Source: Catajapyx aquilonaris (taxonomy: Eukaryota). Taken from it: a stretch of 64,000 bases of DNA. This document shows, piece after piece, positions 1-64,000 of the stretch. The position numbers were made by a program, and so were the translations under genes. Below the pieces are notes generated by a model that saw only the letters and a program-made list of their open reading frames with translations, was not told the origin of the DNA and did no database searches. How positions within the stretch are numbered: the first letter of the stretch is position 1; every line of letters begins with the position of its first letter. Where the stretch lies: contig KZ538150.1 of NCBI GenBank assembly GCA_000934665.2, positions 1 through 64,000 on the forward strand, in the 5' to 3' direction.

Positions 1-90
1 AAGCTCGTCGAACTGCCTGTCGGTCATGTCAAAACTCATGTCACCCAGTCTGGATACGGTTAACGTTAACGATTCTGAGTCACGAGATAG
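1..90 (-). CDS. Possible exon of an unidentified gene running off the left edge of the window
   Basis: Minus-strand pyrimidine-rich acceptor (...ctctcctag) ending at 91, then an open frame LSRDSESLTLTVSRLGDMSFDMTDRQFDEL to the window edge (ATG at 39). No recognisable homology. Confidence 0.2.
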
Positions 91-3000
91 CTAGGAGAGC
101 GCATAGCGAAAACGTACATTTTTGCTGCCATTTCCACCCCAAGGTTACATAGGCGAATACAAGGCGAACACGCATTACACGCCTCTGAACCTGAAAAACT
201 TTTATAGTTGTTGAATAGACTCCCAAATAATGTGGCTACGCTACTTACTTTTAATGGAGGTCGCTACTCTCTGGCCGAGACACAACCGAGCATTTTGTTT
301 CCCAAAATACACATCTTTCCATCTAATATGGATAAAAAAGCAGCATTAAATAAGGAGGTCTGAACTTTTACACCATGGCTATCAGATAGTTTGGTCTATA
401 TGGTTTGCGTCACAGGAATGCTACCGTACTTCCTCATGAATTAGACAACTTATTGTCCAAATCAATCATCATCGTGATTAGCAAGGTGACAAATTGCAAC
501 TTCATAGAATGGTCTTTTGAATTCATCAAAGCCACAACGTCACAAATCGGGTAAGATTAAACGGGTTAACATTCCATACGTTGTATGGACAATTTGATGA
601 TAAGAACTAAACAATAAGTTACCGATCCTGACCCTAATTTTAAATCCCAAATGAACCATTTTGAACTATTTGAAGCATCCTTCACGTTTTGATGGTACCT
701 AGACGAATTTCCTGTCGGGGAGGAATAATATTGTGCAACTAGCATGTCGGTGGTGGAATTACTACAACCTGAACCCTGAAAATGTGACTCATGAGTATAG
801 CTTCATGTCGACGAGCAAGCCTGCATTCAAGCCACCATGACAATTAGCGGTAAGGTCAAGGGTTTCTGTACAATGGACGGGCTTAAAAAGTGAGCATAAA
901 CAGAGAGGATATCCCAGACCGGTTTTTTTCTTCTTCTATACCTGCTCTTGGGATCCGATCCTTATTTACGGACATTTGCTACGCTTGTTGAAGATCTTAT
1001 GGTCCTAAAATCCAAATGCATTGTTCTTCTTGGGATTATTGTCCCTTTTTAACTATTCGTTTAAACATTTGCATATTTTAAAGGTGTGGCGATATTCCAG
1101 GCTGAGAAATATATTTTCTGCAATTAAAATTATTCATAAAGACGTCCATAAGCATTATTTGCACAAATTGATCAGCCATATTTCTCTATGAAAATTATAA
1201 TTTAGCGTAATTTAGCATCTAATCTAAATTTTTATAATCTGGTTACTATACTCATTGCATCTACTAAAACTATTCGACGGTGTAAATGTCCTAAGTCAGC
1301 AACAGTCTAGACACCAAAGGCAACTCATCACATTCTTGTCATTAAAATAGCGACTGATATGGCGTGAAGTTATGGCTTGACTTGTGAACTTTTTGGAGAG
1401 CCTTGAAGAGACTGAAACGGCGGAGTAATCGGGGTGAAAGGAAGGTGAACAAACGAACACAATAGGTCGAGGGCCGGGGTTTTATGTATCCTGCCCGAGT
1501 GTCAGTGTCACGGCAGTCATGCCAGTGTGTACATGCAAAAATGAAAGAGGTCGTCGTCACGGATCACTGGTGACATCCTAACTATTCTCTTTTCCTATAT
1601 TTTTATTCACTGGGGCACGGTGGCAATTATTATTGAATTAACCTAGTGGGAAAAAAACCTGGTCATTAATACAGTTTAAATTTAAAAAAACAACAACTAA
1701 TATCAATACTCCAATAATTATGCATTAATATGCATGTACAGTACAATATGTTTTCAAACTGGTATAGGAACCATATTGATTTAAATTCTGCTTACAGTAC
1801 GTACACAAATAATAGGGCCCATTAGAGTGGCCATTAGAATCCAGTCGACAGGAATGAAAAAATGTGGCGCGTGTTCCAGTAGAGAGCAGGTGGCAGGGCA
1901 GTCGCCCTTGACAAGGTGGCCAGATGGCCACTGCCCGCTACCCATACTTCCAAAATTCCGGTACAGCTTCCAGGGGCCATATATTCTCTCCCCCCCCNCC
2001 CCTCCCACCTTTAAACCTAACCCTGCCTCCCCTGCCTATATACACAAAAAAATGTTTAAAAACCAGAAACGACGACGCTGTGTCAACCCTTTATTTATGA
2101 ACCTCACCTTGTCCGGTAGACGCGTTGTTGTTGCCATATAAAATGAGCAATACAATTCAGGGTTGGCCTTCATCATTGATTGCAATATTACAAGTAGTAG
2201 TCTACTGGCGATATGAGACCGTGAAATAGCAATTATAATACTAGAACAATAACATTATGAAATTTTGTATAGACTATTAAAAGTTGGCTAATGGTTATTA
2301 TAATGGTGAGCGTTTGCAGACTGGTAGGTGTTTAAGTTATAATGAGCAAGACAATTGAATACACTATACTACGCATATGAGATAATGGTGATCTTTTGTG
2401 ACCCCATCTAGAGTCGCAATATTGCAGGTCTTTTTACTCGATTAGTTAGTCATGATCTCATGAAATTGAAGGGTATAGGGGTGCTTTGTTCCATTGGCTA
2501 GTGAGTTTTAAATATTGCACTTGGTATCGCAGTGTGACCTCGTTAGACTTGAACTGCGCAGTGTTTGTTTCCTGATCTACTACTGCATTATAGAGAGCAA
2601 TAAAAATTATCTCCCCTTTGTCTTATATACGTGACAAATAATGTTGGTCGGAGTGGACAAAGAATTGACATTATGCAAATTTAAGAACCACCTCTTCCCT
2701 ACAATATTATTATCATGTGCAAATATCTCAAGCACGAGACTTTTCAACCAGAAAAATCAGGTATTTCCTCACAAAAAATCATTCGTGATCCAAACTCCGC
2801 CAGACAATCCACACATTATCCTGTCCCCCCAAAAATCCGCACGCTTCAAAGACTGACAAATGATCTGAAAAGTCATGACATTTATACATCTGCATTTGGA
2901 AGCACGGCACTTTGTCGCATGCTGTGAAGAATGACACCGAGCCAGTAAATCTTCTCCCAATGATCAAATCAACGTCGGTTGAGCAACCAGCTCTCACTGG

Positions 3001-6000
3001 ACATCGAGCCGAATTGTCGTGACTCGTTCCTAATCCAATTTGGCAAAAGCCCGACAGGAATGCAAGGGGATGTGGAAAGGTGTTTAGAGCGCAATTGTCC
3101 ATGACCGTGACCCTGACCTTGCAGAGTTAGTGCGCCCTGATAAGCTACTGCCAACAATCGTAGCCTCCGGCTGACCACCTTTTCCTCTGGTTCTCTGACC
3201 GACACGCAGTATATTGCTCTCCGCGCTTCGACTTTTTTTTTTTTAACAACTCCTTTACTGCAGCCTAATGAGCCGAAAGCAGTCACTCAAGGTCGACCTG
3301 CTCGTCACAACAATTATTTTAATGTCTGCTTTGCCATTATTGCTGTGATTATTGCGTGGGTCAAGGGTCGAGCGGCATGCCAGATGATGCTTTTTTATGA
3401 TTCTCCCACGACGGATGGATATCGGGGAAGACGATTTAGGCAGATGGTGTGGGTCAAAATGCGAATCACGACACTTGAAGGGTTGTATGGACAACCAGTT
3501 GGAAAAGAGACATGTTGTCGGATGAGTTTGCTCCGAACGTGGCAACTAGCTGACCTGCCCCAATTGAATATCATATATGCCAACATTAAGAAGGCACATT
3601 TATTGGTCCAATTATGTCACCTTTGTAAACCACCATTTTTAGTGTCTGAATTATGACACCTGCTACATTACAGCCCTAAGGTATATCCTGTCCATTGGTA
3701 TTTTTATGCTGCCACAAATCGGAAAAAATGCGAATCAGTATGCAAAAACGGCGTGAATCACCCCAGGTGAGAGATGAGTCCCCTCGAGAATTAAGTCACG
3801 CATGGCAGTTGCAAATGAATCAGCCCCACAGGTCATCCAACCAACCTGTGCCAGGTGAAACATGACAGAAAAAAAACACTGAAGCAATTCTCCAAACCAA
3901 TACATTTCTACAGCATGAATCATATGCAACAATAACGCGGAAATATATCTCCAATTCATCTGATGACACCTAACAACCCGCCTGCGGTGCGTTATTTCGC
4001 AATGTGACGCCTCTCAGACGCCATATTGGAAACGCCCACAAGCTCCAGGGTGGCCAGACACATCTTTACTTGGGCTCAAAAAAAAAAAAAAGGTGAGATG
4101 ACTTACATCCCAAAGGTTGAAGTCGAAAAAAGAGACAAGTGGTCGTGTTGCAGGCGACCTTGCACTGGGTCAATCGCTCTGCAGGAAGGGGGGGAATGTG
4201 GCAACGTCCGTTTCAAAGCCACCATCAAGGTAACTCGTTCCTTCACCTGGCACCACCGCGGCCTTGGAATTAGGTCCGGGGGTGATTTCTGGACAACACT
4301 GACGGTCCGGAAATATTTTTGGAGGGGCCCACAAAAAAGTAGATCTTCACCTTAAAAAATGAAAGTGGGACATGGCTAACGGGATGGGGATATATTTAGG
4401 CGGACCTTTTTTGTGGGACCTTTTTGTACGGTTTTTTAAGGCGTATAAATTAGGATAAAATACCTGTTAGTACCCATATGTTGCCTGAAATTAGGGTACG
4501 GTACTGTGTCCATAATGTAAAAGAGAGGTCTATTTCGTGTTGTAAATTTTTCGAATGTTTATAATGTACAATGCAAGTCACAAAACATGCTCCATCAAAT
4601 GAATTACTCACATCGTACGTAATGTGTTTTCTAAGTGGGACTTATTTCCACATATTACCTAGACAGCTTTTTATGATGTGAGAATCCTCCTGTACACGTA
4701 AGGCACCGTGACGTCATGACAAAAACACGACCGAGTTTACGTTAAAAACGTGACTGAAAGGTGATAAATTCCTATGCACCCACGGGGGGAAAAAAGTCGA
4801 ATATAAACCATGCAGACTTAAATGTTCGAGTCACGCGCCTCGTATTAGCTACAAGAGCTTGGAAATACTGCCAAAAATATATATCTGAGGTGAAAAGAGG
4901 CGACGATTTGGTTGTAGCAGTAATTGGCGAAACTTTCGTAAATCGTTTGGGAACTGTCCGAAAATAACTGCTCGCGTGAATCCGAATGAATAATAGCCAC
5001 AGACACGCGAAAAGAAAATGGTCACATGTCAAGTGGTTGTAAATAAGACTTAAGGCCACTGACTCTTCCTGCGATCAATTACAGGTCACATCTGTCAGGG
5101 TAAAATCGCATGCTGTAACATGGGTTGCCTACTCGTCAGGAGCAGGTACGAATTGCATGTAGTTCCAGCGGTTTCGAGTTACAAATAGCCTAACTGCATA
5201 TTACCATTTCTTATGCATATGAAATGAAGACCTACATCGGTCGCTTTCTCTAATTTTTTCATGGGACGTACTAGAAGACAAGTCCACCAAAAGGCCATCA
5301 TGAGGACACAACTCTGCGTGTTGCGGACCGGGAATGATAAGCACTTAACTCGTGTCCCCAGAGGGACGATAAAACGAACATGATTTCCCTTTCAACACAC
5401 ATTGCCATGCATAAAAAAGTGCCTTTTTTGTCCTCACTTTGCTTGTCGTCAGTCGGATCGAGATGGGATTAATTACGCCCAACACTATTTTATGTCCCCT
5501 CTAATGGTGTGCTGGGTGTCCACTGGGAGGCCCTTGACATGTACTTACTGTCTTGTAGCTAAACGTGATCAGTGTAAATCTTCAGGCCTGGCTTCATTAC
5601 AAAATTAGGGAATGTTACAATGTACACCATGAATGGTCTCATCGATAGATCAGTTGATGAAGGTCAGGAACAATGTTGTGTAAAATGTTCCAAAATCTCA
5701 ATTTTTATCTTAAATAAATAGTTTTACTGTACATACCAGAATGTAGCCTTAGACATTCCAGAACCAAATGACAACATGATAGAACTTTTTATGTGTGCAT
5801 ACAATCGCATTGTATACATGCTAAAGTATGCTGCATTAATAAACATCCTGTATGTGCTTGAATTATACAAAACACGACGTCGTAATATTTCAATGTCAAA
5901 ATCCTTCACACAAGTTCTAACACAATGTATTGTAAACGCCGACATCAGTAATATTAATTCACAATAGTGTAAGTAGTGGCCTGAACCTGGCAATGAACCA

Positions 6001-9000
6001 AAGTGGTGTCAAAGCTCTTCTCGTGCGACAGAAGCCTGCATTCTGACAATAGGCAATTACTGTGCGTCTCCACTATTGTAGGCAGGCAATCTTTCATCTC
6101 CTGCACAGTACACTATAAAGAGATTCGAGAAGCATTCGCCGTAGCCATCTATAAATTATTTTTTACAGCACTTGACCTCTCACCCTCTAGGCTTCCTTCG
6201 CTTTGTTTCTGTCACAACGTGACAAGACAACTATTAGTCACAGGATAGATAAGTACGAGCAAGTCCACAGCGAATCTTCTCTGAACAGCGACAATTCAAT
6301 CAGTGTTGTAGCCACATTGGACAATTTTCATACCGTACATATAGTCAATGCTATTGCAAGGCACTCTGTATGACGTCATACTACTCTACTTTATTGCAAA
6401 ATCCCAAGAGAGGAGGCGTCCAGTTTTTTGAGGCCTGATAAAAGAGGGCAAATCAGGACGCCATAATAGGTACAGACCTGTGCAACACAATACGTCCCGG
6501 GGGTTAAGGGTGGGGAGGGGTGGGATTGCCTGGATAGAGGGGTAGAGTGGAGGGTCCTACATAGTCCCTCACACAGAGGAACATCTGAGTCACTGACTAC
6601 GAATTTGCAAGAGAATAAATAACAGGCTTGTCCGGTATCCCCCAACCCCATTGAAAAATCAGGAACCCACTGAAAGGAGATACGGGACCCCGGAAATTTA
6701 TTAGCAAATGGCTAAGTGCACCAAATATTGACAACATCTCTTTCACTTTTTATTTTTGGAACCTGGTGTTTACAATAAAGTGTAATCAGAAAGCATGCAT
6801 AGCTCCAGCAGTGCAAATCAACAGCATTAGGTTGCCCATGTTATTTTTGATATCTGTAAATGAAACGACATTTCTCGTTGGCATGGTGTATGTAACTCAA
6901 TGCCCGGCTGATTTGGAGCTGAGGCGACAGGAGAGAGTTTAAAGTTTCCTAGAGATTTTCATTGCTGCAGATTGTGCTCAATTTTGAAATATCCGATGCA
7001 AGCCAAATGACATAATTATATCAGTATTGTGAAAAACTTTTATTATTTTCTTTCTTTAAAAAAACCTCGCCTGCAATGATCTTGTATTGACAGCAGCAGT
7101 GACCCAATCAGCAAAGTGTCCTCCTCGACTTGGAGATCATCACCCAAATATTTGCTCCTTTGGTCTGAACTAACAAAAAGGAAGTGGCTTTGTGAAGGGG
7201 GCACACACTCCCTCCCTCCCTCGCCTCTCCCCTTTCCATCATGCCCAACCCCCATGCTAATTTGCGTATTGATGTACCCTCAACCAGTCCTGTGATTCAA
7301 TGATTCACGTGGACATGATTCCTTTTCAAACCTCTCATTTTTGCCCCAATTTGACATACCAAATTTTACTTCACACCTGTAGATTACTACCTTTAAAAAT
7401 ATGCCACCTTTTGTTATAAAACTAGCCTAGTTTATTAATAATCAGGGCGAGCGGCACTTCGAGATTATCCTTTAGTGAACGGATGGCCGGTTTTATTTAG
7501 TAGGGTGAGGGTGGTAGGGGGAGACCCTCTTTTACACCCTAGAGGCCAACTGGGGAAAGCCCCCTATATCTGGTAACTGTGGATTGGGCGCTCTGAAAAT
7601 GGCGCCATTAAGTTAGCTAAGGCAACGATTTTCCACTTTTACTTTCGCATACTGAGGTTCATTTTGGCACCCACGGGTGCGACGTGACTTTGCACGCCAG
7701 ATGGCATCAGCGAAAATCACACCTAAAACCGCATCTAGAGGCACATTGAGCCATTACATTATGCTGAGTTTCCCATATTTTGTGTTGCAGCTGGATGGAA
7801 TACATAAAAATCCTGCAAATTGTTCTGTACAATTTTGACAAATCAGGGGCGTGGCATACTACATAGTGAGGTGTATCTAAAATGCAGGTGGGCACTCAAT
7901 ATGAATTAAAATTACGATAAAATTACCTTTAACTCTCGGATATTATTTTTCAAACTCACAATGCAACACGTGATCGACAATACACGAATTTTCTTTCAAT
8001 GTGATTAGTAGAGGTCAGTTGCCGATTTCATATAATAACCTCAAAATACACGAAAAGGCCTTCGTGACCGTTCGTTACCCCCAGATATCAGAAACCTAAA
8101 ATGGACAAGAAAATAACATCAAAGGGCTTAATTATTAGTGACATCTGACAATACCGTAATTAAAAACCGAACACGCGTATGTAAACCGAAACCTGTCTCT
8201 CGACCGTCCGCCACGAAAATGAGTGTACATGATAGGTACCCATCAAAGGCAATCATGTCGACATGACCCAGATGATCCCGCAGATCTGGTATTTGATGGT
8301 TTCCCAAAGCAGCGGGATATTGAAACGGAGCATTAGTCGGGATAAGTGTGAGTCATTCTTCGCTTGATGCCCCCAACCAAGTCTGTCCTACACACACACA
8401 TGCACGCACACACATACACATAGAACAATCTTCGGGGCGTGGGTAATGCGATTTTACGTCCAGTTGCAAGTTGCCAGGCGGCAGCTTGGATTTATAATGG
8501 CCAACGTTCCCCTTTCCGTCTCTCAAGCCTCATTATGTTTGTGAATACAGGGACCTCCCGACAAGGGGAGGGGGACATTGTGCCAGGGAATATAAAAAAA
8601 AAGCAGAATACATCTCATTGGAATTTATGTGTGCCAACTAAGAACTGGAAATATAATCTGGTGTAAATAGGGGAAGTGGTCGAATCCACGAATCGAAATC
8701 ACGGAAATGAAAATCAGCTAGATCCATACATCATGGGTCCCCCTCTGCGACATGATGAGGCCCCTAACTAAAGATAGATCCAGATTTCATCGATCAGTAC
8801 GCACATGGTGCACCCTCACTTTTATCTGCAATATCCCCCATCACTCACTTTCTCACAAACCCCCGGGCATTCCGGACAGATAAGGGGCTAGATAGGACCT
8901 AATTGCTTCGAACGACATCGATAGACTCCAGGCAATTTCGGTCCCGCAGTCGTAAATTAATTGCGTAACATGTACGCACTTCAGACATTTGCCAATAGGT

Positions 9001-12000
9001 TTGTGGGATGGAAAAAAAATCAGATTGTCTTTCAGAAATAGCTATTATTTTTTAGTCCCGTATGTTCTGACAGAACCATGGCACTTTACAATATGTATTA
9101 ATTCAAAGATTACACAACGACTACCTGGTATTCAAATGGAACAATCCCTGCTGCTTGACAATGTCCCGGAAGTGTTGATGAGAGATGTTCTCTCCAATTT
9201 TTTCTTCAATTTTTGTGGGAAAATTGCTGAGGGTGTAGCAAGGGCAGCGTGGGAAACCAACCCTGGCACTTTTACACGTTACCCTAACTTCCGTCACAAA
9301 ATGTATACGACACATTTTTTGAATTACCCGCACCAAGTGTTCATGCTGCCATCTATCGACAGAAAGGTACCTGACATTGGTAAGCCTGAAATGTGGAAAG
9401 GAAACAGTTTAATCCCGCAAAAAAATGACCTCGACCTTGACTTCGGTTGCAAAACAAAACGGGTCGTTTTGGGATCCGGTGTTGAATCCAAAACGGGTTT
9501 GAGAGGATGATGTGGGTAGGGTGGGAATATTGCGCCGGAAAAAAAAATAACAGTGATGCATGATGCGGGTTCGATGTGATATGCCGACAAGTGAGGAAGT
9601 GTAACCACGCACTTCCTTCGACATAAAAAAAGAAAAAAAAAATGAAAAAGTCTTCACCTGGAAAAATGGGCTTTCCCGCCAACTTCACGCCCTCTGGAGC
9701 AAGATGAGGTCATTTTATAGGCAGTCAGGCCTAAGTTTTTTTAATGTGACTTATTAGCGGTTTCTGTTTCAAACAGACAATGATACACAAGAATTGGGTA
9801 TATTCCCCATGACAATGCCAATAGCAGTAACCCTGTCACAATTGTTGGAATCTTCCAATTACGGCTTAATTATATTGGAACAATCATCGGAGTCTGGAAA
9901 AAAAAGATGAGAAAACCTATTCGGCCCCAAAGTTGCGGTTAAATTTGGACCTTGAGAGTGGGCACCGGGGATGGATCTTTTTTGTCGGAACCACGCTCAG
10001 CAAGTGCAAAATTGGGTTGAGATTAAGGCAAACGCACGGTCATCAGGAGGACTAAAGCGCGCAGGCAAAAGGTACCGGCACTTCTTCTACCTAGAAGCCG
10101 TGGGAAAATCACTAAGTCCACTGGTCTCACTAAATGACCATCAAGAAAGGAAGAAAAAAAATGCCTTCCTGTCATGTCGCCGAAGGAAAAAGCAGGTTAA
10201 GACGTTTTTATAATGCAATTGTTTGTAAAGGATCTCCAGTCGCAGGTCGTACCTTGAGGCCCTTTCTGTTATGTACGATTCAGTAATGATGACAGCTTAT
10301 TGTCTCCAAAGTAACAGACATTAAAAAGTGTTACATTCGTCGCAACATATACTCAAAATGTTCTTATTGCACTTAAAAGCGGTGAAGTTTTGCCAAGAGG
10401 TATATGCTAATTCAATGCATGCAAGCTGCAACATGCACGATCAACCATCACATTTCGTAATAATAATAGCCTCCTACTAGCACATTTTTAAAACTTCATA
10501 AGTCTATCGGATTCGAAAACATTATATGCAAAACTTATATTCGGACGTGTCTAGTAAATTATCATTCGCAAATATGCACGGCTTGTCCATTGGCTTGTAT
10601 AGCATTTGATGTTTATGTAAATATTGACATTAATTAACTGGATGCACCAACAGCATGATTAAATTATTGTATAAGTAATTGAATAATATAGTAAACAGCA
10701 ATAGTAATCAAATTCAATTTGGATGAAACAGACAAAATTGCATGTTTGATATGAAGTGAGTTAAGGGTGAGGCTAAGAGGCTGATGATAACATATTGATA
10801 TTTTATAAATTGTAATTGGAATAATTTATTTAATTTGTGAGACCAAATTACGGTGCATACCATATTTTGTCATGGATTTCTTGTTCAGACATATTTCCCA
10901 TTCCAAAGCTTACCCATTTTATAAATATGAACACCCTATTCCAAAACCCGAAAAATCTAAATCGAGGTGCCAACAGAAAACTTTCCATATTTAGCGACGA
11001 ACGGTCAATTAATATTTCCTTGTTTTCTGATTTATTTGATGATTCATTCTTCTTCAGGATGCACATTAAAAAAAGGGGAAGAAACCATGTTCTTATCCTG
11101 ACACTCCACAACGATACGAATCATAATTTGACCCCTAACACCACCGAACACATAAGCATGCCACCCTTGAATTACGCCAGTAACCCTACCGTAACACTGT
11201 CCGCATATAAATTGCATTAATTGACAATCAAGCTTACTTCCAGCACTTAATATCCGATAACCATCACAAAATGCTTATTTTAGTCATATTATTCAGACTT
11301 ATGGCTCACCCACACACATACTGTGACCGGAAACTCCAAGGGGCCGCCCCCATCCTTAAATCCCATCCGGGCGATTCCATGGTGCGTATAAAGGACATCA
11401 CCTGAGGGCAAAAGCAGGCAAATTGGCACAGCACAAACCAGTCGTATCGGAAGAGTCAGATCCTCCCCCCACCCATCCTAAAAAGAAAGGGTAATATGGA
11501 AAGGTCATGTAGGTCACATCGAGTGTCCTTGGTAGAGGTGAAGTCGACTGGTCGGTCTTTGGCATTTCCTTCCACCAAGATTTTAATACCACACAGGTCT
11601 TGCAACCTTTTTTTTCTGGTTTGGTATCGGGTGAATGACGGGCGTAGGCGGTTTGGTTTGATGGGTTTGGATGGTCGGTGAGAAAATTTTCATCTCCTGT
11701 CCCACACACGCCCCGCCATTCATACTCAACTGCTCACGCGTGCAGGTCACGAGTCATGCCGATTTTTCGTGCGGTGCCTCTATTTTAATGTACATTTTTC
11801 GGAATAGATAAAAAAAAGTAGGCGGTGTATGAAGGGGAGCGGGTTTTTAAAGCGGTACGTTATTGCCAGATTTTGCAAATTCTTCACAAATCTTCCAGAT
11901 GGGAGGTCGTGTTTTTGTGCACTTGATATTCCAGATTTTTCTAGAATTGAATGAATGTATTGTTTTCGAAAGGAGAAGGTTACGGTCGAGGGCACAAAGG

Positions 12001-15000
12001 ATATAAAAACTATATTTGTGTATGAGAGAGAGCTGCTTCATTGTGGGCAGTTTGATTCTAGGTGTACGATAATGTGTAAATGTACGGAAATTGACGTATA
12101 ACAATTTCAATGGCTTTCACTATAGGTCCTATAGGAGAAAGAGATCATTTTCACTGATAATATTTGTGAATCGTAAATAGATAATAGGCGAGATAATTGG
12201 GTACGGTATATGTATATACTCTCCGAGAGAGGTAGCCTCGCAATAAAATTAATTTCAAAACATATAATGCATGAGCTAGAGCTGGATACTATTATTTTAT
12301 GTACGCTTTAAAATCAATATAACAGTTCTTACGTTTTGTCTATAAGACATCTTCAGCTAGATGCTGCGGATCACAAGCAGTTTCATACATTTCGCACACA
12401 TTATTTGCATATGAATAAGTTTCAATAATTCAAAAGCTCCCTTTCAACACTATTTGAAACAGAAAATAGTTCGCAACGCAGTTTAATTTTTTTTCATTCT
12501 AACTTTAGTATTTTTTCTGGGTAAAAGTAAGGGAAATCCGTCTTGAATGTCCGGTCACATTCATTGTATTTATTCAGTAGTAAATTAAAGCTGATATGAT
12601 TGCATTGGAACCAGTGGAACCTTTTGTAAAATCAATGAATCATGGTTAAAATTTTTGTATTTATATCACAGTTCCTCTGAATGAAGTCTTACAGCTTCAT
12701 TTCCCAGTAAGGGTTCTTATTGCCCCTATATACCATCACAAAATATACGTAATATAAATTTCCCTGAATCTATACCAATTTGACTTGTGCGGGACGTTAC
12801 AAGCTTCCTGGGAGGTCTAACGTAGGCGTACGTAGACCAACAACAAAAACTAGCCATATGATCTCCATGACGACCGGAGAGAACCTTGAATTTGAGCCGA
12901 GATAATTATAATTGACATGTCTATAGTCCATATTGCCATTAGAATTCTTTGAAAACTGTCTGCGACGTACAATAATTATACAGTCTATAAAATTAATTTT
13001 TCTGCCGTCTGCCACAGTAGGAAAAAGTCAAGGTTATACAAGTAGCATGTGTGACAGGTACTTTCCTCTACTGTGCTACATAGCAGGGCAAGCATACCGG
13101 TATATTGTGATTTATTGAGTTCTCAATAAATAATCAAGAATGCCCTTGCACTGGTGAGCTGATAAGCATCCTACCATTGGCGAAATCAATCAGACACGAG
13201 TTCCTTCGGGAGTGTGTTGCCCAACAGATTCCAAACCACACGATAATCATCTATAGCTAGCGGAATGAGACATGAAGCATCCCCGTTTCCTCCAGGCTGC
13301 CAGTGTGGATGGGCTGGGCGCACGCACGGTGACCAGGTGGTCGGCGGTGCGACGGGGTCGGTCTGGTTTGTGTGTGGGAGGTGAGGGGCATAATACAGCA
13401 GCAGTACGTCGCCACCCCCATAATGCCCTGAGGCTAGGAAGTGGCCACAGCGAGGAAGTCCACTTGGCCTGCCATGAAACCCTGCATCCCGTATACCTAG
13501 GTGTGGGCGGATTTCCCCCATTTTTTTTCCAGTGCAAAACACATTGCTGGTGAGAACTGGTCGATCTTCTTCTTTCCCAAGCTCATCCATCCACCATGTA
13601 TGACTTCCGACTCAAGCTTTTTGCCATCTTGGATCATTGGTGTGAATAGACAAATCAGCCTTAGGGGGGGTCCAAAGCATGAGAACAATAAGCAATTAGA
13701 AGGATCTTTGAAGCGAGATAGGATTGTGTCCATGTGCTGACCTTGATAAGGGACACAAATCGACCTCATCCCGGTATATGTGTATAATGCCATATCCATT
13801 CCGCCCACCGCTTTATTGCTTCCTTCTACGGCTACTGGCTTCTTTGCACAAGGCTGACCTTCTCATTGTCAATTCATATTCATGCGATTAGTTTATTAGA
13901 CCAGAGGAAAAAACAAAGGGACATTTACTGTCGTATTAAATTAATGGTCATTTGGTTACGCGCAGTTATACACAACGGTAGGCATATGCTGCATAGGCCA
14001 CACGTAGGATAAATGCTGGCATGGTGTTAATTAATTTCCTGCGTTATTTCCCGTAATACCCACATATAGGGTGGTAATAAAAAACTGAAGAAAGAGGTGC
14101 TGTCAGGAGAAAATAACTTGACCTAGATCTCTGGCTGAAGTTGAGGAGGAAACGAGTGAAAAAAATAATGAATGTTGGGCGGGAGGAAGAACCGACATAT
14201 GGCCAGCGTGATCCTACGGGCAGGAAAATCATTTCCGGTGGAAGCCACGTGGAGGGAATTATCTCTGGAAAAGGTAGAATTGGCGTAGCCAGGATTGGGT
14301 TCCTTCCGAAGTTCCGAACTCGACAGGGTGTCACTACCTATCACTGTGGTGTTGGATACAACAAGCCGATTCAAACACAATTTACGTATGAGCTGATTTA
14401 TTATTATTTACAAGTAACTGGGTTTTTACAAGATAGTATCTATCAATCAATGTTGTCTACTTTCTACAGTAACAAACAAAACATTTCCTCTCGGCACATC
14501 TGTCGTAATGTTGCTGATTGAGTTTTTTAAAATATTATTTTATCATTCCAGCCCGTGCCAGCAGGCTGACTCAGGTTCTCAGAGTATACGTCATAGGTAT
14601 CGTGGGAGGTTTGCGAGTGTTCCTAATGGCCAATCTTTCAAAGGGGTGTCCTAATGCAAAACATTTGGGGTGTAGGCATTTATCCTAGTACAAGGTATAT
14701 CAGCCAATCAACTTTCAACATGACAATATTCAATTCGCCAGGTTTCTCAAAATCTCAAAATCTCAAATTGCGTCAAACTTTTCTAAATAATTATGTTGTA
14801 TAAACATACAAGCTATATGTATACTGCGTGTTTCATAATTGAACTGTATCCGTATCAGTACAAATCTCGCCTTAATTTCAACTCGCTTTTGTGGCAATGA
14901 GTTGAAAACATATTTCCACACCAAACCTGAAAGTTAAAAAAACACGAGGTAAGAATGAAAGAAAACATAAATGTTCCCAAATGCAAGAAACAACTATTTG

Positions 15001-15761
15001 AAAACATTTGCCTCTCTCGAAATAACTTATGTGTGAAACTGATATCAAACTAAATTTAAGTGAAACGGGTACATGTCAATATTGCGTGCCATTCTGTAAT
15101 TAATTCCATTGTTGCTGAATTTTTAACATACTGTGAAGTGTCTCTCACTCTTAATAATTATCACTCTCTCCGTTATGGATAATCATACTACTGTATCTAG
15201 TAAGGCCAGGGAAGTAATCGGACGTGGTTTGCCATCTGTCGGAAGCACCTTAACTTAGGCACTCCCTTCATACACCTCTCCATCTACCGGGAATGGGGTA
15301 AACTCGCTTTGAAGAGCCACTCACTATGACCGCATGACACACCCCGTGATTACAACATTACAACTTTTGGCATGCCGCAGAGAGCAGTACTGACAATGTT
15401 AGTCAAAATACTTTAGAAATATCAGGGAGACATTCAATTACTACGAAAAACAAACATTGATATGGTAACTTGGTAAGCGCGTATTGTAGTCACTCAATAA
15501 ATCTTAATTATGATCATTAAAATATGGCGAAATACAGGCAAGAAAGGCTTTTGGACCACCCTGCTGTCCATGTATATCTGATGGTGATTCACACATCAGC
15601 ACATCTCAACAGAGGGTATAAATGAAAGTGACAAACGAGTTGTTTGTTAGCGTTTGCATTCCAGCCAGTGGTCTCCCTCCCTCCTGAGGCCTCAAGTCTA
15701 CCTGTTGCCGTTGACCTCGAGATCCAAACGAAAGGGAAGGTCATTTTTCCGACGAGGAAAG

Positions 15762-17090
15762 ATGGCTGCCCTAACCAGAAGGATGTGGTTTCTTATTGGA
15801 GGAATTGGAGCCCTCTTTGTGGGTAGGTACACAATACAGATCTTTGCGTGTGTGCCACGAGTCCATCATGCGTGTCAACAGGGCATAGTTCTTCGGATTC
15901 TTTCGACTTGTTGCAGGTATTCTGATTGTGGTGCTGGCGCTCACCTTGGGAAGAGGTTCAGACTTGTGGGAAGGTGAGTGGGAGAAGAATGCCTATTGAG
16001 GAGTATGCTAAAACTATATGGATTATTTTCAGGTTTGCTATATCAGCCTAGAACAGAAGACCACTTGATTCGATTCAAAAGCGGCAATATTGGTGTTTGG
16101 GGACCTCTGGTTGCAGACCTAGGTGTCTTTCTTGAAAGTATGCTTTTTCGTTTGAAAAATGCTAATAGGTTGACTATATTAATACTATAAGTTCAAAGTT
16201 GCGGTTTGGTCCAGTTAGGTGAATTTGATAGAGTAAGGTTTCTTTATCGATCATTATTTAATCAGATATTTCATTTTTTTATACCGCAGATTACAACCGG
16301 CCTCATTCTGACCATAGCAAAATAGTTGATTGCAATTGGTCATTGCTGCCCACTGAAGGAAAAGTTTGTGATTTTAGATTAAAAAATCTGGGCCCATCCT
16401 GCAACATAGGCAATAAGTATGGCTACGAAGAAGGAAAGCCTTGCGTTTTCATATATCCCGTCAAGGTAATGTATGCTCAGAATATGAGAACCACATCATA
16501 CACACTTAGTTAATTAGTTTCAAATACGATCTGAAAGAGTTCCGCCTACATAATGGAATTACATTCATAGAAACCAGACTGGGTGCCAGAATATTACCAG
16601 AATAGTCACCAACTACCGCAAGATATGCCAGAGGAACTTCAAAAGTACATCAAAGAAGTGGAGGCAACAGATCGACAAAAGGTGAGACTAATTTTAATTA
16701 TGTCTGAGTAATACGTAACAAATATGTCATTAATATTTTCATAGCTTCAAACGTTGTGGCTATCTTGTAATGGAGAAGATGCTGTTGACGTAGAACACAT
16801 TGGCGTTTTAAATTATAGCAAATTCCATGGATTTCCCTCATATTACTTCCCTTACAAAGAGCAAGAAGAATATTTGAGTCCCTTGGTGGCTGTGCAATTT
16901 ACTAGTCTTATTGGTAAGTCGTATATTGGTGGTCTTCTTGGTCACAGCCTCGTGCAACAAGGAAAAGTCCAAAAATAATTTGCATTTTCATTTCACAGAT
17001 CGCATTGCAGTAAGTGTGAAGTGCCGGGTATGGGCCAAGAACATCGGTGAATACGACGGTTTTGTTAAGTTTCAAATTCTGAAAGAATAA
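15762..17090 (+). CDS. ATP1B: Na+/K+-ATPase beta-subunit-like (nervana-like) paralog 1, ~256 aa, 7 exons
   Basis: GT-AG exons 15762-15822, 15917-15973, 16033-16137, 16290-16465, 16571-16681, 16745-16913, 16999-17090 splice to an open frame: MAALTRR-MWFLIGGIGALFVGILIVVLALTL (TM)...GLLYQP...CNW..KVCDF..SCNIGNKYGYEEGKPCVFIYP..WVPEYY..LPQDMPEEL..LWLSCNGE..GFPSYYFPY..YLSPLVAVQF..KCRVWAKNI..VKFQILKE*. Six conserved Cys. Symbol is family-level only. Confidence 0.93.
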
Positions 17091-18368
17091 AATAATATAC
17101 AGTGTAGCACTTGCCAGCTGTAGAAATAAAAGAAAGGCTTGTTTTGTTTCTCCAACATTTGGTATCATCGTCTTCACCTGCAGCTCACCCAGTTGCCACA
17201 TCAGAGGCTCAATCATCTGATGACGACACATAACTCCTATCGCTGAGTAAATACAGCTGAGTCGAGAGGGCGCTGGTATATACTTGGGTTCCGTCCCCAA
17301 GTTCCGATAAGATATTCTCTCTCAGCCAAAGCTGGGCACAATAATCCGCCCAAACACACACACTTGTGTTCCGCAGCCTCTTATGGCGCATTTTTAATCT
17401 CTCCGTACAGGCAGATGAGTGTCGCAACACTCATCTGTATTGGCAGGTTTGCAGTTTGCAATTAGGAATTGTCTAGCAGCTTCCTCGGACATTGAGGTGA
17501 GTCCTGTACTGTTATGCTCTGATATTGAATGTTTCTTTGTTGCAATTTGTGTGGAATAACAGTCACGTGGATATTGTGTGCAGTTTGACACCAAATTTTT
17601 ATGTATACTAAAAGTAAACAACAGGAGACAATTTTTTGTGCACACCTCTGACAGCTCGTGTTTAGCATCATATGTTCTGTATATGCCAGTCTGATCAATT
17701 TCCTACAAAGCAGTTGATGTCACACTGAACTTTAATAATTATGTTTTGATGCACTATGTCACCTAACATTCCGATATTGTTATTAGAGAAAAGTGCAACT
17801 TTTTTTTATTCGCTAATAATTATCATAAACTGTTTTTTTTCCCCTTTCAAACATCAATATTAAACTTATCGTATTGTTTATAATAGACACTTAGGGCAAG
17901 AGGTTAAAGAGAAGAAGCGATTGAGAGACCTTGGAAGAATGATGGAGCAGAAAAGGGGCTCAATTATTCCATCTGCGGTGAACTTATTCCCTAAAGAGAC
18001 ACTTAGATCTGGTTAGCTTAACTCGATCACTACCTCCGGCAAAGTCCAGAGGAGGGCCATTGCAGTGGCCGCTATAAGCATAGCAATCTTGCACACTCAG
18101 CAACCTCAGTAATGTGCTATAAAAATGTGCGAATTCAGCGACGTATCATATACTCTGTGACACGTAACTGTGCGATTGGATTTTAATATCGTGATACAAA
18201 TACTGACGCGCTATAGCCGTGACACCTGCCACAAAATGAGACTCGAATTTTTTATGCAGAATCATTTTGCACGTGACTATTCACCTAGTTGAAACTTCAT
18301 TGATGTACTTTCCTTTGTACTTTCTTCCTGTACTACACCTGTCTATTTTACAGGCTATATAACGCATC

Positions 18369-21041
18369 ATGCCTTCACAATCTTTGACCGTGAATGATCA
18401 GGAAGCCCCCAAGAGCTATAAAAGGGCTATACTCTACAGTCTAGTGGTAGCTGTTGTTCTAGTTGGTGAGTTATATTTGGTTCAACCGCCATCCATCCAT
18501 CCAACCATGCAAATATAAGTTTTCACAATCACAGTTATCACGTTTAAAGCTGTTTTATCTTCAAATAGTCAGTGTAACATGACACAGCCTTCGCATAGTC
18601 AAAGAAACTTACTTGTAAATTTTTATTACAAGTAAGTTTCTCTGACTATGAGAAGGGTATGCCACATCATCAAAATGAATTCTAAATATTAACATATCCC
18701 TGAATGTGGCATGCCTTGTCGCCAACATTGCTTGCTCCATATAATTGTGATACTCTCATGGGAGCTGTACTTTGTCACACTTCGCAGTTGTAAAATTTTA
18801 CGGCTGACGTTGGACAAGGCCGAATTACAGAGCTAGCTGTCATGATCAACATTATTTATGTTCACAGGAGTTGTTGTGGTTGTTCTTGCTCTCACGCTTA
18901 AGGGCAACGACATGTCAGAGGGTGAGCTTCTCATATTTCCATTTTTCCAACGACATGCATGTTAGACAGTTATTTGATGTTATCCCAAAGGTCAGTCGTG
19001 TGTTAAATATATTTTATCATTGACTTGGGTCTCTGACTGACCGTATTTATGGAAAAAGTCGTGATTTTTTTCACTTATTAATGATAAAACATTCAAAGGT
19101 TAATTACAGTAGTAGTAATATTTAAGTTGCAAACAATAATTTTCATCCCGGTCTACGAATATATTTAATTCAAACTCTTCTTTTCAGGTGTGATACTGCT
19201 TCCAAAAACCAAAAACAATAGCATAGTGTTCCGCCACGGAACTTTTCGAAGGAACGCAGATATTCCACTAGATGGGCACATTATTGTGGACAGCATCAAT
19301 GAGTTTATGAGTATGTAGATATATATCAACTCTGAGATATAAAAGGGTCATCAGACGTTAACAACAAAAATCTGATAAATAGGCTTCCATTGTGATTATA
19401 AAATCTAATTTTAATGTAAATTTGACAATTAATTTCAGACAAAATATTTAGCACACAGTTTTCTCATTTAATCCTTTCTTCCTATTACGCTTGCTGCAAA
19501 TTATGTTTCTCTCATACTAAGGCAATACTGAAATAATTATCATGTCATCTTGCTTTCGTTAGTCAATCACACTAAAAATCTTTGTACTCTGAAAGGTCAA
19601 GGTCGGAATATCCACCCAAAAAGTTACCGCATATGCAGGTGAAATGATCTGTATCGGAATTGCTTCAAAATGTTGCAGCTCAGTACCCGAATGGTGTGGA
19701 AAATAAAGACATTGACCCGACAAGCAACCTAATCCCATGTGCATATGGACGCCGAAGAGCTACTGGAGATAAATGTTGTTTATTCGACGCTGCTTCCTTA
19801 GGATGGCGCTGCGGAAGTAATTACAACTATGGTTATGAGAGTGGGAAGCCCTGTGTCATTCTTCTACCTGAGAAGGTTAATATTATGCAGAAAATAAAAA
19901 TATCAACAATTTTGCGATAACATAATCAATATTGTCGTTCGAATTAAATCATGAGCATAAATCAAATACTGATAATTGAAACACGCATATTAGAGTTTTA
20001 TCATCTTATTTAGATACCTTACTGGGAACCTGAATACTACACCACAAGCCGAGAACTTCCTGAAGAGATGCCATCTGATCTAAGAGAAGCAATTCGGGAA
20101 GCGGAAGCTAAAGATCCAGTGTTGGTGAGCTGTTTAACTTATTTCACACATCGAAACAAATTAACAACCAAAGTTTTTATTTGTAGTTGGAAACCTTGTG
20201 GATTTGGTGCGGAGGTGAAACAGACGAAGATAGAATAAACCTGAGAAATGTTCAATATTCTCCCAGAAGAGGTTTCCCAGCGTATTATTTTCCATACCGA
20301 GGTCAAAGCGCGTATCTCAGTCCATTAGTGGGAGTCAGTTTTCCCGGCCTAACAGGTATGACAATAAATTCTCTCTAAATAGTAAAGACAAGCGTAACAT
20401 TATAAAATATGAACTGATGTCACTTTATGATAGTTTTTACCGTGTGTATCTTGTATTGCTTATAATGGAAACTTGTAAATGCCAGTATCACCTTAGACTG
20501 AGTTTGTAATAAAATATCAGATATCACACACACAAGGGGTAACTGACAACAGCACTAACACTTTTATGCAGGGGATATTGCTGTGAAATAGACAAGATGT
20601 TGTCATTACTGAAAGTGCAAGAATATTTTGACACCTGAAGGTCCAGGTTTATTACACTTTGCAACTAAGCGTTCATCTGATGTTTTTCAGTACCGAAATA
20701 AAAGTTTTTCTGCATTTTATCTGGTTTTGGCACTAAATCATACGGTTACATTGCAAGATAATATTCTGTTGGGTGAAGTTGGGCAAATTGAGAGAATGAC
20801 AAAAAAATGACAGCAATGTTGTCATTTACATACAGATTTATATAATATTAATTAAGTAATGCAACAATAAATTATCTCTGCACATGAATTCCAGTACCGG
20901 CGCAACATTGTTAATTTCTTACACTAACTTGTCTTTTCTTCTTTTTCAGAGAACGTCAAAGTCCATGTCAGATGCCAACTGTGGGCAAAAAACATACCAA
21001 AAAACCGGGGCTTCGTACGCTTCTCTATCCTGGTGCAATAA
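18369..21041 (+). CDS. ATP1B: Na+/K+-ATPase beta-subunit-like paralog 2, 7 exons
   Basis: Exons 18369-18465, 18868-18921, 19188-19310, 19679-19875, 20014-20124, 20187-20355, 20950-21041. Motifs NYGYESGKPCVILLP, WEPEYY..LPEEMPSDL, LWIWCGGE, GFPAYYFPY, YLSPLVGV, RCQLWAKNI. Confidence 0.92.
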
Positions 21042-21522
21042 GTGATTTTTGTTCGCCTGTATAGAGTGTATAAGGGCTGGGAGAGTGAGGACTCTCAACT
21101 CAATGAATATATCACATTGATATGATTACTGCCAAGGAGTCCTTTTTGATGTTGATTGTAAACCCATGGTCAAATCGATGTAAATCCCCCACCAATTTCA
21201 TTTAATAAACCAGCTGTATATATTTGTACGATGAGAATGTTGTCCAAGTCTCCAATGTGATTACACATGTTTACATCACCTCAGGCCACAACAAGCCCAT
21301 GCAAGACCCGTCTGCCATATTTGCAATTAATTTTGATCTTGAGTGTACAGTAGCATGATGGAGGCCGGAGGTCAGCGGGGTCGAACCCCAGAGGCCAAAT
21401 TACGTCTAATCTAGTGTATATCTGTGGTTGGCAAGCGACGCCCACTATTTCCCTGCCTCAATGGAAGCGACACTGGAGTTCTGAATGTGTATGTGTGCAT
21501 GTGTGTGTGTCCAGAGACAAAA

Positions 21523-23773
21523 ATGTCGGCCCGGGTTTTTCTCTTCGCAGTCGGAGCTATACTGTTCTTAAGTGGTGAGTAAGAAGTCTACAAAGTGGGC
21601 AGGGCAGCACGAGACACTATCTGGTTACAACATGGTTTCAATAAAGTGCAATGTTTGCGTCCAACATGGCGTCCATAGAGATGTTTCAGGAAGCGGACTA
21701 TTTATACCAATTAAACGACGTGCACGTAATAATTAAAGAATGCCATAAATTACGAACGCAATGAATAATGCAGCAAGGAAGATAAACAAACAGAGCGCCA
21801 TGAGGGAAGAGATAATCACTACTTAATGACACAAAACTACTAATTGTGTGTTTATATTTTTACAGTGTCCTTGGCAATTATCTTAATAATTACTCTCACT
21901 GTGGATCCAGATCATGGTAATGTCACTAATATTTACTACTGTAATTATGTAATTAAAGTAAAACAAATTTATATTTTTCAGGTTTAGCCATGAAGCCAGA
22001 TGTGGCGGATAAACTAATGATATTTCATTCATGGAAAAAGTCTGATTGGTTTCCATATGTAGAGGAAATTGATCACATGCTGCAGACCAACTGTGAGTGT
22101 ATTCCTAAGTAATGTTAAAGTCACCAACTCGATATCAATGACATACACACTCTGAAATGTTCCGAGGTGTAACAAGGTTCAGACTTCTTTCAAAAATTAG
22201 GCGTTTACTTTACAGGATATTTTTTGTTTTATAGTGTTTTACCCAACTGGAATAAATTTAGTAATCTAACGCATATAAATGTCTTGCACATGACAATTGT
22301 ACATGTACTGGTATCCTGCATGTAAAAAAGACAATTTGCCATATTTTGCATAGTTCATTCATCCCCAGTAATTCATGATGAAGACATACGAGTATTACAC
22401 ATTTTATGGTATTATTTTATATTAGTTGGAAACCGTTGGAAACACACACTGCGCAGCAAATGTCAATTTTAAAAGTAAAATTAAGGTTCGTTTGACATTC
22501 TAATGTGACAAGTGCAAAAACTAACTTGACCGATTATGAATTTTATGTATACTTTTATACTTCAGGAAATTATGTTAAATATTGTCAAGGTAGTTTAAAA
22601 TTATGGTAAATTGGTGACAGAACTTTTAAGCGTCAAAAAAAATCTGCAATATAGGTGTATTCAAATCAGTTACTCAAGATAGGCCTCAGCACTTGACATA
22701 ACAATTTACCATCAAGAGTGCAATTGCGCCAATAAGATCAGGTCTGGTAGAGTTAATCTTGTGAGTAAAGCCGTACTTACGTACAGTGCTAAACAACGCT
22801 TAATGCCATGTCACCTTGAATACTCTAATGGAACTGTCAGAGTTAGTGTTCTTAAATGACTGACGGACAACTTTATTATTGCAGACTTTGCTGGTTACCC
22901 ATTATTCGAAGTGTTCCACAGCAATCGCATGGTCAACTGTCATTACAACAGGTACCCAACTCCGAACGAGTCTTGTATTGTGAACCTGGCTGAATTGGGT
23001 TCCGAATGTACTAAAAATAACAGCTTCGGATTCTCTGAAGGACGTCCATGTATAATTTTATACCCATACAAGCAGGTAGAGGATGCATAATTTAGCACAA
23101 TATAATGAAAACAAATTAGCTGTGTAACATTGTAAACTTCCATGCAGGGCGCTGAATGGGTTCCAGATTATTACCAAACAAGTCGAGATTTACCAGCAAC
23201 AATGCCACATTTCCTAAAGGAGCATATTGCAGAATTGGAGAAGACAGATCCTCTGAAGGTATGGCTGCAGTCGTACTATAGGCCCTATTAGCTCCAAAAT
23301 GTATATTCGATATGGGCAAAATAAAATTGCCTAGAAAACCATAATGTCTCACATTCAAAGATAACAAATTAATATAAATTCACCAATGTAGGACAAATGA
23401 AAATGAAAACTTATCATTTAAAAAAATGTCTGTCATCCTGGGTTTAGCTAAGAACGTTATGGCTGTCATGCGAAGGAGAAGAAACTGAAGATCGGCAATT
23501 TGTCACATCGGTTGTGTATAACCCACTACCAGGATATCCAGGGTACTACTTTCCTCATAGGAATAATCCTGGCTACCGGACACCTCTGGTTGCGGTTCAG
23601 TTCCAAGGAGTTGAAAGTAAGTGGCTGCAATAAATGATCAGCAAGTATAATTAAATATTTGAATTGCAGTTGACACTACAATCAGCATCAAGTGTCGTCT
23701 GTGGGCAAAGAACATTCCTCCTGATGAGGGTTACATCCGGTTCAAAATCGAGGTTGACTGGAGCGAAAAGTAG
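21523..23773 (+). CDS. ATP1B: Na+/K+-ATPase beta-subunit-like paralog 3, 7 exons
   Basis: Exons 21523-21574, 21866-21916, 21982-22092, 22885-23075, 23148-23258, 23448-23616, 23670-23773. Motifs SFGFSEGRPCIILYP, WVPDYY..LPATMP, LWLSCEGE, GYPGYYFP, PLVAVQF, KCRLWAKNI. Absent from the ORF track and read directly from the DNA. Confidence 0.92.
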
Positions 23774-24004
23774 AGCAGGACTGTATTGTGAAAGAAAAAT
23801 AAACGTATCTCAACCACAATATGCTTGTCTTTGATTTGGTAGTGAAATGTCCCATTACTCGAGCTGGATTTCCCACCAAAATAATCAACAGGAAAGTGAA
23901 CTTCCTTCAAAAAGTGGCTCAACATGTCGAAATAACGAGGATATATCTAGTGGACAATGATTGAAATTTACAGTATTCAAATGGAACTCGCAGGCATAAC
24001 CAAG

Positions 24005-25856
24005 ATGGCCAACCCGAAGACACTGATTGTCATTGGATTGCTAGTGGCTGGAGTACTAGGTGAGTTTATATACTCAAGATTGCTATTCTAAAACACAGAC
24101 TAATTGTTCTTAGCGTATGTTATTGTGTAGAGAATGTGGACTACAATCATGTAATGTTTGGTTCATTAGCGATGTATGAATATATTAATTAGCAGGATCG
24201 GGTGACTAACTACCTTTCTTGCTATTTTTAAAAATGGGAAGGAGTTAAACCTTATGAAATGACTTGTTCCGGGAATTCTCTCTCGACGGCGGAGATGAAA
24301 TTACTCGTTCGGGTTTTCTAAAAAATTAAGCATGTAAATCAATAATATTATTTATCGCAGAACGTAAAATTTTCAAAGCTGAGGCGCTACACTTTACACT
24401 CAAAATTAATTACTACCCGGTGACGTCACTATTTCTCTGATGCGCTAGTGTCATAAGGCGGATTAGTCCACGTCCTGTTTTCACCTACTTAGGCGGCGAA
24501 ACTGGGGCAGAGTTATTATTCGCAAGTGGTAGAAGTACAAGTAAATCTGTATCACACCTACTCACTTACACAATTACGTAAAACATGCAATGTAACATGA
24601 TAATTCTTTGCAGGAGGTGGCCTTTTATTCTTGGTCTTCTTTACAATGCCTGGTCCTGTGATAATGCCAGGTAAGATTCACACTACTCTTGCTCGAATAT
24701 AAAAACAATAATAAATTAATAGCAAGTTTTTGTTCCTTAGGGCTTCATTATGAACCAAACAGCAAGGATCAGGCCCTTGTTGTGAGACAAGAAGACCATG
24801 AAACATGGACTCCATACACCGAAAAGATTAGAAACTTCCTTCATGGTAATATAATATGAAATATGATTTTCTTTTAATAGTCTTGATATTCATAGAACTT
24901 TCAAACCCTAGAGTACGACCATCCTCATGCCGGAAAGGAAAACTTGGTATCCTGCAATGAAGATTTCTACCCCAACAAAGGACACATTTGCCGTTTCCAC
25001 TTAGAACAGCTCGGAAATGAATGCACTTACGAGAACCACTATGGTTATCATATTGGCAAACCATGTGTCGTCCTGTACCCTTCAATGGTAAGGAAAAGAC
25101 TGGACTTAAAACTAATTAGTACTTGCAAACCTTGTATTTTTTTAGGAGGAAGACTGGATCCCAGAATATTACACTGTTAACGATACCCTCCCGAAGTCCA
25201 TGCCAAAGGAACTGCAAGATCACATTGAGAAAGTGAAGCATCATCCACTCCAGGTAGTTATTGAGAGTTTAAATTCAAATTTAACTAGCACAAAAATTTC
25301 TTCAATTATATTTGTCAAGCATTTAGCATTACCATTACCTATAATTTATATTGCCCGTCAATTAAGTGCATGCTGTATTCCGGTGATCATCAGTAGAATA
25401 TCTTTTCTGCTTTAATCACCAATCAAAAAATGCAATTATCTTCCACTTTGAAACAGATGAATACATTGTGGGTGTCATGCAAACCTGAGAAGAATCTCAA
25501 GAATGGCACCGCTCTTGAAATAAAATTCACCCCACAACCTGGATTTGCCGGATACTATTTTCCAGCTCGCCACAGTATTGATGGGTATATGAATCCTCTA
25601 GTGGCGGTACAATTCACCAGTTCAACACGTGAGTACCAATCATAATACAATATACATATACAGTACCGTAAATTTGGAATGCACCAATCTCGGCACCAAT
25701 GCATCATATCAATATCGAAACATACATATATGTCATAAACCTCAATTTTATATCCACATTTTAGGTGTGAATTCTGTCGCCATCCGCTGCCGCCTATGGG
25801 CGAAGAACATACCGTCAAAGTGGGCACATGTCCGTTTCACACTCTCAGTTGACTAA
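24005..25856 (+). CDS. ATP1B: Na+/K+-ATPase beta-subunit-like paralog 4, 7 exons
   Basis: Exons 24005-24059, 24614-24670, 24741-24845, 24912-25087, 25146-25253, 25457-25628, 25765-25856. Motifs HYGYHIGKPCVVLYP, WIPEYY..LPKSMPKEL, LWVSC, GFAGYYFP, NPLVAVQF, RCRLWAKNI..VRFTLSVD*. Confidence 0.92.
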
Positions 25857-26322
25857 TGTAGTGATTGTAACAAAATGAACATAAACAATGTATTCGGGTC
25901 AATTTATATAAAGCTACTATTGAAATAAATTTCAAATTTTGAAAACTTTGATTCAATTATCATTCTAGACATTATGGTCATGTGAGGCTGGGCATCATTT
26001 TTTAAAACTAATTTGATCGTGTGCTCTCAATATGTGATTACAAGTAAACGTATAAATTTCCCAACAAACCCTAGAAGCATTTGCAGCGTTTGGGTGTGTC
26101 ATGCAGGGTGTCATGTAGCCTTTAGGGAGTGATCCTCCAAAAGCGACTTAATTAATGAAGTGTAAGGACCTTCATTCATGGAGCAGTACAAGTGTAGGCT
26201 CAGGATGACGCAAAGAAATCTAGTTGGGTGTGCGCCGGAGCGTACTCTTTAGTCCATTCATATCATCCCAGTGCACAAGTGGCAGTGACACAGAAGGTAG
26301 TGGTTCGTACAGAAGGACAATA

Positions 26323-28559
26323 ATGCCGAAGCGATCTTTAGTTATTGCAGGTGCTGTCATCGCCATCCTATTAGGTAAGAACAAATGGATTATATTGATT
26401 TAATTATTTTATGCTTTACATTCTCAACTATGATGGTGGACAATTTTTCAAAAAGCTACACAAAAAGACACATTGCTAATTATAAGTTCTCTGAACATTA
26501 TTTAATGACAAATAGCATAAATAAGTGTAAACAAGTTAACTTAGAATGTCTAAACATTACCCTCAGCTGCTCATTACAACATTCAAGTCAGGTTTATACT
26601 ATTGTAATTCCAACACTCAAAATTTTAAAGGACCCATTCATTATTTTCAGTGCTCGTCATTATAATTCTGGTAGTGGCCTTGGCAGCAAGTGGTGACAAC
26701 TATGGTAACATCTCATTCAACTCGCAGAATAGGTTTTGCACATTTGAACTTTTCATATTAAATTTAGAAATCACTTTTAGGGCTCGAGTTCGAACCAAAC
26801 ATTCCTGGTGAAGAAGGCAAGGTGATTATGATAACTCACGGCGATGACGAAAACTTGAGCAACTACACAGATAGACTTGTGGAATTTTTGGAACGTACGT
26901 ATAAAATAATTTAAATTTAGCTGGATTTACATTATGTATTTGAGTAATACGCTGCGCTGGTATAAATAGCGTACGAGAATCCAAGCGAGGAAGCAGAAGA
27001 GCATCTTGTCCAGTGTCAAAGAGACCAGTACCCATCAGAGGATCAAGTCTGCAAGATCAACTTGGAACTGTTGGGTACAGAGTGTACCAGAGAAAATGAG
27101 TTTGGTTACCGGAGAGGAAGACCATGTGTCCTCTTGTATCCATTTGTGGTCAGTCCAATACTGTCACTTTTTATAGAAATTTTAGTCGAATGCCCGTATT
27201 TCTCTTTTATTAATGGTGATTAAACATACCGTATGTTAGCATGCACAAAAAAAACAGGCTAGACCAAAAATTTTACACTACTGATGTAAATATAAAATGT
27301 CCACCCAATGATTGTAGGATTCAAACTTTATATACGGCACCTTTTGAATTTCCTCTAGATAGATTAGATTAATAATAATTACTTGAAAAGTAGCACATAA
27401 TATTAATAATTTATAAGGCATGTAACAATACAAAGAAACATGACGAATTGATATTCACTTCTGATCAAATTGCTTGTTGTGTAAAGTCATGGTTATTAAC
27501 ATGTTGCGTCTTCATGATTGCGAATAAAAGTTGAAAAGAATTGGATGGAAATCGCAGATAAGTTCAACATTAAAATAATCATATAATCCAGGAATTATTT
27601 CTTTATCAACTTTAACCTCATTAAAGTAAGCAAACAGACAAACGATCATGTTATTACCGATAAAATGGATATGGAGCGATGAAGGACACCGATAAATAAA
27701 TAAAAGTATAATATTTTATGACGCACATGAATGTTGACTATACGACATGAAATGGGTTATACCGTACCAATTATTGTAAACAACAAAAAAAACAACAAAT
27801 TGAGCAAATTTCAAGCAATCGCATTCAAAGCATGTGACCCTCTTTATCGTAACTCAGTAAGATCTGTTGCATGTAAGTCATACACCTTGTAATTTCAATA
27901 TTTAATCAGAATTATAATTTTATCGCATAATTATGGACACATCCAAATTAATGTACTGCACTCATTATATTATAGGAAAGTGTTCTAGAAGTTCGGTTAT
28001 TGCAATTAAATTTGAAATTATGTTATTTCACAGGAAGAAGGGTGGGAACCAGAATATTACAACAGCACAGAAGACCTTCCGGATGAAATGCCTGCAGTTC
28101 TTCAAGAGAGAATAAGCTTAGTTCGCAATAATCCTACACAAGCAAGTGCATTTGAAGTAGTCGATATAATTCAAACTTGGTATGAATATGAACCAGATTC
28201 TTCAAAGTAGTTTGTTTTGTATTATTGCAGATGAAAACTTTGTGGGTGTCGTGCGAAGGAGAGAACATAACTGACCATGAAAATATAGGGCCTTTGAGAT
28301 TCTACCCTGGGCCAGGATTCGCCGGATTTTACTTTCCTCCTAAGAGACATCTTCCTGGATACTTGGAACCTGTCATAGCCCTTCAGTTCCAACGACCAAA
28401 ATGTAACCACCCATATATTAATATTTTTAATTCTCACATTAATTATATCAAATGATTTTTTCCACAGCTGGAACGCTTATTTCCGTTAAATGCAGCTTGT
28501 GGGCCAAAAATATTCCTGACGGCTGGGACGATCTTCATTTCCATATTCAAGTGGATTAG
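26323..28559 (+). CDS. ATP1B: Na+/K+-ATPase beta-subunit-like paralog 5, 7 exons
   Basis: Exons 26323-26374, 26651-26704, 26781-26894, 26970-27148, 28034-~28141 (probable GC donor), 28231-28402, 28468-28559. Motifs FGYRRGRPCVLLYP, WEPEYY..LPDEMP, LWVSCEGEN..DHENIGP, EPVIALQF, KCSLWAKNI. Confidence 0.91.
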
Positions 28560-29492
28560 ATGGAATCATTACTGATTATACTTATCACACTGGATTTTAC
28601 ATACAAATAGTGTTGCACATTATATGTTCCTTGTTCTCTGATTTATTTTTTAAATAGGTCCTTCTTCAATAAATCAATAGTTCAGTACTGTAATGTTTAT
28701 TACGCAATGTACTTGAAAATACCATCACGAAATATAACTAGTTTTTCAAATATTATTAAAAAAATTATTAATAGTATGAAAAATTAGACTGCGTAATAAA
28801 ATGCTCAATATGCAAAATTGATATAACTTAATATTTGTGCAAACCAGAGAAATACAATTGTTATTCATTTGCAAATTAATATTTATATCCATCAACAAAG
28901 GGGAGACGCGCAATGATTCATCAATTCATCATGATGCAGATAATAAATATGAAGTAATGAAAATTTATGCCACTTCAACGTGTGAGTTACCATGTGTTGA
29001 TTAGAAGTTGCCAGATGATGCTATTCGTCAAGAACCTTGCGTAAATATTTTTCATGATTCATAAGTATTTGGTTATTATTATGTCCTAGTTATTATAGTC
29101 CCTTTCCAGCAAAGTACTTAAAAGCCGATCAGTTTGACGTAGTTTAAAATCACGAAACCATTTAATCCCCATCATAAAAATAATTTTCGTTTCAGTAACA
29201 AACTTACTGTAACACTACGATGACTTATTCTGTTTTAAAGACAAACAAACAACTTCGTAAAGTTTCTGGGCCCATGCTATTTTTTTCAGTTTGCCAAGTG
29301 AAGAGTCAATAAACATATATTGCACAGGCACGCACATGTTGGCAACAAGGCCACGTGACGACAGGAAGCCGAACGAGAGAGAGAGAAAAAAGAAGTCGAA
29401 ACCTTATCTTGACGCCAAACGACTCCTGGAAGCCTACGGGGAGAGAAAGTTCTTGTTCCTTTGGGAGACTGTAGCAATTTCATGTGCTTGAC

Positions 29493-32400
29493 ATGCCACG
29501 GCGTGATGATCGGAGGCGGTTGTGGATTATTGGAGGAGTCTCGGCTGCTATTCTTATAGGTATGGCCAGAAAAACATTTTAAACCCAAAATTTCATTTTC
29601 ATCTTGTTACTATTGTGTCATAATATCATATTTATAACCTCTGGAACACGCCATAATGTCAGGTGGCTCTCCACTGCAATTACCTATATTTAATGGAAGA
29701 CGCCATATGTTTACTGCACTATACAAGAATAACCGAGCCACATTGTTAACAGAAATCGTCTATGTCTACTGCATGTTTAGACATACCGTAAACATAAAGG
29801 ACAGCATTAAATTCCCAATAATTAGTCAACAATGGATTTCCATATTTAACCATTGTTGCTTAACTGGAGCTGCTTGTGTAAAGAAGACAAAAATGGACAG
29901 TAGAATTTATTAAGCCTGGTATGGTCTGGCGAAAATATCTCGGGGAAATAAAATAATGTAGAATATATTGAAGCCTGTACGGGTTTACACATCTGAAAAT
30001 ATGTAACAATCAATTAAGTAACCTTGTATGAGTGTGAGATATATCGCGATTTAGTCTCATTTTATCTTTTTGATTATATGATGATAACACGTTGAAATAA
30101 CTCCCGTTAAGTACTAAGCAAAACATATTAATGAACTCTATATCTTCTAAGCCAACTTCATGTTCTGTACATTGATTCACCTTGATAATGATATTATCTG
30201 AAATACACCCTGCGACACCCTATATGTTTTATAACATTAGCTTAATCCTAAGGCAGGAATATTGCGGATATCACAAGTCTTGTTGACACTTTGAAGAGGA
30301 GTAAAAGAAAAAAAGGAGAGAGACAGTCATGGAATGGTTGGGTGAGATAGATGTTCTGTCATACTAAAATTTTTGGCTATAGGCCTGCACCCACCTTGCA
30401 TAAACCTCATCCTACACCAACCATGAGAGTAGGCGACATTTAAACTGTAAGGATGCCGTTTAAATTTTGAAACGCGATATTTATAGTAAAAGAGATCATT
30501 GGTACATAAATATAAATATATAGAAAAAAAATCTTAGTCGTGACTAACTCGAAGTTACTGGCATGAAGCAATAACCTGGATCTATTCCAGAGGTCGAAAG
30601 TTATTCACGATACTATGAAATGAAGCTGAGACGATATACGTAGACCTACATTTCAGACTGTCATGTATGAGGTTATAATTCGCAGTAAATAATGTCAATT
30701 TTCCCCGAGATTATACCGTACCTCTCCCGATATATTCTAATATCTTACATTAGCCAAAAATCAGATAATGCACTAATGTAATCTGTGCTTTATTACAGTG
30801 ATTATAGTAATCTTGGCAATAACGATGACAAGTGGAAGCACCAATGACTCAGGTAAAGTACATTAATGGGAATTGTAAACCTGCTAGCCAGTGGGAAGTT
30901 GTCAAAGGCTCAAAAACTCTCAATATTATTGTACTTAAATTGTATTCAGAAATAGTATTGCCGAAAATGATTGACACATGACGGATGCTTTAAACAGGGT
31001 ACTTATTGACATGTAATGTAATTGATGAATAAGCTATCAATACATTTATGCATAAATACTGCTTCAAAAAAAAGCCATACCAGTATGCCAAGAAATCAGA
31101 AAACAGTAGGCCTACATTCATTGAAGCATTGGATAACTTTTCATGTGCAATACAGGATTGTAAAAAGTAAGTTTAAAATAAAAATTACTGTATTACAATT
31201 TCCCCACCACGTTGTAATATGAAAATAATTGTAATATATTGTAATAATTTATTGTAATATAAAAATTAATTTCTTCTTTCAATTTCCCTTAGGTCTCTTT
31301 TTCTCCCCAAAAATGGATTCGCATCATTCGTTAATTCATTTCAACGTGATGAAAGACAAATCCTGGGAAACCTATTCCTATAAGCTGCACGAGTTTGTGT
31401 CAGGTGAAGTATGCATGTACTCTGTATACACATGTATATTATCGTAATTTCCATAAATATATTGTAAACTACTTATGCAGTATGTTACAGAATTTAGTTC
31501 ATCATTCATATTCACAAAATATCTGTCAACAGCCATAATTCATGACCTAAATTCTGAACTGATGACAACGCAGTATTCCCTTTAAACAAGTCTTTGCAAG
31601 TGAAGAGCCGTCGTTAAAGGCGCTAGGAGAGAGGAGAAAGGAGTGTTTAGAGTCCATGAAGGTCTTAATGAATTTAAATTATGGTTGGCTTTCAGAGATA
31701 CAAAGAAGTAAAGAATCAAGTTACTTGCAGAGGATCGACAAAATAATAGGAACACCTGCAAGAAGCGATTGAAATGTCGCGTCTGTTTTATTCGAAAACT
31801 AAAATAGGAACGACACTCCCCCGCCCCCTCCTGGTGATTGATTTAAAGAATATAATTATTATATCGCGAGTTGGACAAAATAACGGATTTTTACATCCAT
31901 CCACAATCCATCCACAATCCATCCACAAAGTGACATAAATAGAGAGCCTTCAAAACCCAGTCAAGATTATTTCTGCAGCTATTTTGGTTTTCTAGAGCTT
32001 AAAAACCCAAGTAAAGTTCATATCCGTACCTGTTTTGGTTTTCAATCTATTTTTCCAGGTGTTCATTTTATTTTGTCAAACCACTCTACTTTCTCGTTGC
32101 GAGATTCTGATATATCATTCCACTTAGCGCGGCCTTGCTTTGAAATAAATGTCAGTTACCGAAAATGATCTGCAAAATTATAGCTAATACAATAGTACGA
32201 TTTTCTTACGCAGAATATGAAGGTGTATCACGAGAGCCGACCTTCGAGAAGACAATCGTGAACTGCAGTTGGGATGCACGTCCATCAGCTGGAGAAGTGT
32301 GCAATGTTGAATGGAAGTTTTCTAAAACCGATTGCAACGTGGAAAACAATTTTGGTTACGACAAAGGAAGACCATGTGTCATATTATATCCGAAATTTGT

Positions 32401-33001
32401 ATGAAAAACTAGTATATTAGACCAAAAATAATGTAATAACTAAAGTAATTTTATTGCAGAGAAGTGATTGGACACCAGAATATTATCCGTTGTCAGAACT
32501 TCCAGAGGAAATGCCAATGAATCTCAAAGACCACATCAGAAATTCAAACAGTAATGAGGTATTGTAATTTCTGTTTTTATGTGGGTATGGGGAGAGTAAT
32601 TCAGTATGTGTAGAAAAGGGAAACTGAATATTATAATTCAATTGACCGCCAATTACTTAGACCGAATTACTTTTGGTTAAAGACACTCTGGATACATTGT
32701 GACGGTGTCCATGGTGCTGACAAAGAGAATCTCGGCCAAATTTCCTATTACCCAAAAAGGGGATTCCCAAGCTACTATTTTCCAGCAAAACCCGATATTG
32801 GTGGATATCTGAATCCACTTGTGGCAGTACAATTTCAAAGGCTAAAATGTAAGTAATGATGATAAGAACATGATTGTGATGATATAGTGATTGATAATAA
32901 TTTCTTCTTTCAGACGAGGTCGTAATAAATGTCGGATCTGGGCCAAAAATCTTCCAGATGACCAGGGATCTGTAATGTTTGAACTTTTGCTGGACCGTTA
33001 A
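29493..33001 (+). pseudogene. ATP1B: Na+/K+-ATPase beta-subunit-like paralog 6 with a frameshift in the last exon (pseudogene, damaged allele or assembly error)
   Basis: Exons 29493-29559, 30799-30852, 31293-31403, 32214-32398, 32460-32558, ~32683-32848, 32914-33001. Motifs NFGYDKGRPCVILYP, WTPEYY..LPEEMP, LWIHCDG..DKENLG, NPLVAVQF. The last exon read from the canonical acceptor is out of frame with KCRIWAKNL..FELLLDR*, and the homologous exon-6 acceptor reads GG instead of AG. Family call is strong; pseudogene status is uncertain. Confidence 0.7.
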
Positions 33002-33759
33002 TTATTATTTCATTAAAAGTAACGAGCAATATCAGTTGAAAAGGTGAAAGTGAGATGATGATATTTGTGTGTGGAATTTAAAATGAATACACAGATTAGT
33101 GAATTTTGGAATTAAAATATTACACTTCCAGTTGGGCTAGTTTATTTCGATACATACATCGACTTCAACAGACTTCAACCCAGTAACAAAATGCAAAAAA
33201 AGAGATACGAAAATTATGATTTTTGACATTCCTTGGTTTATCTGGGAACTGAAAGGTATATGCAACCATACAGCTGTATATTAAATTGTATAATTAATTG
33301 CATTTTTCTCAAAAAACATTTTTTCAAATCTCATTTTGTCCCACTCACAATGTTTCTTTAATGTGTTGTGGATAAAAGGAATTCTTTAAACAAAATTTAA
33401 ACAAAACGGAAAAATAAAATTAGCGTGGTTCTTGTTCCGTGGCCTCTCATATCTACACCATAATCGTTCCCATCTCGCTACCAGTTGAAACAAAGTACAA
33501 CATGAAACTTACGTACGAATATGGAATATAAATGAAGCGCAGTACATGACCAAGTCCTTGGCCTTGTAAAATCTATTCACAAGTCAAGGACGCGATTTGA
33601 CGGAGGAAAAAATGCAGAGTACATATGGAATGCGTGTGGCCAACTATTTAAAAGCATGACACACGGAAGACGCACCTCTGTAATGATTCAGTAGGAAAGT
33701 TTTTATTTTTGCTCAGATGTAAGTGCTAGGTGGCAACGTGAAGATCTAAAGAAACTGAA

Positions 33760-35189
33760 ATGCAAGAGGAAAAGAAAGAGATCGAGAAGAAGGAAAAGAA
33801 AAAAAACAACACCTGTGTATGGATACTCTGTGGAATACTGTTTGCCATTCTTTTAGGTAAGATACGTAGTTTCTTAGTTTTTTTTCTCACATCAGCTTAT
33901 CTACACACGTAAAAATTATACCTTCAATTATCTTGTACTTTCAGTGGCTATCATAATTGCCTTGGTGCTAACATTACGAACAAGGGATAAATGCACTGAT
34001 GAGATTATTGGCGGCAAGTAACAATACGAAAACGTTCTTATTATTTACATATTTTAATGATATGTAATAATATTTTCAGGTCTCTTAGTTGTGCCAAATA
34101 ATAAAAGCAACCCAGATGAAGTAATGTACATTTCACAAGGACCCAATGGAAGTTGGAGTCAGTATGTGGACAAACTGGAACAATATTTGCAAGGTGAGAA
34201 TCACTTACAAAGTTATGTTTTTCTGTGTAGCCAATTTGTACTCCGATCCAGGTGCCCTAAGTTATGTACTTGATTCTACATTAGAGTACACCTGTGAATA
34301 ATTGGGAACCTCGATACACAAAAGAACTTGTTTATTTAATTTGCACCATTCTGAATTCATCAGTATAGGACTGCGTGTTTTACAGCTTATGAACTTCCCA
34401 GCAAAACTGCTGCAGAAAATATGGTCATATGTACATGGGATTTTCCGCCACCTGAAGGAAAATTCTGTAATTTTCATCTGTCTGAACTGGCTCGAGGAAT
34501 TAATCATCAGATATACACTTGCACACGAAGTGAGAATTTTGGATACGATAAAGGAAGACCTTGCATATTGATACATCCATCAATGGCAAGCATTAGATCA
34601 ATCATGATCGGTTTCTTAATATTTATGCTCATGCCCATACAGAGTGATTCTGGTACACAAAATTTACACTGTTCTCATGTCACTCAGGATAACAATTGGC
34701 AGCCAGACTATTATACCCATACTGATGAGCTTCCCTTGGACATGCCTATAAAACTACAAAACTACATCAGAGCTCTAGATGATTCTAAGCAGGTAAAAGG
34801 AGGCATGGTTCAAAAGTTCAAATATACAGTCCTAACCTTACACAATGCATTCGCATATGTAGCGGAAGACTGTGTGGATGACATGCGAAGGACAAACTCC
34901 AGCTGACCAAGAATTGGTTGGGCCAATTGACTATTCTGCAAGTGGGTTTAGGTCTTACCATTTGGAGGGAAGGAATGTGACAGGATATTTGGGTCCAATT
35001 ATTGCTGTGCAGCTTATTCAGCCTGCAAGTAAGTACACTAATTTAATAAAATCCTGTCAATTTTGTCCGATTTTAAATATTATTTTCTTCACAGATGGCG
35101 TCACTATTTCTGTTGTGTGTCGTATGTGGGCGAAAAATATTCCCGATGCCCAGGCTAGCGTCCACTTTAAAATTTATATTGAAGAATAA
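33760..35189 (+). CDS. ATP1B: Na+/K+-ATPase beta-subunit-like paralog 7, 7 exons (two GC-AG introns required)
   Basis: Exons 33760-33856, 33945-34013, 34080-34193, 34386-34585, 34688-34792, 34863-35028, 35095-35189. Charged N-tail MQEEKKEIEKKEKKK, TM, motifs NFGYDKGRPCILIHP, WQPDYY..LPLDMP, VWMTCEG, GPIIAVQL, CRMWAKNI..VHFKIYIEE*. Confidence 0.9.
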
Positions 35190-35737
35190 TTGAAGCTACT
35201 TTTTACACCTACCATATCAAATACATGTACAGTATAAACCAGCGTATAAAAATAACAATATTAATTAGACGAAATTGTTATTTTCACTTAATACTATGCG
35301 TTTTTGTATTTTCTCTTTCCACAGCTTTAATAAACAATCAATTTCTGTCACCAAATAGTCTGTCACCAAATAGATTCCAATAACAAACTACCACACATAG
35401 TCAATAAAATAGATACTAAAGGTAGTGATATAAAAGTGCAAAATATGGAACTTCTCTTTATTTATTATTGCTTCCTAGCGGCTTGATAAAAGAGACTGTG
35501 ACTATGACTTTACCACCACAATAATGACATGATATTCATGGATGACACGTGCTACTTATACGATGCGACCCTTGTCAAAATTTGTTATAAAAAAAATAGA
35601 GCCCTCGTCACGCATGCGTCCTTCATTTACTTAAGACTTGGTGACGTAGCGCGGGTCAATTGAGAACTTAGGCAGCACATACCTCTAAAGTGCGTTTATA
35701 ACAGAGGTAGTCATCTTCAACTGCCTGATCCGCAAAA

Positions 35738-38219
35738 ATGCCATCCGAGAGTTGCAAACGTTGCTGCATTGTTGGAGGAGTTACCACAGCTGTTATTCTG
35801 GGTGAGTGTATAGTGGTGCAGAATGTAAAAAATTTGAAAGTGCGATCGTTTATACTGCATTATAATAGTACAACGTAATACCATGTGTGATACATAGTAT
35901 CTGTGAATTAGTTGCAAATTCATAGAGCTAGTATTCCAAAAGTGAATGAGTAGTTAATAAGCATGCATGTGACAATGCGTGACATCACAAGGCAGCGACT
36001 AATCCTGGAAGATGGTCCTTGAATTGATAAGTTAGTAGAAGGGGCCCCGACGCTCATAGCGTGATTCTGACAATAGAGACACATCCTTATTAGGTTAAGT
36101 GTCTAGAGATATTAGTTAAAATTATTTAAGTTAAGCGTCCTTCCATTATTTTCAAAACTAGCAGTATTTTCCAAAAGAAGGATGAAAGAACCACCCAATC
36201 AATGGAAGTGGACCAGCATGCTTCATTATGACATTGAATAATAATTCCAAAATATCTGAAACTATTTAATATACACTGTGATGAAATACGGTACTGTACA
36301 TGTGGCGCATGTGAAAAATTATGACGACGATATATACTATACATGAGCTTTGAAAACATTACGCATTAAATTTTTGCAGTAATTGTATTGGTGCTTACGC
36401 TGGCGTTAATAGGGTGGGACTCCAAGTATGGTACGTATATATTTACAGTATGCATTGTTATAATGCTTACTGGTTGGAATATATTAATAATTTCAAATAT
36501 AAAAACCAAATTTGACATCTGTTGTAGGTCTGTCTTTCGAGCCGAATCTGGACCCGGACACTGCTTTAATTTCTTACAAACACGGCATACAAGGAAACTG
36601 GAGCAGATTATATGACAGAATGGAAATTTTCCTCATGCGTTATGGTGAGTCTGTCGAAGTCAGAAAAATGGAAAAAATAATTTCAACTTCCGATACCCAA
36701 GTGACACTTGCAATATCAATAATGTCCCTAATTCGCAATGACACTATAGACATTTATCCCACAAGTGCGGCCCTACCGGTGGGATAAATGCCATTTTTCA
36801 TGACAGTGTTTACGTATACACCTGGTACTGTTAATATGTCAGATGCGCAAGAAACGAGCCCGAGTGCAAAAACATGCAACTGGAACAAGTTGCCACATGA
36901 GGATGAAGTATGCCAAGTGTTCCGAAAAGATATGGGATGGTCGTGTGGGCGTGAACAGAACTATGGATACCCATCAGGAACACCGTGTATCATTCTCTAT
37001 CCTCACATGGTAACGATTTGGTTTTTTCATTAGTTGGATGCGATTGACGACCACAAAAGGTAATCAATAATATATTTTCCTTACCAGAGACAAGAATGGG
37101 TTCCAGAATATTACACCCCAAATGAGCTTCCAGAGGAGATGCCTAATGACGTGAAGTTGTACATTACATCCCAGAGAGTCTCTACTAACCCTAACCAGGT
37201 TAATACACTAAAAATGCCTGCAATCAAATTATTTTGAACCGTGTGGAGTAATCATTTAAGTTAATTAATGGTTACACACACATACTACGTGACATCTATC
37301 ATGTACTGTCTTATTGATACAGGAATAATTTCAAATTTTAAAGCATGAAGGATCTAGTTATTTTCTTTGGCACAACAAAGTTTGTCGTGGCAGCTGAAAA
37401 CAGGGTGGGCATACATGCATAGTGATGCGTAAATGGGGGTAAGTGTCTTGTGCAATGTCTTTATTTCTCATTGAAGGGAAGCAGCTGTGTCAGTACGAAT
37501 ATAATACGTAAGAGATAAAAACAACACTGACATCCCAGCACCAAAATGACAATACATAGTAGGCTATACTATTGGAGCAATATTATTGCGAACTCTTTCA
37601 TGGTCCTTATAGAAATGCAAATTAATGTTTCCGATATAATATTGAGTCGATTGAAGTATTTTTTGACCAAAATATAAACTGATTGTTTCACGTGTATTCA
37701 TGTGTGGCTCATTTGCATATCTAATGAAATATTGACCACAACAATATTGTCCGATATTGTCCCAATAAAACATCTGACTTAATGGGTTTTCATGTTATTA
37801 TCCATGAATGTAATATGTTTACTAAAATGTCACTTTTAAACTAATTCCGTTCATTTGTTTCTAGTACACCCAAATGCTGGAGACAGTGTGGGTTTCGTGC
37901 GAAGGTGAAGACTATCAAGACGCTGACAACTTAATGGGTGTTCGCTACCTCCCAATGCCCGGATTCCCTGGGTACTACTTCCCATCCCGCAGGAACAATC
38001 CCGGATACGCCGAGCCTTTTGTAGCGGTGCAGTTCAGCGGTCCAAGAAGTAAGTATAATTAGCTAGATTCTGCCCTCGTTAGCCAAAGCACTGCTGCACA
38101 GTTAAATGAATTATTATGGCATTCCAGGGGGTGTGGTCATCTCTGTCAGATGCAACTTGTGGGCCAAAAATATACCCAGCGGAGAAGGAGTACTCCGCTT
38201 CAAACTTAGAGTTGATTAA
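35738..38219 (+). CDS. ATP1B: Na+/K+-ATPase beta-subunit-like paralog 8, 7 exons
   Basis: Exons 35738-35801, 36380-36430, 36528-36644, 36807-37009, 37088-37198, 37865-38048, 38128-38219. Motifs GLSFEP, NYGYPSGTPCIILYP, WVPEYY..LPEEMP, VWVSCEGE, GFPGYYFP, EPFVAVQF, RCNLWAKNI..RFKLRVD*. Confidence 0.92.
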
Positions 38220-39867
38220 GCGACAAGGAGTGAATCATTTCTCATTCGCATTCATATCATGAAACCCGCTTTGTGTAAAGTTCCTCCATTACGCCATGCT
38301 AACTAACTTCATGTACCCTAAATAGCACGATGTGACTAATTTTTTGACAAAAGCACAATGGCATCAAACTGTGTAATAAATACCAGTACCGTATGTAAAA
38401 AATAGACTCAACAAATTTATTGCCTGGTTTTGTCGTATCAAATTGTACGTAATACTAGTCAATAAATAACAAATTAAATATTTGAGTGTGCATGTGTGCA
38501 CCTGCAATTAGAAGCAAGCTGTTACTGTCAATGGAAATATGAAAAGTGTGAGGAAAAGTGGCAACGTCCGGAAGCCCATAAAAATTGTTCTGAAGGCCAG
38601 AAGTTTATTGAAGCTAATGGGTGTGTAGTATACAAATTGGACTTGCCCCTATTAGCCCAAAAGCTCATCAAGTCAGCTCTCAATTAGTAGACATCACATA
38701 CCAATCAGAAATGGACATAAAAGCATCTGAATAATAGGAGCAATATTCTTTCAAGTATGGTACAAGTAGTTATCTGTTCTACAATGCCTTCTTATGACTC
38801 ATTAACATTGGCGTTAAATTAAAGTTTTGATCGGCCCTGTCAAATTGGCTTCTGACTGATTCCATTCTCGATAGGGCATGTAATATTACTGTTTCGCATG
38901 TCATTTCTCCAAGCTAGATTTAAAAGAGATTACCTAGGCTATTCAGGAGTTTGAAACGGCAAGGCAGCATTTGAAACTATTGAATTTACAGCAATTTACA
39001 GCGCATAAAAGCTTGGAAGCACTTGAGAAACTTTTGCCAGCGGTCGGAGAAGTACGGATATGTACAAGGTCGGCCCTACGTCTTGATATTATACCCACAC
39101 ATGGTAAGCCAATATAGTGTCATTCATTATGTAACGTGTCATTTGCATCTGCAAGCAGACGGCTGACTTTTGCGTTATGCTTCTTTTCGATGAGTATAGT
39201 TCAGAATATTAGGATATCTGGCAGCCGTTATCTATTTTCATTTAGCCTAATACAGAATTACAGATCATGGAATTTGAATGACCACACTATCTATAGTAGG
39301 GAGTTACGATAAGAATGTCGTAAATGGCTTTTGAGAATAATAGGATAAATCACTTTTTGACTTTTAAAACCATCCACTTCAACCTCATAGTCATCTCTGG
39401 TAAATTGGGTAAAATGCTAGGGAAACCTCCCCTTTACCAATTTGGTGAACTTGACAGGTTCCCGCTAGGAATGCCTATATTGTTAGACAATTGAGAGGGA
39501 GCATTTGTCGTTCACTACAGCATTGGCTGAAAGACAACCTGATAATAATAGTTTGGTCCCTCCTGCACATGTCCATATGAAATGCCGGAATTCCTTCAAA
39601 AAAAAAACAACAACAACAATATTGCTCAGCTAAGCTCCTACAGGAAACTCTGCTGGGAATTTTGTATGGTCATGCTCATACTCAAGAAAAATTGATTATC
39701 ACGAAAATGGCCTTCCTCAAGCAACAACACGACAAATTAGTGTGAAATAAATTTCTAAAGATATTAATTTGCACTTGGTTCGTGTATATACAAAAGCGGA
39801 AGCCAAATAAGAAACGAATATAACAGTGACAAAACATATGTCCCATGCCGTGTCAGCTTTTGACAGC

Positions 39868-39939
39868 TGCCGTGACCAGGATTCGAACCTGGGTTATTGC
39901 GGCCACAACGCAATGTACTAACCACTATACGATCACGGC
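39868..39939 (-). tRNA. trnH-GUG: tRNA-His (GUG), copy 1
   Basis: Reverse complement reads GCCGTGATCGTATAGTGGTTAGTACATTGCGTTGTGGCCGCAATAACCCAGGTTCGAATCCTGGTCACGGCA (72 nt). Cloverleaf with GTG anticodon, A and B boxes, and a T-run terminator ~33 nt downstream. Confidence 0.97.
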
Positions 39940-40377
39940 TAGTTCTGGGACTTGCAAATTCTTCTTTCAATTCTACTGGTTCACAGATCCTGGCCTTTTT
40001 TTGACCTACTTCTAAGATCCCACCTCCCAGATGGCTCTGGTGGCAGCAAACACATCAATCTGTTAGGCCAATCATCATCCCCTCTAGGAACCCTGTTTAA
40101 TAACAATAAACACCGATAAACTTATTAACTGGTGACCTTCACGACCCTGACAAAAAGCCAATCTGAAAACGTCGCCTGCCACGCCATCTACCGCTAGTTT
40201 CCCAAACAAACAAAATATGTTGAGTACAGGTTGAGCCCAGAGGTGGCAACGTAGCCTCCAATTAAGAATGCACACCAATGCAATGTTGTGACGTGTCAGT
40301 GTTTGAGTTCTTAAAAAGTAGCTTGGCGGTCAACGTCGCTTTTCTTGAATAGGGTTGTGTTGGTGACAGATCTTGAC

Positions 40378-41710
40378 ATGCCTGAATCGGGCAGCAGGAG
40401 GCCTGCCAGCAGGAGGAACAGGTGGATCTGTCTAGGGGTGGTTGCAGCCTTAATTGCTCTTACAAGTGTTATAGGTAAGGTATAAGTGACGATTATTTAA
40501 AACAAATTAATCAGCATTTTGCACATATTACAGTGTTCGTGACTGTTTATGGCGGGGCTATGGCCAGGCCAGGAACAAGTGAATATGGTAAATCAACACC
40601 TAATCTGTATATGGGCATTGATTTGATTGCTTAATTTTTTATTACAGGTCTCAAATTCGAGCCAAATCCAAATTCAAATGGATTGATCTTGATTCACATA
40701 GGTGACGTAGAAGAGGATGCGACTTATGTGTACAGGATCGAGAGTTATTTGAGCAGTAAGTTTTCTAAAATATGATGAAAAGTAATTCATGCCCTGTTCA
40801 AAACCTAACCAAAACACAATTTCAGATTATCAGCCCAGTCCATCCGTGGTGGATTGCCGACCTGGACATTACCCTCAGGTGGACCAAGTGTGTGCTTTTC
40901 CCACACAAAACATCGCCAAATTTTGCCGAGAAGATTTAAAATACGGATATATCAGAGGTAGTCCGTGCGTTTTAATATACGCTCATATGGTAAGCCTTAT
41001 TCATAATAATATATTGTCATTTGCTAGTCATAATAATACTCAAAAATGATGTTTTATTTGGATTGAACTGAATAGAAACTGATGTGATACTATTTAATAT
41101 ATAACTTGGGGTTATTAACAAAATCATTATTTCAATCAGAATTGACATTTATTTTCATTCTCATTTTATCTTCATGCACTAAATATTTATTATACTGCAG
41201 CCAGATGACTGGGTGCCTGCCACATACAACTATAGTGACATGCTTCCAGAAAATATGCCAGAAGATTTGCAGAAGAAAATCTCTGACAGATATGCTGATC
41301 CCCAACAGGTAATGTAACCCAGGTTGGCCAACATGACCTAAAATACTAACAACCTATAATGTTGCCATTGTGATTCAGCTGGAAAATGCTTGGATGTCGT
41401 GCCAAGGTGAAGATGCACCTGATGTGGAATACATGGGACCACTTGATTACTACCCTGACCCACCTGGCTTTCCTGCCTACAATTTCCCTCCGAAGAGGAA
41501 TGTGGATGGATACATGGATCCAGTCGTAGCTGTCAGGTTCTCCAGACCGAATAGTACGTACCGAGAGAGTACCGTAGCCAAATATATTTTTGATTTTAAT
41601 TGACATATCTTTCTTTTATAGGTGGTGTGGCTGTAAGAATTCGATGTCGAATATGGACCAAGAATGCTTCTGAAAGGGACGAAGTGACATTTGTACTTCG
41701 AGTTGACTAA
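40378..41710 (+). CDS. ATP1B: Na+/K+-ATPase beta-subunit-like paralog 9, 7 exons
   Basis: Exons 40378-40474, 40534-40587, 40648-40755, 40826-40989, 41201-41308, 41379-41554 (approximate), 41622-41710. Motifs GLKFEP, KYGYIRGSPCVLIY, WVPATY..LPENMPEDL, WMSCQGEDAPDVEYMGP, GFPAYNFP, DPVVAVRF, RCRIWTKN..FVLRVD*. Confidence 0.92.
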
Positions 41711-43481
41711 TAACTGTGGCAGAAGATGATATCATAAAGCATTTATACTCTCTCCTAGGACAGAGTACCGCGTACAGTAAGATTGGAGTTGTTGATACTC
41801 ATGTAAAAAAAATTGTAACGCGGCCAGAGGAATTTTCAAAATAATCTCCACTTTTCGAGCGACACTTTTGCATACACTGTACGCTACAAAATGGAGACTC
41901 AATACTCCCTGTACATTGTCTTTTGTCATCCTACTTTGACCACTAATAGAAGCTCCACAATAAACGATGCATTACGATGTTACACATTACAGTGGAGCTG
42001 CTATTAGTAGGTCTATAGGGCGAGAAAAGACACACTTTCTCTGTTTGTAATATATTGGTGGTATTATTATAGTATTCAATGTCATTTTTAAAGACACTTG
42101 TAAGCAGTATTTTCCAGCAACTGTGATATAAAATCAAAGCTGTATTTCATTGGAAATGTATTTAATCTCAGAGTGTTTTGCAATATTTCTTGTCTTTTAT
42201 GTTGAGTTTTGGAGTAATTATGTATTACATGCATGTTGTGTACAATATTTTCTTTCAATATTTTTGTAAAAATAAATTATTGTAATGTAACCTTTCAGCC
42301 AGTTCTTATTTCATACATGTACAAACCAAGAACATAACTTTATAGTTTTGAAGGCTTGGCAACGGGCATATAATTAGAGGCACAAACTGAAACTCAATCC
42401 TGAAATTGCCGAACTGTGGAAGCAAGTGCACAATCATGAAAAACTGGGTGGGCGCTGGCAATTTGCGTTCATGATAAGTCTCGGTTAAACATAGCATGCT
42501 AATATACACCGAGTAATACACGCACAAATAACCATAAATATCGTAAAATTAGGCAGCGAGTAATGGACAAGTTGAGGACTTCCTCAATGGAAAATATACA
42601 AAAAAAAATGAATAACTGACCTCTTTCCGGCTCTTTCACTGCCAATTAATTACTCCCCTCTGAGTAAGCGAGTAATTTTTTTGAAAACCTTTTCAAATTT
42701 AATATTCTTGTACCTTTACATTTCAGTGCATGTGCAGAAATGAGAACATAAGCACATTACCGCATGTTACTTTTGGCTCAAATGTATTTTTAAATGGCCA
42801 ATAACGCAAAGTAGTTGCAATTTTACACTAGGTTCTCCCAATTTGGCTTTCAGGACAAGGCAAAGCGAAGAGGCAAATTAATTTTATTGCACTGCACTAC
42901 GGATGTTGCCAATTACACCGAGAAAAAAGCGGAATCTGTAATTAATGGCTAACGAAAGCCCGGCTTAAAATAGCACCAGCAGAGGCCTAAGCCATAAACA
43001 ATGCCTATTTATCTGCTCGATAATGATTCAATCAGTCAGTAAATTTACTATTTGTGCATTTCAAGTACTTGCGTTTGAATCTTTACCTACGTACAGTAGA
43101 GTGCATTACAAAATATCATGCGATAATACAACATACAGATAGCCGAACCTTGTCACTAAAACAAGAGTCCAAAGCACCCTGCAGTGAATTATATTACATT
43201 AGCTTGTTTACAGTCGAAGTTGGGGTCAATGATTCCTCTTTTCTCTCATTTCCGGTTGCTACAAAAAAAAAAAAGGTGTAGGAAGGGCTCAGTGATCTCA
43301 TACGTTGATAAACCGAGCTAAATGCGAATGCAAAATTTCAATTTTATTTTTATTAGTATCAATATTATTATTTTAAACATTTCGAGCTCATCATTACTCT
43401 ATAGTACAAGTGTACATTCCAGAGGAACCTGGAAAAAAAAACTTCCAAAAATATCCCCATGCCGTGTCAGCTTTTGACAGC

Positions 43482-43553
43482 TGCCGTGACCAGGATTCGA
43501 ACCTGGGTTATTGCGGCCACAACGCAATGTACTAACCACTATACGATCACGGC
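43482..43553 (-). tRNA. trnH-GUG: tRNA-His (GUG), copy 2
   Basis: 72-nt sequence identical to copy 1, on the minus strand, followed by a T-run terminator. Confidence 0.97.
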
Positions 43554-46212
43554 TAGTTTGGGGACTTGAATGCTGCTCCTTGCTTTGAACTAGTTCACAG
43601 GTCTTGACTTCATGCTTGTTATCGTGTGATGACGTAGTCAGTCGAGTTTCTCTTATCAGAAGAAAAAACAGGTCTATCTGCTCAATCCGATACATAAGGT
43701 ATGACTAGACCACAATGAACGATTCGATTACATTTTTTTGACTTCTGATGCAGCTTAATTTTGCAGAAAATAGAAAGTATGTAAGACCAAAATTATTGAG
43801 AAAGCAAAATCTGATTACAGATTCTGCAATATATTGATGAAGGTCATGATGGTGTTGATTTGAACAGCCTATTGGAGTTTGGCATACAGCCTATTCGACA
43901 AAAATAACTTAGAGCTACTTTCCTATCTTTATGATCTACATTTTTAAAACGTATCAAACTATTTTAGAAAGCCTAATTTTACCCCAAAGTGCGCACATAC
44001 AGAACAGTGTGAAAGAGTGATTCAGTTAATTATATAACGTTGATATGGCCAAGCCAACCAAAATATGACTAATATGTGCCTTTTAATTTCTGCGCAATAA
44101 CGGGCAAGTCACCTGCAGGGCTTTTTAGAAATCCGCGATAATTACAATTCAGAGTGAATAATGCAAATATGAATGGAAATGGAATTAATGTAAATGTAGG
44201 TACTGTACCTGGTATATCATAACAATTTTATAACTAATATAACTGCAGGATAACTTTCTTATACAGATACTCGCATTTGGGGCTTCTCTATCAAACTCTC
44301 TGAACTGATGCATAATGTAGGTAATTCGTTGACTATAAAAAATGACCCCTATTTCAGCACTAAACGCTGCACTTGTCTTTATTTTGTTCTAAGTATTTGG
44401 CATTTCCCCAAAGAAAGGCCATAAAATTCCTGCCTAAATTAACATCCAGGCATGTCTCAGAATTGTAAGAAACAAAATTTACCACCAAGGAGAAGGACCG
44501 GGGCAGTACTTGAGATAAGACCTTATCCCTCTCCTTCCTTCAATCCCCCCAAAAATTCACCCGGGCGTGAAGGAAGCCACTTATAGCCCCCCCGATGAGT
44601 TCAAACTCCTTGGCCCAGTTTCCCTCCATAGCCACCAGAGGGGCAGCACAATTGACCCCCGCCAATTCTTTGCGGCCCGAGCAAAAATAGCTCCGGATCC
44701 AAAGTTACACCGACAGTGGACCGGGCCACAAGTGCTTTGTATCAGTTGGAATTTAGGTGGTCCCCTCAGCTATGGACAAAAGAACGAGAATTGTTATCAC
44801 TGCCTTCCTAGGGGTCATTCTGCTCGGTGAGTCACATTATTGTTGTTAAGTGTCAAGTGTCGTTACTGCGTTTTCCTTGTTTGGCTGCTCAACTGAATTT
44901 GTCACCCCCGTGATTTTTAACCGCAGAAAGTGATTTTACGTATAATTCGACCACATCATGAGCTGTGTTTTTCTGTCCCTTAATCGGTAGAAGTAGCTCC
45001 CAATTACGTATTGACATCTTTGAAAATCACAATCTGGAAATGTGTTCGGTGCTTTGCAAGAGAGTGATTCCGTATTGAATTTATGCGAGAATTTTATTCG
45101 CAGCCTGTATACTTTGAGTCAGTGGACTGTAAAGGTATGAATGAACATCCTGAATCGATTAAAATGTTAAGTGGCATGCAATTCCCCTTCAAAATCAAAA
45201 CTGTACGTATAGTTATAGTCAAAAATCCCATACCGTGCAAATTGAATTACGTATAGCCAAGAGAAAATTGATTCCTGTTATTCTAAAATGCCAGCAGGCA
45301 ATGTGGGTCTCATGTTTACAAATATTTATGTGAGTGTTTGCTTCGCTTGTTAAGGGCTTGTGTTGCAGAGCCTAGATCTCTTCATGCTAATGTACACATC
45401 ACACGCCAGCAACTTTTAACTACGTACACACGTGTGTAAACTATCATCCGGAAGTTGGTCAATGCTACTCATCAATATATTGTTTAGACACAATGCAAGT
45501 TTACCAAGTATATTCATGGAGGAAGGGCTTGCAACTGATTTTCAAGGCTAAGATTTTGCATTTATAACATTGCGCCATTTGTCATGTATATTGGGATTGT
45601 TGTTCAGAACAATAAACATTCCAGTGATTCTACACGAAAATACACGTGAGGCTGGCAAACAAGCCCAAATAATGCTGCAGTAAATTTTTTTAAACTTGTT
45701 TACCTCATAAGTTTGATAGAGCTATGTTAGGATACGCCCTTTTTCCCACTCACGTGTAAGCTAATTAGGTTACATGTTCTTGCCATATAACTTATGCGCA
45801 TATGCAGTTACGTGCTTTCACGCTATTATTGCTCGGTTTCTCATAATGAGCTCAAGAACATCTGGGCAAGGGCCTCGTGTCAGAGTTCATATAGTGTCAG
45901 ACTCGTGTTTTCATACAACAGTCCCGGTTGTAGTCGACAAGATTTTCGACGCCATCACTATATGCATCACATGCTTTATCCTTTTCACTGACTACCCCAC
46001 TGGCACTAAACCATTTAGACAAACAAACCGCAGGCCTGCAGTTGTCAGACGAACAAGGTGTAGAAACAATGTAATTGATATCCAAGGCAGTTTCCGGGGG
46101 AAAGTAATAAAAAGACAGCGTCATCTTCCTAGTTCTGGCCGTGACTCAGGACTGTATATCCTTGGCCGGCCACCAAAATGCTAACAGGGGTTTGGCTCTC
46201 GAATCTTGATAT

Positions 46213-48625
46213 ATGTACTACTGGCGTATGTTTACATTTTTTATAACCCTGCATAACGTGGCATTCTTCTCGTTACAGTGACCCTCACCATGCTCCTCGT
46301 GCTTTTCTTAGTTATCATTCCAGCCCCAGCCCATTCGTCTGGTGCAGGTACGACCTTGTGCATACTGGGTTCTTGAGCCAGAATCACAGCACATTCTTTC
46401 AGATAATCCTTCCCGAGTGCCACGATTCGAAGGATTGACCATTCATCCTGAACCGAATGCAGAGGGCATCTTGCACTTTCGGGAGGGAAGGGATGGAAAT
46501 TGGACTTTGCTGGCAGAAAATATAGACACGTTTCTCAAGAGTAAGTACAGGCTGCACCTATATAATAAAATAATTGTCAATATAAAGCCGTCCTGGTACT
46601 TAATAAACTTAATAATGATTATATTAATTAACACGTCCCAAAAGTTGAACACAACACTAACAGATATATAACGTAATCTTCATATTATATTTGTAGCTTA
46701 TTACCAGCCTCTTCAAGATGTGTCGTATAGATCATGCTACTACAACTACACCCCGAATGATGACAGAGTCTGCAGGTTCACACCAGCAGGGACCCTTGGT
46801 TACTGCTCGGCTGACAACAACAACTTTGGATACCTAATAGGAAAGCCTTGCGTTTTGATACAAATTAATCCAGTAAGTCCAGTGTACAAATGGGCATCTA
46901 ATTACAGAATGTATTCCTAATATAATATGTACTGTACGCGCATATTTAACAAAATAATAATTTGAAAATTATTCGGCAGTCATTTTGGCACAGTGGTATT
47001 TTACTAAACAGTATCATATAAACATTAATATGGAAAAATTTCCTAACCGATGCACAGGAATCTTTGTATTTACGCATCCCTAAATCTTGGAGATTTAGCA
47101 GTCCTGTGTTTCGCATTTCGGAACATTATTTTGTAAATTTGCATATATAAATTGGGACAGCTTTGGAATGGGATAAATGCCTGAAAATAATGTTCATATA
47201 CATAAACAGCCTGCATTTCCTATGTGGGTTGTCCAAATGAAAAGGTGACGAGCATTGTAGCCACAGCATGGTATTAAAAAGCCGATTGGGCCTATTTGTT
47301 ACTGGTTCCATACTCGACTTCACCTGTGAGTTTCATATGTAATAACATCATGCATTCTTGAGCAGGAATTTTTGATGGCTGACAGGGTTAAATATATTCC
47401 ATTCGTGGCCCGTCATGTCAGCTCTCAATAAACTTTTCGGATTTTGGAATTTGGGATAAAGGATTCTCAACTGTATCGGTTAAAGACACCACCACCATCG
47501 GATATATCAGCCTATACAGGGTGTATCTGAACTCAGTGCCCCGACGTATATGACTGCTTTCCTAGCCACCAGAGGATCGATTTAAGTATAGGAGTCATAT
47601 GTCTGGGCAGCCTCATTACGGAGATAATTGGCCACAAACATGTAGTACAAAATATCCTGTCGGTTAGGCCACCCATCGAACCCTCCCCCAGTCAGAAGGC
47701 TCTGGAAGGTCGGGGGGTGGGACTTTGTTGGTTTGTTGCCCACAGGTGGTAAGGCCTCTTTGGCTAGTTACACCAGAAAATTCTATTTAAAAGTCAGAAG
47801 GAGCGATTAGGCAAAAATCGCTAAAGAGTGTATCTCAGTAATGAGGCTGCCCAGACATATGATTCCTATACTTAAATCGATCCTCTGGTGGCTAGGAAGG
47901 CAGTCATATACGTCGGGGCACTGAGTTCAGATACACCCTGTATACTCTTTCGTAACAAAATACTACTTGCGCTATCATTTACATTATTACATTTCATTAC
48001 ATTAACACCATTGACATGCAAATCATGTTTTTGCAGGATGTCGGGTGGGTACCAGACAACTACGATATTGTTGGAGAACTTCCAGTCGGGATATCGCCAG
48101 GCGTCAAACTGTCAATCGACGCATATGCAGAAACTCTTCCAAAGGACTCTCCGGTATGACTTAAACAATCAGTTCCTGTCATGTTTCACTCATCGCATTT
48201 ATTTCGCATATATCTTATTTTATTTGCCAGTTTACTTTCATATTTGACGCGTTTCTGTCCAACTAACCACTTTTGTATCCTCAGAGTGGTATTACACCAA
48301 CGATAATTTCCTGCGACGGTATGGTCGATCAAGACAAGAAGCATATTGGTACTGTCTCCTATTACCCATCCATGGGGTACCCTGGTTACTATTACCCGCG
48401 AAGGAACGTAAAGGGTTACGTCCTTCCAGCTGTAGCTGTCAGATTCGAAGGACTTCCGAGTAAGTTATCTCGCATAATATTTGAGACAGTAGTTTTTGAT
48501 TTAAAAAGCTCTAATTTACCTTGCTTTTCTCAGGGGGTGTTACCGTCACTGTCCAATGCCGGGTATTCGCCAGAAATATCTCGTCCAACTGGGGTTATGC
48601 CAATTTCAGGATACGAGTTGACTAA
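46213..48625 (+). CDS. ATP1B: Na+/K+-ATPase beta-subunit-like paralog 10, 7 exons, N-terminus resembles a cleavable signal peptide
   Basis: Exons 46213-46225 (start inferred), 46279-46347, 46403-46540, 46697-46872, 48037-48153, 48285-48459, 48534-48625. Motifs EGLTIHP, NFGYLIGKPCVLIQINP, WVPDNY, ISCDG..DKKHIG, GYPGYYYP, PAVAVRF, QCRVFARNI..FRIRVD*. Confidence 0.88.
47517..47940. mobile_element. Tc1/mariner-type MITE (424 bp) in intron 4 of paralog 10
   Basis: 110-bp TIRs (47517-47626 and 47831-47940) with about 3 mismatches, termini CAGGGTGTATC...GATACACCCTG, and TA on both sides. Confidence 0.92.
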
Positions 48626-49590
48626 ACGTGACTGATAGAATGCAAAATATAGGTCAGCCCCGACGACAAAAATAGAAGAAACACGCGGTTTTCAGACACG
48701 GTTTTTCACACACGATAAATCAAGTCAAATTGAACTAGTTTCTAAGGACCTGCCGCAACCCACTCTGTGTCAGTTTCAAATAGAGGCGAGTCATTGTTAC
48801 TCACTTGTTGCTATTTCAGTGCGCACGGCTGTTTCTACTTTTTGGAGTCACTACGTCACAGCAGCTCAAGTTTCAAGCAGAGTCAAAAGTTCTTAATTGC
48901 AAGTAAACTCTAGCGAATTATCCCCATGAGTTTGCAAGTGCGCTTTCAGAATTACCACGTGTGAAAAATGGATTCTATCAAGAGCTCTTGATTCTATTAA
49001 AATGTATTCAGATGTACAAAATCATTTTGCTTGCTTATTAGAGGGTGTAAATGTTACAGTCGCTATAAATTTAAAATAAGCGAATAATACACCATGTATA
49101 GTAAATAAATGTTTGTTTCAGACTTTCCAAGTGAAATGTAAAGACGGACATGAAGTTGTGCGGAATATTCTTGTAAGAAAAAAAAAAATCTAATTCATTT
49201 CCCGTGCAATTCAGACTCCGGCCAAAACTTCCGACAACTTCCGGTGAAGTAAAAATAGGTACAAACAAGTGTCTTATGACTCAACATACACCTTGAAATA
49301 CCAACAGGAAAAGTCCCTCTAAAACACTGTAAATATTCGCCCATACCGTAATGAAAACTATTTTATTCTTACAAAAACTAGCCCTCTTGCAGCAGTACAG
49401 ATGAAGTGATATCGAGTACTTTTGGCATTTGTCCCTATATGATGCAATATTGTGGCAATCAATGTTCCTGATAAGATCGCAGACTTGCTGATTGACGTCA
49501 GTGGAGCAAATCGAGCGTATCCAGAGTAACACTTTTCCTGGCTGACACAGACACTTTTGAGAGTAAAGCTGTTCTCAAGTCCCAGAACTA

Positions 49591-49662
49591 GCCGTGATCG
49601 TATAGTGGTTAGTACATTGCGTTGTGGCCGCAATAACCCAGGTTCGAATCCTGGTCACGGCA
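49591..49662 (+). tRNA. trnH-GUG: tRNA-His (GUG), copy 3
   Basis: 72-nt sequence identical to copies 1 and 2, on the plus strand, with TTTTTT ~30 nt downstream. Confidence 0.97.
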
Positions 49663-50836
49663 GCTGTCAAAGCTGACACGGCACGGGACATATTTTTTCC
49701 CCCATTACTTAATTTATTTTCTATGCAGCAACTTTGTGGTACTTTTAAAGCATTTGAATTATTTGTGCCAATTTCTGTGCGTTTTTAAAAAGCTGCATCA
49801 AATAAATAAACGGCTTCAACAGTGTGCTTCATATACAGTTGGCGACTTTAACTGATGATTTTTGTACATATATGTTATTTTAGGGCGCAATAAAATAATA
49901 ATGTAACCAATTCTTACCTACATAACCTGTTTTTATTTAGCCCTATTTTATAGGCCTAGGTAAAAGATTATCCATATCAAGAGCTCTTGCTCATATCGAT
50001 GCCTGAGCATGATACTGTATGGACGGATGAAGATTTAGCAGATTGGAAAAGGGGAAAGTATTGCAAGCAAGGCTAAGTGAGAGTTTTTAGCAACAAAAAA
50101 TGTGGAAATGCACGTTATCTTTAGGCTATGTACTGTAGCGAGAGCAAAAGGTTTCCTGGAAAGGTGACATCGCATCGGCAGCAGGACGCTAATGTACAGT
50201 GTCACTGTGTCAGTGCTCAAAATCACACCAGAAAACCAGTTATTATAATTTTGTAACTTTTGGATTTAGTTTAACCTCGACTTCTCCAATGAAAAATGAA
50301 AAATAATGTTTCATATGTATTTAAGTGTATCAACGGATGCACTGACTTTTTCTCCAGTAGGCCTACTTTGATAGGTATATGTGGGAAGTACTCAAGAGCC
50401 ACGATGCGCAGTGAAAAATACCTTCTAATACTGTCTGTAACACAAAGCTTGTTGATATAAAATGCAGTAAAACATGCCATGGTCCCCGCATGTCTGGTCC
50501 TAATGAATGATTTCAATGTAATTTTGTCACACAACAGATACTTGTTGAGGACAGAAATTTTGTGTAATGGCAACATTGCGACAAAGAGTAAAATAAATAA
50601 TTACAGTAGTCTACTAGCCTTGCAATCTACATCAATAATAATTTGAAAGATACTTTCACAAAATTATGAAGCCCTTATCAGATCACCAAGGGACTGACTC
50701 AACAGCATGTCACAAACAGATACAATAGAATAGAGAATCAATGATACTCCAGAGAGCAAAGTGCATCAGATAAAAGAAACTGATATAAAGCACATGAAGT
50801 AGCTGAAAGTTCATTATTTTTCAATTACTTGTCAAG

Positions 50837-52166
50837 ATGGGTACCTCTGCCTGGGTATTTGTAGGACTTCTGTCAGTCTTGGCCACTGGATCTCTCATGG
50901 TATTCAGCTACTTACCAATAACTTATAAGGTCAGTCCTTAGGATTATTAAATCAGGGTTAAACCATATTGGTCATGTTTAAATGACAGGTTGTGGCGAGT
51001 CCAGTCGTGACAGTAGGTGTGTACTATGAGACCCTGTGTCCACACAGCATAGACTTCGTGGTCAATCAGGTGTTTCCGACATGGCTTAAATTGAGTCCTT
51101 ACATGAATCTCATCATGGTTCCATTTGGCAAAGCAAATGTAAGTGCAGTGTAAGTGGATATTACCTGTCAGATTTTGTACATCAGGAAATAAACATAATT
51201 TGATTCAAGTTTACAGCCAAACCCGAGGGTGGTTGGAACTTCACCTGCCAGCATGGAGATGATGAGTGTTTCGGAAACAAAGTTCAAAGTTGTGCTCTAC
51301 AACATTTGGATGATGAGGGAAACCAGCTGCGCTTCATCAACTGCTTCATGGGTGCCAAGTACCCTCCTAGTGCAGGACCTCAGGTCAGTTAAGGGCAATG
51401 TCCAATTGCTTATGGTATGTATTTCCCCCCTCGCAAAGCCAACCTATGCTGATGATTGGAAGACCCATCATAGCCATACAAGACTCCTTACAGGCTTTTA
51501 TACACTTAATACCATGGCTCATTAAATACATGTACAGTACATGCTATGTGAAAATATTAGTTCAGTTTTGTATGTGTGGGAATTTTGCAAACATCCTGAC
51601 TGTTGTATCATTGGAGAAACTGCATCATGAATTCTAACATGGAATATGACCTCTCGGATCCACATACTTGTAATTTCCGCAACTTGCTTTAGAAATAAAT
51701 CGAAGTTGACTCTAGAGTCAGGATGTAACAGGCTAGTGTATAATAAACCTGTTACAGTAGACTGATTTCCGCTATCCCTTTAAGTTTGTTATAATATAGA
51801 CATCAATCAATATATCATTATTCATTTATTGGCATAAGTAAGCAAGTTTGTCCTTTCACCAGTGTGCTGAATCCCTTGGCCTGAGTTACAATACCATTGA
51901 CACATGCAGCAAGGGCTTGGAAGGAGAAGACCTTCTACACCACTATGGGGTGATAACAAAATCACTGGACCCTCCACTGACATTTGTCCCTCTTGTCATC
52001 TTCAATGGGGTTTGTCTCTTCATACCTGTGTGGTGCAAACTTGTGGCTGATTGTCATTCATTCACAGGTGTTCAGTATGAAGGATTATAACGATGCCAGA
52101 ACTGATATGCCAGCAGTTGTTTGCCGCTACCTAAGCCCACCACCTGAAGCTTGCAACGCTATATGA
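50837..52166 (+). CDS. IFI30: Gamma-interferon-inducible lysosomal thiol reductase (GILT)-like protein, 5 exons
   Basis: Exons 50837-50899, 50989-51138, 51210-51383, 51863-52009, 52068-52166. Signal peptide MGTSAWVFVGLLSVLATG, active-site region VYYETLCPHS (CxxS), VPFGKA, and the GILT signature CQHGDDECFGNKVQSC (CQHGx2ECx2Nx4C). AATAAA at ~52216. Confidence 0.94.
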
Positions 52167-53127
52167 GTTGTAACTTCCTGAAACATCCCTCTAAGATGTT
52201 TATGCTTGTAACTGAATAAAAACATCACGTATTAACAATGATACAAAATATATTTACAGACTTGCACACATTACAATATCTTTCAATATCACAAAGTGGA
52301 AATAATAAAGAGCAAATTGACTATTTTGTAGGTATAGAAAATAGATGTCAAAATAATTATTACTTCTAGTAACATGCAAATTTTTCATAAATAATTACTT
52401 TCAGGTAGATCAATTTGTTGAATCAGGCTTTCATTGCCACATTATATTACACATTGGAAAATAATTACATCTACTTCAAGGTCAAAGCCTAATAGCCTAT
52501 CCATTGGCAACATTAAGTACAGAGAGGTGTGGTCTACCTGCCTGTATCAGTTTTGTGCTAGTAAGTTTGCATAAATCTCGAATGATCATAGGTTGTAACA
52601 TAATAAGGCATTTCCCACCCTCTCTATTAACGGGGAGCCAGGGAAATAAAAGCATCAGTGAGAATTTCAGCCCGGAGGAGAAATAGTGATGGCTTACCAG
52701 TCACAGATTTCTTGCATGCAGTTGAGTCAACTTTTAACTAAGTTTATAGGCACAGAGGCATAAATGATCCCTCCAACATAAGCCATGACCTTGACTAAAT
52801 TATTTAATGTTGGTTTTATTGCCATCAATGGCACATTCATTGGTCAGGCTAACAGTCAAACAGATTGATGGAAACCAGCACCTATACTGAACCTACAGTA
52901 TAGCTTACTTGTGATGTCCCTTTATCTCTGGGTAAAAATAAAACACCCTAGTTTTTCACTAATGTTAGTCTTACCTTTTCAAAAAAAAATAATTACAATT
53001 TGTATGCATGAGATTTCCTTATAGTGAGAGAAAATGTTTAACATGACATAGTTTCAGGATGGAATGGATATCGCAGTGGCAGGAGTCATTATTTAGACCT
53101 TACTACAAAAGCATCACAGGTCACAAA

Positions 53128-55149
53128 TCAAATATAAAGTTCAGTAATCCGCTCCAAAAGTTGTGAAAATGTAGGCCTTTGTCTTCTATCCATGTTCCAG
53201 CAATCAGTCATTATCTGGTACACCTCACCACTACAATTGTCCGGCTTTTGCAGTCTATATCCTCCTTTCAAGTGTCCAAGAACATCATGAGGCTCAAATC
53301 CTGCAAAATAAGCATACCTTGTGGAATACAAACAATAATACATGAAGACACCAAATTTACCAACAAAAGGAACAGCACCATTGCTGAATATCTCATACAG
53401 TAACACACCAAAAGACCACACATCAGACTGTATAGAAAACGTCTTCATTTCAATTCCTTCTGGAGCTGTCCAACACATTGGATACGGACATCCAGGATTT
53501 GCCGTGTAAATGCTTCCATCTTCCTGTAATAAAAAAGAAGAAAATGCAAGTGAAAAGAAGAGTACCTCAATGATTAGTCTTACAGTAGCTTACATCAGGT
53601 CTTCGCGCCAGCCCAAAGTCTGTGATCTTTGCGATATTATTGTCTGCCATGAGAACATTTCGAGCTGCTAAATCTCGATGAATTATTTTCTTGAATGCAA
53701 GATATTCCATCCCACTTGCACAGCATAATGAAATTTTCAGCAGCTCTCGATATTCTAAATCATGACCTTCACCTAAAATGCCAAGTAGGATCCAAATGAA
53801 ACTGATCCAGCCAGTGAATAAATGGTCATCGTTGAAAATCATCACAACCTAATGAAACAGTTAAATAGAGTATTTGTTACAAAAGTGCAGTCCATAGCCC
53901 ACAGGGCCCTCCAGTTGGACTGCAAACCTTATCAAATTATCAACTTCTTCATTAGGATTTTATTGGCTAATATCAATTTGCTTACGCCTTATGGAGCATG
54001 GGCTTGGGTACGTGGCCAAAGAGGGCCAAGTGATATCTGCCCCTCCCTATCTATGCCATTATCAAGAAAGTTTCAGAAATAGTGTTTTAGAGGTGCCATC
54101 TTTACACAGCATTGCATGCTTTTAATGCCCACTAAGGCATATGTCTTATCAAGGAATTGTGTATTTCACATGACTGCAGCCCTGCACTGACCTCAGTCAA
54201 ATGAAATTTTTCACCATTTGGTACCCCCAGTGCACGGTATGTGGTAATATAGCTTACCATGAAGAAACTTGATTAAACTTCCCTTCTCCATCAATTCCAT
54301 CACTATATGAAAAACTTGACTTGGACTTGTTGATACGCCATAATATCGAACTACATTCTCATGGCGAAGGTTCTTCATAACAGCAGCTTCCTGTTGAAAT
54401 TCTTCTAGCGTCATATTCACTAAAAGGTAAATGAATGTTATTACCATTTACAACTGATGTACCCTTAACCGTGAGGTTGTCCAGCATGTATTACATCATC
54501 CACCTTTTAGGTATATAGTCTGGTGACCCCGGGTAGCTTGTCCCCTTGGGTAACTGGTTGTTTACTGCTATCCTTTTACATATGTTGCCATTACAGGGTA
54601 ATTGCCCGCGGGCAAGCTTACCCGGGGTCACCAGACTAGAGAAGGAATGCAGGAGTTTGACAAATGCTGAGAAAGAATGGCAAGGAGGAGGAGAAAGGGT
54701 TCAAAATTTGCAAATGAAATATTAAGGTGCTGTAATAAATGGATGCCCTCTATTTAGTGTGACTCACAGTTTCTCAACACCTTGATAGCAACAAGTGTCC
54801 TATTTTCTCCAGTGCGAAGAGTTCCTTTGTGAACTTTGCCATAACTTCCCTCACCTAATATTCGACCCAAGGTCAGCATTCTGAAAGGTATTTCCTCTCC
54901 AAACCTCTCCTGCCGATGCTGAAAACCAACCAGACAGTATCACAACAGGCACCAGGTAACAGCAAGGACACTTACAGCCTGTTCTCTCCTCCTTCTCAAG
55001 TACTGGACACCTTCTGCAATGACAATGAATTACATTCTTCATTTCACACTACAGCAAATTCAAGCTCCTCTCTTACCATATATACCATAAAGAACAAGAC
55101 CAAATATAGCGAAGACTCCAAGGGCAGCTAATTCTCTGCCCTCAGGCAT
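53128..55149 (-). CDS. Tyrosine kinase with N-terminal TM anchor and no apparent ectodomain, SH2 or SH3 (~309 aa, 7 coding exons)
   Basis: Exons 55149-55077, 55013-54976, 54909-54768, 54419-54258, 53772-53594, 53523-53361, 53300-53128 total 930 nt. Motifs [63 protein letters not shown]-terminus [34 protein letters not shown]. Start codon inferred. Confidence 0.9.
54516..54638. mobile_element. Short MITE-like inverted-repeat element in a kinase intron
   Basis: TAGTCTGGTGACCCCGGGTAGCTTG ... CAAGCTTACCCGGGGTCACCAGACTA, about 25-bp TIRs with one indel. No clear TSD. Confidence 0.7.
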
Positions 55150-55614
55150 TCCTGAAATCATTGAAAAATGGTCGTCCACATTGTTTTGGTGACACATTGA
55201 TCATATTATCTGTTTCACTTACTTCTTTGATGGAAAAAACGTCTTAATCTTTCCAGTTCAACTTTTGCAACTTGCAACTTCCTCACCACCACTGAGCAGG
55301 ACCCACATCTGTTTCAGTCTTACCATCCACGAAAACAAAAAAACATGGCTGCATTCAAGAGTCAAGACTCAGCTACATATGCCAATACATGAGGCAGCAT
55401 TGGTCCCAAGGCCTGGATTGCATGCATCAATCACTGTGATTATTCACCTGTAATAAAAAATCATATCATTGCAGGTGAAAACTTACATTCATTTTGTCTG
55501 TTTTTGAAATTATCATGAACTATTAACAACAATGGGCATAACCACTCCAAGAAAAGTAAATTCAGTTAATTGGGCACTGGCAGGCCATTCCATTCAATTT
55601 CCATGATTCAACAG

Positions 55615-55790
55615 GCTGGCCCATGTGGCAGCTAGCACCATTGCCTTCCACCTGTGAGGTCCTGAGTTTGATGCCTGGATCAGACAAAAAGGACCCTTTC
55701 TCAATGTGGAAAGAGTTCTGACAGGTTCTGTCTGTGTTCACACAGATTTTCTCAGGGATCTGTTTCCTCTCGAAGCAAAATCTGTCAGCA
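55615..55790 (+). mobile_element. Degenerate tRNA-derived SINE fragment
   Basis: GCCTTCCACCTGTGAGGTCCTGAGTTTGATGCCTGG resembles a decayed tRNA-like head with B box; later GATTTTCTCAGGG..TTTCCTC resembles common SINE cores. Judged by eye only. Confidence 0.35.
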
Positions 55791-55917
55791 CTCAGCAGAG
55801 TGGTCAGCCTGTTAAAAAGATGCCCTAAATATAAATGTGGTATAGTCACTGGATAAGGCCACAAACCTAAAGTGATAACACACCATTACACTGCATGTTA
55901 TAAACTCTCAAGTTGTT

Positions 55918-56336
55918 ACCGAAGCAGTAGTGGTGGAGTGGATATATGGTATCCGACTGCTAATCGGGAGGCCCTGACCAACCATGGCCCTGACCTTGGT
56001 TTTCTGTGGGTTTCCAAGGTCGCCCCAGGAAAAATTCCGGGATCGTACCGTAAAATAGGGCACAGCCGCTTCCTTCCTTTCCTGTCCTTGTCCTGTCCAT
56101 GAGGAGGTGCGGTGTCGGTGGGAGTTTCTGACCCCCTGGGGGACTGCACACAACCCCCAAATTTTGGACATCGCACTTGCACCCGTATCCCCCCTCACAA
56201 ATCCCTATCCCGACCACTGCACCGGAGAGAGAAAATGTGAAGAAAATTTCGTAAGAAAAAATGGTGGGAACCCACCCCCCTAAAAGGGCTCTGTTCCCTC
56301 TAATGGGGTAAAGCTAAAAAAAGAGAAAAAAAAAAC
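55918..56336 (+). mobile_element. tRNA-derived SINE (~420 bp) with A-rich tail and 13-bp TSD
   Basis: Direct repeat CTCTCAAGTTGTT at 55905-55917 and 56337-56349. A-box-like TGGTGGAGTGG near the 5' end, a core (GGTTTTCTGTGGGTTTCC...CCAGGAAAAATTCCGGGATCGTACC...GGGCACAGCCGCTTCCTTCC) resembling insect Lm1-type SINE bodies, and a 3' A-rich tail. Confidence 0.85.
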
Positions 56337-57874
56337 CTCTCAAGTTGTTTCAATGTAATATTACACATTATATCACAGAAAAGCATCTGAGGTGGTGAAA
56401 CTCATGCAAAAGTATCTTGGAGTCACCAGCAAACACAAACAGCGCACAAAAAAACACACATACCAAAAAGCCCACACAGCTACTATACACAGTATGTCAC
56501 AACTGTTCAATCTTTGCTACTCCCCTTCCAACGTGCTCAAGCATCCTTCTGTCTATCAGCATGCCATACGTGGTATTGACTGTTCGCTGCCCTCCATATA
56601 CCTGCCGGTACCGAGGTTCGTCCTATTCAAAATACCGTGCCAATGCCCTCAACTACATTCCACCTGTCCTGCTTCTTCATCCCATACCCACTCCTCTGTA
56701 CGCTGGAGGAGGGTGCCGACGCCTGGAGAATGAGGTGTCCTTACCCGGTCAAGCAGCGCAGGACCAGCCCCTGCGATACAGATAAGATGCTGCGAGCTGC
56801 GTTGAGTAGTTCCTACGTTCCTTCGTCCTTTCTCCACGTAAAGATCTTATTCCCCCCCGCCTCCCGCCACTCTCACATGGTAAATCCCCGCTCAGAAAGT
56901 CCTGTCGCCTTGCAATAGTTCTCTTCCTACTTTTTATGAGGTTCGTAGTTCAGGTGCTAATTCAATTCCCAATCAATTGGCTCTAATTGATTTCATGAAG
57001 AAGCCTTTCTAATGACGTGTTGATGGCAGTTGGTACCATTGGGTAGATGGCGCCTTGACAGAATAAACCGCTCTATTCAAACGATTCAAACGTCCTGCAC
57101 CAGGTACTGTACGTACAGCAGTTTGTGTACTTTCCTAATTTTATTCAATACGGCTTTGCTGAACGAATATGGGTATTTAGCATGGGGCAAAGCATTCATT
57201 GCAGGCTACCAGAAATCAGCTCAAAATTATATGGACAATTCATGGCAACCTGGAATAAAATCAAATGGGCGTATAACTCTTTAACATACTGTATATTTTC
57301 CTAAGTGAATCCCAGTCTCTTTGTAAGATTCGGAGATTAGTTTAGTACAGACATATAAGCTAAATTTAGAACTGATGTTACAATGGGAGCAATGACGTTT
57401 ATCAATGTTACCTAACAATCAAATGCCAGTGACATCTAGTGCCAATGTTAGGGTATTGCTTCCATACCTTGGGAAGTTACCTGGGCTAATGAGATTACAT
57501 GGGTATTAATTGTACAAGATTTTTCTACAGGCAGGTTGTTGGAGTTCATGTGCAATGTACTGTACTGTGAACAATGTTGAAACACTCATAAGACACATGG
57601 AGTACATGCAACCCTTTCTGTAAAAGGATAACCCAAGTTGTTGCTTCCTTTTCCCCAAATCTGAAATAAACCAAAGAAAAAGGCACCCTTTGCATTTTGT
57701 ATTTTGTTGGATTTCACTTTAGATCATTACATGCAGCTCTACATATAGGCCTACAGTTGCTGAAACCAAAGTATAACACAACTCCCATCTCATGCAACTA
57801 TTTTTATTTTCAGAAATAGATGGGAGGCGAAGTGGTGCTGCGGTAACGTACACACTAAATGTTAGATTGGAAAA

Positions 57875-58216
57875 CAGGTAGTCCCTGGTCTATGAACGGG
57901 GGTTACATTCCTGAAAATGTCCATAAGTGGGATTTGTATGTAACTCTAATCCTTAGGCTTAGGGAACAGCACATATATACAGCTTAAAGATGCTGCTCCA
58001 AAGCACAGCTTACGTCATGTATGTTTGTTTACATATGTGGAAGTAGTACTTCCTGAACTGTTTATTAATTATACAGTATTATGTTGAACTAGGTGTCAGT
58101 TAACTATGCAGAAGTGATTGAAAGTGGAAGGATAATAAATTATCTTTCTTGGGAACCTTGGAAGCCAATTCCTAAGTACAGATTGAAGTCGGGTCGTTCA
58201 TAAACTGGGGCTACAC
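57875..58216. mobile_element. Degenerate Tigger/pogo-like MITE
   Basis: Left end CAGGTAGTCCCTGGTCTATGAACG and right end CGTTCATAAACTGGGGCTAC are imperfect inverted repeats. Confidence 0.45.
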
Positions 58217-58389
58217 TTTCTATTGAGGCTATTATAATGAGGCATTATTTATACTGTATATTATAATAATATCATTGGTAGCATATAAAAGTAACTTCCA
58301 AAGAAACTGATTAAATATAAGTAGCTCAGTGCCAAAAATTTCTAATCATTACTGACGTAAATGGGGGCACCCTGTATTCAGGGCACATA

Positions 58390-59267
58390 CGAGGCCTTTT
58401 CAATAAATAATGAGAGGGATTTTTTTAAATGAGAAAGTAGGTAAGTATTATCATGATGGTGATACATATAAGTACATCAATTCTGTCGAAGATGCATGTG
58501 CATGCTTATGTGCAGAAGTCTGCTGCTCACTATGTGGGTCACTGTGGTGGCAGCACAATCGCATACCCCCCCTCCTGAAATTGCCTCCGCCTCCTGAGTC
58601 ATGGCATTAACATGTGAAGAGCAGTATGCTACACTTTGCTGAAATTCTGATTTCGCCTTAAGAAGATATGGCCAGTGAGGCCTACTTCATGATGACATAG
58701 GTGTATCGAAGAAGATGTACTGCCAGAGGGTCCTTTTTCCACCTGCAACCAGGGTGCTTTGGAAGCTCCTGCCAGAGCTGATACACGCCTCATGTGCATA
58801 ATTGTGTGCACACCATCCACAGATACTTGTAACAAATCAGATAGAATAGTCAACTTTAAACACATGATGACTGAGGCCATGTTGATGGCCACTTCCGTCA
58901 ACACTCCTTCACGAGCTCCCGGAGCGCTCTGTTTACAGGTGGATTCGGGACCCTTCTTGAGCATATTTTCTCCATATGTCTATGTCAGTGTGGAGTACGA
59001 CTCACTGACTGTGTTCTTGAGGAAAAAGCAGAATTTCAGCGTGGCGTACTGCTCCACACATGTCGATGCCATGACTTGGGAGGCGACATCAAGGGTGGTG
59101 GTGTTTGTGATGCCACCACACCTACATGATGGGCAGTAGACTTCTGCGCAAAAGCATGCACATGCATCTTCAACACAAGTACTTAAATATATCACCATCA
59201 TGTAGTAGGCTACTTCCCTACTTTCTCATTTAAAAAATCATTCTCATTCCTTATTGAAGGGCCCTCG
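58390..59267. mobile_element. Mariner-derived non-autonomous element with long inverted arms and a decayed transposase 5' fragment
   Basis: TA|CGAGGCCTTTTCAATAA ... TTATTGAAGGGCCCTCG|TA, with imperfect inverted arms of ~270 bp. Minus-strand remnants EQYATLKFCFFLKNTVSESY, YGENML and VSVDGVHTIMHMRRVSA resemble the mariner transposase N-terminal HTH region. Confidence 0.82.
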
Positions 59268-59420
59268 TAGTATGTAGAACAGGCATTACAAGTCAACTCT
59301 TCCAGAAATTAATCCAATACAGCAAGAAAATGTACACACTTTCCCTCTTGCTTTTCCTCATTCAAAATGCATTAGCTGCACAAGAGCATTAATTATCATT
59401 TCCTGCAGCTGCTGGTGCAT

Positions 59421-62400
59421 TCAAATGTATAGGTTGCATATCTGCTCTCGAATCTCACTGAAGTGTGGCCTTTGCTTCCTATTGTCTCTCCAACATGCCC
59501 TCATGATGTTGTCGACATCCACTGGGCATCTTTGAGGGCGAGGTAATCGATTCCCTGCTTTCAGCCATGGCAGAAATTGAGGAGGCAGTATATCTGTCAA
59601 CATTTTAAAAAAATAATAAAAACCAGTTGTTACTCACATGATGCACTGCCTATATCAGAGGTCGAATCTTAAATTTTTTGGCCTGGTGCAAAGGTTGTAC
59701 TTCAGACTTACAGTACCTCTGGAGTGCAAATGACAACTTGGCTAAATCCAGTAATTTAAATTAGCCTACGTACTCCAAGTTAAAAAGCAGGACCAACTGG
59801 AGTGCAAACTTTGTACTCCAAGGCTAAGTTTCTTACTAGTACAGCATACTGCGTATTCCTTGAGTCAAAACAAGTCGAAAATATAGGTGAGAGAAATGTC
59901 GGGGGTCCAACATTTAAATAGGTAGATGACCAGAAACATTGGCCAGTGGTTGCTGAAGGAGCAGGATTTTAGCATCTGACTTGGAGTGCAACAAGCATCC
60001 CAAAAGTTGGAAGTTATTTGTGTGTAGCTTTTGTTTCACCCCAATCCAGATCTCAAATATTTCTATGTGGTATTGTGGTTGCATAGAGCAGTTGCTATAC
60101 AGGGTGAAGGGAAACTCGTGCCCAATAGCCAGGTAGACTGATAGTAGGCCTACTCCCAAAAATAATATAGTGTAATTAGTTTTGGGCGCCAGTGCGTAGT
60201 TAATGTGTACGGCACCTTTAAAGTGTAGAGGGCCAGGTGGTAAAATATGAGGTGAAAACGACAAAGTGCATGGATGTCGCACCAGGATTCTTACTCTGAC
60301 GGGATTTGATCACTTATTATATTGCACATGGACAATGCGTTAGGGGACCAAGGTCAGATTATTCGGAGGCCCTCGATCTGGCTTTTGCTTCTTTGAAACT
60401 GCCGGAGTGGATGCGACATCACGAAACTTTAAAGGCGCCGTACGCATAATAACTACGCTACGGCGCCCAAAGCTAATTGCACATCCCTATATTTGTTTTG
60501 CAAGTACTAATTGTACTATCAGTCTACCTGGTGATTGGGGGTGAGTTTCCCTTCACCCTGTAACATAAGACACCTGGATTAGGGCACGACATGCTGCAAA
60601 AAATAACCACTTCGAGCAAAATTTCTTCTTTAACTAAAGCGACCTACATACTTGGAACAATGATCATCTTGCATGGAAAGGTAAGCAAACTCACTTATAG
60701 GTTGTGGGGAAGAGGCATTGCTGAATATCTCAAAGAGAAGAACTCCATAAGACCACACATCTGATTTGGTAGAAAAAGTCTTGAATTCTAAACCCTCTGG
60801 GGAGGTCCAAAAGTGGGGACACAGGCCATTTGGACTTGACCTGTATATGCTGCCCTGAAAATTAAGATGTCATTACAATCATGTAAAGTGTCCCAAAATA
60901 CTGAGCTAATGTGGATCTCAGGAATCAATACACCCTGACTAAAAAGTAGTGTGGTGGTCTCCATAGAGCTGCTGCACACACAGTGGTTCTGTCTGAGCAT
61001 CTCTGGCAAAATTGCCTCATGCACACACACCAGATTTACACCAATGTAGATATGCAATATGTCCAAAATTTTGCAGTAAGCAGGAGACCTAGGGGTGTCG
61101 CCCAGAATTAGGAGATCTGCACCCCCACACAGTATTATCCTGTCACAGGCTGCTTCGTCAAAATATGTGTGGTTCACTTTTGATTGTCTTGACCTCTTAT
61201 GGAGATATTTGCTTGATGGCATAAGCAGGCATAATAATTGTGCCCTTCTGCTCACCTCACACCAGTTTGTATGCATTTCTCATTCATGTCATTACAAAGT
61301 GTATTTTAAAACCTTCCTATACTCACATCTAAAATACGAGATAGGCCGAAATCACCAATTTTGGCCATCAAATTTTCCCCCATCATAACATTCCTAGCAG
61401 CCAAATCCCTGTGAAGAACCTTTTTGGTCTCCAAATATTCCATTCCACTTGCACAATAAAATGCGATTTTTAGCAAACTCCTTGTTTCCAAATCATGTCC
61501 TTCATCTGAAACATATAATTTTAAATAATCAGAACATCTCCACATGTGGGACTCATGTGCTGTAATATAAATACTGCATTCTTGTGCTTATACACATGTT
61601 AGGTGCTGATAACACAATATTATCTTGGACCATATCTCTCATAAGGCATGCAAGTGAAAGTGTCCATGATAATACCAATAGTGTGGTCATGAATGTCAAA
61701 ACTTAACAGTGACTCTACACTGTGCCATCATTCCTCTAAGATAAGACATTCAACTGTAGTCCATACATTGTATGGAACAGAACTAAGCTCTTATTATCTC
61801 TCGTAGTTGGAGTCTCTCCTGCCTAAATCCAAATGCCAACTACCAGCACAGGAAGAGAACAACAGGACAGTTTCCCACACTCCACACAGAGCCAATACCA
61901 ATAAAGTAGGCTACATGTAGCCTACCAATATGAATATGAGATCACTTCTATTACACAGGATATAAAATATATTGCAGCACTATATTGCTAATAAATGTTA
62001 TTGACATGCCTGGTCAGCTTATCTTATACAGTAGCCTATATATAAAAGCCGAAGTTTGTTTGTTTGACCCCCCCCCCCCNCCCCCCCCGCCTCTTTTTCC
62101 TACTGCCCCTGCACCGTATCACCTGGATGCTGTATCACTGTGGTGACGTATCACCGAGGTACCTCTGCACTGAGGTACCATGGCAATGGAGTCACCAAAG
62201 CACTTTATGAGTTTACCATAGCAACAGGGTTATTGTAGCTACCGATATAGCATATATAACACGGTTTCTATGACATCAACAGTGATTGACTGCTGCTGAT
62301 TCATTGTTTCCATAGTAACATCAACACAACACCATGGCAACAATGGCATTCAACAATATCAATGGTGCCATAGTAATAGACCGTTCAATTCCCCTGCGAA

Positions 62401-62789
62401 GCACGGGTACCCTGCTAGTATTGTATAAACATTAGTTAAGAATAAATATTGTATGATCTTGGTCATTGGTTGTGTGATTTGGGGTAAATCTGGAACAAGA
62501 ATTGACTACTACTACTGTATGTCTTTCATAAAGATTAATGACATGTTCTGGATCTATTATGCACCTGGCCCATTTAGGCTGCATGAAAACAATGTTAAGA
62601 CAACTGGCTCTTATATTAGTGACTTGCCATGTAAAAATCCCCAAAGGCTCCCCTTAGGCATAAACTCCATGACAATGTTGATACATCCTTTTGGACTAAA
62701 AGCTGTTCCAAGATATTGCACAATGTTTTCATGGTGTAGATCTTTCATCATAGAAGCTTCATGAAGAAACTGTTCAGCAGTCATCCTCA
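59421..62789 (-). CDS. Tyrosine kinase paralog 2 (5' part not found in this window)
   Basis: Exons 62789-62628 (GC donor), 61505-61327, 60854-60695, 59593-59421, nearly identical in length and phase to kinase 1. Motifs [52 protein letters not shown]. The Gly-loop/VAIK exon is not visible before 64000. Confidence 0.88.
60100..60560. mobile_element. Tc1/mariner-type MITE (461 bp) in the last intron of kinase 2
   Basis: TA|CAGGGTGAAGGGAAACTC ... GAGTTTCCCTTCACCCTG|TA, with imperfect TIRs extending ~125 bp. Confidence 0.88.
62035..62418 (+). mobile_element. Non-autonomous Helitron-like element
   Basis: 5' CCTATATATAAAAGCCGAAGTTTGTTTGTTTG, internal ccatggcaac-type short repeats, and a 3' hairpin CCCCTGCGAAGCACGGG followed by CTAG|T. 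Confidence 0.6.
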
Positions 62790-63310
62790 CTGAAATGAAA
62801 GCCCATCATGGTCACATGAAAAATATTATTCTGAATTCATGTACTGTACACACATGTAATGTAGTCCCACTAGAAATCAATCAGAATTAAAATCCAAGAA
62901 ATAGCTGTGGTCTTTGAAATAGATATAGTGAATGAGTATGGACTGCATTGGGTAGGAATTTATCTGAAACACTTGTATTTAAGATTATTTCAGGTTTTAG
63001 AATCCCTATTAATATAAAGCAGAAATTGGTTCATATCTTTGTATATTTATCACACCTACTCAACCCATTTCTCGGGTACTGAGAGCACTGAAAATTTTCA
63101 CACCCATGTTTTATGCTTCCCTGAATCCAGGAAAAGTCTAAGGTCGGTTTTCAGCAGCCTTTGCAATTGCCTAGCAACCTTCGCTGTCAACAACCAAAAG
63201 TAAGGATCTTCCTTTCTCACTCACGTTCGAAAATAATCCACATTGCATAATCAAAAAAGAAAACAATATAACAACGGGCAGGTTGGCAAGAATTGCAGTA
63301 CACATCGCGC

Positions 63311-63484
63311 CAGTGGCGGATCTAGACGTCGTTGTTGGGGGGGGGGNNNNNNNNNNNNNNNNNNNNNNNNNNNNNNNNNNNNNNNNNNNNNNNNNNNNNN
63401 NNNNNNNNNNNNNNNNNNNNNNNNNNNNNNNNNNNNNNNNNNNNNNNNNGATCCCCCCCCCCCCCCCCCATAGATCCGCCACTG
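63311..63484. mobile_element. hAT-like MITE spanning an assembly gap
   Basis: 14-bp TIRs CAGTGGCGGATCTA ... TAGATCCGCCACTG, and 8-bp flanks CATCGCGC and CATAGCGT (6/8 match). Confidence 0.7.
63347..63449. other. Assembly gap (N run)
   Basis: 103 N between poly-G and poly-C tracts. Confidence 0.99.
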
Positions 63485-64000
63485 CATAGCGTATTGTAGC
63501 AACAGTTGGAGTACTTTGGGGAGTGCTAAGATCAACAATATCGAACAATACAGTACTGCACAGTACAGTACATAACAGAGAACCTGCCACAAGGCACCAG
63601 GAAAAACAAAAGAGGATCAGTTATGTTTGTGTGTTTGGTCTCAGAAGTGTTGAAGTGATGTGTTTATGTTTAAATTGTGTTAACTTCAAATAAGGTACAC
63701 CTGACGGTAATATGACCAAGCGAAGCTTTGGCGAATTTTCCTGAAGCCCTATTGGTAAATTTAAATAAAAAAACAAAGTATGTACGGTATCTTGTACATT
63801 GGAACCTTGCTAGTGGAGGACAAAATAATCCGATGTATAGCTGAAAGGGAACAATGGGAAAAATATTTTAGCCCAAAGGTCTGCCATTTGACCATATTAA
63901 AAACATGTGATGTTAATATGGCCAACAAACTTTTGCTTGCCGAAAAAAAGGTTCATAAATATTTAGCAGAGTAACTGGTTTTTTGTTGTAACTCCTTACA

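What the first reader, a model, noticed from the sequence alone, without database searches (positions are those of the whole stretch)
15762..48625. Tandem array of ten strongly diverged Na,K-ATPase beta-like genes with no alpha subunit in the window
Seen: ten same-strand genes in 33 kb share 7 coding exons, intron phases 1,1,1,0,0,1 and six ectodomain Cys, yet differ greatly between the motifs, so this is not a recent collapse of identical copies. Established: animals usually have only a few beta genes (Drosophila nrv1-3 plus a few beta-like genes; vertebrate ATP1B1-4), the ectodomain has an Ig-like beta-sandwich, and beta subunits also act in adhesion (AMOG/ATP1B2; Nrv2 in septate junctions). 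Inference: a lineage-specific expansion into a diversified family of surface or secreted proteins with a new role, such as adhesion/recognition, barrier or ion-transport epithelium specialisation, or toxin binding.
Basis: partly seen in the sequence, partly recalled or inferred. Interest (0 to 1): 0.88.

Follow-up and report, generated by a model that had tools for sequence, protein, structure and literature searches.

The report
Ten-gene array of short-tailed pump beta-like genes
An arthropod-type genome carries ten old, very different but intact copies (plus one decayed copy) of a gene related to the sodium-pump beta subunit, all lacking its usual inner tail; this is an unusually large cluster of a little-studied but already described kind of protein.

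Summary
Window 15762-48625 (+ strand) contains ten intact genes. Each has 7 coding exons, intron phases 1,1,1,0,0,1 and six conserved ectodomain cysteines. All match Pfam PF00287, the Na,K-ATPase beta chain. There is also one decayed exon-4 relic at 39014-39103.

The copies are 27-42% identical as proteins and share almost no nucleotide similarity, and dS is saturated. They are therefore old duplicates, not an assembly artefact.

In a careful tree, nine copies plus one unnamed database protein (P0117, 59% identical to g10) form a supported clade (99/86). The tenth copy, g11, joins weakly. An AU test rejects a clade of the window genes alone (p 0.006), so the family predates this species.

The proteins have only a 7-24-residue N-terminus ahead of the membrane helix. 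They lack the canonical cytoplasmic tail, the aromatic membrane motif and the juxtamembrane segment. They keep the beta-subunit ectodomain fold.

The closest described analogue is the N-terminally truncated 'beta-x' of the milkweed bug (PMC9110512). Function is inferred only: either alpha-subunit partners or alpha-independent surface proteins. The scan's earlier notes held nothing on this.

The parts
15762..17090 (+). g1, beta-like gene, 256 aa. Exons 15762-15822, 15917-15973, 16033-16137, 16290-16465, 16571-16681, 16745-16913, 16999-17090
   Evidence: Model. PF00287 on the exon-4 ORF (28.2 bits) and exon-6 ORF (37.6 bits). Sister of g2 in the tree (99/92).
18369..21041 (+). g2, 280 aa. Exons 18369-18465, 18868-18921, 19188-19310, 19679-19875, 20014-20124, 20187-20355, 20950-21041
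   Evidence: PF00287 at 22.3 and 36.9 bits.
21523..23773 (+). g3, 262 aa. Exons 21523-21574, 21866-21916, 21982-22092, 22885-23075, 23148-23258, 23448-23616, 23670-23773
   Evidence: PF00287 at 22.9 and 33.0 bits.
24005..25856 (+). g4, 254 aa. Exons 24005-24059, 24614-24670, 24741-24845, 24912-25087, 25146-25253, 25457-25628, 25765-25856. The start codon was chosen among three in-frame ATGs.
   Evidence: PF00287 at 24.7 and 35.1 bits.
26323..28559 (+). g5, 256 aa. Exons 26323-26374, 26651-26704, 26781-26894, 26970-27148, 28034-28141, 28231-28402, 28468-28559. Intron 5 has a GC donor (GCAAGT) at 28142.
   Evidence: PF00287 at 15.9, 28.2 and 34.8 bits.
29493..33001 (+). g6, 247 aa in the best-splice model, which ends at 32975. 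Exons 29493-29559, 30799-30852, 31293-31403, 32214-32398, 32460-32558, 32683-32848, 32914-32975. The conserved last-exon frame runs 32921-32998 with its stop to 33001.
   Evidence: PF00287 at 19.3, 22.5 and 43.6 bits. The exon-7 frame problem is visible in the translations.
33760..35189 (+). g7, 281 aa. Exons 33760-33856, 33945-34013, 34080-34193, 34386-34585, 34688-34792, 34863-35028, 35095-35189. Introns 2 and 4 need GC donors. Introns 4 (102 nt) and 6 (66 nt) are in frame and free of stops.
   Evidence: PF00287 at 17.7, 19.2 and 23.4 bits.
35738..38219 (+). g8, 273 aa. Exons 35738-35801, 36380-36430, 36528-36644, 36807-37009, 37088-37198, 37865-38048, 38128-38219
   Evidence: PF00287 at 24.1 and 37.9 bits.
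39014..39103 (+). g9 relic: a decayed exon-4 fragment of an eleventh copy. It has Tyr in place of the fourth Cys and stop codons just upstream.
   Evidence: tblastn best hit is P0117, E 3e-5, 59% over 29 aa. No Pfam hit. No other exon was recovered.
40378..41710 (+). g10, 264 aa. Exons 40378-40474, 40534-40587, 40648-40755, 40826-40989, 41201-41308, 41379-41553, 41622-41710
   Evidence: PF00287 at 20.4 and 32.4 bits. 58.8% identical over 257 aa to P0117, with no gap at any junction.
44772..48625 (+). g11, 273 aa, the most divergent copy. Exons 44772-44826, 46279-46347, 46403-46540, 46697-46872, 48037-48153, 48285-48459, 48534-48625. The acceptors of exons 2 and 3 are ambiguous.
   Evidence: PF00287 at 32.0 bits and 32.1 bits. 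End branch 3.45.

Best explanation
What it is (shown). This is an old tandem family of ten intact genes plus one dead copy. It is a distinct, fast-evolving subfamily of the Na,K-/H,K-ATPase beta-subunit family (PF00287). Each gene encodes a type II membrane protein of 247-281 aa. The N-terminus ahead of the hydrophobic core is 7-24 residues. One long hydrophobic helix is split over exons 1 and 2. A short linker follows, and then the full beta-subunit ectodomain with its six cysteines.

Compared with canonical arthropod beta subunits, three things are missing: the cytoplasmic tail, the aromatic membrane motif (FY..FY in the consensus) and the segment between the membrane and the GL.F.P block.

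History (shown). The duplications predate the split from at least one other organism.

How it works (inferred). I think it most likely that these are non-canonical, 'beta-x-like' beta subunits. They would still dock through the conserved ectodomain onto a P2C-type ATPase alpha subunit in particular tissues or stages. They would act as alternative maturation or kinetic partners whose membrane and cytoplasmic contacts are relaxed. The stated confidence refers to this mechanism. That the genes are intact beta-family members I hold at above 0.95.
For: - Family: PF00287 hits on 10 of 10 genes.
- PDB profile search with exon 6: the best hit is 8k1l_B 'Na+,K+-ATPase beta2', E 2e-23. Vertebrate beta1 chains follow at about 1e-9.
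- Fold: the AlphaFold model of P0117, the g10 orthologue, has pLDDT 89.6 and pTM 0.80. All 39 Foldseek PDB hits with E<=0.001 are beta chains of Na,K- or H,K-ATPases. The top hit is 8k1l_B, TM 0.77.
- Constraint: ten complete ORFs and the six Cys are kept although dS is saturated in 39 of 45 pairs (dN 0.56-0.93). The one dead copy has decayed to a single exon fragment.
- Residues invariant over 55 canonical and short beta proteins (six Cys, the W.P block, C.G and others) are also kept in most window copies.
- The block GFP.YYFP...PLVAVQF in exon 6 is the best conserved part. By my recollection, not checked here, its counterpart in beta1 faces the alpha L7/8 loop.
- In Oncopeltus, beads carrying anti-beta-x antibody brought down alpha peptides (Table 1 of PMC9110512, passages read).
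- In Drosophila, a divergent beta-like gene (CG5250) and an alpha-like gene (CG3701) both peak in testis (Table 1 of PMC3734111).
Against: - Three modules that differ from canonical beta subunits are the ones closest to the membrane, where beta meets alpha. There is no cytoplasmic tail, no aromatic membrane motif and no juxtamembrane segment. Homology to 8k1l_B starts only at residue 46 of P0117 against residue 111 of the chain.
- No canonical N-terminal exon is found anywhere in the window. There were 0 HSPs within the first 95 aa of queries of 300 aa or more.
- The membrane exons are only 27% identical between copies. That does not look like specific helix packing against one conserved partner.
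- In Oncopeltus nervous tissue, beta-x did not co-localise with alpha1. The authors suggest a role in cell contacts (PMC9110512).
- No alpha sequence of this organism was available, so binding was not tested at all.
- Transcription is shown for none of the ten genes themselves.
Confidence: 0.45

Rival explanations
1. The proteins are alpha-independent surface proteins. The beta ectodomain, anchored by a generic membrane helix, would act by itself in epithelial cell contacts, junctions or recognition. The ten diverged ectodomains would give different binding specificities.
For: - The tail, the aromatic membrane motif and the juxtamembrane segment are lost, and the membrane exons are poorly conserved.
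- Branches are long, 0.5-3.5 against a median of 0.53.
- The truncated beta-x of Oncopeltus lies mostly in epithelia, without alpha1 overlap in nervous tissue. Its authors propose cell-cell contact roles (PMC9110512).
- Other insects have beta-2-like proteins whose N-termini look like cleavable signal peptides (my reading of the sequences; names). The fold is therefore used without the canonical anchor.
- The adhesion role of beta2/AMOG and the junction role of Nrv2 are established knowledge. Nrv2 is cited in PMC12125057.
Against: - All characterised beta-family members that I know of, except mammalian BetaM, pair with an alpha subunit (recalled).
- The residues shared by all beta subunits are kept.
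- The divergence between copies is no greater than I recall between vertebrate isoforms that all bind alpha.
- Anti-beta-x beads did bring down alpha peptides.
Confidence: 0.35
2. Most copies are functionless or decaying duplicates that merely still look intact.
For: - One copy (g9) is dead.
- g6 has a frame problem in its last exon.
- g7 needs two GC-AG introns.
- There is no direct expression evidence for any window gene.
Against: - Ten seven-exon ORFs without stops, usable splice sites at 60 of 60 introns, and six conserved Cys are kept at saturated synonymous divergence.
- The dead copy shows how far decay goes at this locus.
- The g10 type exists as a complete 260-aa protein on a 1039-nt contig in another data set.
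Confidence: 0.07
3. The array is an assembly artefact, such as collapsed or expanded repeats or haplotigs.
For: None found. The window holds only three N runs, all outside the array.
Against: The copies share no nucleotide similarity beyond one 62-nt, 79% match. Proteins are 27-42% identical.
Confidence: 0.01

Closest known systems
Beta-x, the N-terminally truncated fourth Na,K-ATPase beta subunit of the milkweed bug Oncopeltus fasciatus (PMC9110512, PMC12125057; passages read)
   Same: [quoted passage not shown] It is non-canonical and its function is still open.
   Different: It is a single gene there, against ten diverged tandem copies here. Orthology was not tested because I had no beta-x sequence. 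The hemipteran short form I sampled (Rhodnius, P0060) does not group with the window clade.
Canonical arthropod beta subunits: Artemia beta2 (PDB 8k1l chain B; PMC10756188 seen in a search listing only) and insect nervana 1-3 / 'beta-2' (names)
   Same: The same Pfam family, the same ectodomain fold, six Cys, and the W.PE.Y and GFP.YYFP...VAVQF blocks.
   Different: The canonical chains are 310-340 aa. They carry a cytoplasmic tail with GRT..SW, an FY..FY membrane motif and an IG.NPGLGFRP linker (consensus). The window proteins lack all three and read (I/V)LYP where the canonical ones read KLNKI after the fourth Cys.
Short 'beta-2-like' proteins of other insects (Diploptera, Periplaneta, Coccinella, Rhodnius, midges)
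   Same: Short or signal-peptide-like N-termini on a beta ectodomain. They are uncharacterised.
   Different: They fall outside the window clade in both trees. The cockroach forms keep part of the juxtamembrane P.W segment.
NKA-beta family expansion in the copepod Eurytemora affinis complex (PMC11706791, PMC12639140; passages read, plus one supplement search)
   Same: A published arthropod case of an expanded beta-subunit family, with a syntenic block of beta genes.
   Different: The duplications are described there as recent (Ks 0.00002-0.09). The supplement search returned five 'NKA-beta' mentions. The duplicates here are ancient and of the short-tailed type.
Mammalian BetaM / ATP1B4 (recalled, not checked here)
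   Same: A beta-family member that left the pump and took on another role.
   Different: It has a long, specialised N-terminal domain and a nuclear-envelope location. It is not a tandem family.

Membership tests
Na,K-/H,K-ATPase beta subunit family (Pfam PF00287) | Significant match to the family profile | tested here: met
   The exon-6 ORF is above the 23.3-bit cut-off in 10 of 10 genes. The exon-4 ORF hits in 10 of 10 genes. Whole spliced proteins could not be sent to the Pfam tool.
Na,K-/H,K-ATPase beta subunit family (Pfam PF00287) | Type II topology with one membrane helix near the N-terminus | tested here: met
   A 19-residue hydrophobic core with mean Kyte-Doolittle 2.7-3.7 starts at residue 8-25 in 10 of 10 proteins. 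The AlphaFold model of P0117 has a helix at 7-38. Orientation is inferred from basic residues before the helix.
Na,K-/H,K-ATPase beta subunit family (Pfam PF00287) | Six ectodomain cysteines (three disulfides) | tested here: met
   Six conserved Cys columns. They are invariant in the 55-protein alignment. g6 keeps the sixth only in the conserved frame. Disulfide pairing itself was not examined.
Na,K-/H,K-ATPase beta subunit family (Pfam PF00287) | Beta-subunit ectodomain fold | tested here: met
   Tested on P0117, the 59%-identical relative of g10. All 39 Foldseek hits with E<=0.001 are beta chains. The window proteins themselves were not folded.
Canonical (nervana / ATP1B-type) beta subunit | Cytoplasmic N-terminal domain, aromatic membrane motif and juxtamembrane linker | tested here: not met
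   Only 7-24 residues precede the hydrophobic core. Homology to 8k1l_B begins at chain residue 111. No window HSP lies in the first 95 aa of canonical queries.
Canonical (nervana / ATP1B-type) beta subunit | Assembly with a P2C-type alpha subunit | not testable with these tools
   No alpha sequence of this organism was available, and no whole genome is held.
Beta-x type (N-terminally truncated beta, Oncopeltus) | [quoted passage not shown] | tested here: met
   The description of beta-x comes from PMC9110512.
Beta-x type (N-terminally truncated beta, Oncopeltus) | Orthology to beta-x; epithelial location apart from alpha1 | not tested
   No beta-x sequence and no expression data were available.

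The most novel reading that the evidence does not exclude
The array encodes a diversified set of alpha-independent cell-surface proteins built on the pump beta-subunit fold. It would be a ten-member 'beta-x' code for epithelial contact or recognition, maintained since before the split from at least one other species.
Probability: 0.3. Interest if true: 0.65.

Novelty: new variant of a known kind. Interest (0 to 1): 0.45.

Why it matters
Truncated, non-canonical beta subunits are known from single genes, and their function is unresolved. A locus with ten long-maintained, strongly diverged copies shows that this form is under lasting selection in at least one lineage. It also offers a natural series of variants for asking whether the beta ectodomain can work without the canonical membrane and cytoplasmic contacts to the alpha subunit. 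It is not a new kind of system. Family, fold and the truncated architecture are all already described.

Tried and rejected
- Whole-genome search: no genome is held for this window. Canonical beta and alpha genes elsewhere could therefore not be located.
- First homologue search, with one exon-6 ORF in 'longer' mode: 13 candidates, none significant.
- Search with P0117 at E<=1e-10: it returned only P0117 itself among 492 candidates. My threshold was strict, so weaker relatives were not listed.
- A combined exon 6 + exon 7 alignment through the in-frame g7 ORF was misaligned by MAFFT and dropped. Only the exon-6 alignment A2 was used.
- dN/dS: dS is saturated in 39 of 45 pairs, so no usable ratio and no site-wise test.
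- Naming the organism: the cluster look-ups of the nearest unnamed clade gave only JGI/IMG, ENA and Logan records without organism names. The protein atlas gave only 'Arthropoda'. The taxon stays at arthropod-like.
- Scan notes: nothing for this place, these words or this sequence.
- Literature: searches for PF00287, for nervana / gene family expansion / tandem duplication, for ATPase subunit beta / tandem / Daphnia / paralogs and for CG5250/CG11703/CG33310 found no report of a large diverged beta array. A search for YYPYY/SYGQ did not yield a paper on the beta-alpha contact, so that point stays a recollection.
- A possible exon-5 remnant of g9 near 39400-39491 (seen by eye) was found neither by tblastn nor by Pfam.
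Full report
**What is there.**
- The window is eukaryotic DNA with GC 0.34-0.44. No genome is held for it.
- A beta-subunit signature, [FY]G[YF]..G.P[CY], occurs 11 times. All 11 are on the + strand, between 16418 and 46825.
- I scanned 150 of the 162 + strand stop-to-stop ORFs of 45 aa or more in the region.
  - 22 of them matched PF00287 (Na,K-ATPase beta chain) at E<=0.01.
  - The only other hit was one sub-threshold zinc-finger match.
- With one search added, the exon-6 ORF of all ten genes exceeds Pfam's cut-off (23.4-43.6 bits against 23.3).

**Gene models.**
- I placed splice sites by enumerating GT/AG pairs that keep the conserved blocks in frame.
- All ten units assemble into seven coding exons with intron phases 1,1,1,0,0,1 and no internal stop.
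- 57 of 60 introns are GT-AG. Three need GC donors of the usual GCAAG type: g5 intron 5, and g7 introns 2 and 4.
- Each start codon has an in-frame stop 9-114 nt upstream.
- The spacing across junctions 4-6 equals that in canonical beta proteins. This is my comparison of the sequences.
- The g10 model aligns to the contiguous 260-aa database protein P0117 without a gap at any junction.
- Two blemishes remain.
  - In g6, the strong exon-7 acceptor (32914) gives a shifted tail that lacks the sixth Cys. The conserved frame (32921-32998) needs the weak acceptor at 32919 or one more A in a short A-run.
  - In g7, introns 4 and 6 are in frame and free of stops, so retention cannot be excluded.

**An eleventh, dead copy.**
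- tblastn with the ten proteins finds one extra locus, 39014-39145 (E 0.001).
- tblastn with all database beta proteins fetched (ids up to P0297) gave 5117 HSPs. All but 3 lie inside the ten genes. Those 3 hit 39017-39103, and the best of them is P0117.
- This exon-4 fragment has Tyr in place of the fourth Cys, stops just upstream, and no Pfam hit.

**Age and reality of the copies.**
- Protein identity between copies is 27-42%, mean 34%.
- dN is 0.56-0.93, and dS is undefined or above 2 in 39 of 45 pairs.
- Self-blastn finds one 62-nt, 79% match between two exon 6 copies and nothing else.
- The array is therefore neither recent nor an assembly artefact.
- Six Cys columns are kept. The best conserved exons are 5-7 (38-41% mean identity). 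The membrane exons 1-2 reach only 27%.

**What the proteins look like.**
- All ten have a strong hydrophobic core beginning at residue 8-25. Five start with Met-Pro.
- An alignment of 55 database beta proteins gives the canonical consensus: a tail with GRT..SW, an FY..FY membrane motif, then P.W...S.IG.NPGLGFRP.
- The window proteins go from the helix to the GL.F.P block within about ten residues.
- P0117 matches PDB 8k1l chain B (Na+,K+-ATPase beta2, Artemia salina by the entry title) at E 2.3e-32. The match covers only P0117 residues 46-250 against chain residues 111-322.
- No canonical N-terminal segment is encoded anywhere in the window.
- The AlphaFold model of P0117, built on alignment A3, is confident (pLDDT 89.6, pTM 0.80). 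All 39 of its Foldseek hits with E<=0.001 are beta chains of Na,K- or H,K-ATPases.

**Relatives.**
- A profile of the ten exon-6 peptides found 781 proteins at E<=0.001 among 1.84 billion representatives.
- The same profile found 387 at E<=1e-5 in the word-indexed collection. The named ones among the 120 listed are insect nervana / beta-2 proteins.
- Only P0117 is close to a window gene: 58.8% over 257 aa to g10. It comes from one 1039-nt Logan contig without a name.
- The other nine window proteins are no closer to any database protein (29-46%) than to each other.

**Tree.**
- I built a tree from the ten window proteins and 58 database proteins. I picked the 58 from the 268 on hand at that point: 57 of them are 242 aa or longer and one is a 220-aa fragment, and 37 are named while 21 are not. 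The rest were left out.
- In the careful tree, g1-g8, g10 and P0117 form a clade at bootstrap 99 / SH-aLRT 86.
- g11, on a very long branch, joins at 89/62.
- g10 and P0117 are sisters at 100/99. The neighbours g1 and g2 are sisters at 99/92.
- The bootstrap had not fully settled (correlation 0.982).
- The quick tree agrees.
- Holding the ten window genes together without P0117 costs 65.5 log-likelihood units and is rejected (p-AU 0.0058).
- Short-tailed beta-like proteins of cockroaches, a ladybird, a bug and midges lie outside the clade.

**Surroundings.**
- No P-type ATPase family is found in 130 of the 132 flank ORFs of 62 aa or more. The two left out contain N.
- Downstream lie a GILT exon and two tandem tyrosine-kinase genes on the minus strand.

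**How it probably works.** Nothing I could run tests function.
- For a retained partnership with an alpha subunit:
  - the whole ectodomain and the residues shared by all beta subunits are kept;
  - the best conserved block is GFP.YYFP...VAVQF, which I recall, unchecked, as facing the alpha L7/8 loop in beta1;
  - anti-beta-x beads bring down alpha peptides in Oncopeltus (PMC9110512);
  - a divergent beta-like gene and an alpha-like gene share testis expression in Drosophila (PMC3734111).
- Against it:
  - the three modules nearest the membrane are lost;
  - the helix is poorly conserved;
  - beta-x does not co-localise with alpha1, and its authors propose a cell-contact role.
- I put the partner model at about 0.45, the alpha-independent surface model at about 0.35, and largely dead genes at about 0.07.

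**Comparison with print.**
- Insects are reported with a handful of beta genes. Four are reported in Oncopeltus, one of them truncated (PMC12125057, PMC9110512).
- An NKA-beta expansion is published for Eurytemora copepods, but as recent duplicates. A search of one supplement returned five 'NKA-beta' mentions (PMC11706791, PMC12639140).
- My searches found no report of a ten-gene array of anciently diverged, short-tailed beta genes. The library does not hold most subscription journals.
- I therefore rate this a new variant of a known kind, of moderate interest.

Noticed in passing
39868-39939 (-), 43482-43553 (-), 49591-49662 (+): Three tRNA-His (GTG) genes, each scoring 65.7 bits against Rfam tRNA, lie between and just after the last array members. 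The three units share 124-163 nt at 88-98% identity, which is more than the 72-nt tRNA itself. They may be a dispersed tRNA gene unit or a tRNA-derived element.
   Followed up: partly
47513-47626 and 47831-47944: A pair of 114-nt inverted repeats, 97% identical, spans about 430 nt inside intron 4 of g11. It looks like a small terminal-inverted-repeat element.
   Followed up: no
28142; 34014; 34586: Three of the 60 modelled introns need GC donors (GCAAGT, GCAAGT, GCAAGC), two of them in g7. Introns 4 and 6 of g7 are in frame and free of stops.
   Followed up: partly
51204-51389 (+): An ORF matches the GILT thiol reductase family (PF03227, E 2.7e-15). It is presumably an exon of a neighbouring gene.
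   Followed up: no
53131-54447 (-) and 59424-62805 (-): Two tandem genes carry tyrosine-kinase domain exons (PF07714, up to 111 bits). Their exons are 71-73% identical at the nucleotide level.
   Followed up: no
58388-58771 vs 58910-59269; 60098-60224 vs 60426-60562: Two further inverted repeat pairs (73% and 78% identical) lie around the second kinase gene.
   Followed up: no
18580-18664: An 85-nt stretch that matches its own reverse complement at 80% (a palindrome) lies in intron 1 of g2.
   Followed up: no
1-15000: None of the 64 ORFs of 62 aa or more scanned on both strands matched any Pfam family at E<=0.01. One further ORF contained an N and was not sent. What this flank encodes is unknown.
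   Followed up: no

Follow-up and report, generated by a model that had tools for sequence, protein, structure and literature searches.

The window analysed here, a stretch of 64,000 nucleotides (64 kb) of Catajapyx aquilonaris (contig KZ538150.1, positions 1 to 64,000), carries on its plus strand, between 15.7 and 48.6 kb, ten seven-exon genes of the Na,K-ATPase beta family (PF00287), plus one decayed fragment. None of the encoded proteins has the GRTxxSW tail, the FYxxFY helix face or the roughly 20-residue stalk bearing P[KR]W and NPG[LV] that mark a canonical pump-bound beta. The sequences, taken together with the described relatives, suggest, with roughly equal chances for and against, that the ten proteins work apart from the sodium pump, as ectodomain binding modules. 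Beta subunits are obligatory sodium-pump partners; whether they also act in junctions and adhesion independently of the pump is debated, and such roles are genetically hard to part from pumping. If the array proteins are uncoupled, they would form a natural separation-of-function set that tests the role of the beta ectodomain off alpha; if they still bind alpha, assembly in vivo would be shown not to require the conserved tail, helix face or stalk. The genes and the fragment are the following.

15762..17090, plus strand: copy 1 (c1), seven exons, 256 aa, found through PF00287 matches of its exon ORFs; exon 1 15762-15822, exon 2 15917-15973.
18369..21041, plus strand: copy 2 (c2), seven exons, 280 aa; exon 1 18369-18465, exon 2 18868-18921.
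21499..23773, plus strand: copy 3 (c3), seven exons; exon 1 to 21574, exon 2 21866-21916; all six introns in spliced joints.
23957..25856, plus strand: copy 4 (c4), seven exons, 270 aa from the first ATG; exon 2 24614-24670.
26323..28559, plus strand: copy 5 (c5), seven exons, 256 aa; exon 1 26323-26374, exon 2 26651-26704.
29493..33001, plus strand: copy 6 (c6), seven exons; exon 1 29493-29559, exon 2 30799-30852.
33760..35189, plus strand: copy 7 (c7), seven exons, 281 aa; exon 1 33760-33856, exon 2 33945-34013.
35738..38219, plus strand: copy 8 (c8), seven exons, 261 aa; exon 1 35738-35801, exon 2 36380-36430.
38984..39491, plus strand: decayed fragment (c8b), remnants of exons 4 and 5, from a motif scan and ORFs.
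40378..41710, plus strand: copy 9 (c9), seven exons, 264 aa; exon 1 40378-40474, exon 2 40534-40587.
44772..48625, plus strand: copy 10 (c10), seven exons, 263 aa; exon 1 44772-44826 (predicted), exon 2 46279-46347.

Exon models built from coordinates gave seven exons with intron phases 1,1,1,0,0,1 in every copy, and the predicted proteins are about 254-281 aa long with pairwise identities of 27-42%; the tandem array of ten beta-family genes and one relic is old. The interval in which the first-pass annotation had placed the paralogs, 15762..46347, runs from the ATG of c1 to the donor of exon 2 of c10, and ten same-strand PF00287 genes are indeed found there. Its account of exons 1-2 of c9 needs correction, since a separate exon 2 is present in this copy as well. 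Membership in PF00287 was established from exon-level profile matches, the search having been done on each exon ORF rather than on spliced proteins, with a cut-off of 23.3 bits. All nine exon-6 ORFs of c1-c9 were above the gathering score (23.4-43.6 bits), as were five of the ten exon-4 ORFs, the remaining five scoring 19.2-22.9 bits, and the beta-family assignment thus held in the comparison with PF00287 that had been suggested. The Pfam search of the c8b ORF gave no PF00287 match, and in this fragment the GxPC motif has Tyr in place of its conserved Cys.

Of the 38 spliced joints in transcript set X1, 15 were compared with the models. All 15 lie on predicted introns: introns 2, 3 and 4 of c2, six introns of c3 and six of c7. 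Among them are the joint between exons 1 and 2 in both c3 and c7 and the two GC-AG introns of c7. Spliced X1 contigs represent copies 2, 3, 5, 6 and 7, and the placement of the contigs covered a stretch that leaves out c10. Transcript 5' ends are visible in two copies only, the contigs ending within or just 5' of exon 1. Contig depth is high for c7, low for c1 and near zero for c4. In c5, whose intron 5 (28142-28230) is GC-AG, a 930-nt contig covers 28468-28660, and by our own reading the loose ends of X1 contigs resemble exons of c8. The first ATG of c3, from which the protein has 270 aa, lies within a repeat (21479-21511) that the contig placement skipped; from the ATG at 21523 it has 262 aa. 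The candidate starts of c4 are the ATGs at 23957, 23981 and 24005. The last exon of c6 is frameshifted in the window if the strong acceptor at 32914 is used, and a transcript contig has 7 extra nt behind 32927 that restore the C-terminus of the family.

The beta ectodomain predicted for the array proteins is complete. Six aligned cysteines are found in all ten copies, with one extra in c2 and c6, and the last cysteine of c6 is encoded only if the transcript allele is taken or a weak acceptor is used. A YYxP-type motif occurs in nine copies and is missing in c7; each ectodomain has 1-4 NxS/T sites, and a CxxWAxN strand lies at the C-terminus. Both the proline of the tyrosine-rich motif and the disulfides have been reported as required for assembly.

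Further information on the fold comes from P0117, a transcript-derived protein of another species that is 58.8% identical to c9 over 257 aa and pairs with it inside the array in the tree (100% SH-aLRT). It has a complete 260-aa frame whose N-terminal start is like that of the window copies, and it lacks the tail motif, the helix face and the stalk. Against PF00287 it scores 100.1 bits and covers profile positions 73-282 only, whereas three canonical proteins cover the profile from 6, 7 or 13 to 284. Its AF2 model (pLDDT 89.2) places a helix at 15-38, a first strand at 46-50 and the ectodomain after the helix. In a Foldseek search with this model, ranks 1-39 were without exception beta chains of Na,K- or H,K-ATPases, led by 8k1l_B, the brine-shrimp beta2 (E 3.1e-19), with which VIA-align gave Z 27.2 and an rmsd of 7.7 over 252 aligned residues; the modelled fold is that of a beta ectodomain, as seen in P0117 rather than in a window protein.

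A hydropathy script predicts type II topology for all ten copies, with one hydrophobic segment of 24-28 aa after basic residues: a very short, basic tail is followed by a single signal-anchor helix interrupted by a phase-1 intron. Counted from the most upstream in-frame ATG, the tail has 4-21 aa (median 10.5), the non-aromatic helix 24-28 aa and the stalk ahead of the G[LV]xxxP motif 3-12 aa (median 7). The same script gave a tail of 30-109 aa (median 47), a helix of 20-32 aa (24) and a stalk of 17-25 aa (21) in 85 canonical relatives, which were picked by two criteria, one of them the presence of GRTxxSW, and from which five further canonical proteins had been left out, having no NPGL-like match. 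The tail and stalk ranges of the two sets have zero overlap, and the residues ahead of G[LV]xxxP total 35-55 in the copies versus 75-158 in the relatives. Regexes for GRTxxSW, FYxxFY-like, P[KR][WY] and NPGL-like motifs each matched none of the ten copies, and alignment to canonical proteins displays the same N-terminal deletions, in agreement with the earlier claim that GRTxxSW, FYxxFY and PxW..NPGL are absent throughout. The short tails (about 4-19 aa) and short pre-motif stretches (5-11 residues) first described are confirmed in their shortness, and their bounds widen to the ranges given above. The helix had also been called generic, which is right in that the aromatic motif is absent (the helices contain 0-3 aromatic residues) and too simple in that six of the ten copies have a G...A pair in register with intron 1. 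Such a pair points to a possible partner for helix-helix packing, and alpha could still be that partner.

The loss of all three elements in every copy favours uncoupling from the pump, with chances close to even. Canonical motifs are present in 85/85 measured proteins, GRTxxSW by selection, which indicates a strong constraint in pump-bound beta, and their joint loss is therefore likelier once that constraint is gone. The array proteins would then be membrane-anchored beta ectodomains out of the canonical groove against alpha M7/M10 and no longer over the M7-M8 loop of alpha. Their most likely place of action would be the cell surface or the secretory pathway, where they would form no canonical alpha-beta pump, and their ectodomains may serve as binding modules for cell-cell or protein-protein contacts, diversified among the paralogs, in a role such as that proposed for the insect protein betax.

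A substantial chance, short of an even one, belongs to the alternative that the array proteins are true beta isoforms, whose ectodomain binds alpha and which adjust the expression, stability or ion affinity of the pump by tissue or condition, the lost parts merely weakening or altering the coupling. The prior for such isoforms is strong, as to our knowledge nearly all characterised PF00287 members are alpha partners. All ectodomain features are retained, with a fold equal to that of pump-bound beta, which argues against uncoupling, and the small-residue pair of the helix could pack against alpha. Likewise against uncoupling, canonical beta subunits with altered tails or helices still yield working pumps: in the portions of the reports available, a swap of tail and helix lowered assembly efficiency and left the pumps functional (PMC2290884), the beta N-terminus was linked to K+ activation (PMC2120891), and, with the aromatic residues of the helix replaced, ATPase activity persisted and heat stability alone fell (poster abstract, PMC2268108). 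Furthermore, ordinary NKA-beta genes expand in other arthropods too, the available text on the ion-stressed copepod Eurytemora carolleeae describing a family expansion with very recent duplicates (Ks up to 0.09) of ordinary ion-transport genes (PMC11706791); this expansion is lineage-specific like the array, but the array is old and non-canonical. What speaks for uncoupled proteins rather than true isoforms is that three conserved contact elements are gone in all ten copies, with no overlap with the 85 canonical proteins, and that the shortened stalk would, on geometric grounds, leave little chain to raise the ectodomain over the outer loops of alpha. In addition, betax, the nearest described case, was not seen with alpha1 in the accessible part of its description (PMC9110512). 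If the genome has no canonical beta, the ten paralogs must serve the pump.

It is very improbable that faulty gene models account for the short N-termini and that unseen 5' exons carry a canonical tail and helix. X1 contigs are cut near the 5' ends, that of c7 starting inside exon 1 and that of c3 being cut at the repeat, and in c10, the most divergent copy, exon 1 was put 1.45 kb upstream by prediction alone. However, each copy has its own ATG and then a helix-coding exon pair, exon 1 is spliced directly to exon 2 in c3 and c7, and in-frame stops lie 2-7 codons 5' of the ATG in six of the ten copies (2 codons in c2). A motif search of the window likewise gave no sign of extra 5' exons restoring the canonical motifs, which, if revealed by transcripts, the first-pass annotation had named as a refutation: the six frames of the window contain no GRTxxSW-, PxW..NPGL- or NPGLGFRP-like match, and the three FYxxFY-like matches are all on the minus strand, none close to the 5' end of a copy. 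The transcript-derived P0117, with its full frame, begins alike. Least probable of all is a decaying array in which duplicated beta genes have mostly become non-functional relics, for although c8b is clearly dead, the last exon of c6 has a 7-bp frameshift in the window, c7 lacks YYxP and has two GC donors, and c4 has almost no contig depth, nine frames are open across seven exons each despite their divergence, the six cysteines are intact in all ten copies, c7 is correctly and fully spliced at high contig depth, the transcript allele of c6 is intact and the relative of c9 is conserved.

The reading of the array proteins as uncoupled from the pump can be set against several known systems. Canonical invertebrate beta (Nervana/beta-2; 8k1l chain B) has in common with the array PF00287, type II topology, the ectodomain fold, the six cysteines, the YYxP and VAVQF-type motifs and the G[LV]xxxP ectodomain start, but it possesses the GRTxxSW tail, FYxxFY helix face and PxW..NPGL stalk that the copies lack, and the ectodomain motif lies at residue 111 in 8k1l_B versus residue 46 in P0117. 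Short "beta-2-like" proteins of insects (ladybird P0141, P0152 and P0153, cockroach P0009, butterfly P0255 and midge P0265; 249-288 aa) also belong to PF00287 and, as in the array, are without GRTxxSW or FYxxFY; P0009, P0152 and P0153 keep a P.W stalk, unlike the array copies, and identity to the window copies is at most about 40%. The ladybird trio, all on one chromosome, falls within canonical beetle beta-2 (99% SH-aLRT), so that its loss was separate from that of the window clade, and well-supported branches force at least five changes between canonical and non-canonical labels on the tree. A broader proposal, which we consider rather doubtful, is that the beta ectodomain is a reusable surface module, from which one arthropod lineage would have made at least ten pump-independent recognition or adhesion proteins anchored in the membrane, that the pump-gripping N-terminus was lost repeatedly in insects, and that betax belongs to a widespread, overlooked class.

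The parallel first drawn with mammalian ATP1B4 is inexact. Eutherian BetaM (ATP1B4), in the accessible parts of the literature, lost pump function through a gained Glu-rich N-terminal extension (PMC12300587, PMC9962273), and what it has in common with the proposed reading is that a beta-family member left the pump by N-terminal change (PMC12300587, PMC9962273, PMC4778017). The change itself is the opposite one, BetaM having gained a long Glu-rich domain and residing in the inner nuclear membrane, whereas the N-terminus of the array proteins is nearly deleted and gives no nuclear hint; no extension of the BetaM type is found in the array, whose longest tail has 21 aa, the Lys/Glu-rich tail of c7 having 17 aa. 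Betax of Oncopeltus fasciatus is, judged by analogy, the closer precedent. In the available text it is described as an expressed, N-terminally truncated fourth beta subunit that lacks the conserved cytosolic N-terminus and shows no colocalisation or overlap with alpha1 in tissue (PMC9110512), and its authors proposed a pump-independent role in cell contact (PMC9110512, PMC12125057, bioRxiv 10.1101/2020.08.28.272054). The array copies likewise lack the conserved cytosolic N-terminal domain, their tails being far shorter than canonical ones. Compared by description only, betax is a single gene with half of its membrane region missing, whereas the array has ten paralogs, a full-length helix in each and a relative in another species. 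Betax was described, as far as the accessible text goes, without obvious insect homologues, and the array and the short insect beta-like proteins now give it a context.

Na,K-ATPase beta-chain family genes are arranged head to tail on the plus strand between 15.7 and 48.6 kb. The identity among the ten copies (c1-c10), which is 27-42% in pairwise comparisons, indicates that the array is old. Family membership was assessed with stop-to-stop ORFs spanning the conserved GxPC and YYFP motifs: the exon-6 pieces of all nine copies submitted (c1-c9) matched the Pfam family PF00287 with 23.4-43.6 bits (cut-off 23.3), the exon-4 pieces exceeded the cut-off in five of ten copies, and the exon-3 translations gave weak, sub-threshold matches in four of ten (profile positions 77/78 to 111/112) and no Pfam match in the other six. 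Among solved structures, the best match to c1 exon 6 is the brine-shrimp beta2 subunit, 8k1l chain B (E 1.4e-14).

Exon models were built from coordinates, with the cores placed by paralog-to-paralog local alignment and the junctions by frame-consistent GT/GC..AG pairs. Every gene is divided into seven exons by introns of phases 1,1,1,0,0,1, the first intron (phase 1) splits the membrane helix in each copy, and the predicted products are 254-281 aa long. One correction to the first-pass annotation is that c9, too, has an exon 2 of its own. Three introns with GC donors and the remnant of an eleventh copy complete the description of the array.

Unusual introns and the decayed copy in the array
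28142-28230, plus strand: GC-AG intron, c5 intron 5
34014-34079, plus strand: GC-AG intron, c7 intron 2, splicing confirmed in contigs
34586-34687, plus strand: GC-AG intron, c7 intron 4, splicing confirmed in contigs
38984-39491: decayed eleventh copy (c8b) between c8 and c9, with vestiges of exons 4 and 5

The decayed copy has Tyr in place of the conserved GxPC cysteine, and its piece 38984-39166 had no Pfam match. Repeats are also found in the region. Intron 4 of c10 harbors an inverted repeat (47513-47944; arms of 114 nt with 97% complementarity, separated by 204 nt) that resembles a small foldback or MITE-type insertion, and a short interspersed repeat, some 100-150 nt long and putatively tRNA-derived with its translation judged by eye, occurs in three copies that are 89-100% alike (39842-39992 and 43456-43606 on the plus strand, 49575-49671 on the minus strand). 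The minus strand bears a tandem pair of tyrosine-kinase catalytic-domain genes (53128-54447 and 59421-61587), in which six ORF pieces matched PF07714 with 41-111 bits.

Information on splicing was obtained from X1, a public sequencing run whose library type is not on record and which is taken as transcript-derived solely on the ground that GT..AG or GC..AG introns are missing from its contigs. The run contains 23% of the sampled words from 15.7-25.6 kb. Its contigs were compared with the window over 15.6-35.5 kb, a span that takes in c1-c7 and from which 8 of 47 pieces were listed. The predicted introns are skipped exactly, and agreement was found at each of the 15 joints listed, out of 38 in total: introns 2-4 of c2 and the full set of six in each of c3 and c7, the two GC-AG introns of c7 among them. 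Since all six introns are spliced out in both c3 and c7, their exon 1-exon 2 joints were directly observed. No upstream exon was seen in the contigs of these two genes; the c7 contig starts within exon 1, and that of c3 breaks off at a repeat immediately 5' of its exon-1 portion. Depth is close to zero across c4. For c6, the last exon (32914-33001) read in the window from the strong acceptor at 32914 suffers a frameshift and an early stop. An X1 contig, which also shows three single-base differences and a 3-nt gap, has 7 additional nt behind 32927 that give the family's normal C-terminus, so c6 as assembled is either an allele with a frameshift or an error of the assembly. A frame-preserving acceptor considered for c6, at 32919, is probably artificial. 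Within c2 intron 6 (594 nt), a 249-nt low-depth contig lies entirely inside the intron (20654-20902) and could be unspliced RNA, another small transcript or a repeat. A simple (TG)-type repeat (21479-21511) spans the first in-frame ATG of c3; translation of this copy more likely starts at the second ATG, 21523, which gives a tail of 4 aa.

The ectodomain is well preserved. Six aligned cysteines and one to four NxS/T sites are present in every copy, the YYxP motif is found in nine of ten (c7 lacks it), and the C-terminal CxxWAxN strand is retained. The fold was modeled on P0117, a 260-aa relative of c9 (58.8% identity) encoded on a 1039-nt contig that comes from a different source. Its Pfam match is confined to profile positions 73-282, compared with matches running from positions 6, 7 and 13 to 284 in three canonical proteins. 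The AF2 model, computed from a 91-row alignment that included the window exons, has pLDDT 89.2 and pTM 0.81; in it, residues 15-38 form a helix and residues 46-50 the first strand of the ectodomain. Ranks 1-39 of a Foldseek search with it were occupied only by Na,K- and H,K-ATPase beta chains, and its VIA-align superposition on residues 45-336 of 8k1l_B aligned 252 residues (Z 27.2, rmsd 7.7). By sequence, the G[LV] motif falls at residue 46 in P0117 versus residue 111 in 8k1l_B. A complex prediction with two P0117 copies gave neither support for pairing nor a verdict. The copies are real, spliced genes for predicted type II membrane proteins, in which a complete beta ectodomain is carried on a minimal anchor.

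What precedes this ectodomain differs from canonical beta subunits. The N-termini, read from the most upstream in-frame ATG of each copy, were compared with those of 85 canonical full-length relatives; five more were left out because they had no NPGL-like match.

N-terminal elements in the ten copies and in 85 canonical relatives
Cytosolic tail: copies 4-21 aa (median 10.5); canonical 30-109 aa (median 47)
Membrane helix: copies 24-28 aa; canonical 20-32 aa (median 24)
Stalk before G[LV]xxxP: copies 3-12 aa (median 7); canonical 17-25 aa (median 21)
Residues before the G[LV]xxxP motif: copies 35-55; canonical 75-158

For tail and stalk, the two ranges are fully separate. GRTxxSW, FYxxFY-like motifs, P[KR][WY] and NPGL are absent from all ten copies, and alignment to canonical proteins leaves the same three gaps. 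The first-pass annotation had described the paralogs as lacking GRTxxSW, FYxxFY and PxW..NPGL, and the motif search, the length comparison and the alignment gaps all bear this out, while its stalk of about 5-11 residues widens to 3-12. Its description of the helix as generic is correct as to FYxxFY but overlooks a Gly four positions from an Ala, in the same intron-1 register in six copies (c1, c4, c5, c6, c7 and c8), encoded in exon 1 at 8 and 4 codons ahead of the split codon; c9 and P0117 have a shifted version. Such small-xxx-small pairs are common in membrane helices, and this one could mediate helix packing. The observation on the N-termini is solid, and the copies belong to PF00287 but lack three features that mark canonical, pump-bound beta subunits.

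Hidden exons supplying a canonical N-terminus are unlikely for several reasons. In-frame stops occur 2-7 codons 5' of the ATG in six of ten copies, the six frames of the 64 kb contain no match to GRTxxSW-, PxW..NPGL- or NPGLGFRP-like motifs, and the only three FYxxFY-like matches are all on the minus strand and none is near the 5' end of any copy. Furthermore, the transcript-derived P0117 has the same N-terminal start as the copies.

Relatives were sought with a profile of the ten exon-6 peptides, which found 781 proteins at E<=0.001 and 399 at E<=1e-10 in a library of 1.84 billion proteins. Among the 150 matches listed, 26 are at least 235 aa long; GRTxxxW occurs in eight of these, and in about ten the helix is generic or the N-terminus signal-like. 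A 77-aa exon ORF, used as query for longer proteins, gave no match at E<=0.001, and a homology search with P0117 matched only P0117 itself. A second profile, from six non-canonical proteins, matched 183 proteins at E<=1e-10; of the 120 listed, 86 fit both canonical motif patterns, and the remaining 34 read, from N-termini inspected by eye, mostly as canonical variants or truncated records. Clearly non-canonical and complete among the matches listed are three ladybird proteins of 266-267 aa from one chromosome and proteins from a cockroach (288 aa), a butterfly (249 aa) and a midge (254 aa), most of them annotated 'beta-2-like'. The nearest named relatives of the copies are insect proteins, and the nearest solved one is crustacean, which makes an arthropod origin of the window probable.

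Two quick trees were computed, the first with 33 rows (P0032, P0147 and P0148 omitted as garbled) and the second with 46, namely 16 non-canonical and 20 canonical proteins, chosen by hand, and the ten models. The ten copies and P0117 fall on one side of a branch in both, with SH-aLRT values of 87 and 73 that are below the starred support level, and the pair of c9 and P0117 has 100% support. In the second tree, the ladybird trio (P0141, P0152 and P0153) lies within canonical beetle beta-2 (compared with P0165 and P0180) at 99%, indicating, unless these are annotation artefacts, an independent loss or replacement of the canonical N-terminus in another lineage. Together with at least five changes of the non-canonical label forced by starred branches, this nesting suggests that the loss is recurrent.

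In crystal structures of the pump, residues of canonical beta contact M7/M10 and M7-M8 of the alpha subunit. On geometric grounds, the stalk of the copies would be too short for the canonical path over alpha's outer loops. The three elements are present across the 85 canonical proteins measured and jointly absent from all ten copies, which counts for uncoupling: the ectodomains would work at the cell surface on their minimal anchor, uncoupled from the pump. Setting this joint loss against a strong prior expectation of pump association, we consider the chances that the copies are pump-independent surface proteins to be evenly balanced. Somewhat less probable, and still a serious contender, is that they are alternative beta isoforms that remain functional, since published work on canonical beta weakens the simple inference of uncoupling. 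Exchanging the beta tail and helix for those of H,K-ATPase beta lowered assembly efficiency and still gave functional pumps (PMC2290884), the beta N-terminus has a K+-dependent interaction with alpha linked to K+ activation (PMC2120891), and substitution of conserved helix aromatics reduced heat stability without affecting activity or ion affinities (poster abstract in PMC2268108). Functional isoforms are harder to reconcile with three conserved elements missing together in every copy, with the short stalk, and with betax, the fourth beta subunit of Oncopeltus fasciatus, which is described as 'N-terminally largely truncated', without overlap with alpha1 in tissue and with a proposed cell-contact role (PMC9110512, PMC12125057, bioRxiv 10.1101/2020.08.28.272054). 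Artefactual gene models or decay of the array take up the small probability left after these two readings. Pump independence, as a prediction from sequence, would be directly testable.

The literature searched contained no description of a large, old tandem array of N-terminally minimal beta-like genes, and the beta-family expansions of a copepod are recent and ordinary (PMC11706791). A parallel with ATP1B4/BetaM had been proposed for the copies; it applies insofar as a beta-family member came to act outside the pump, but the route was the gain of a Glu-rich N-terminal domain, so that the parallel is a loose one. Betax is a closer precedent for the copies of this array than ATP1B4/BetaM.
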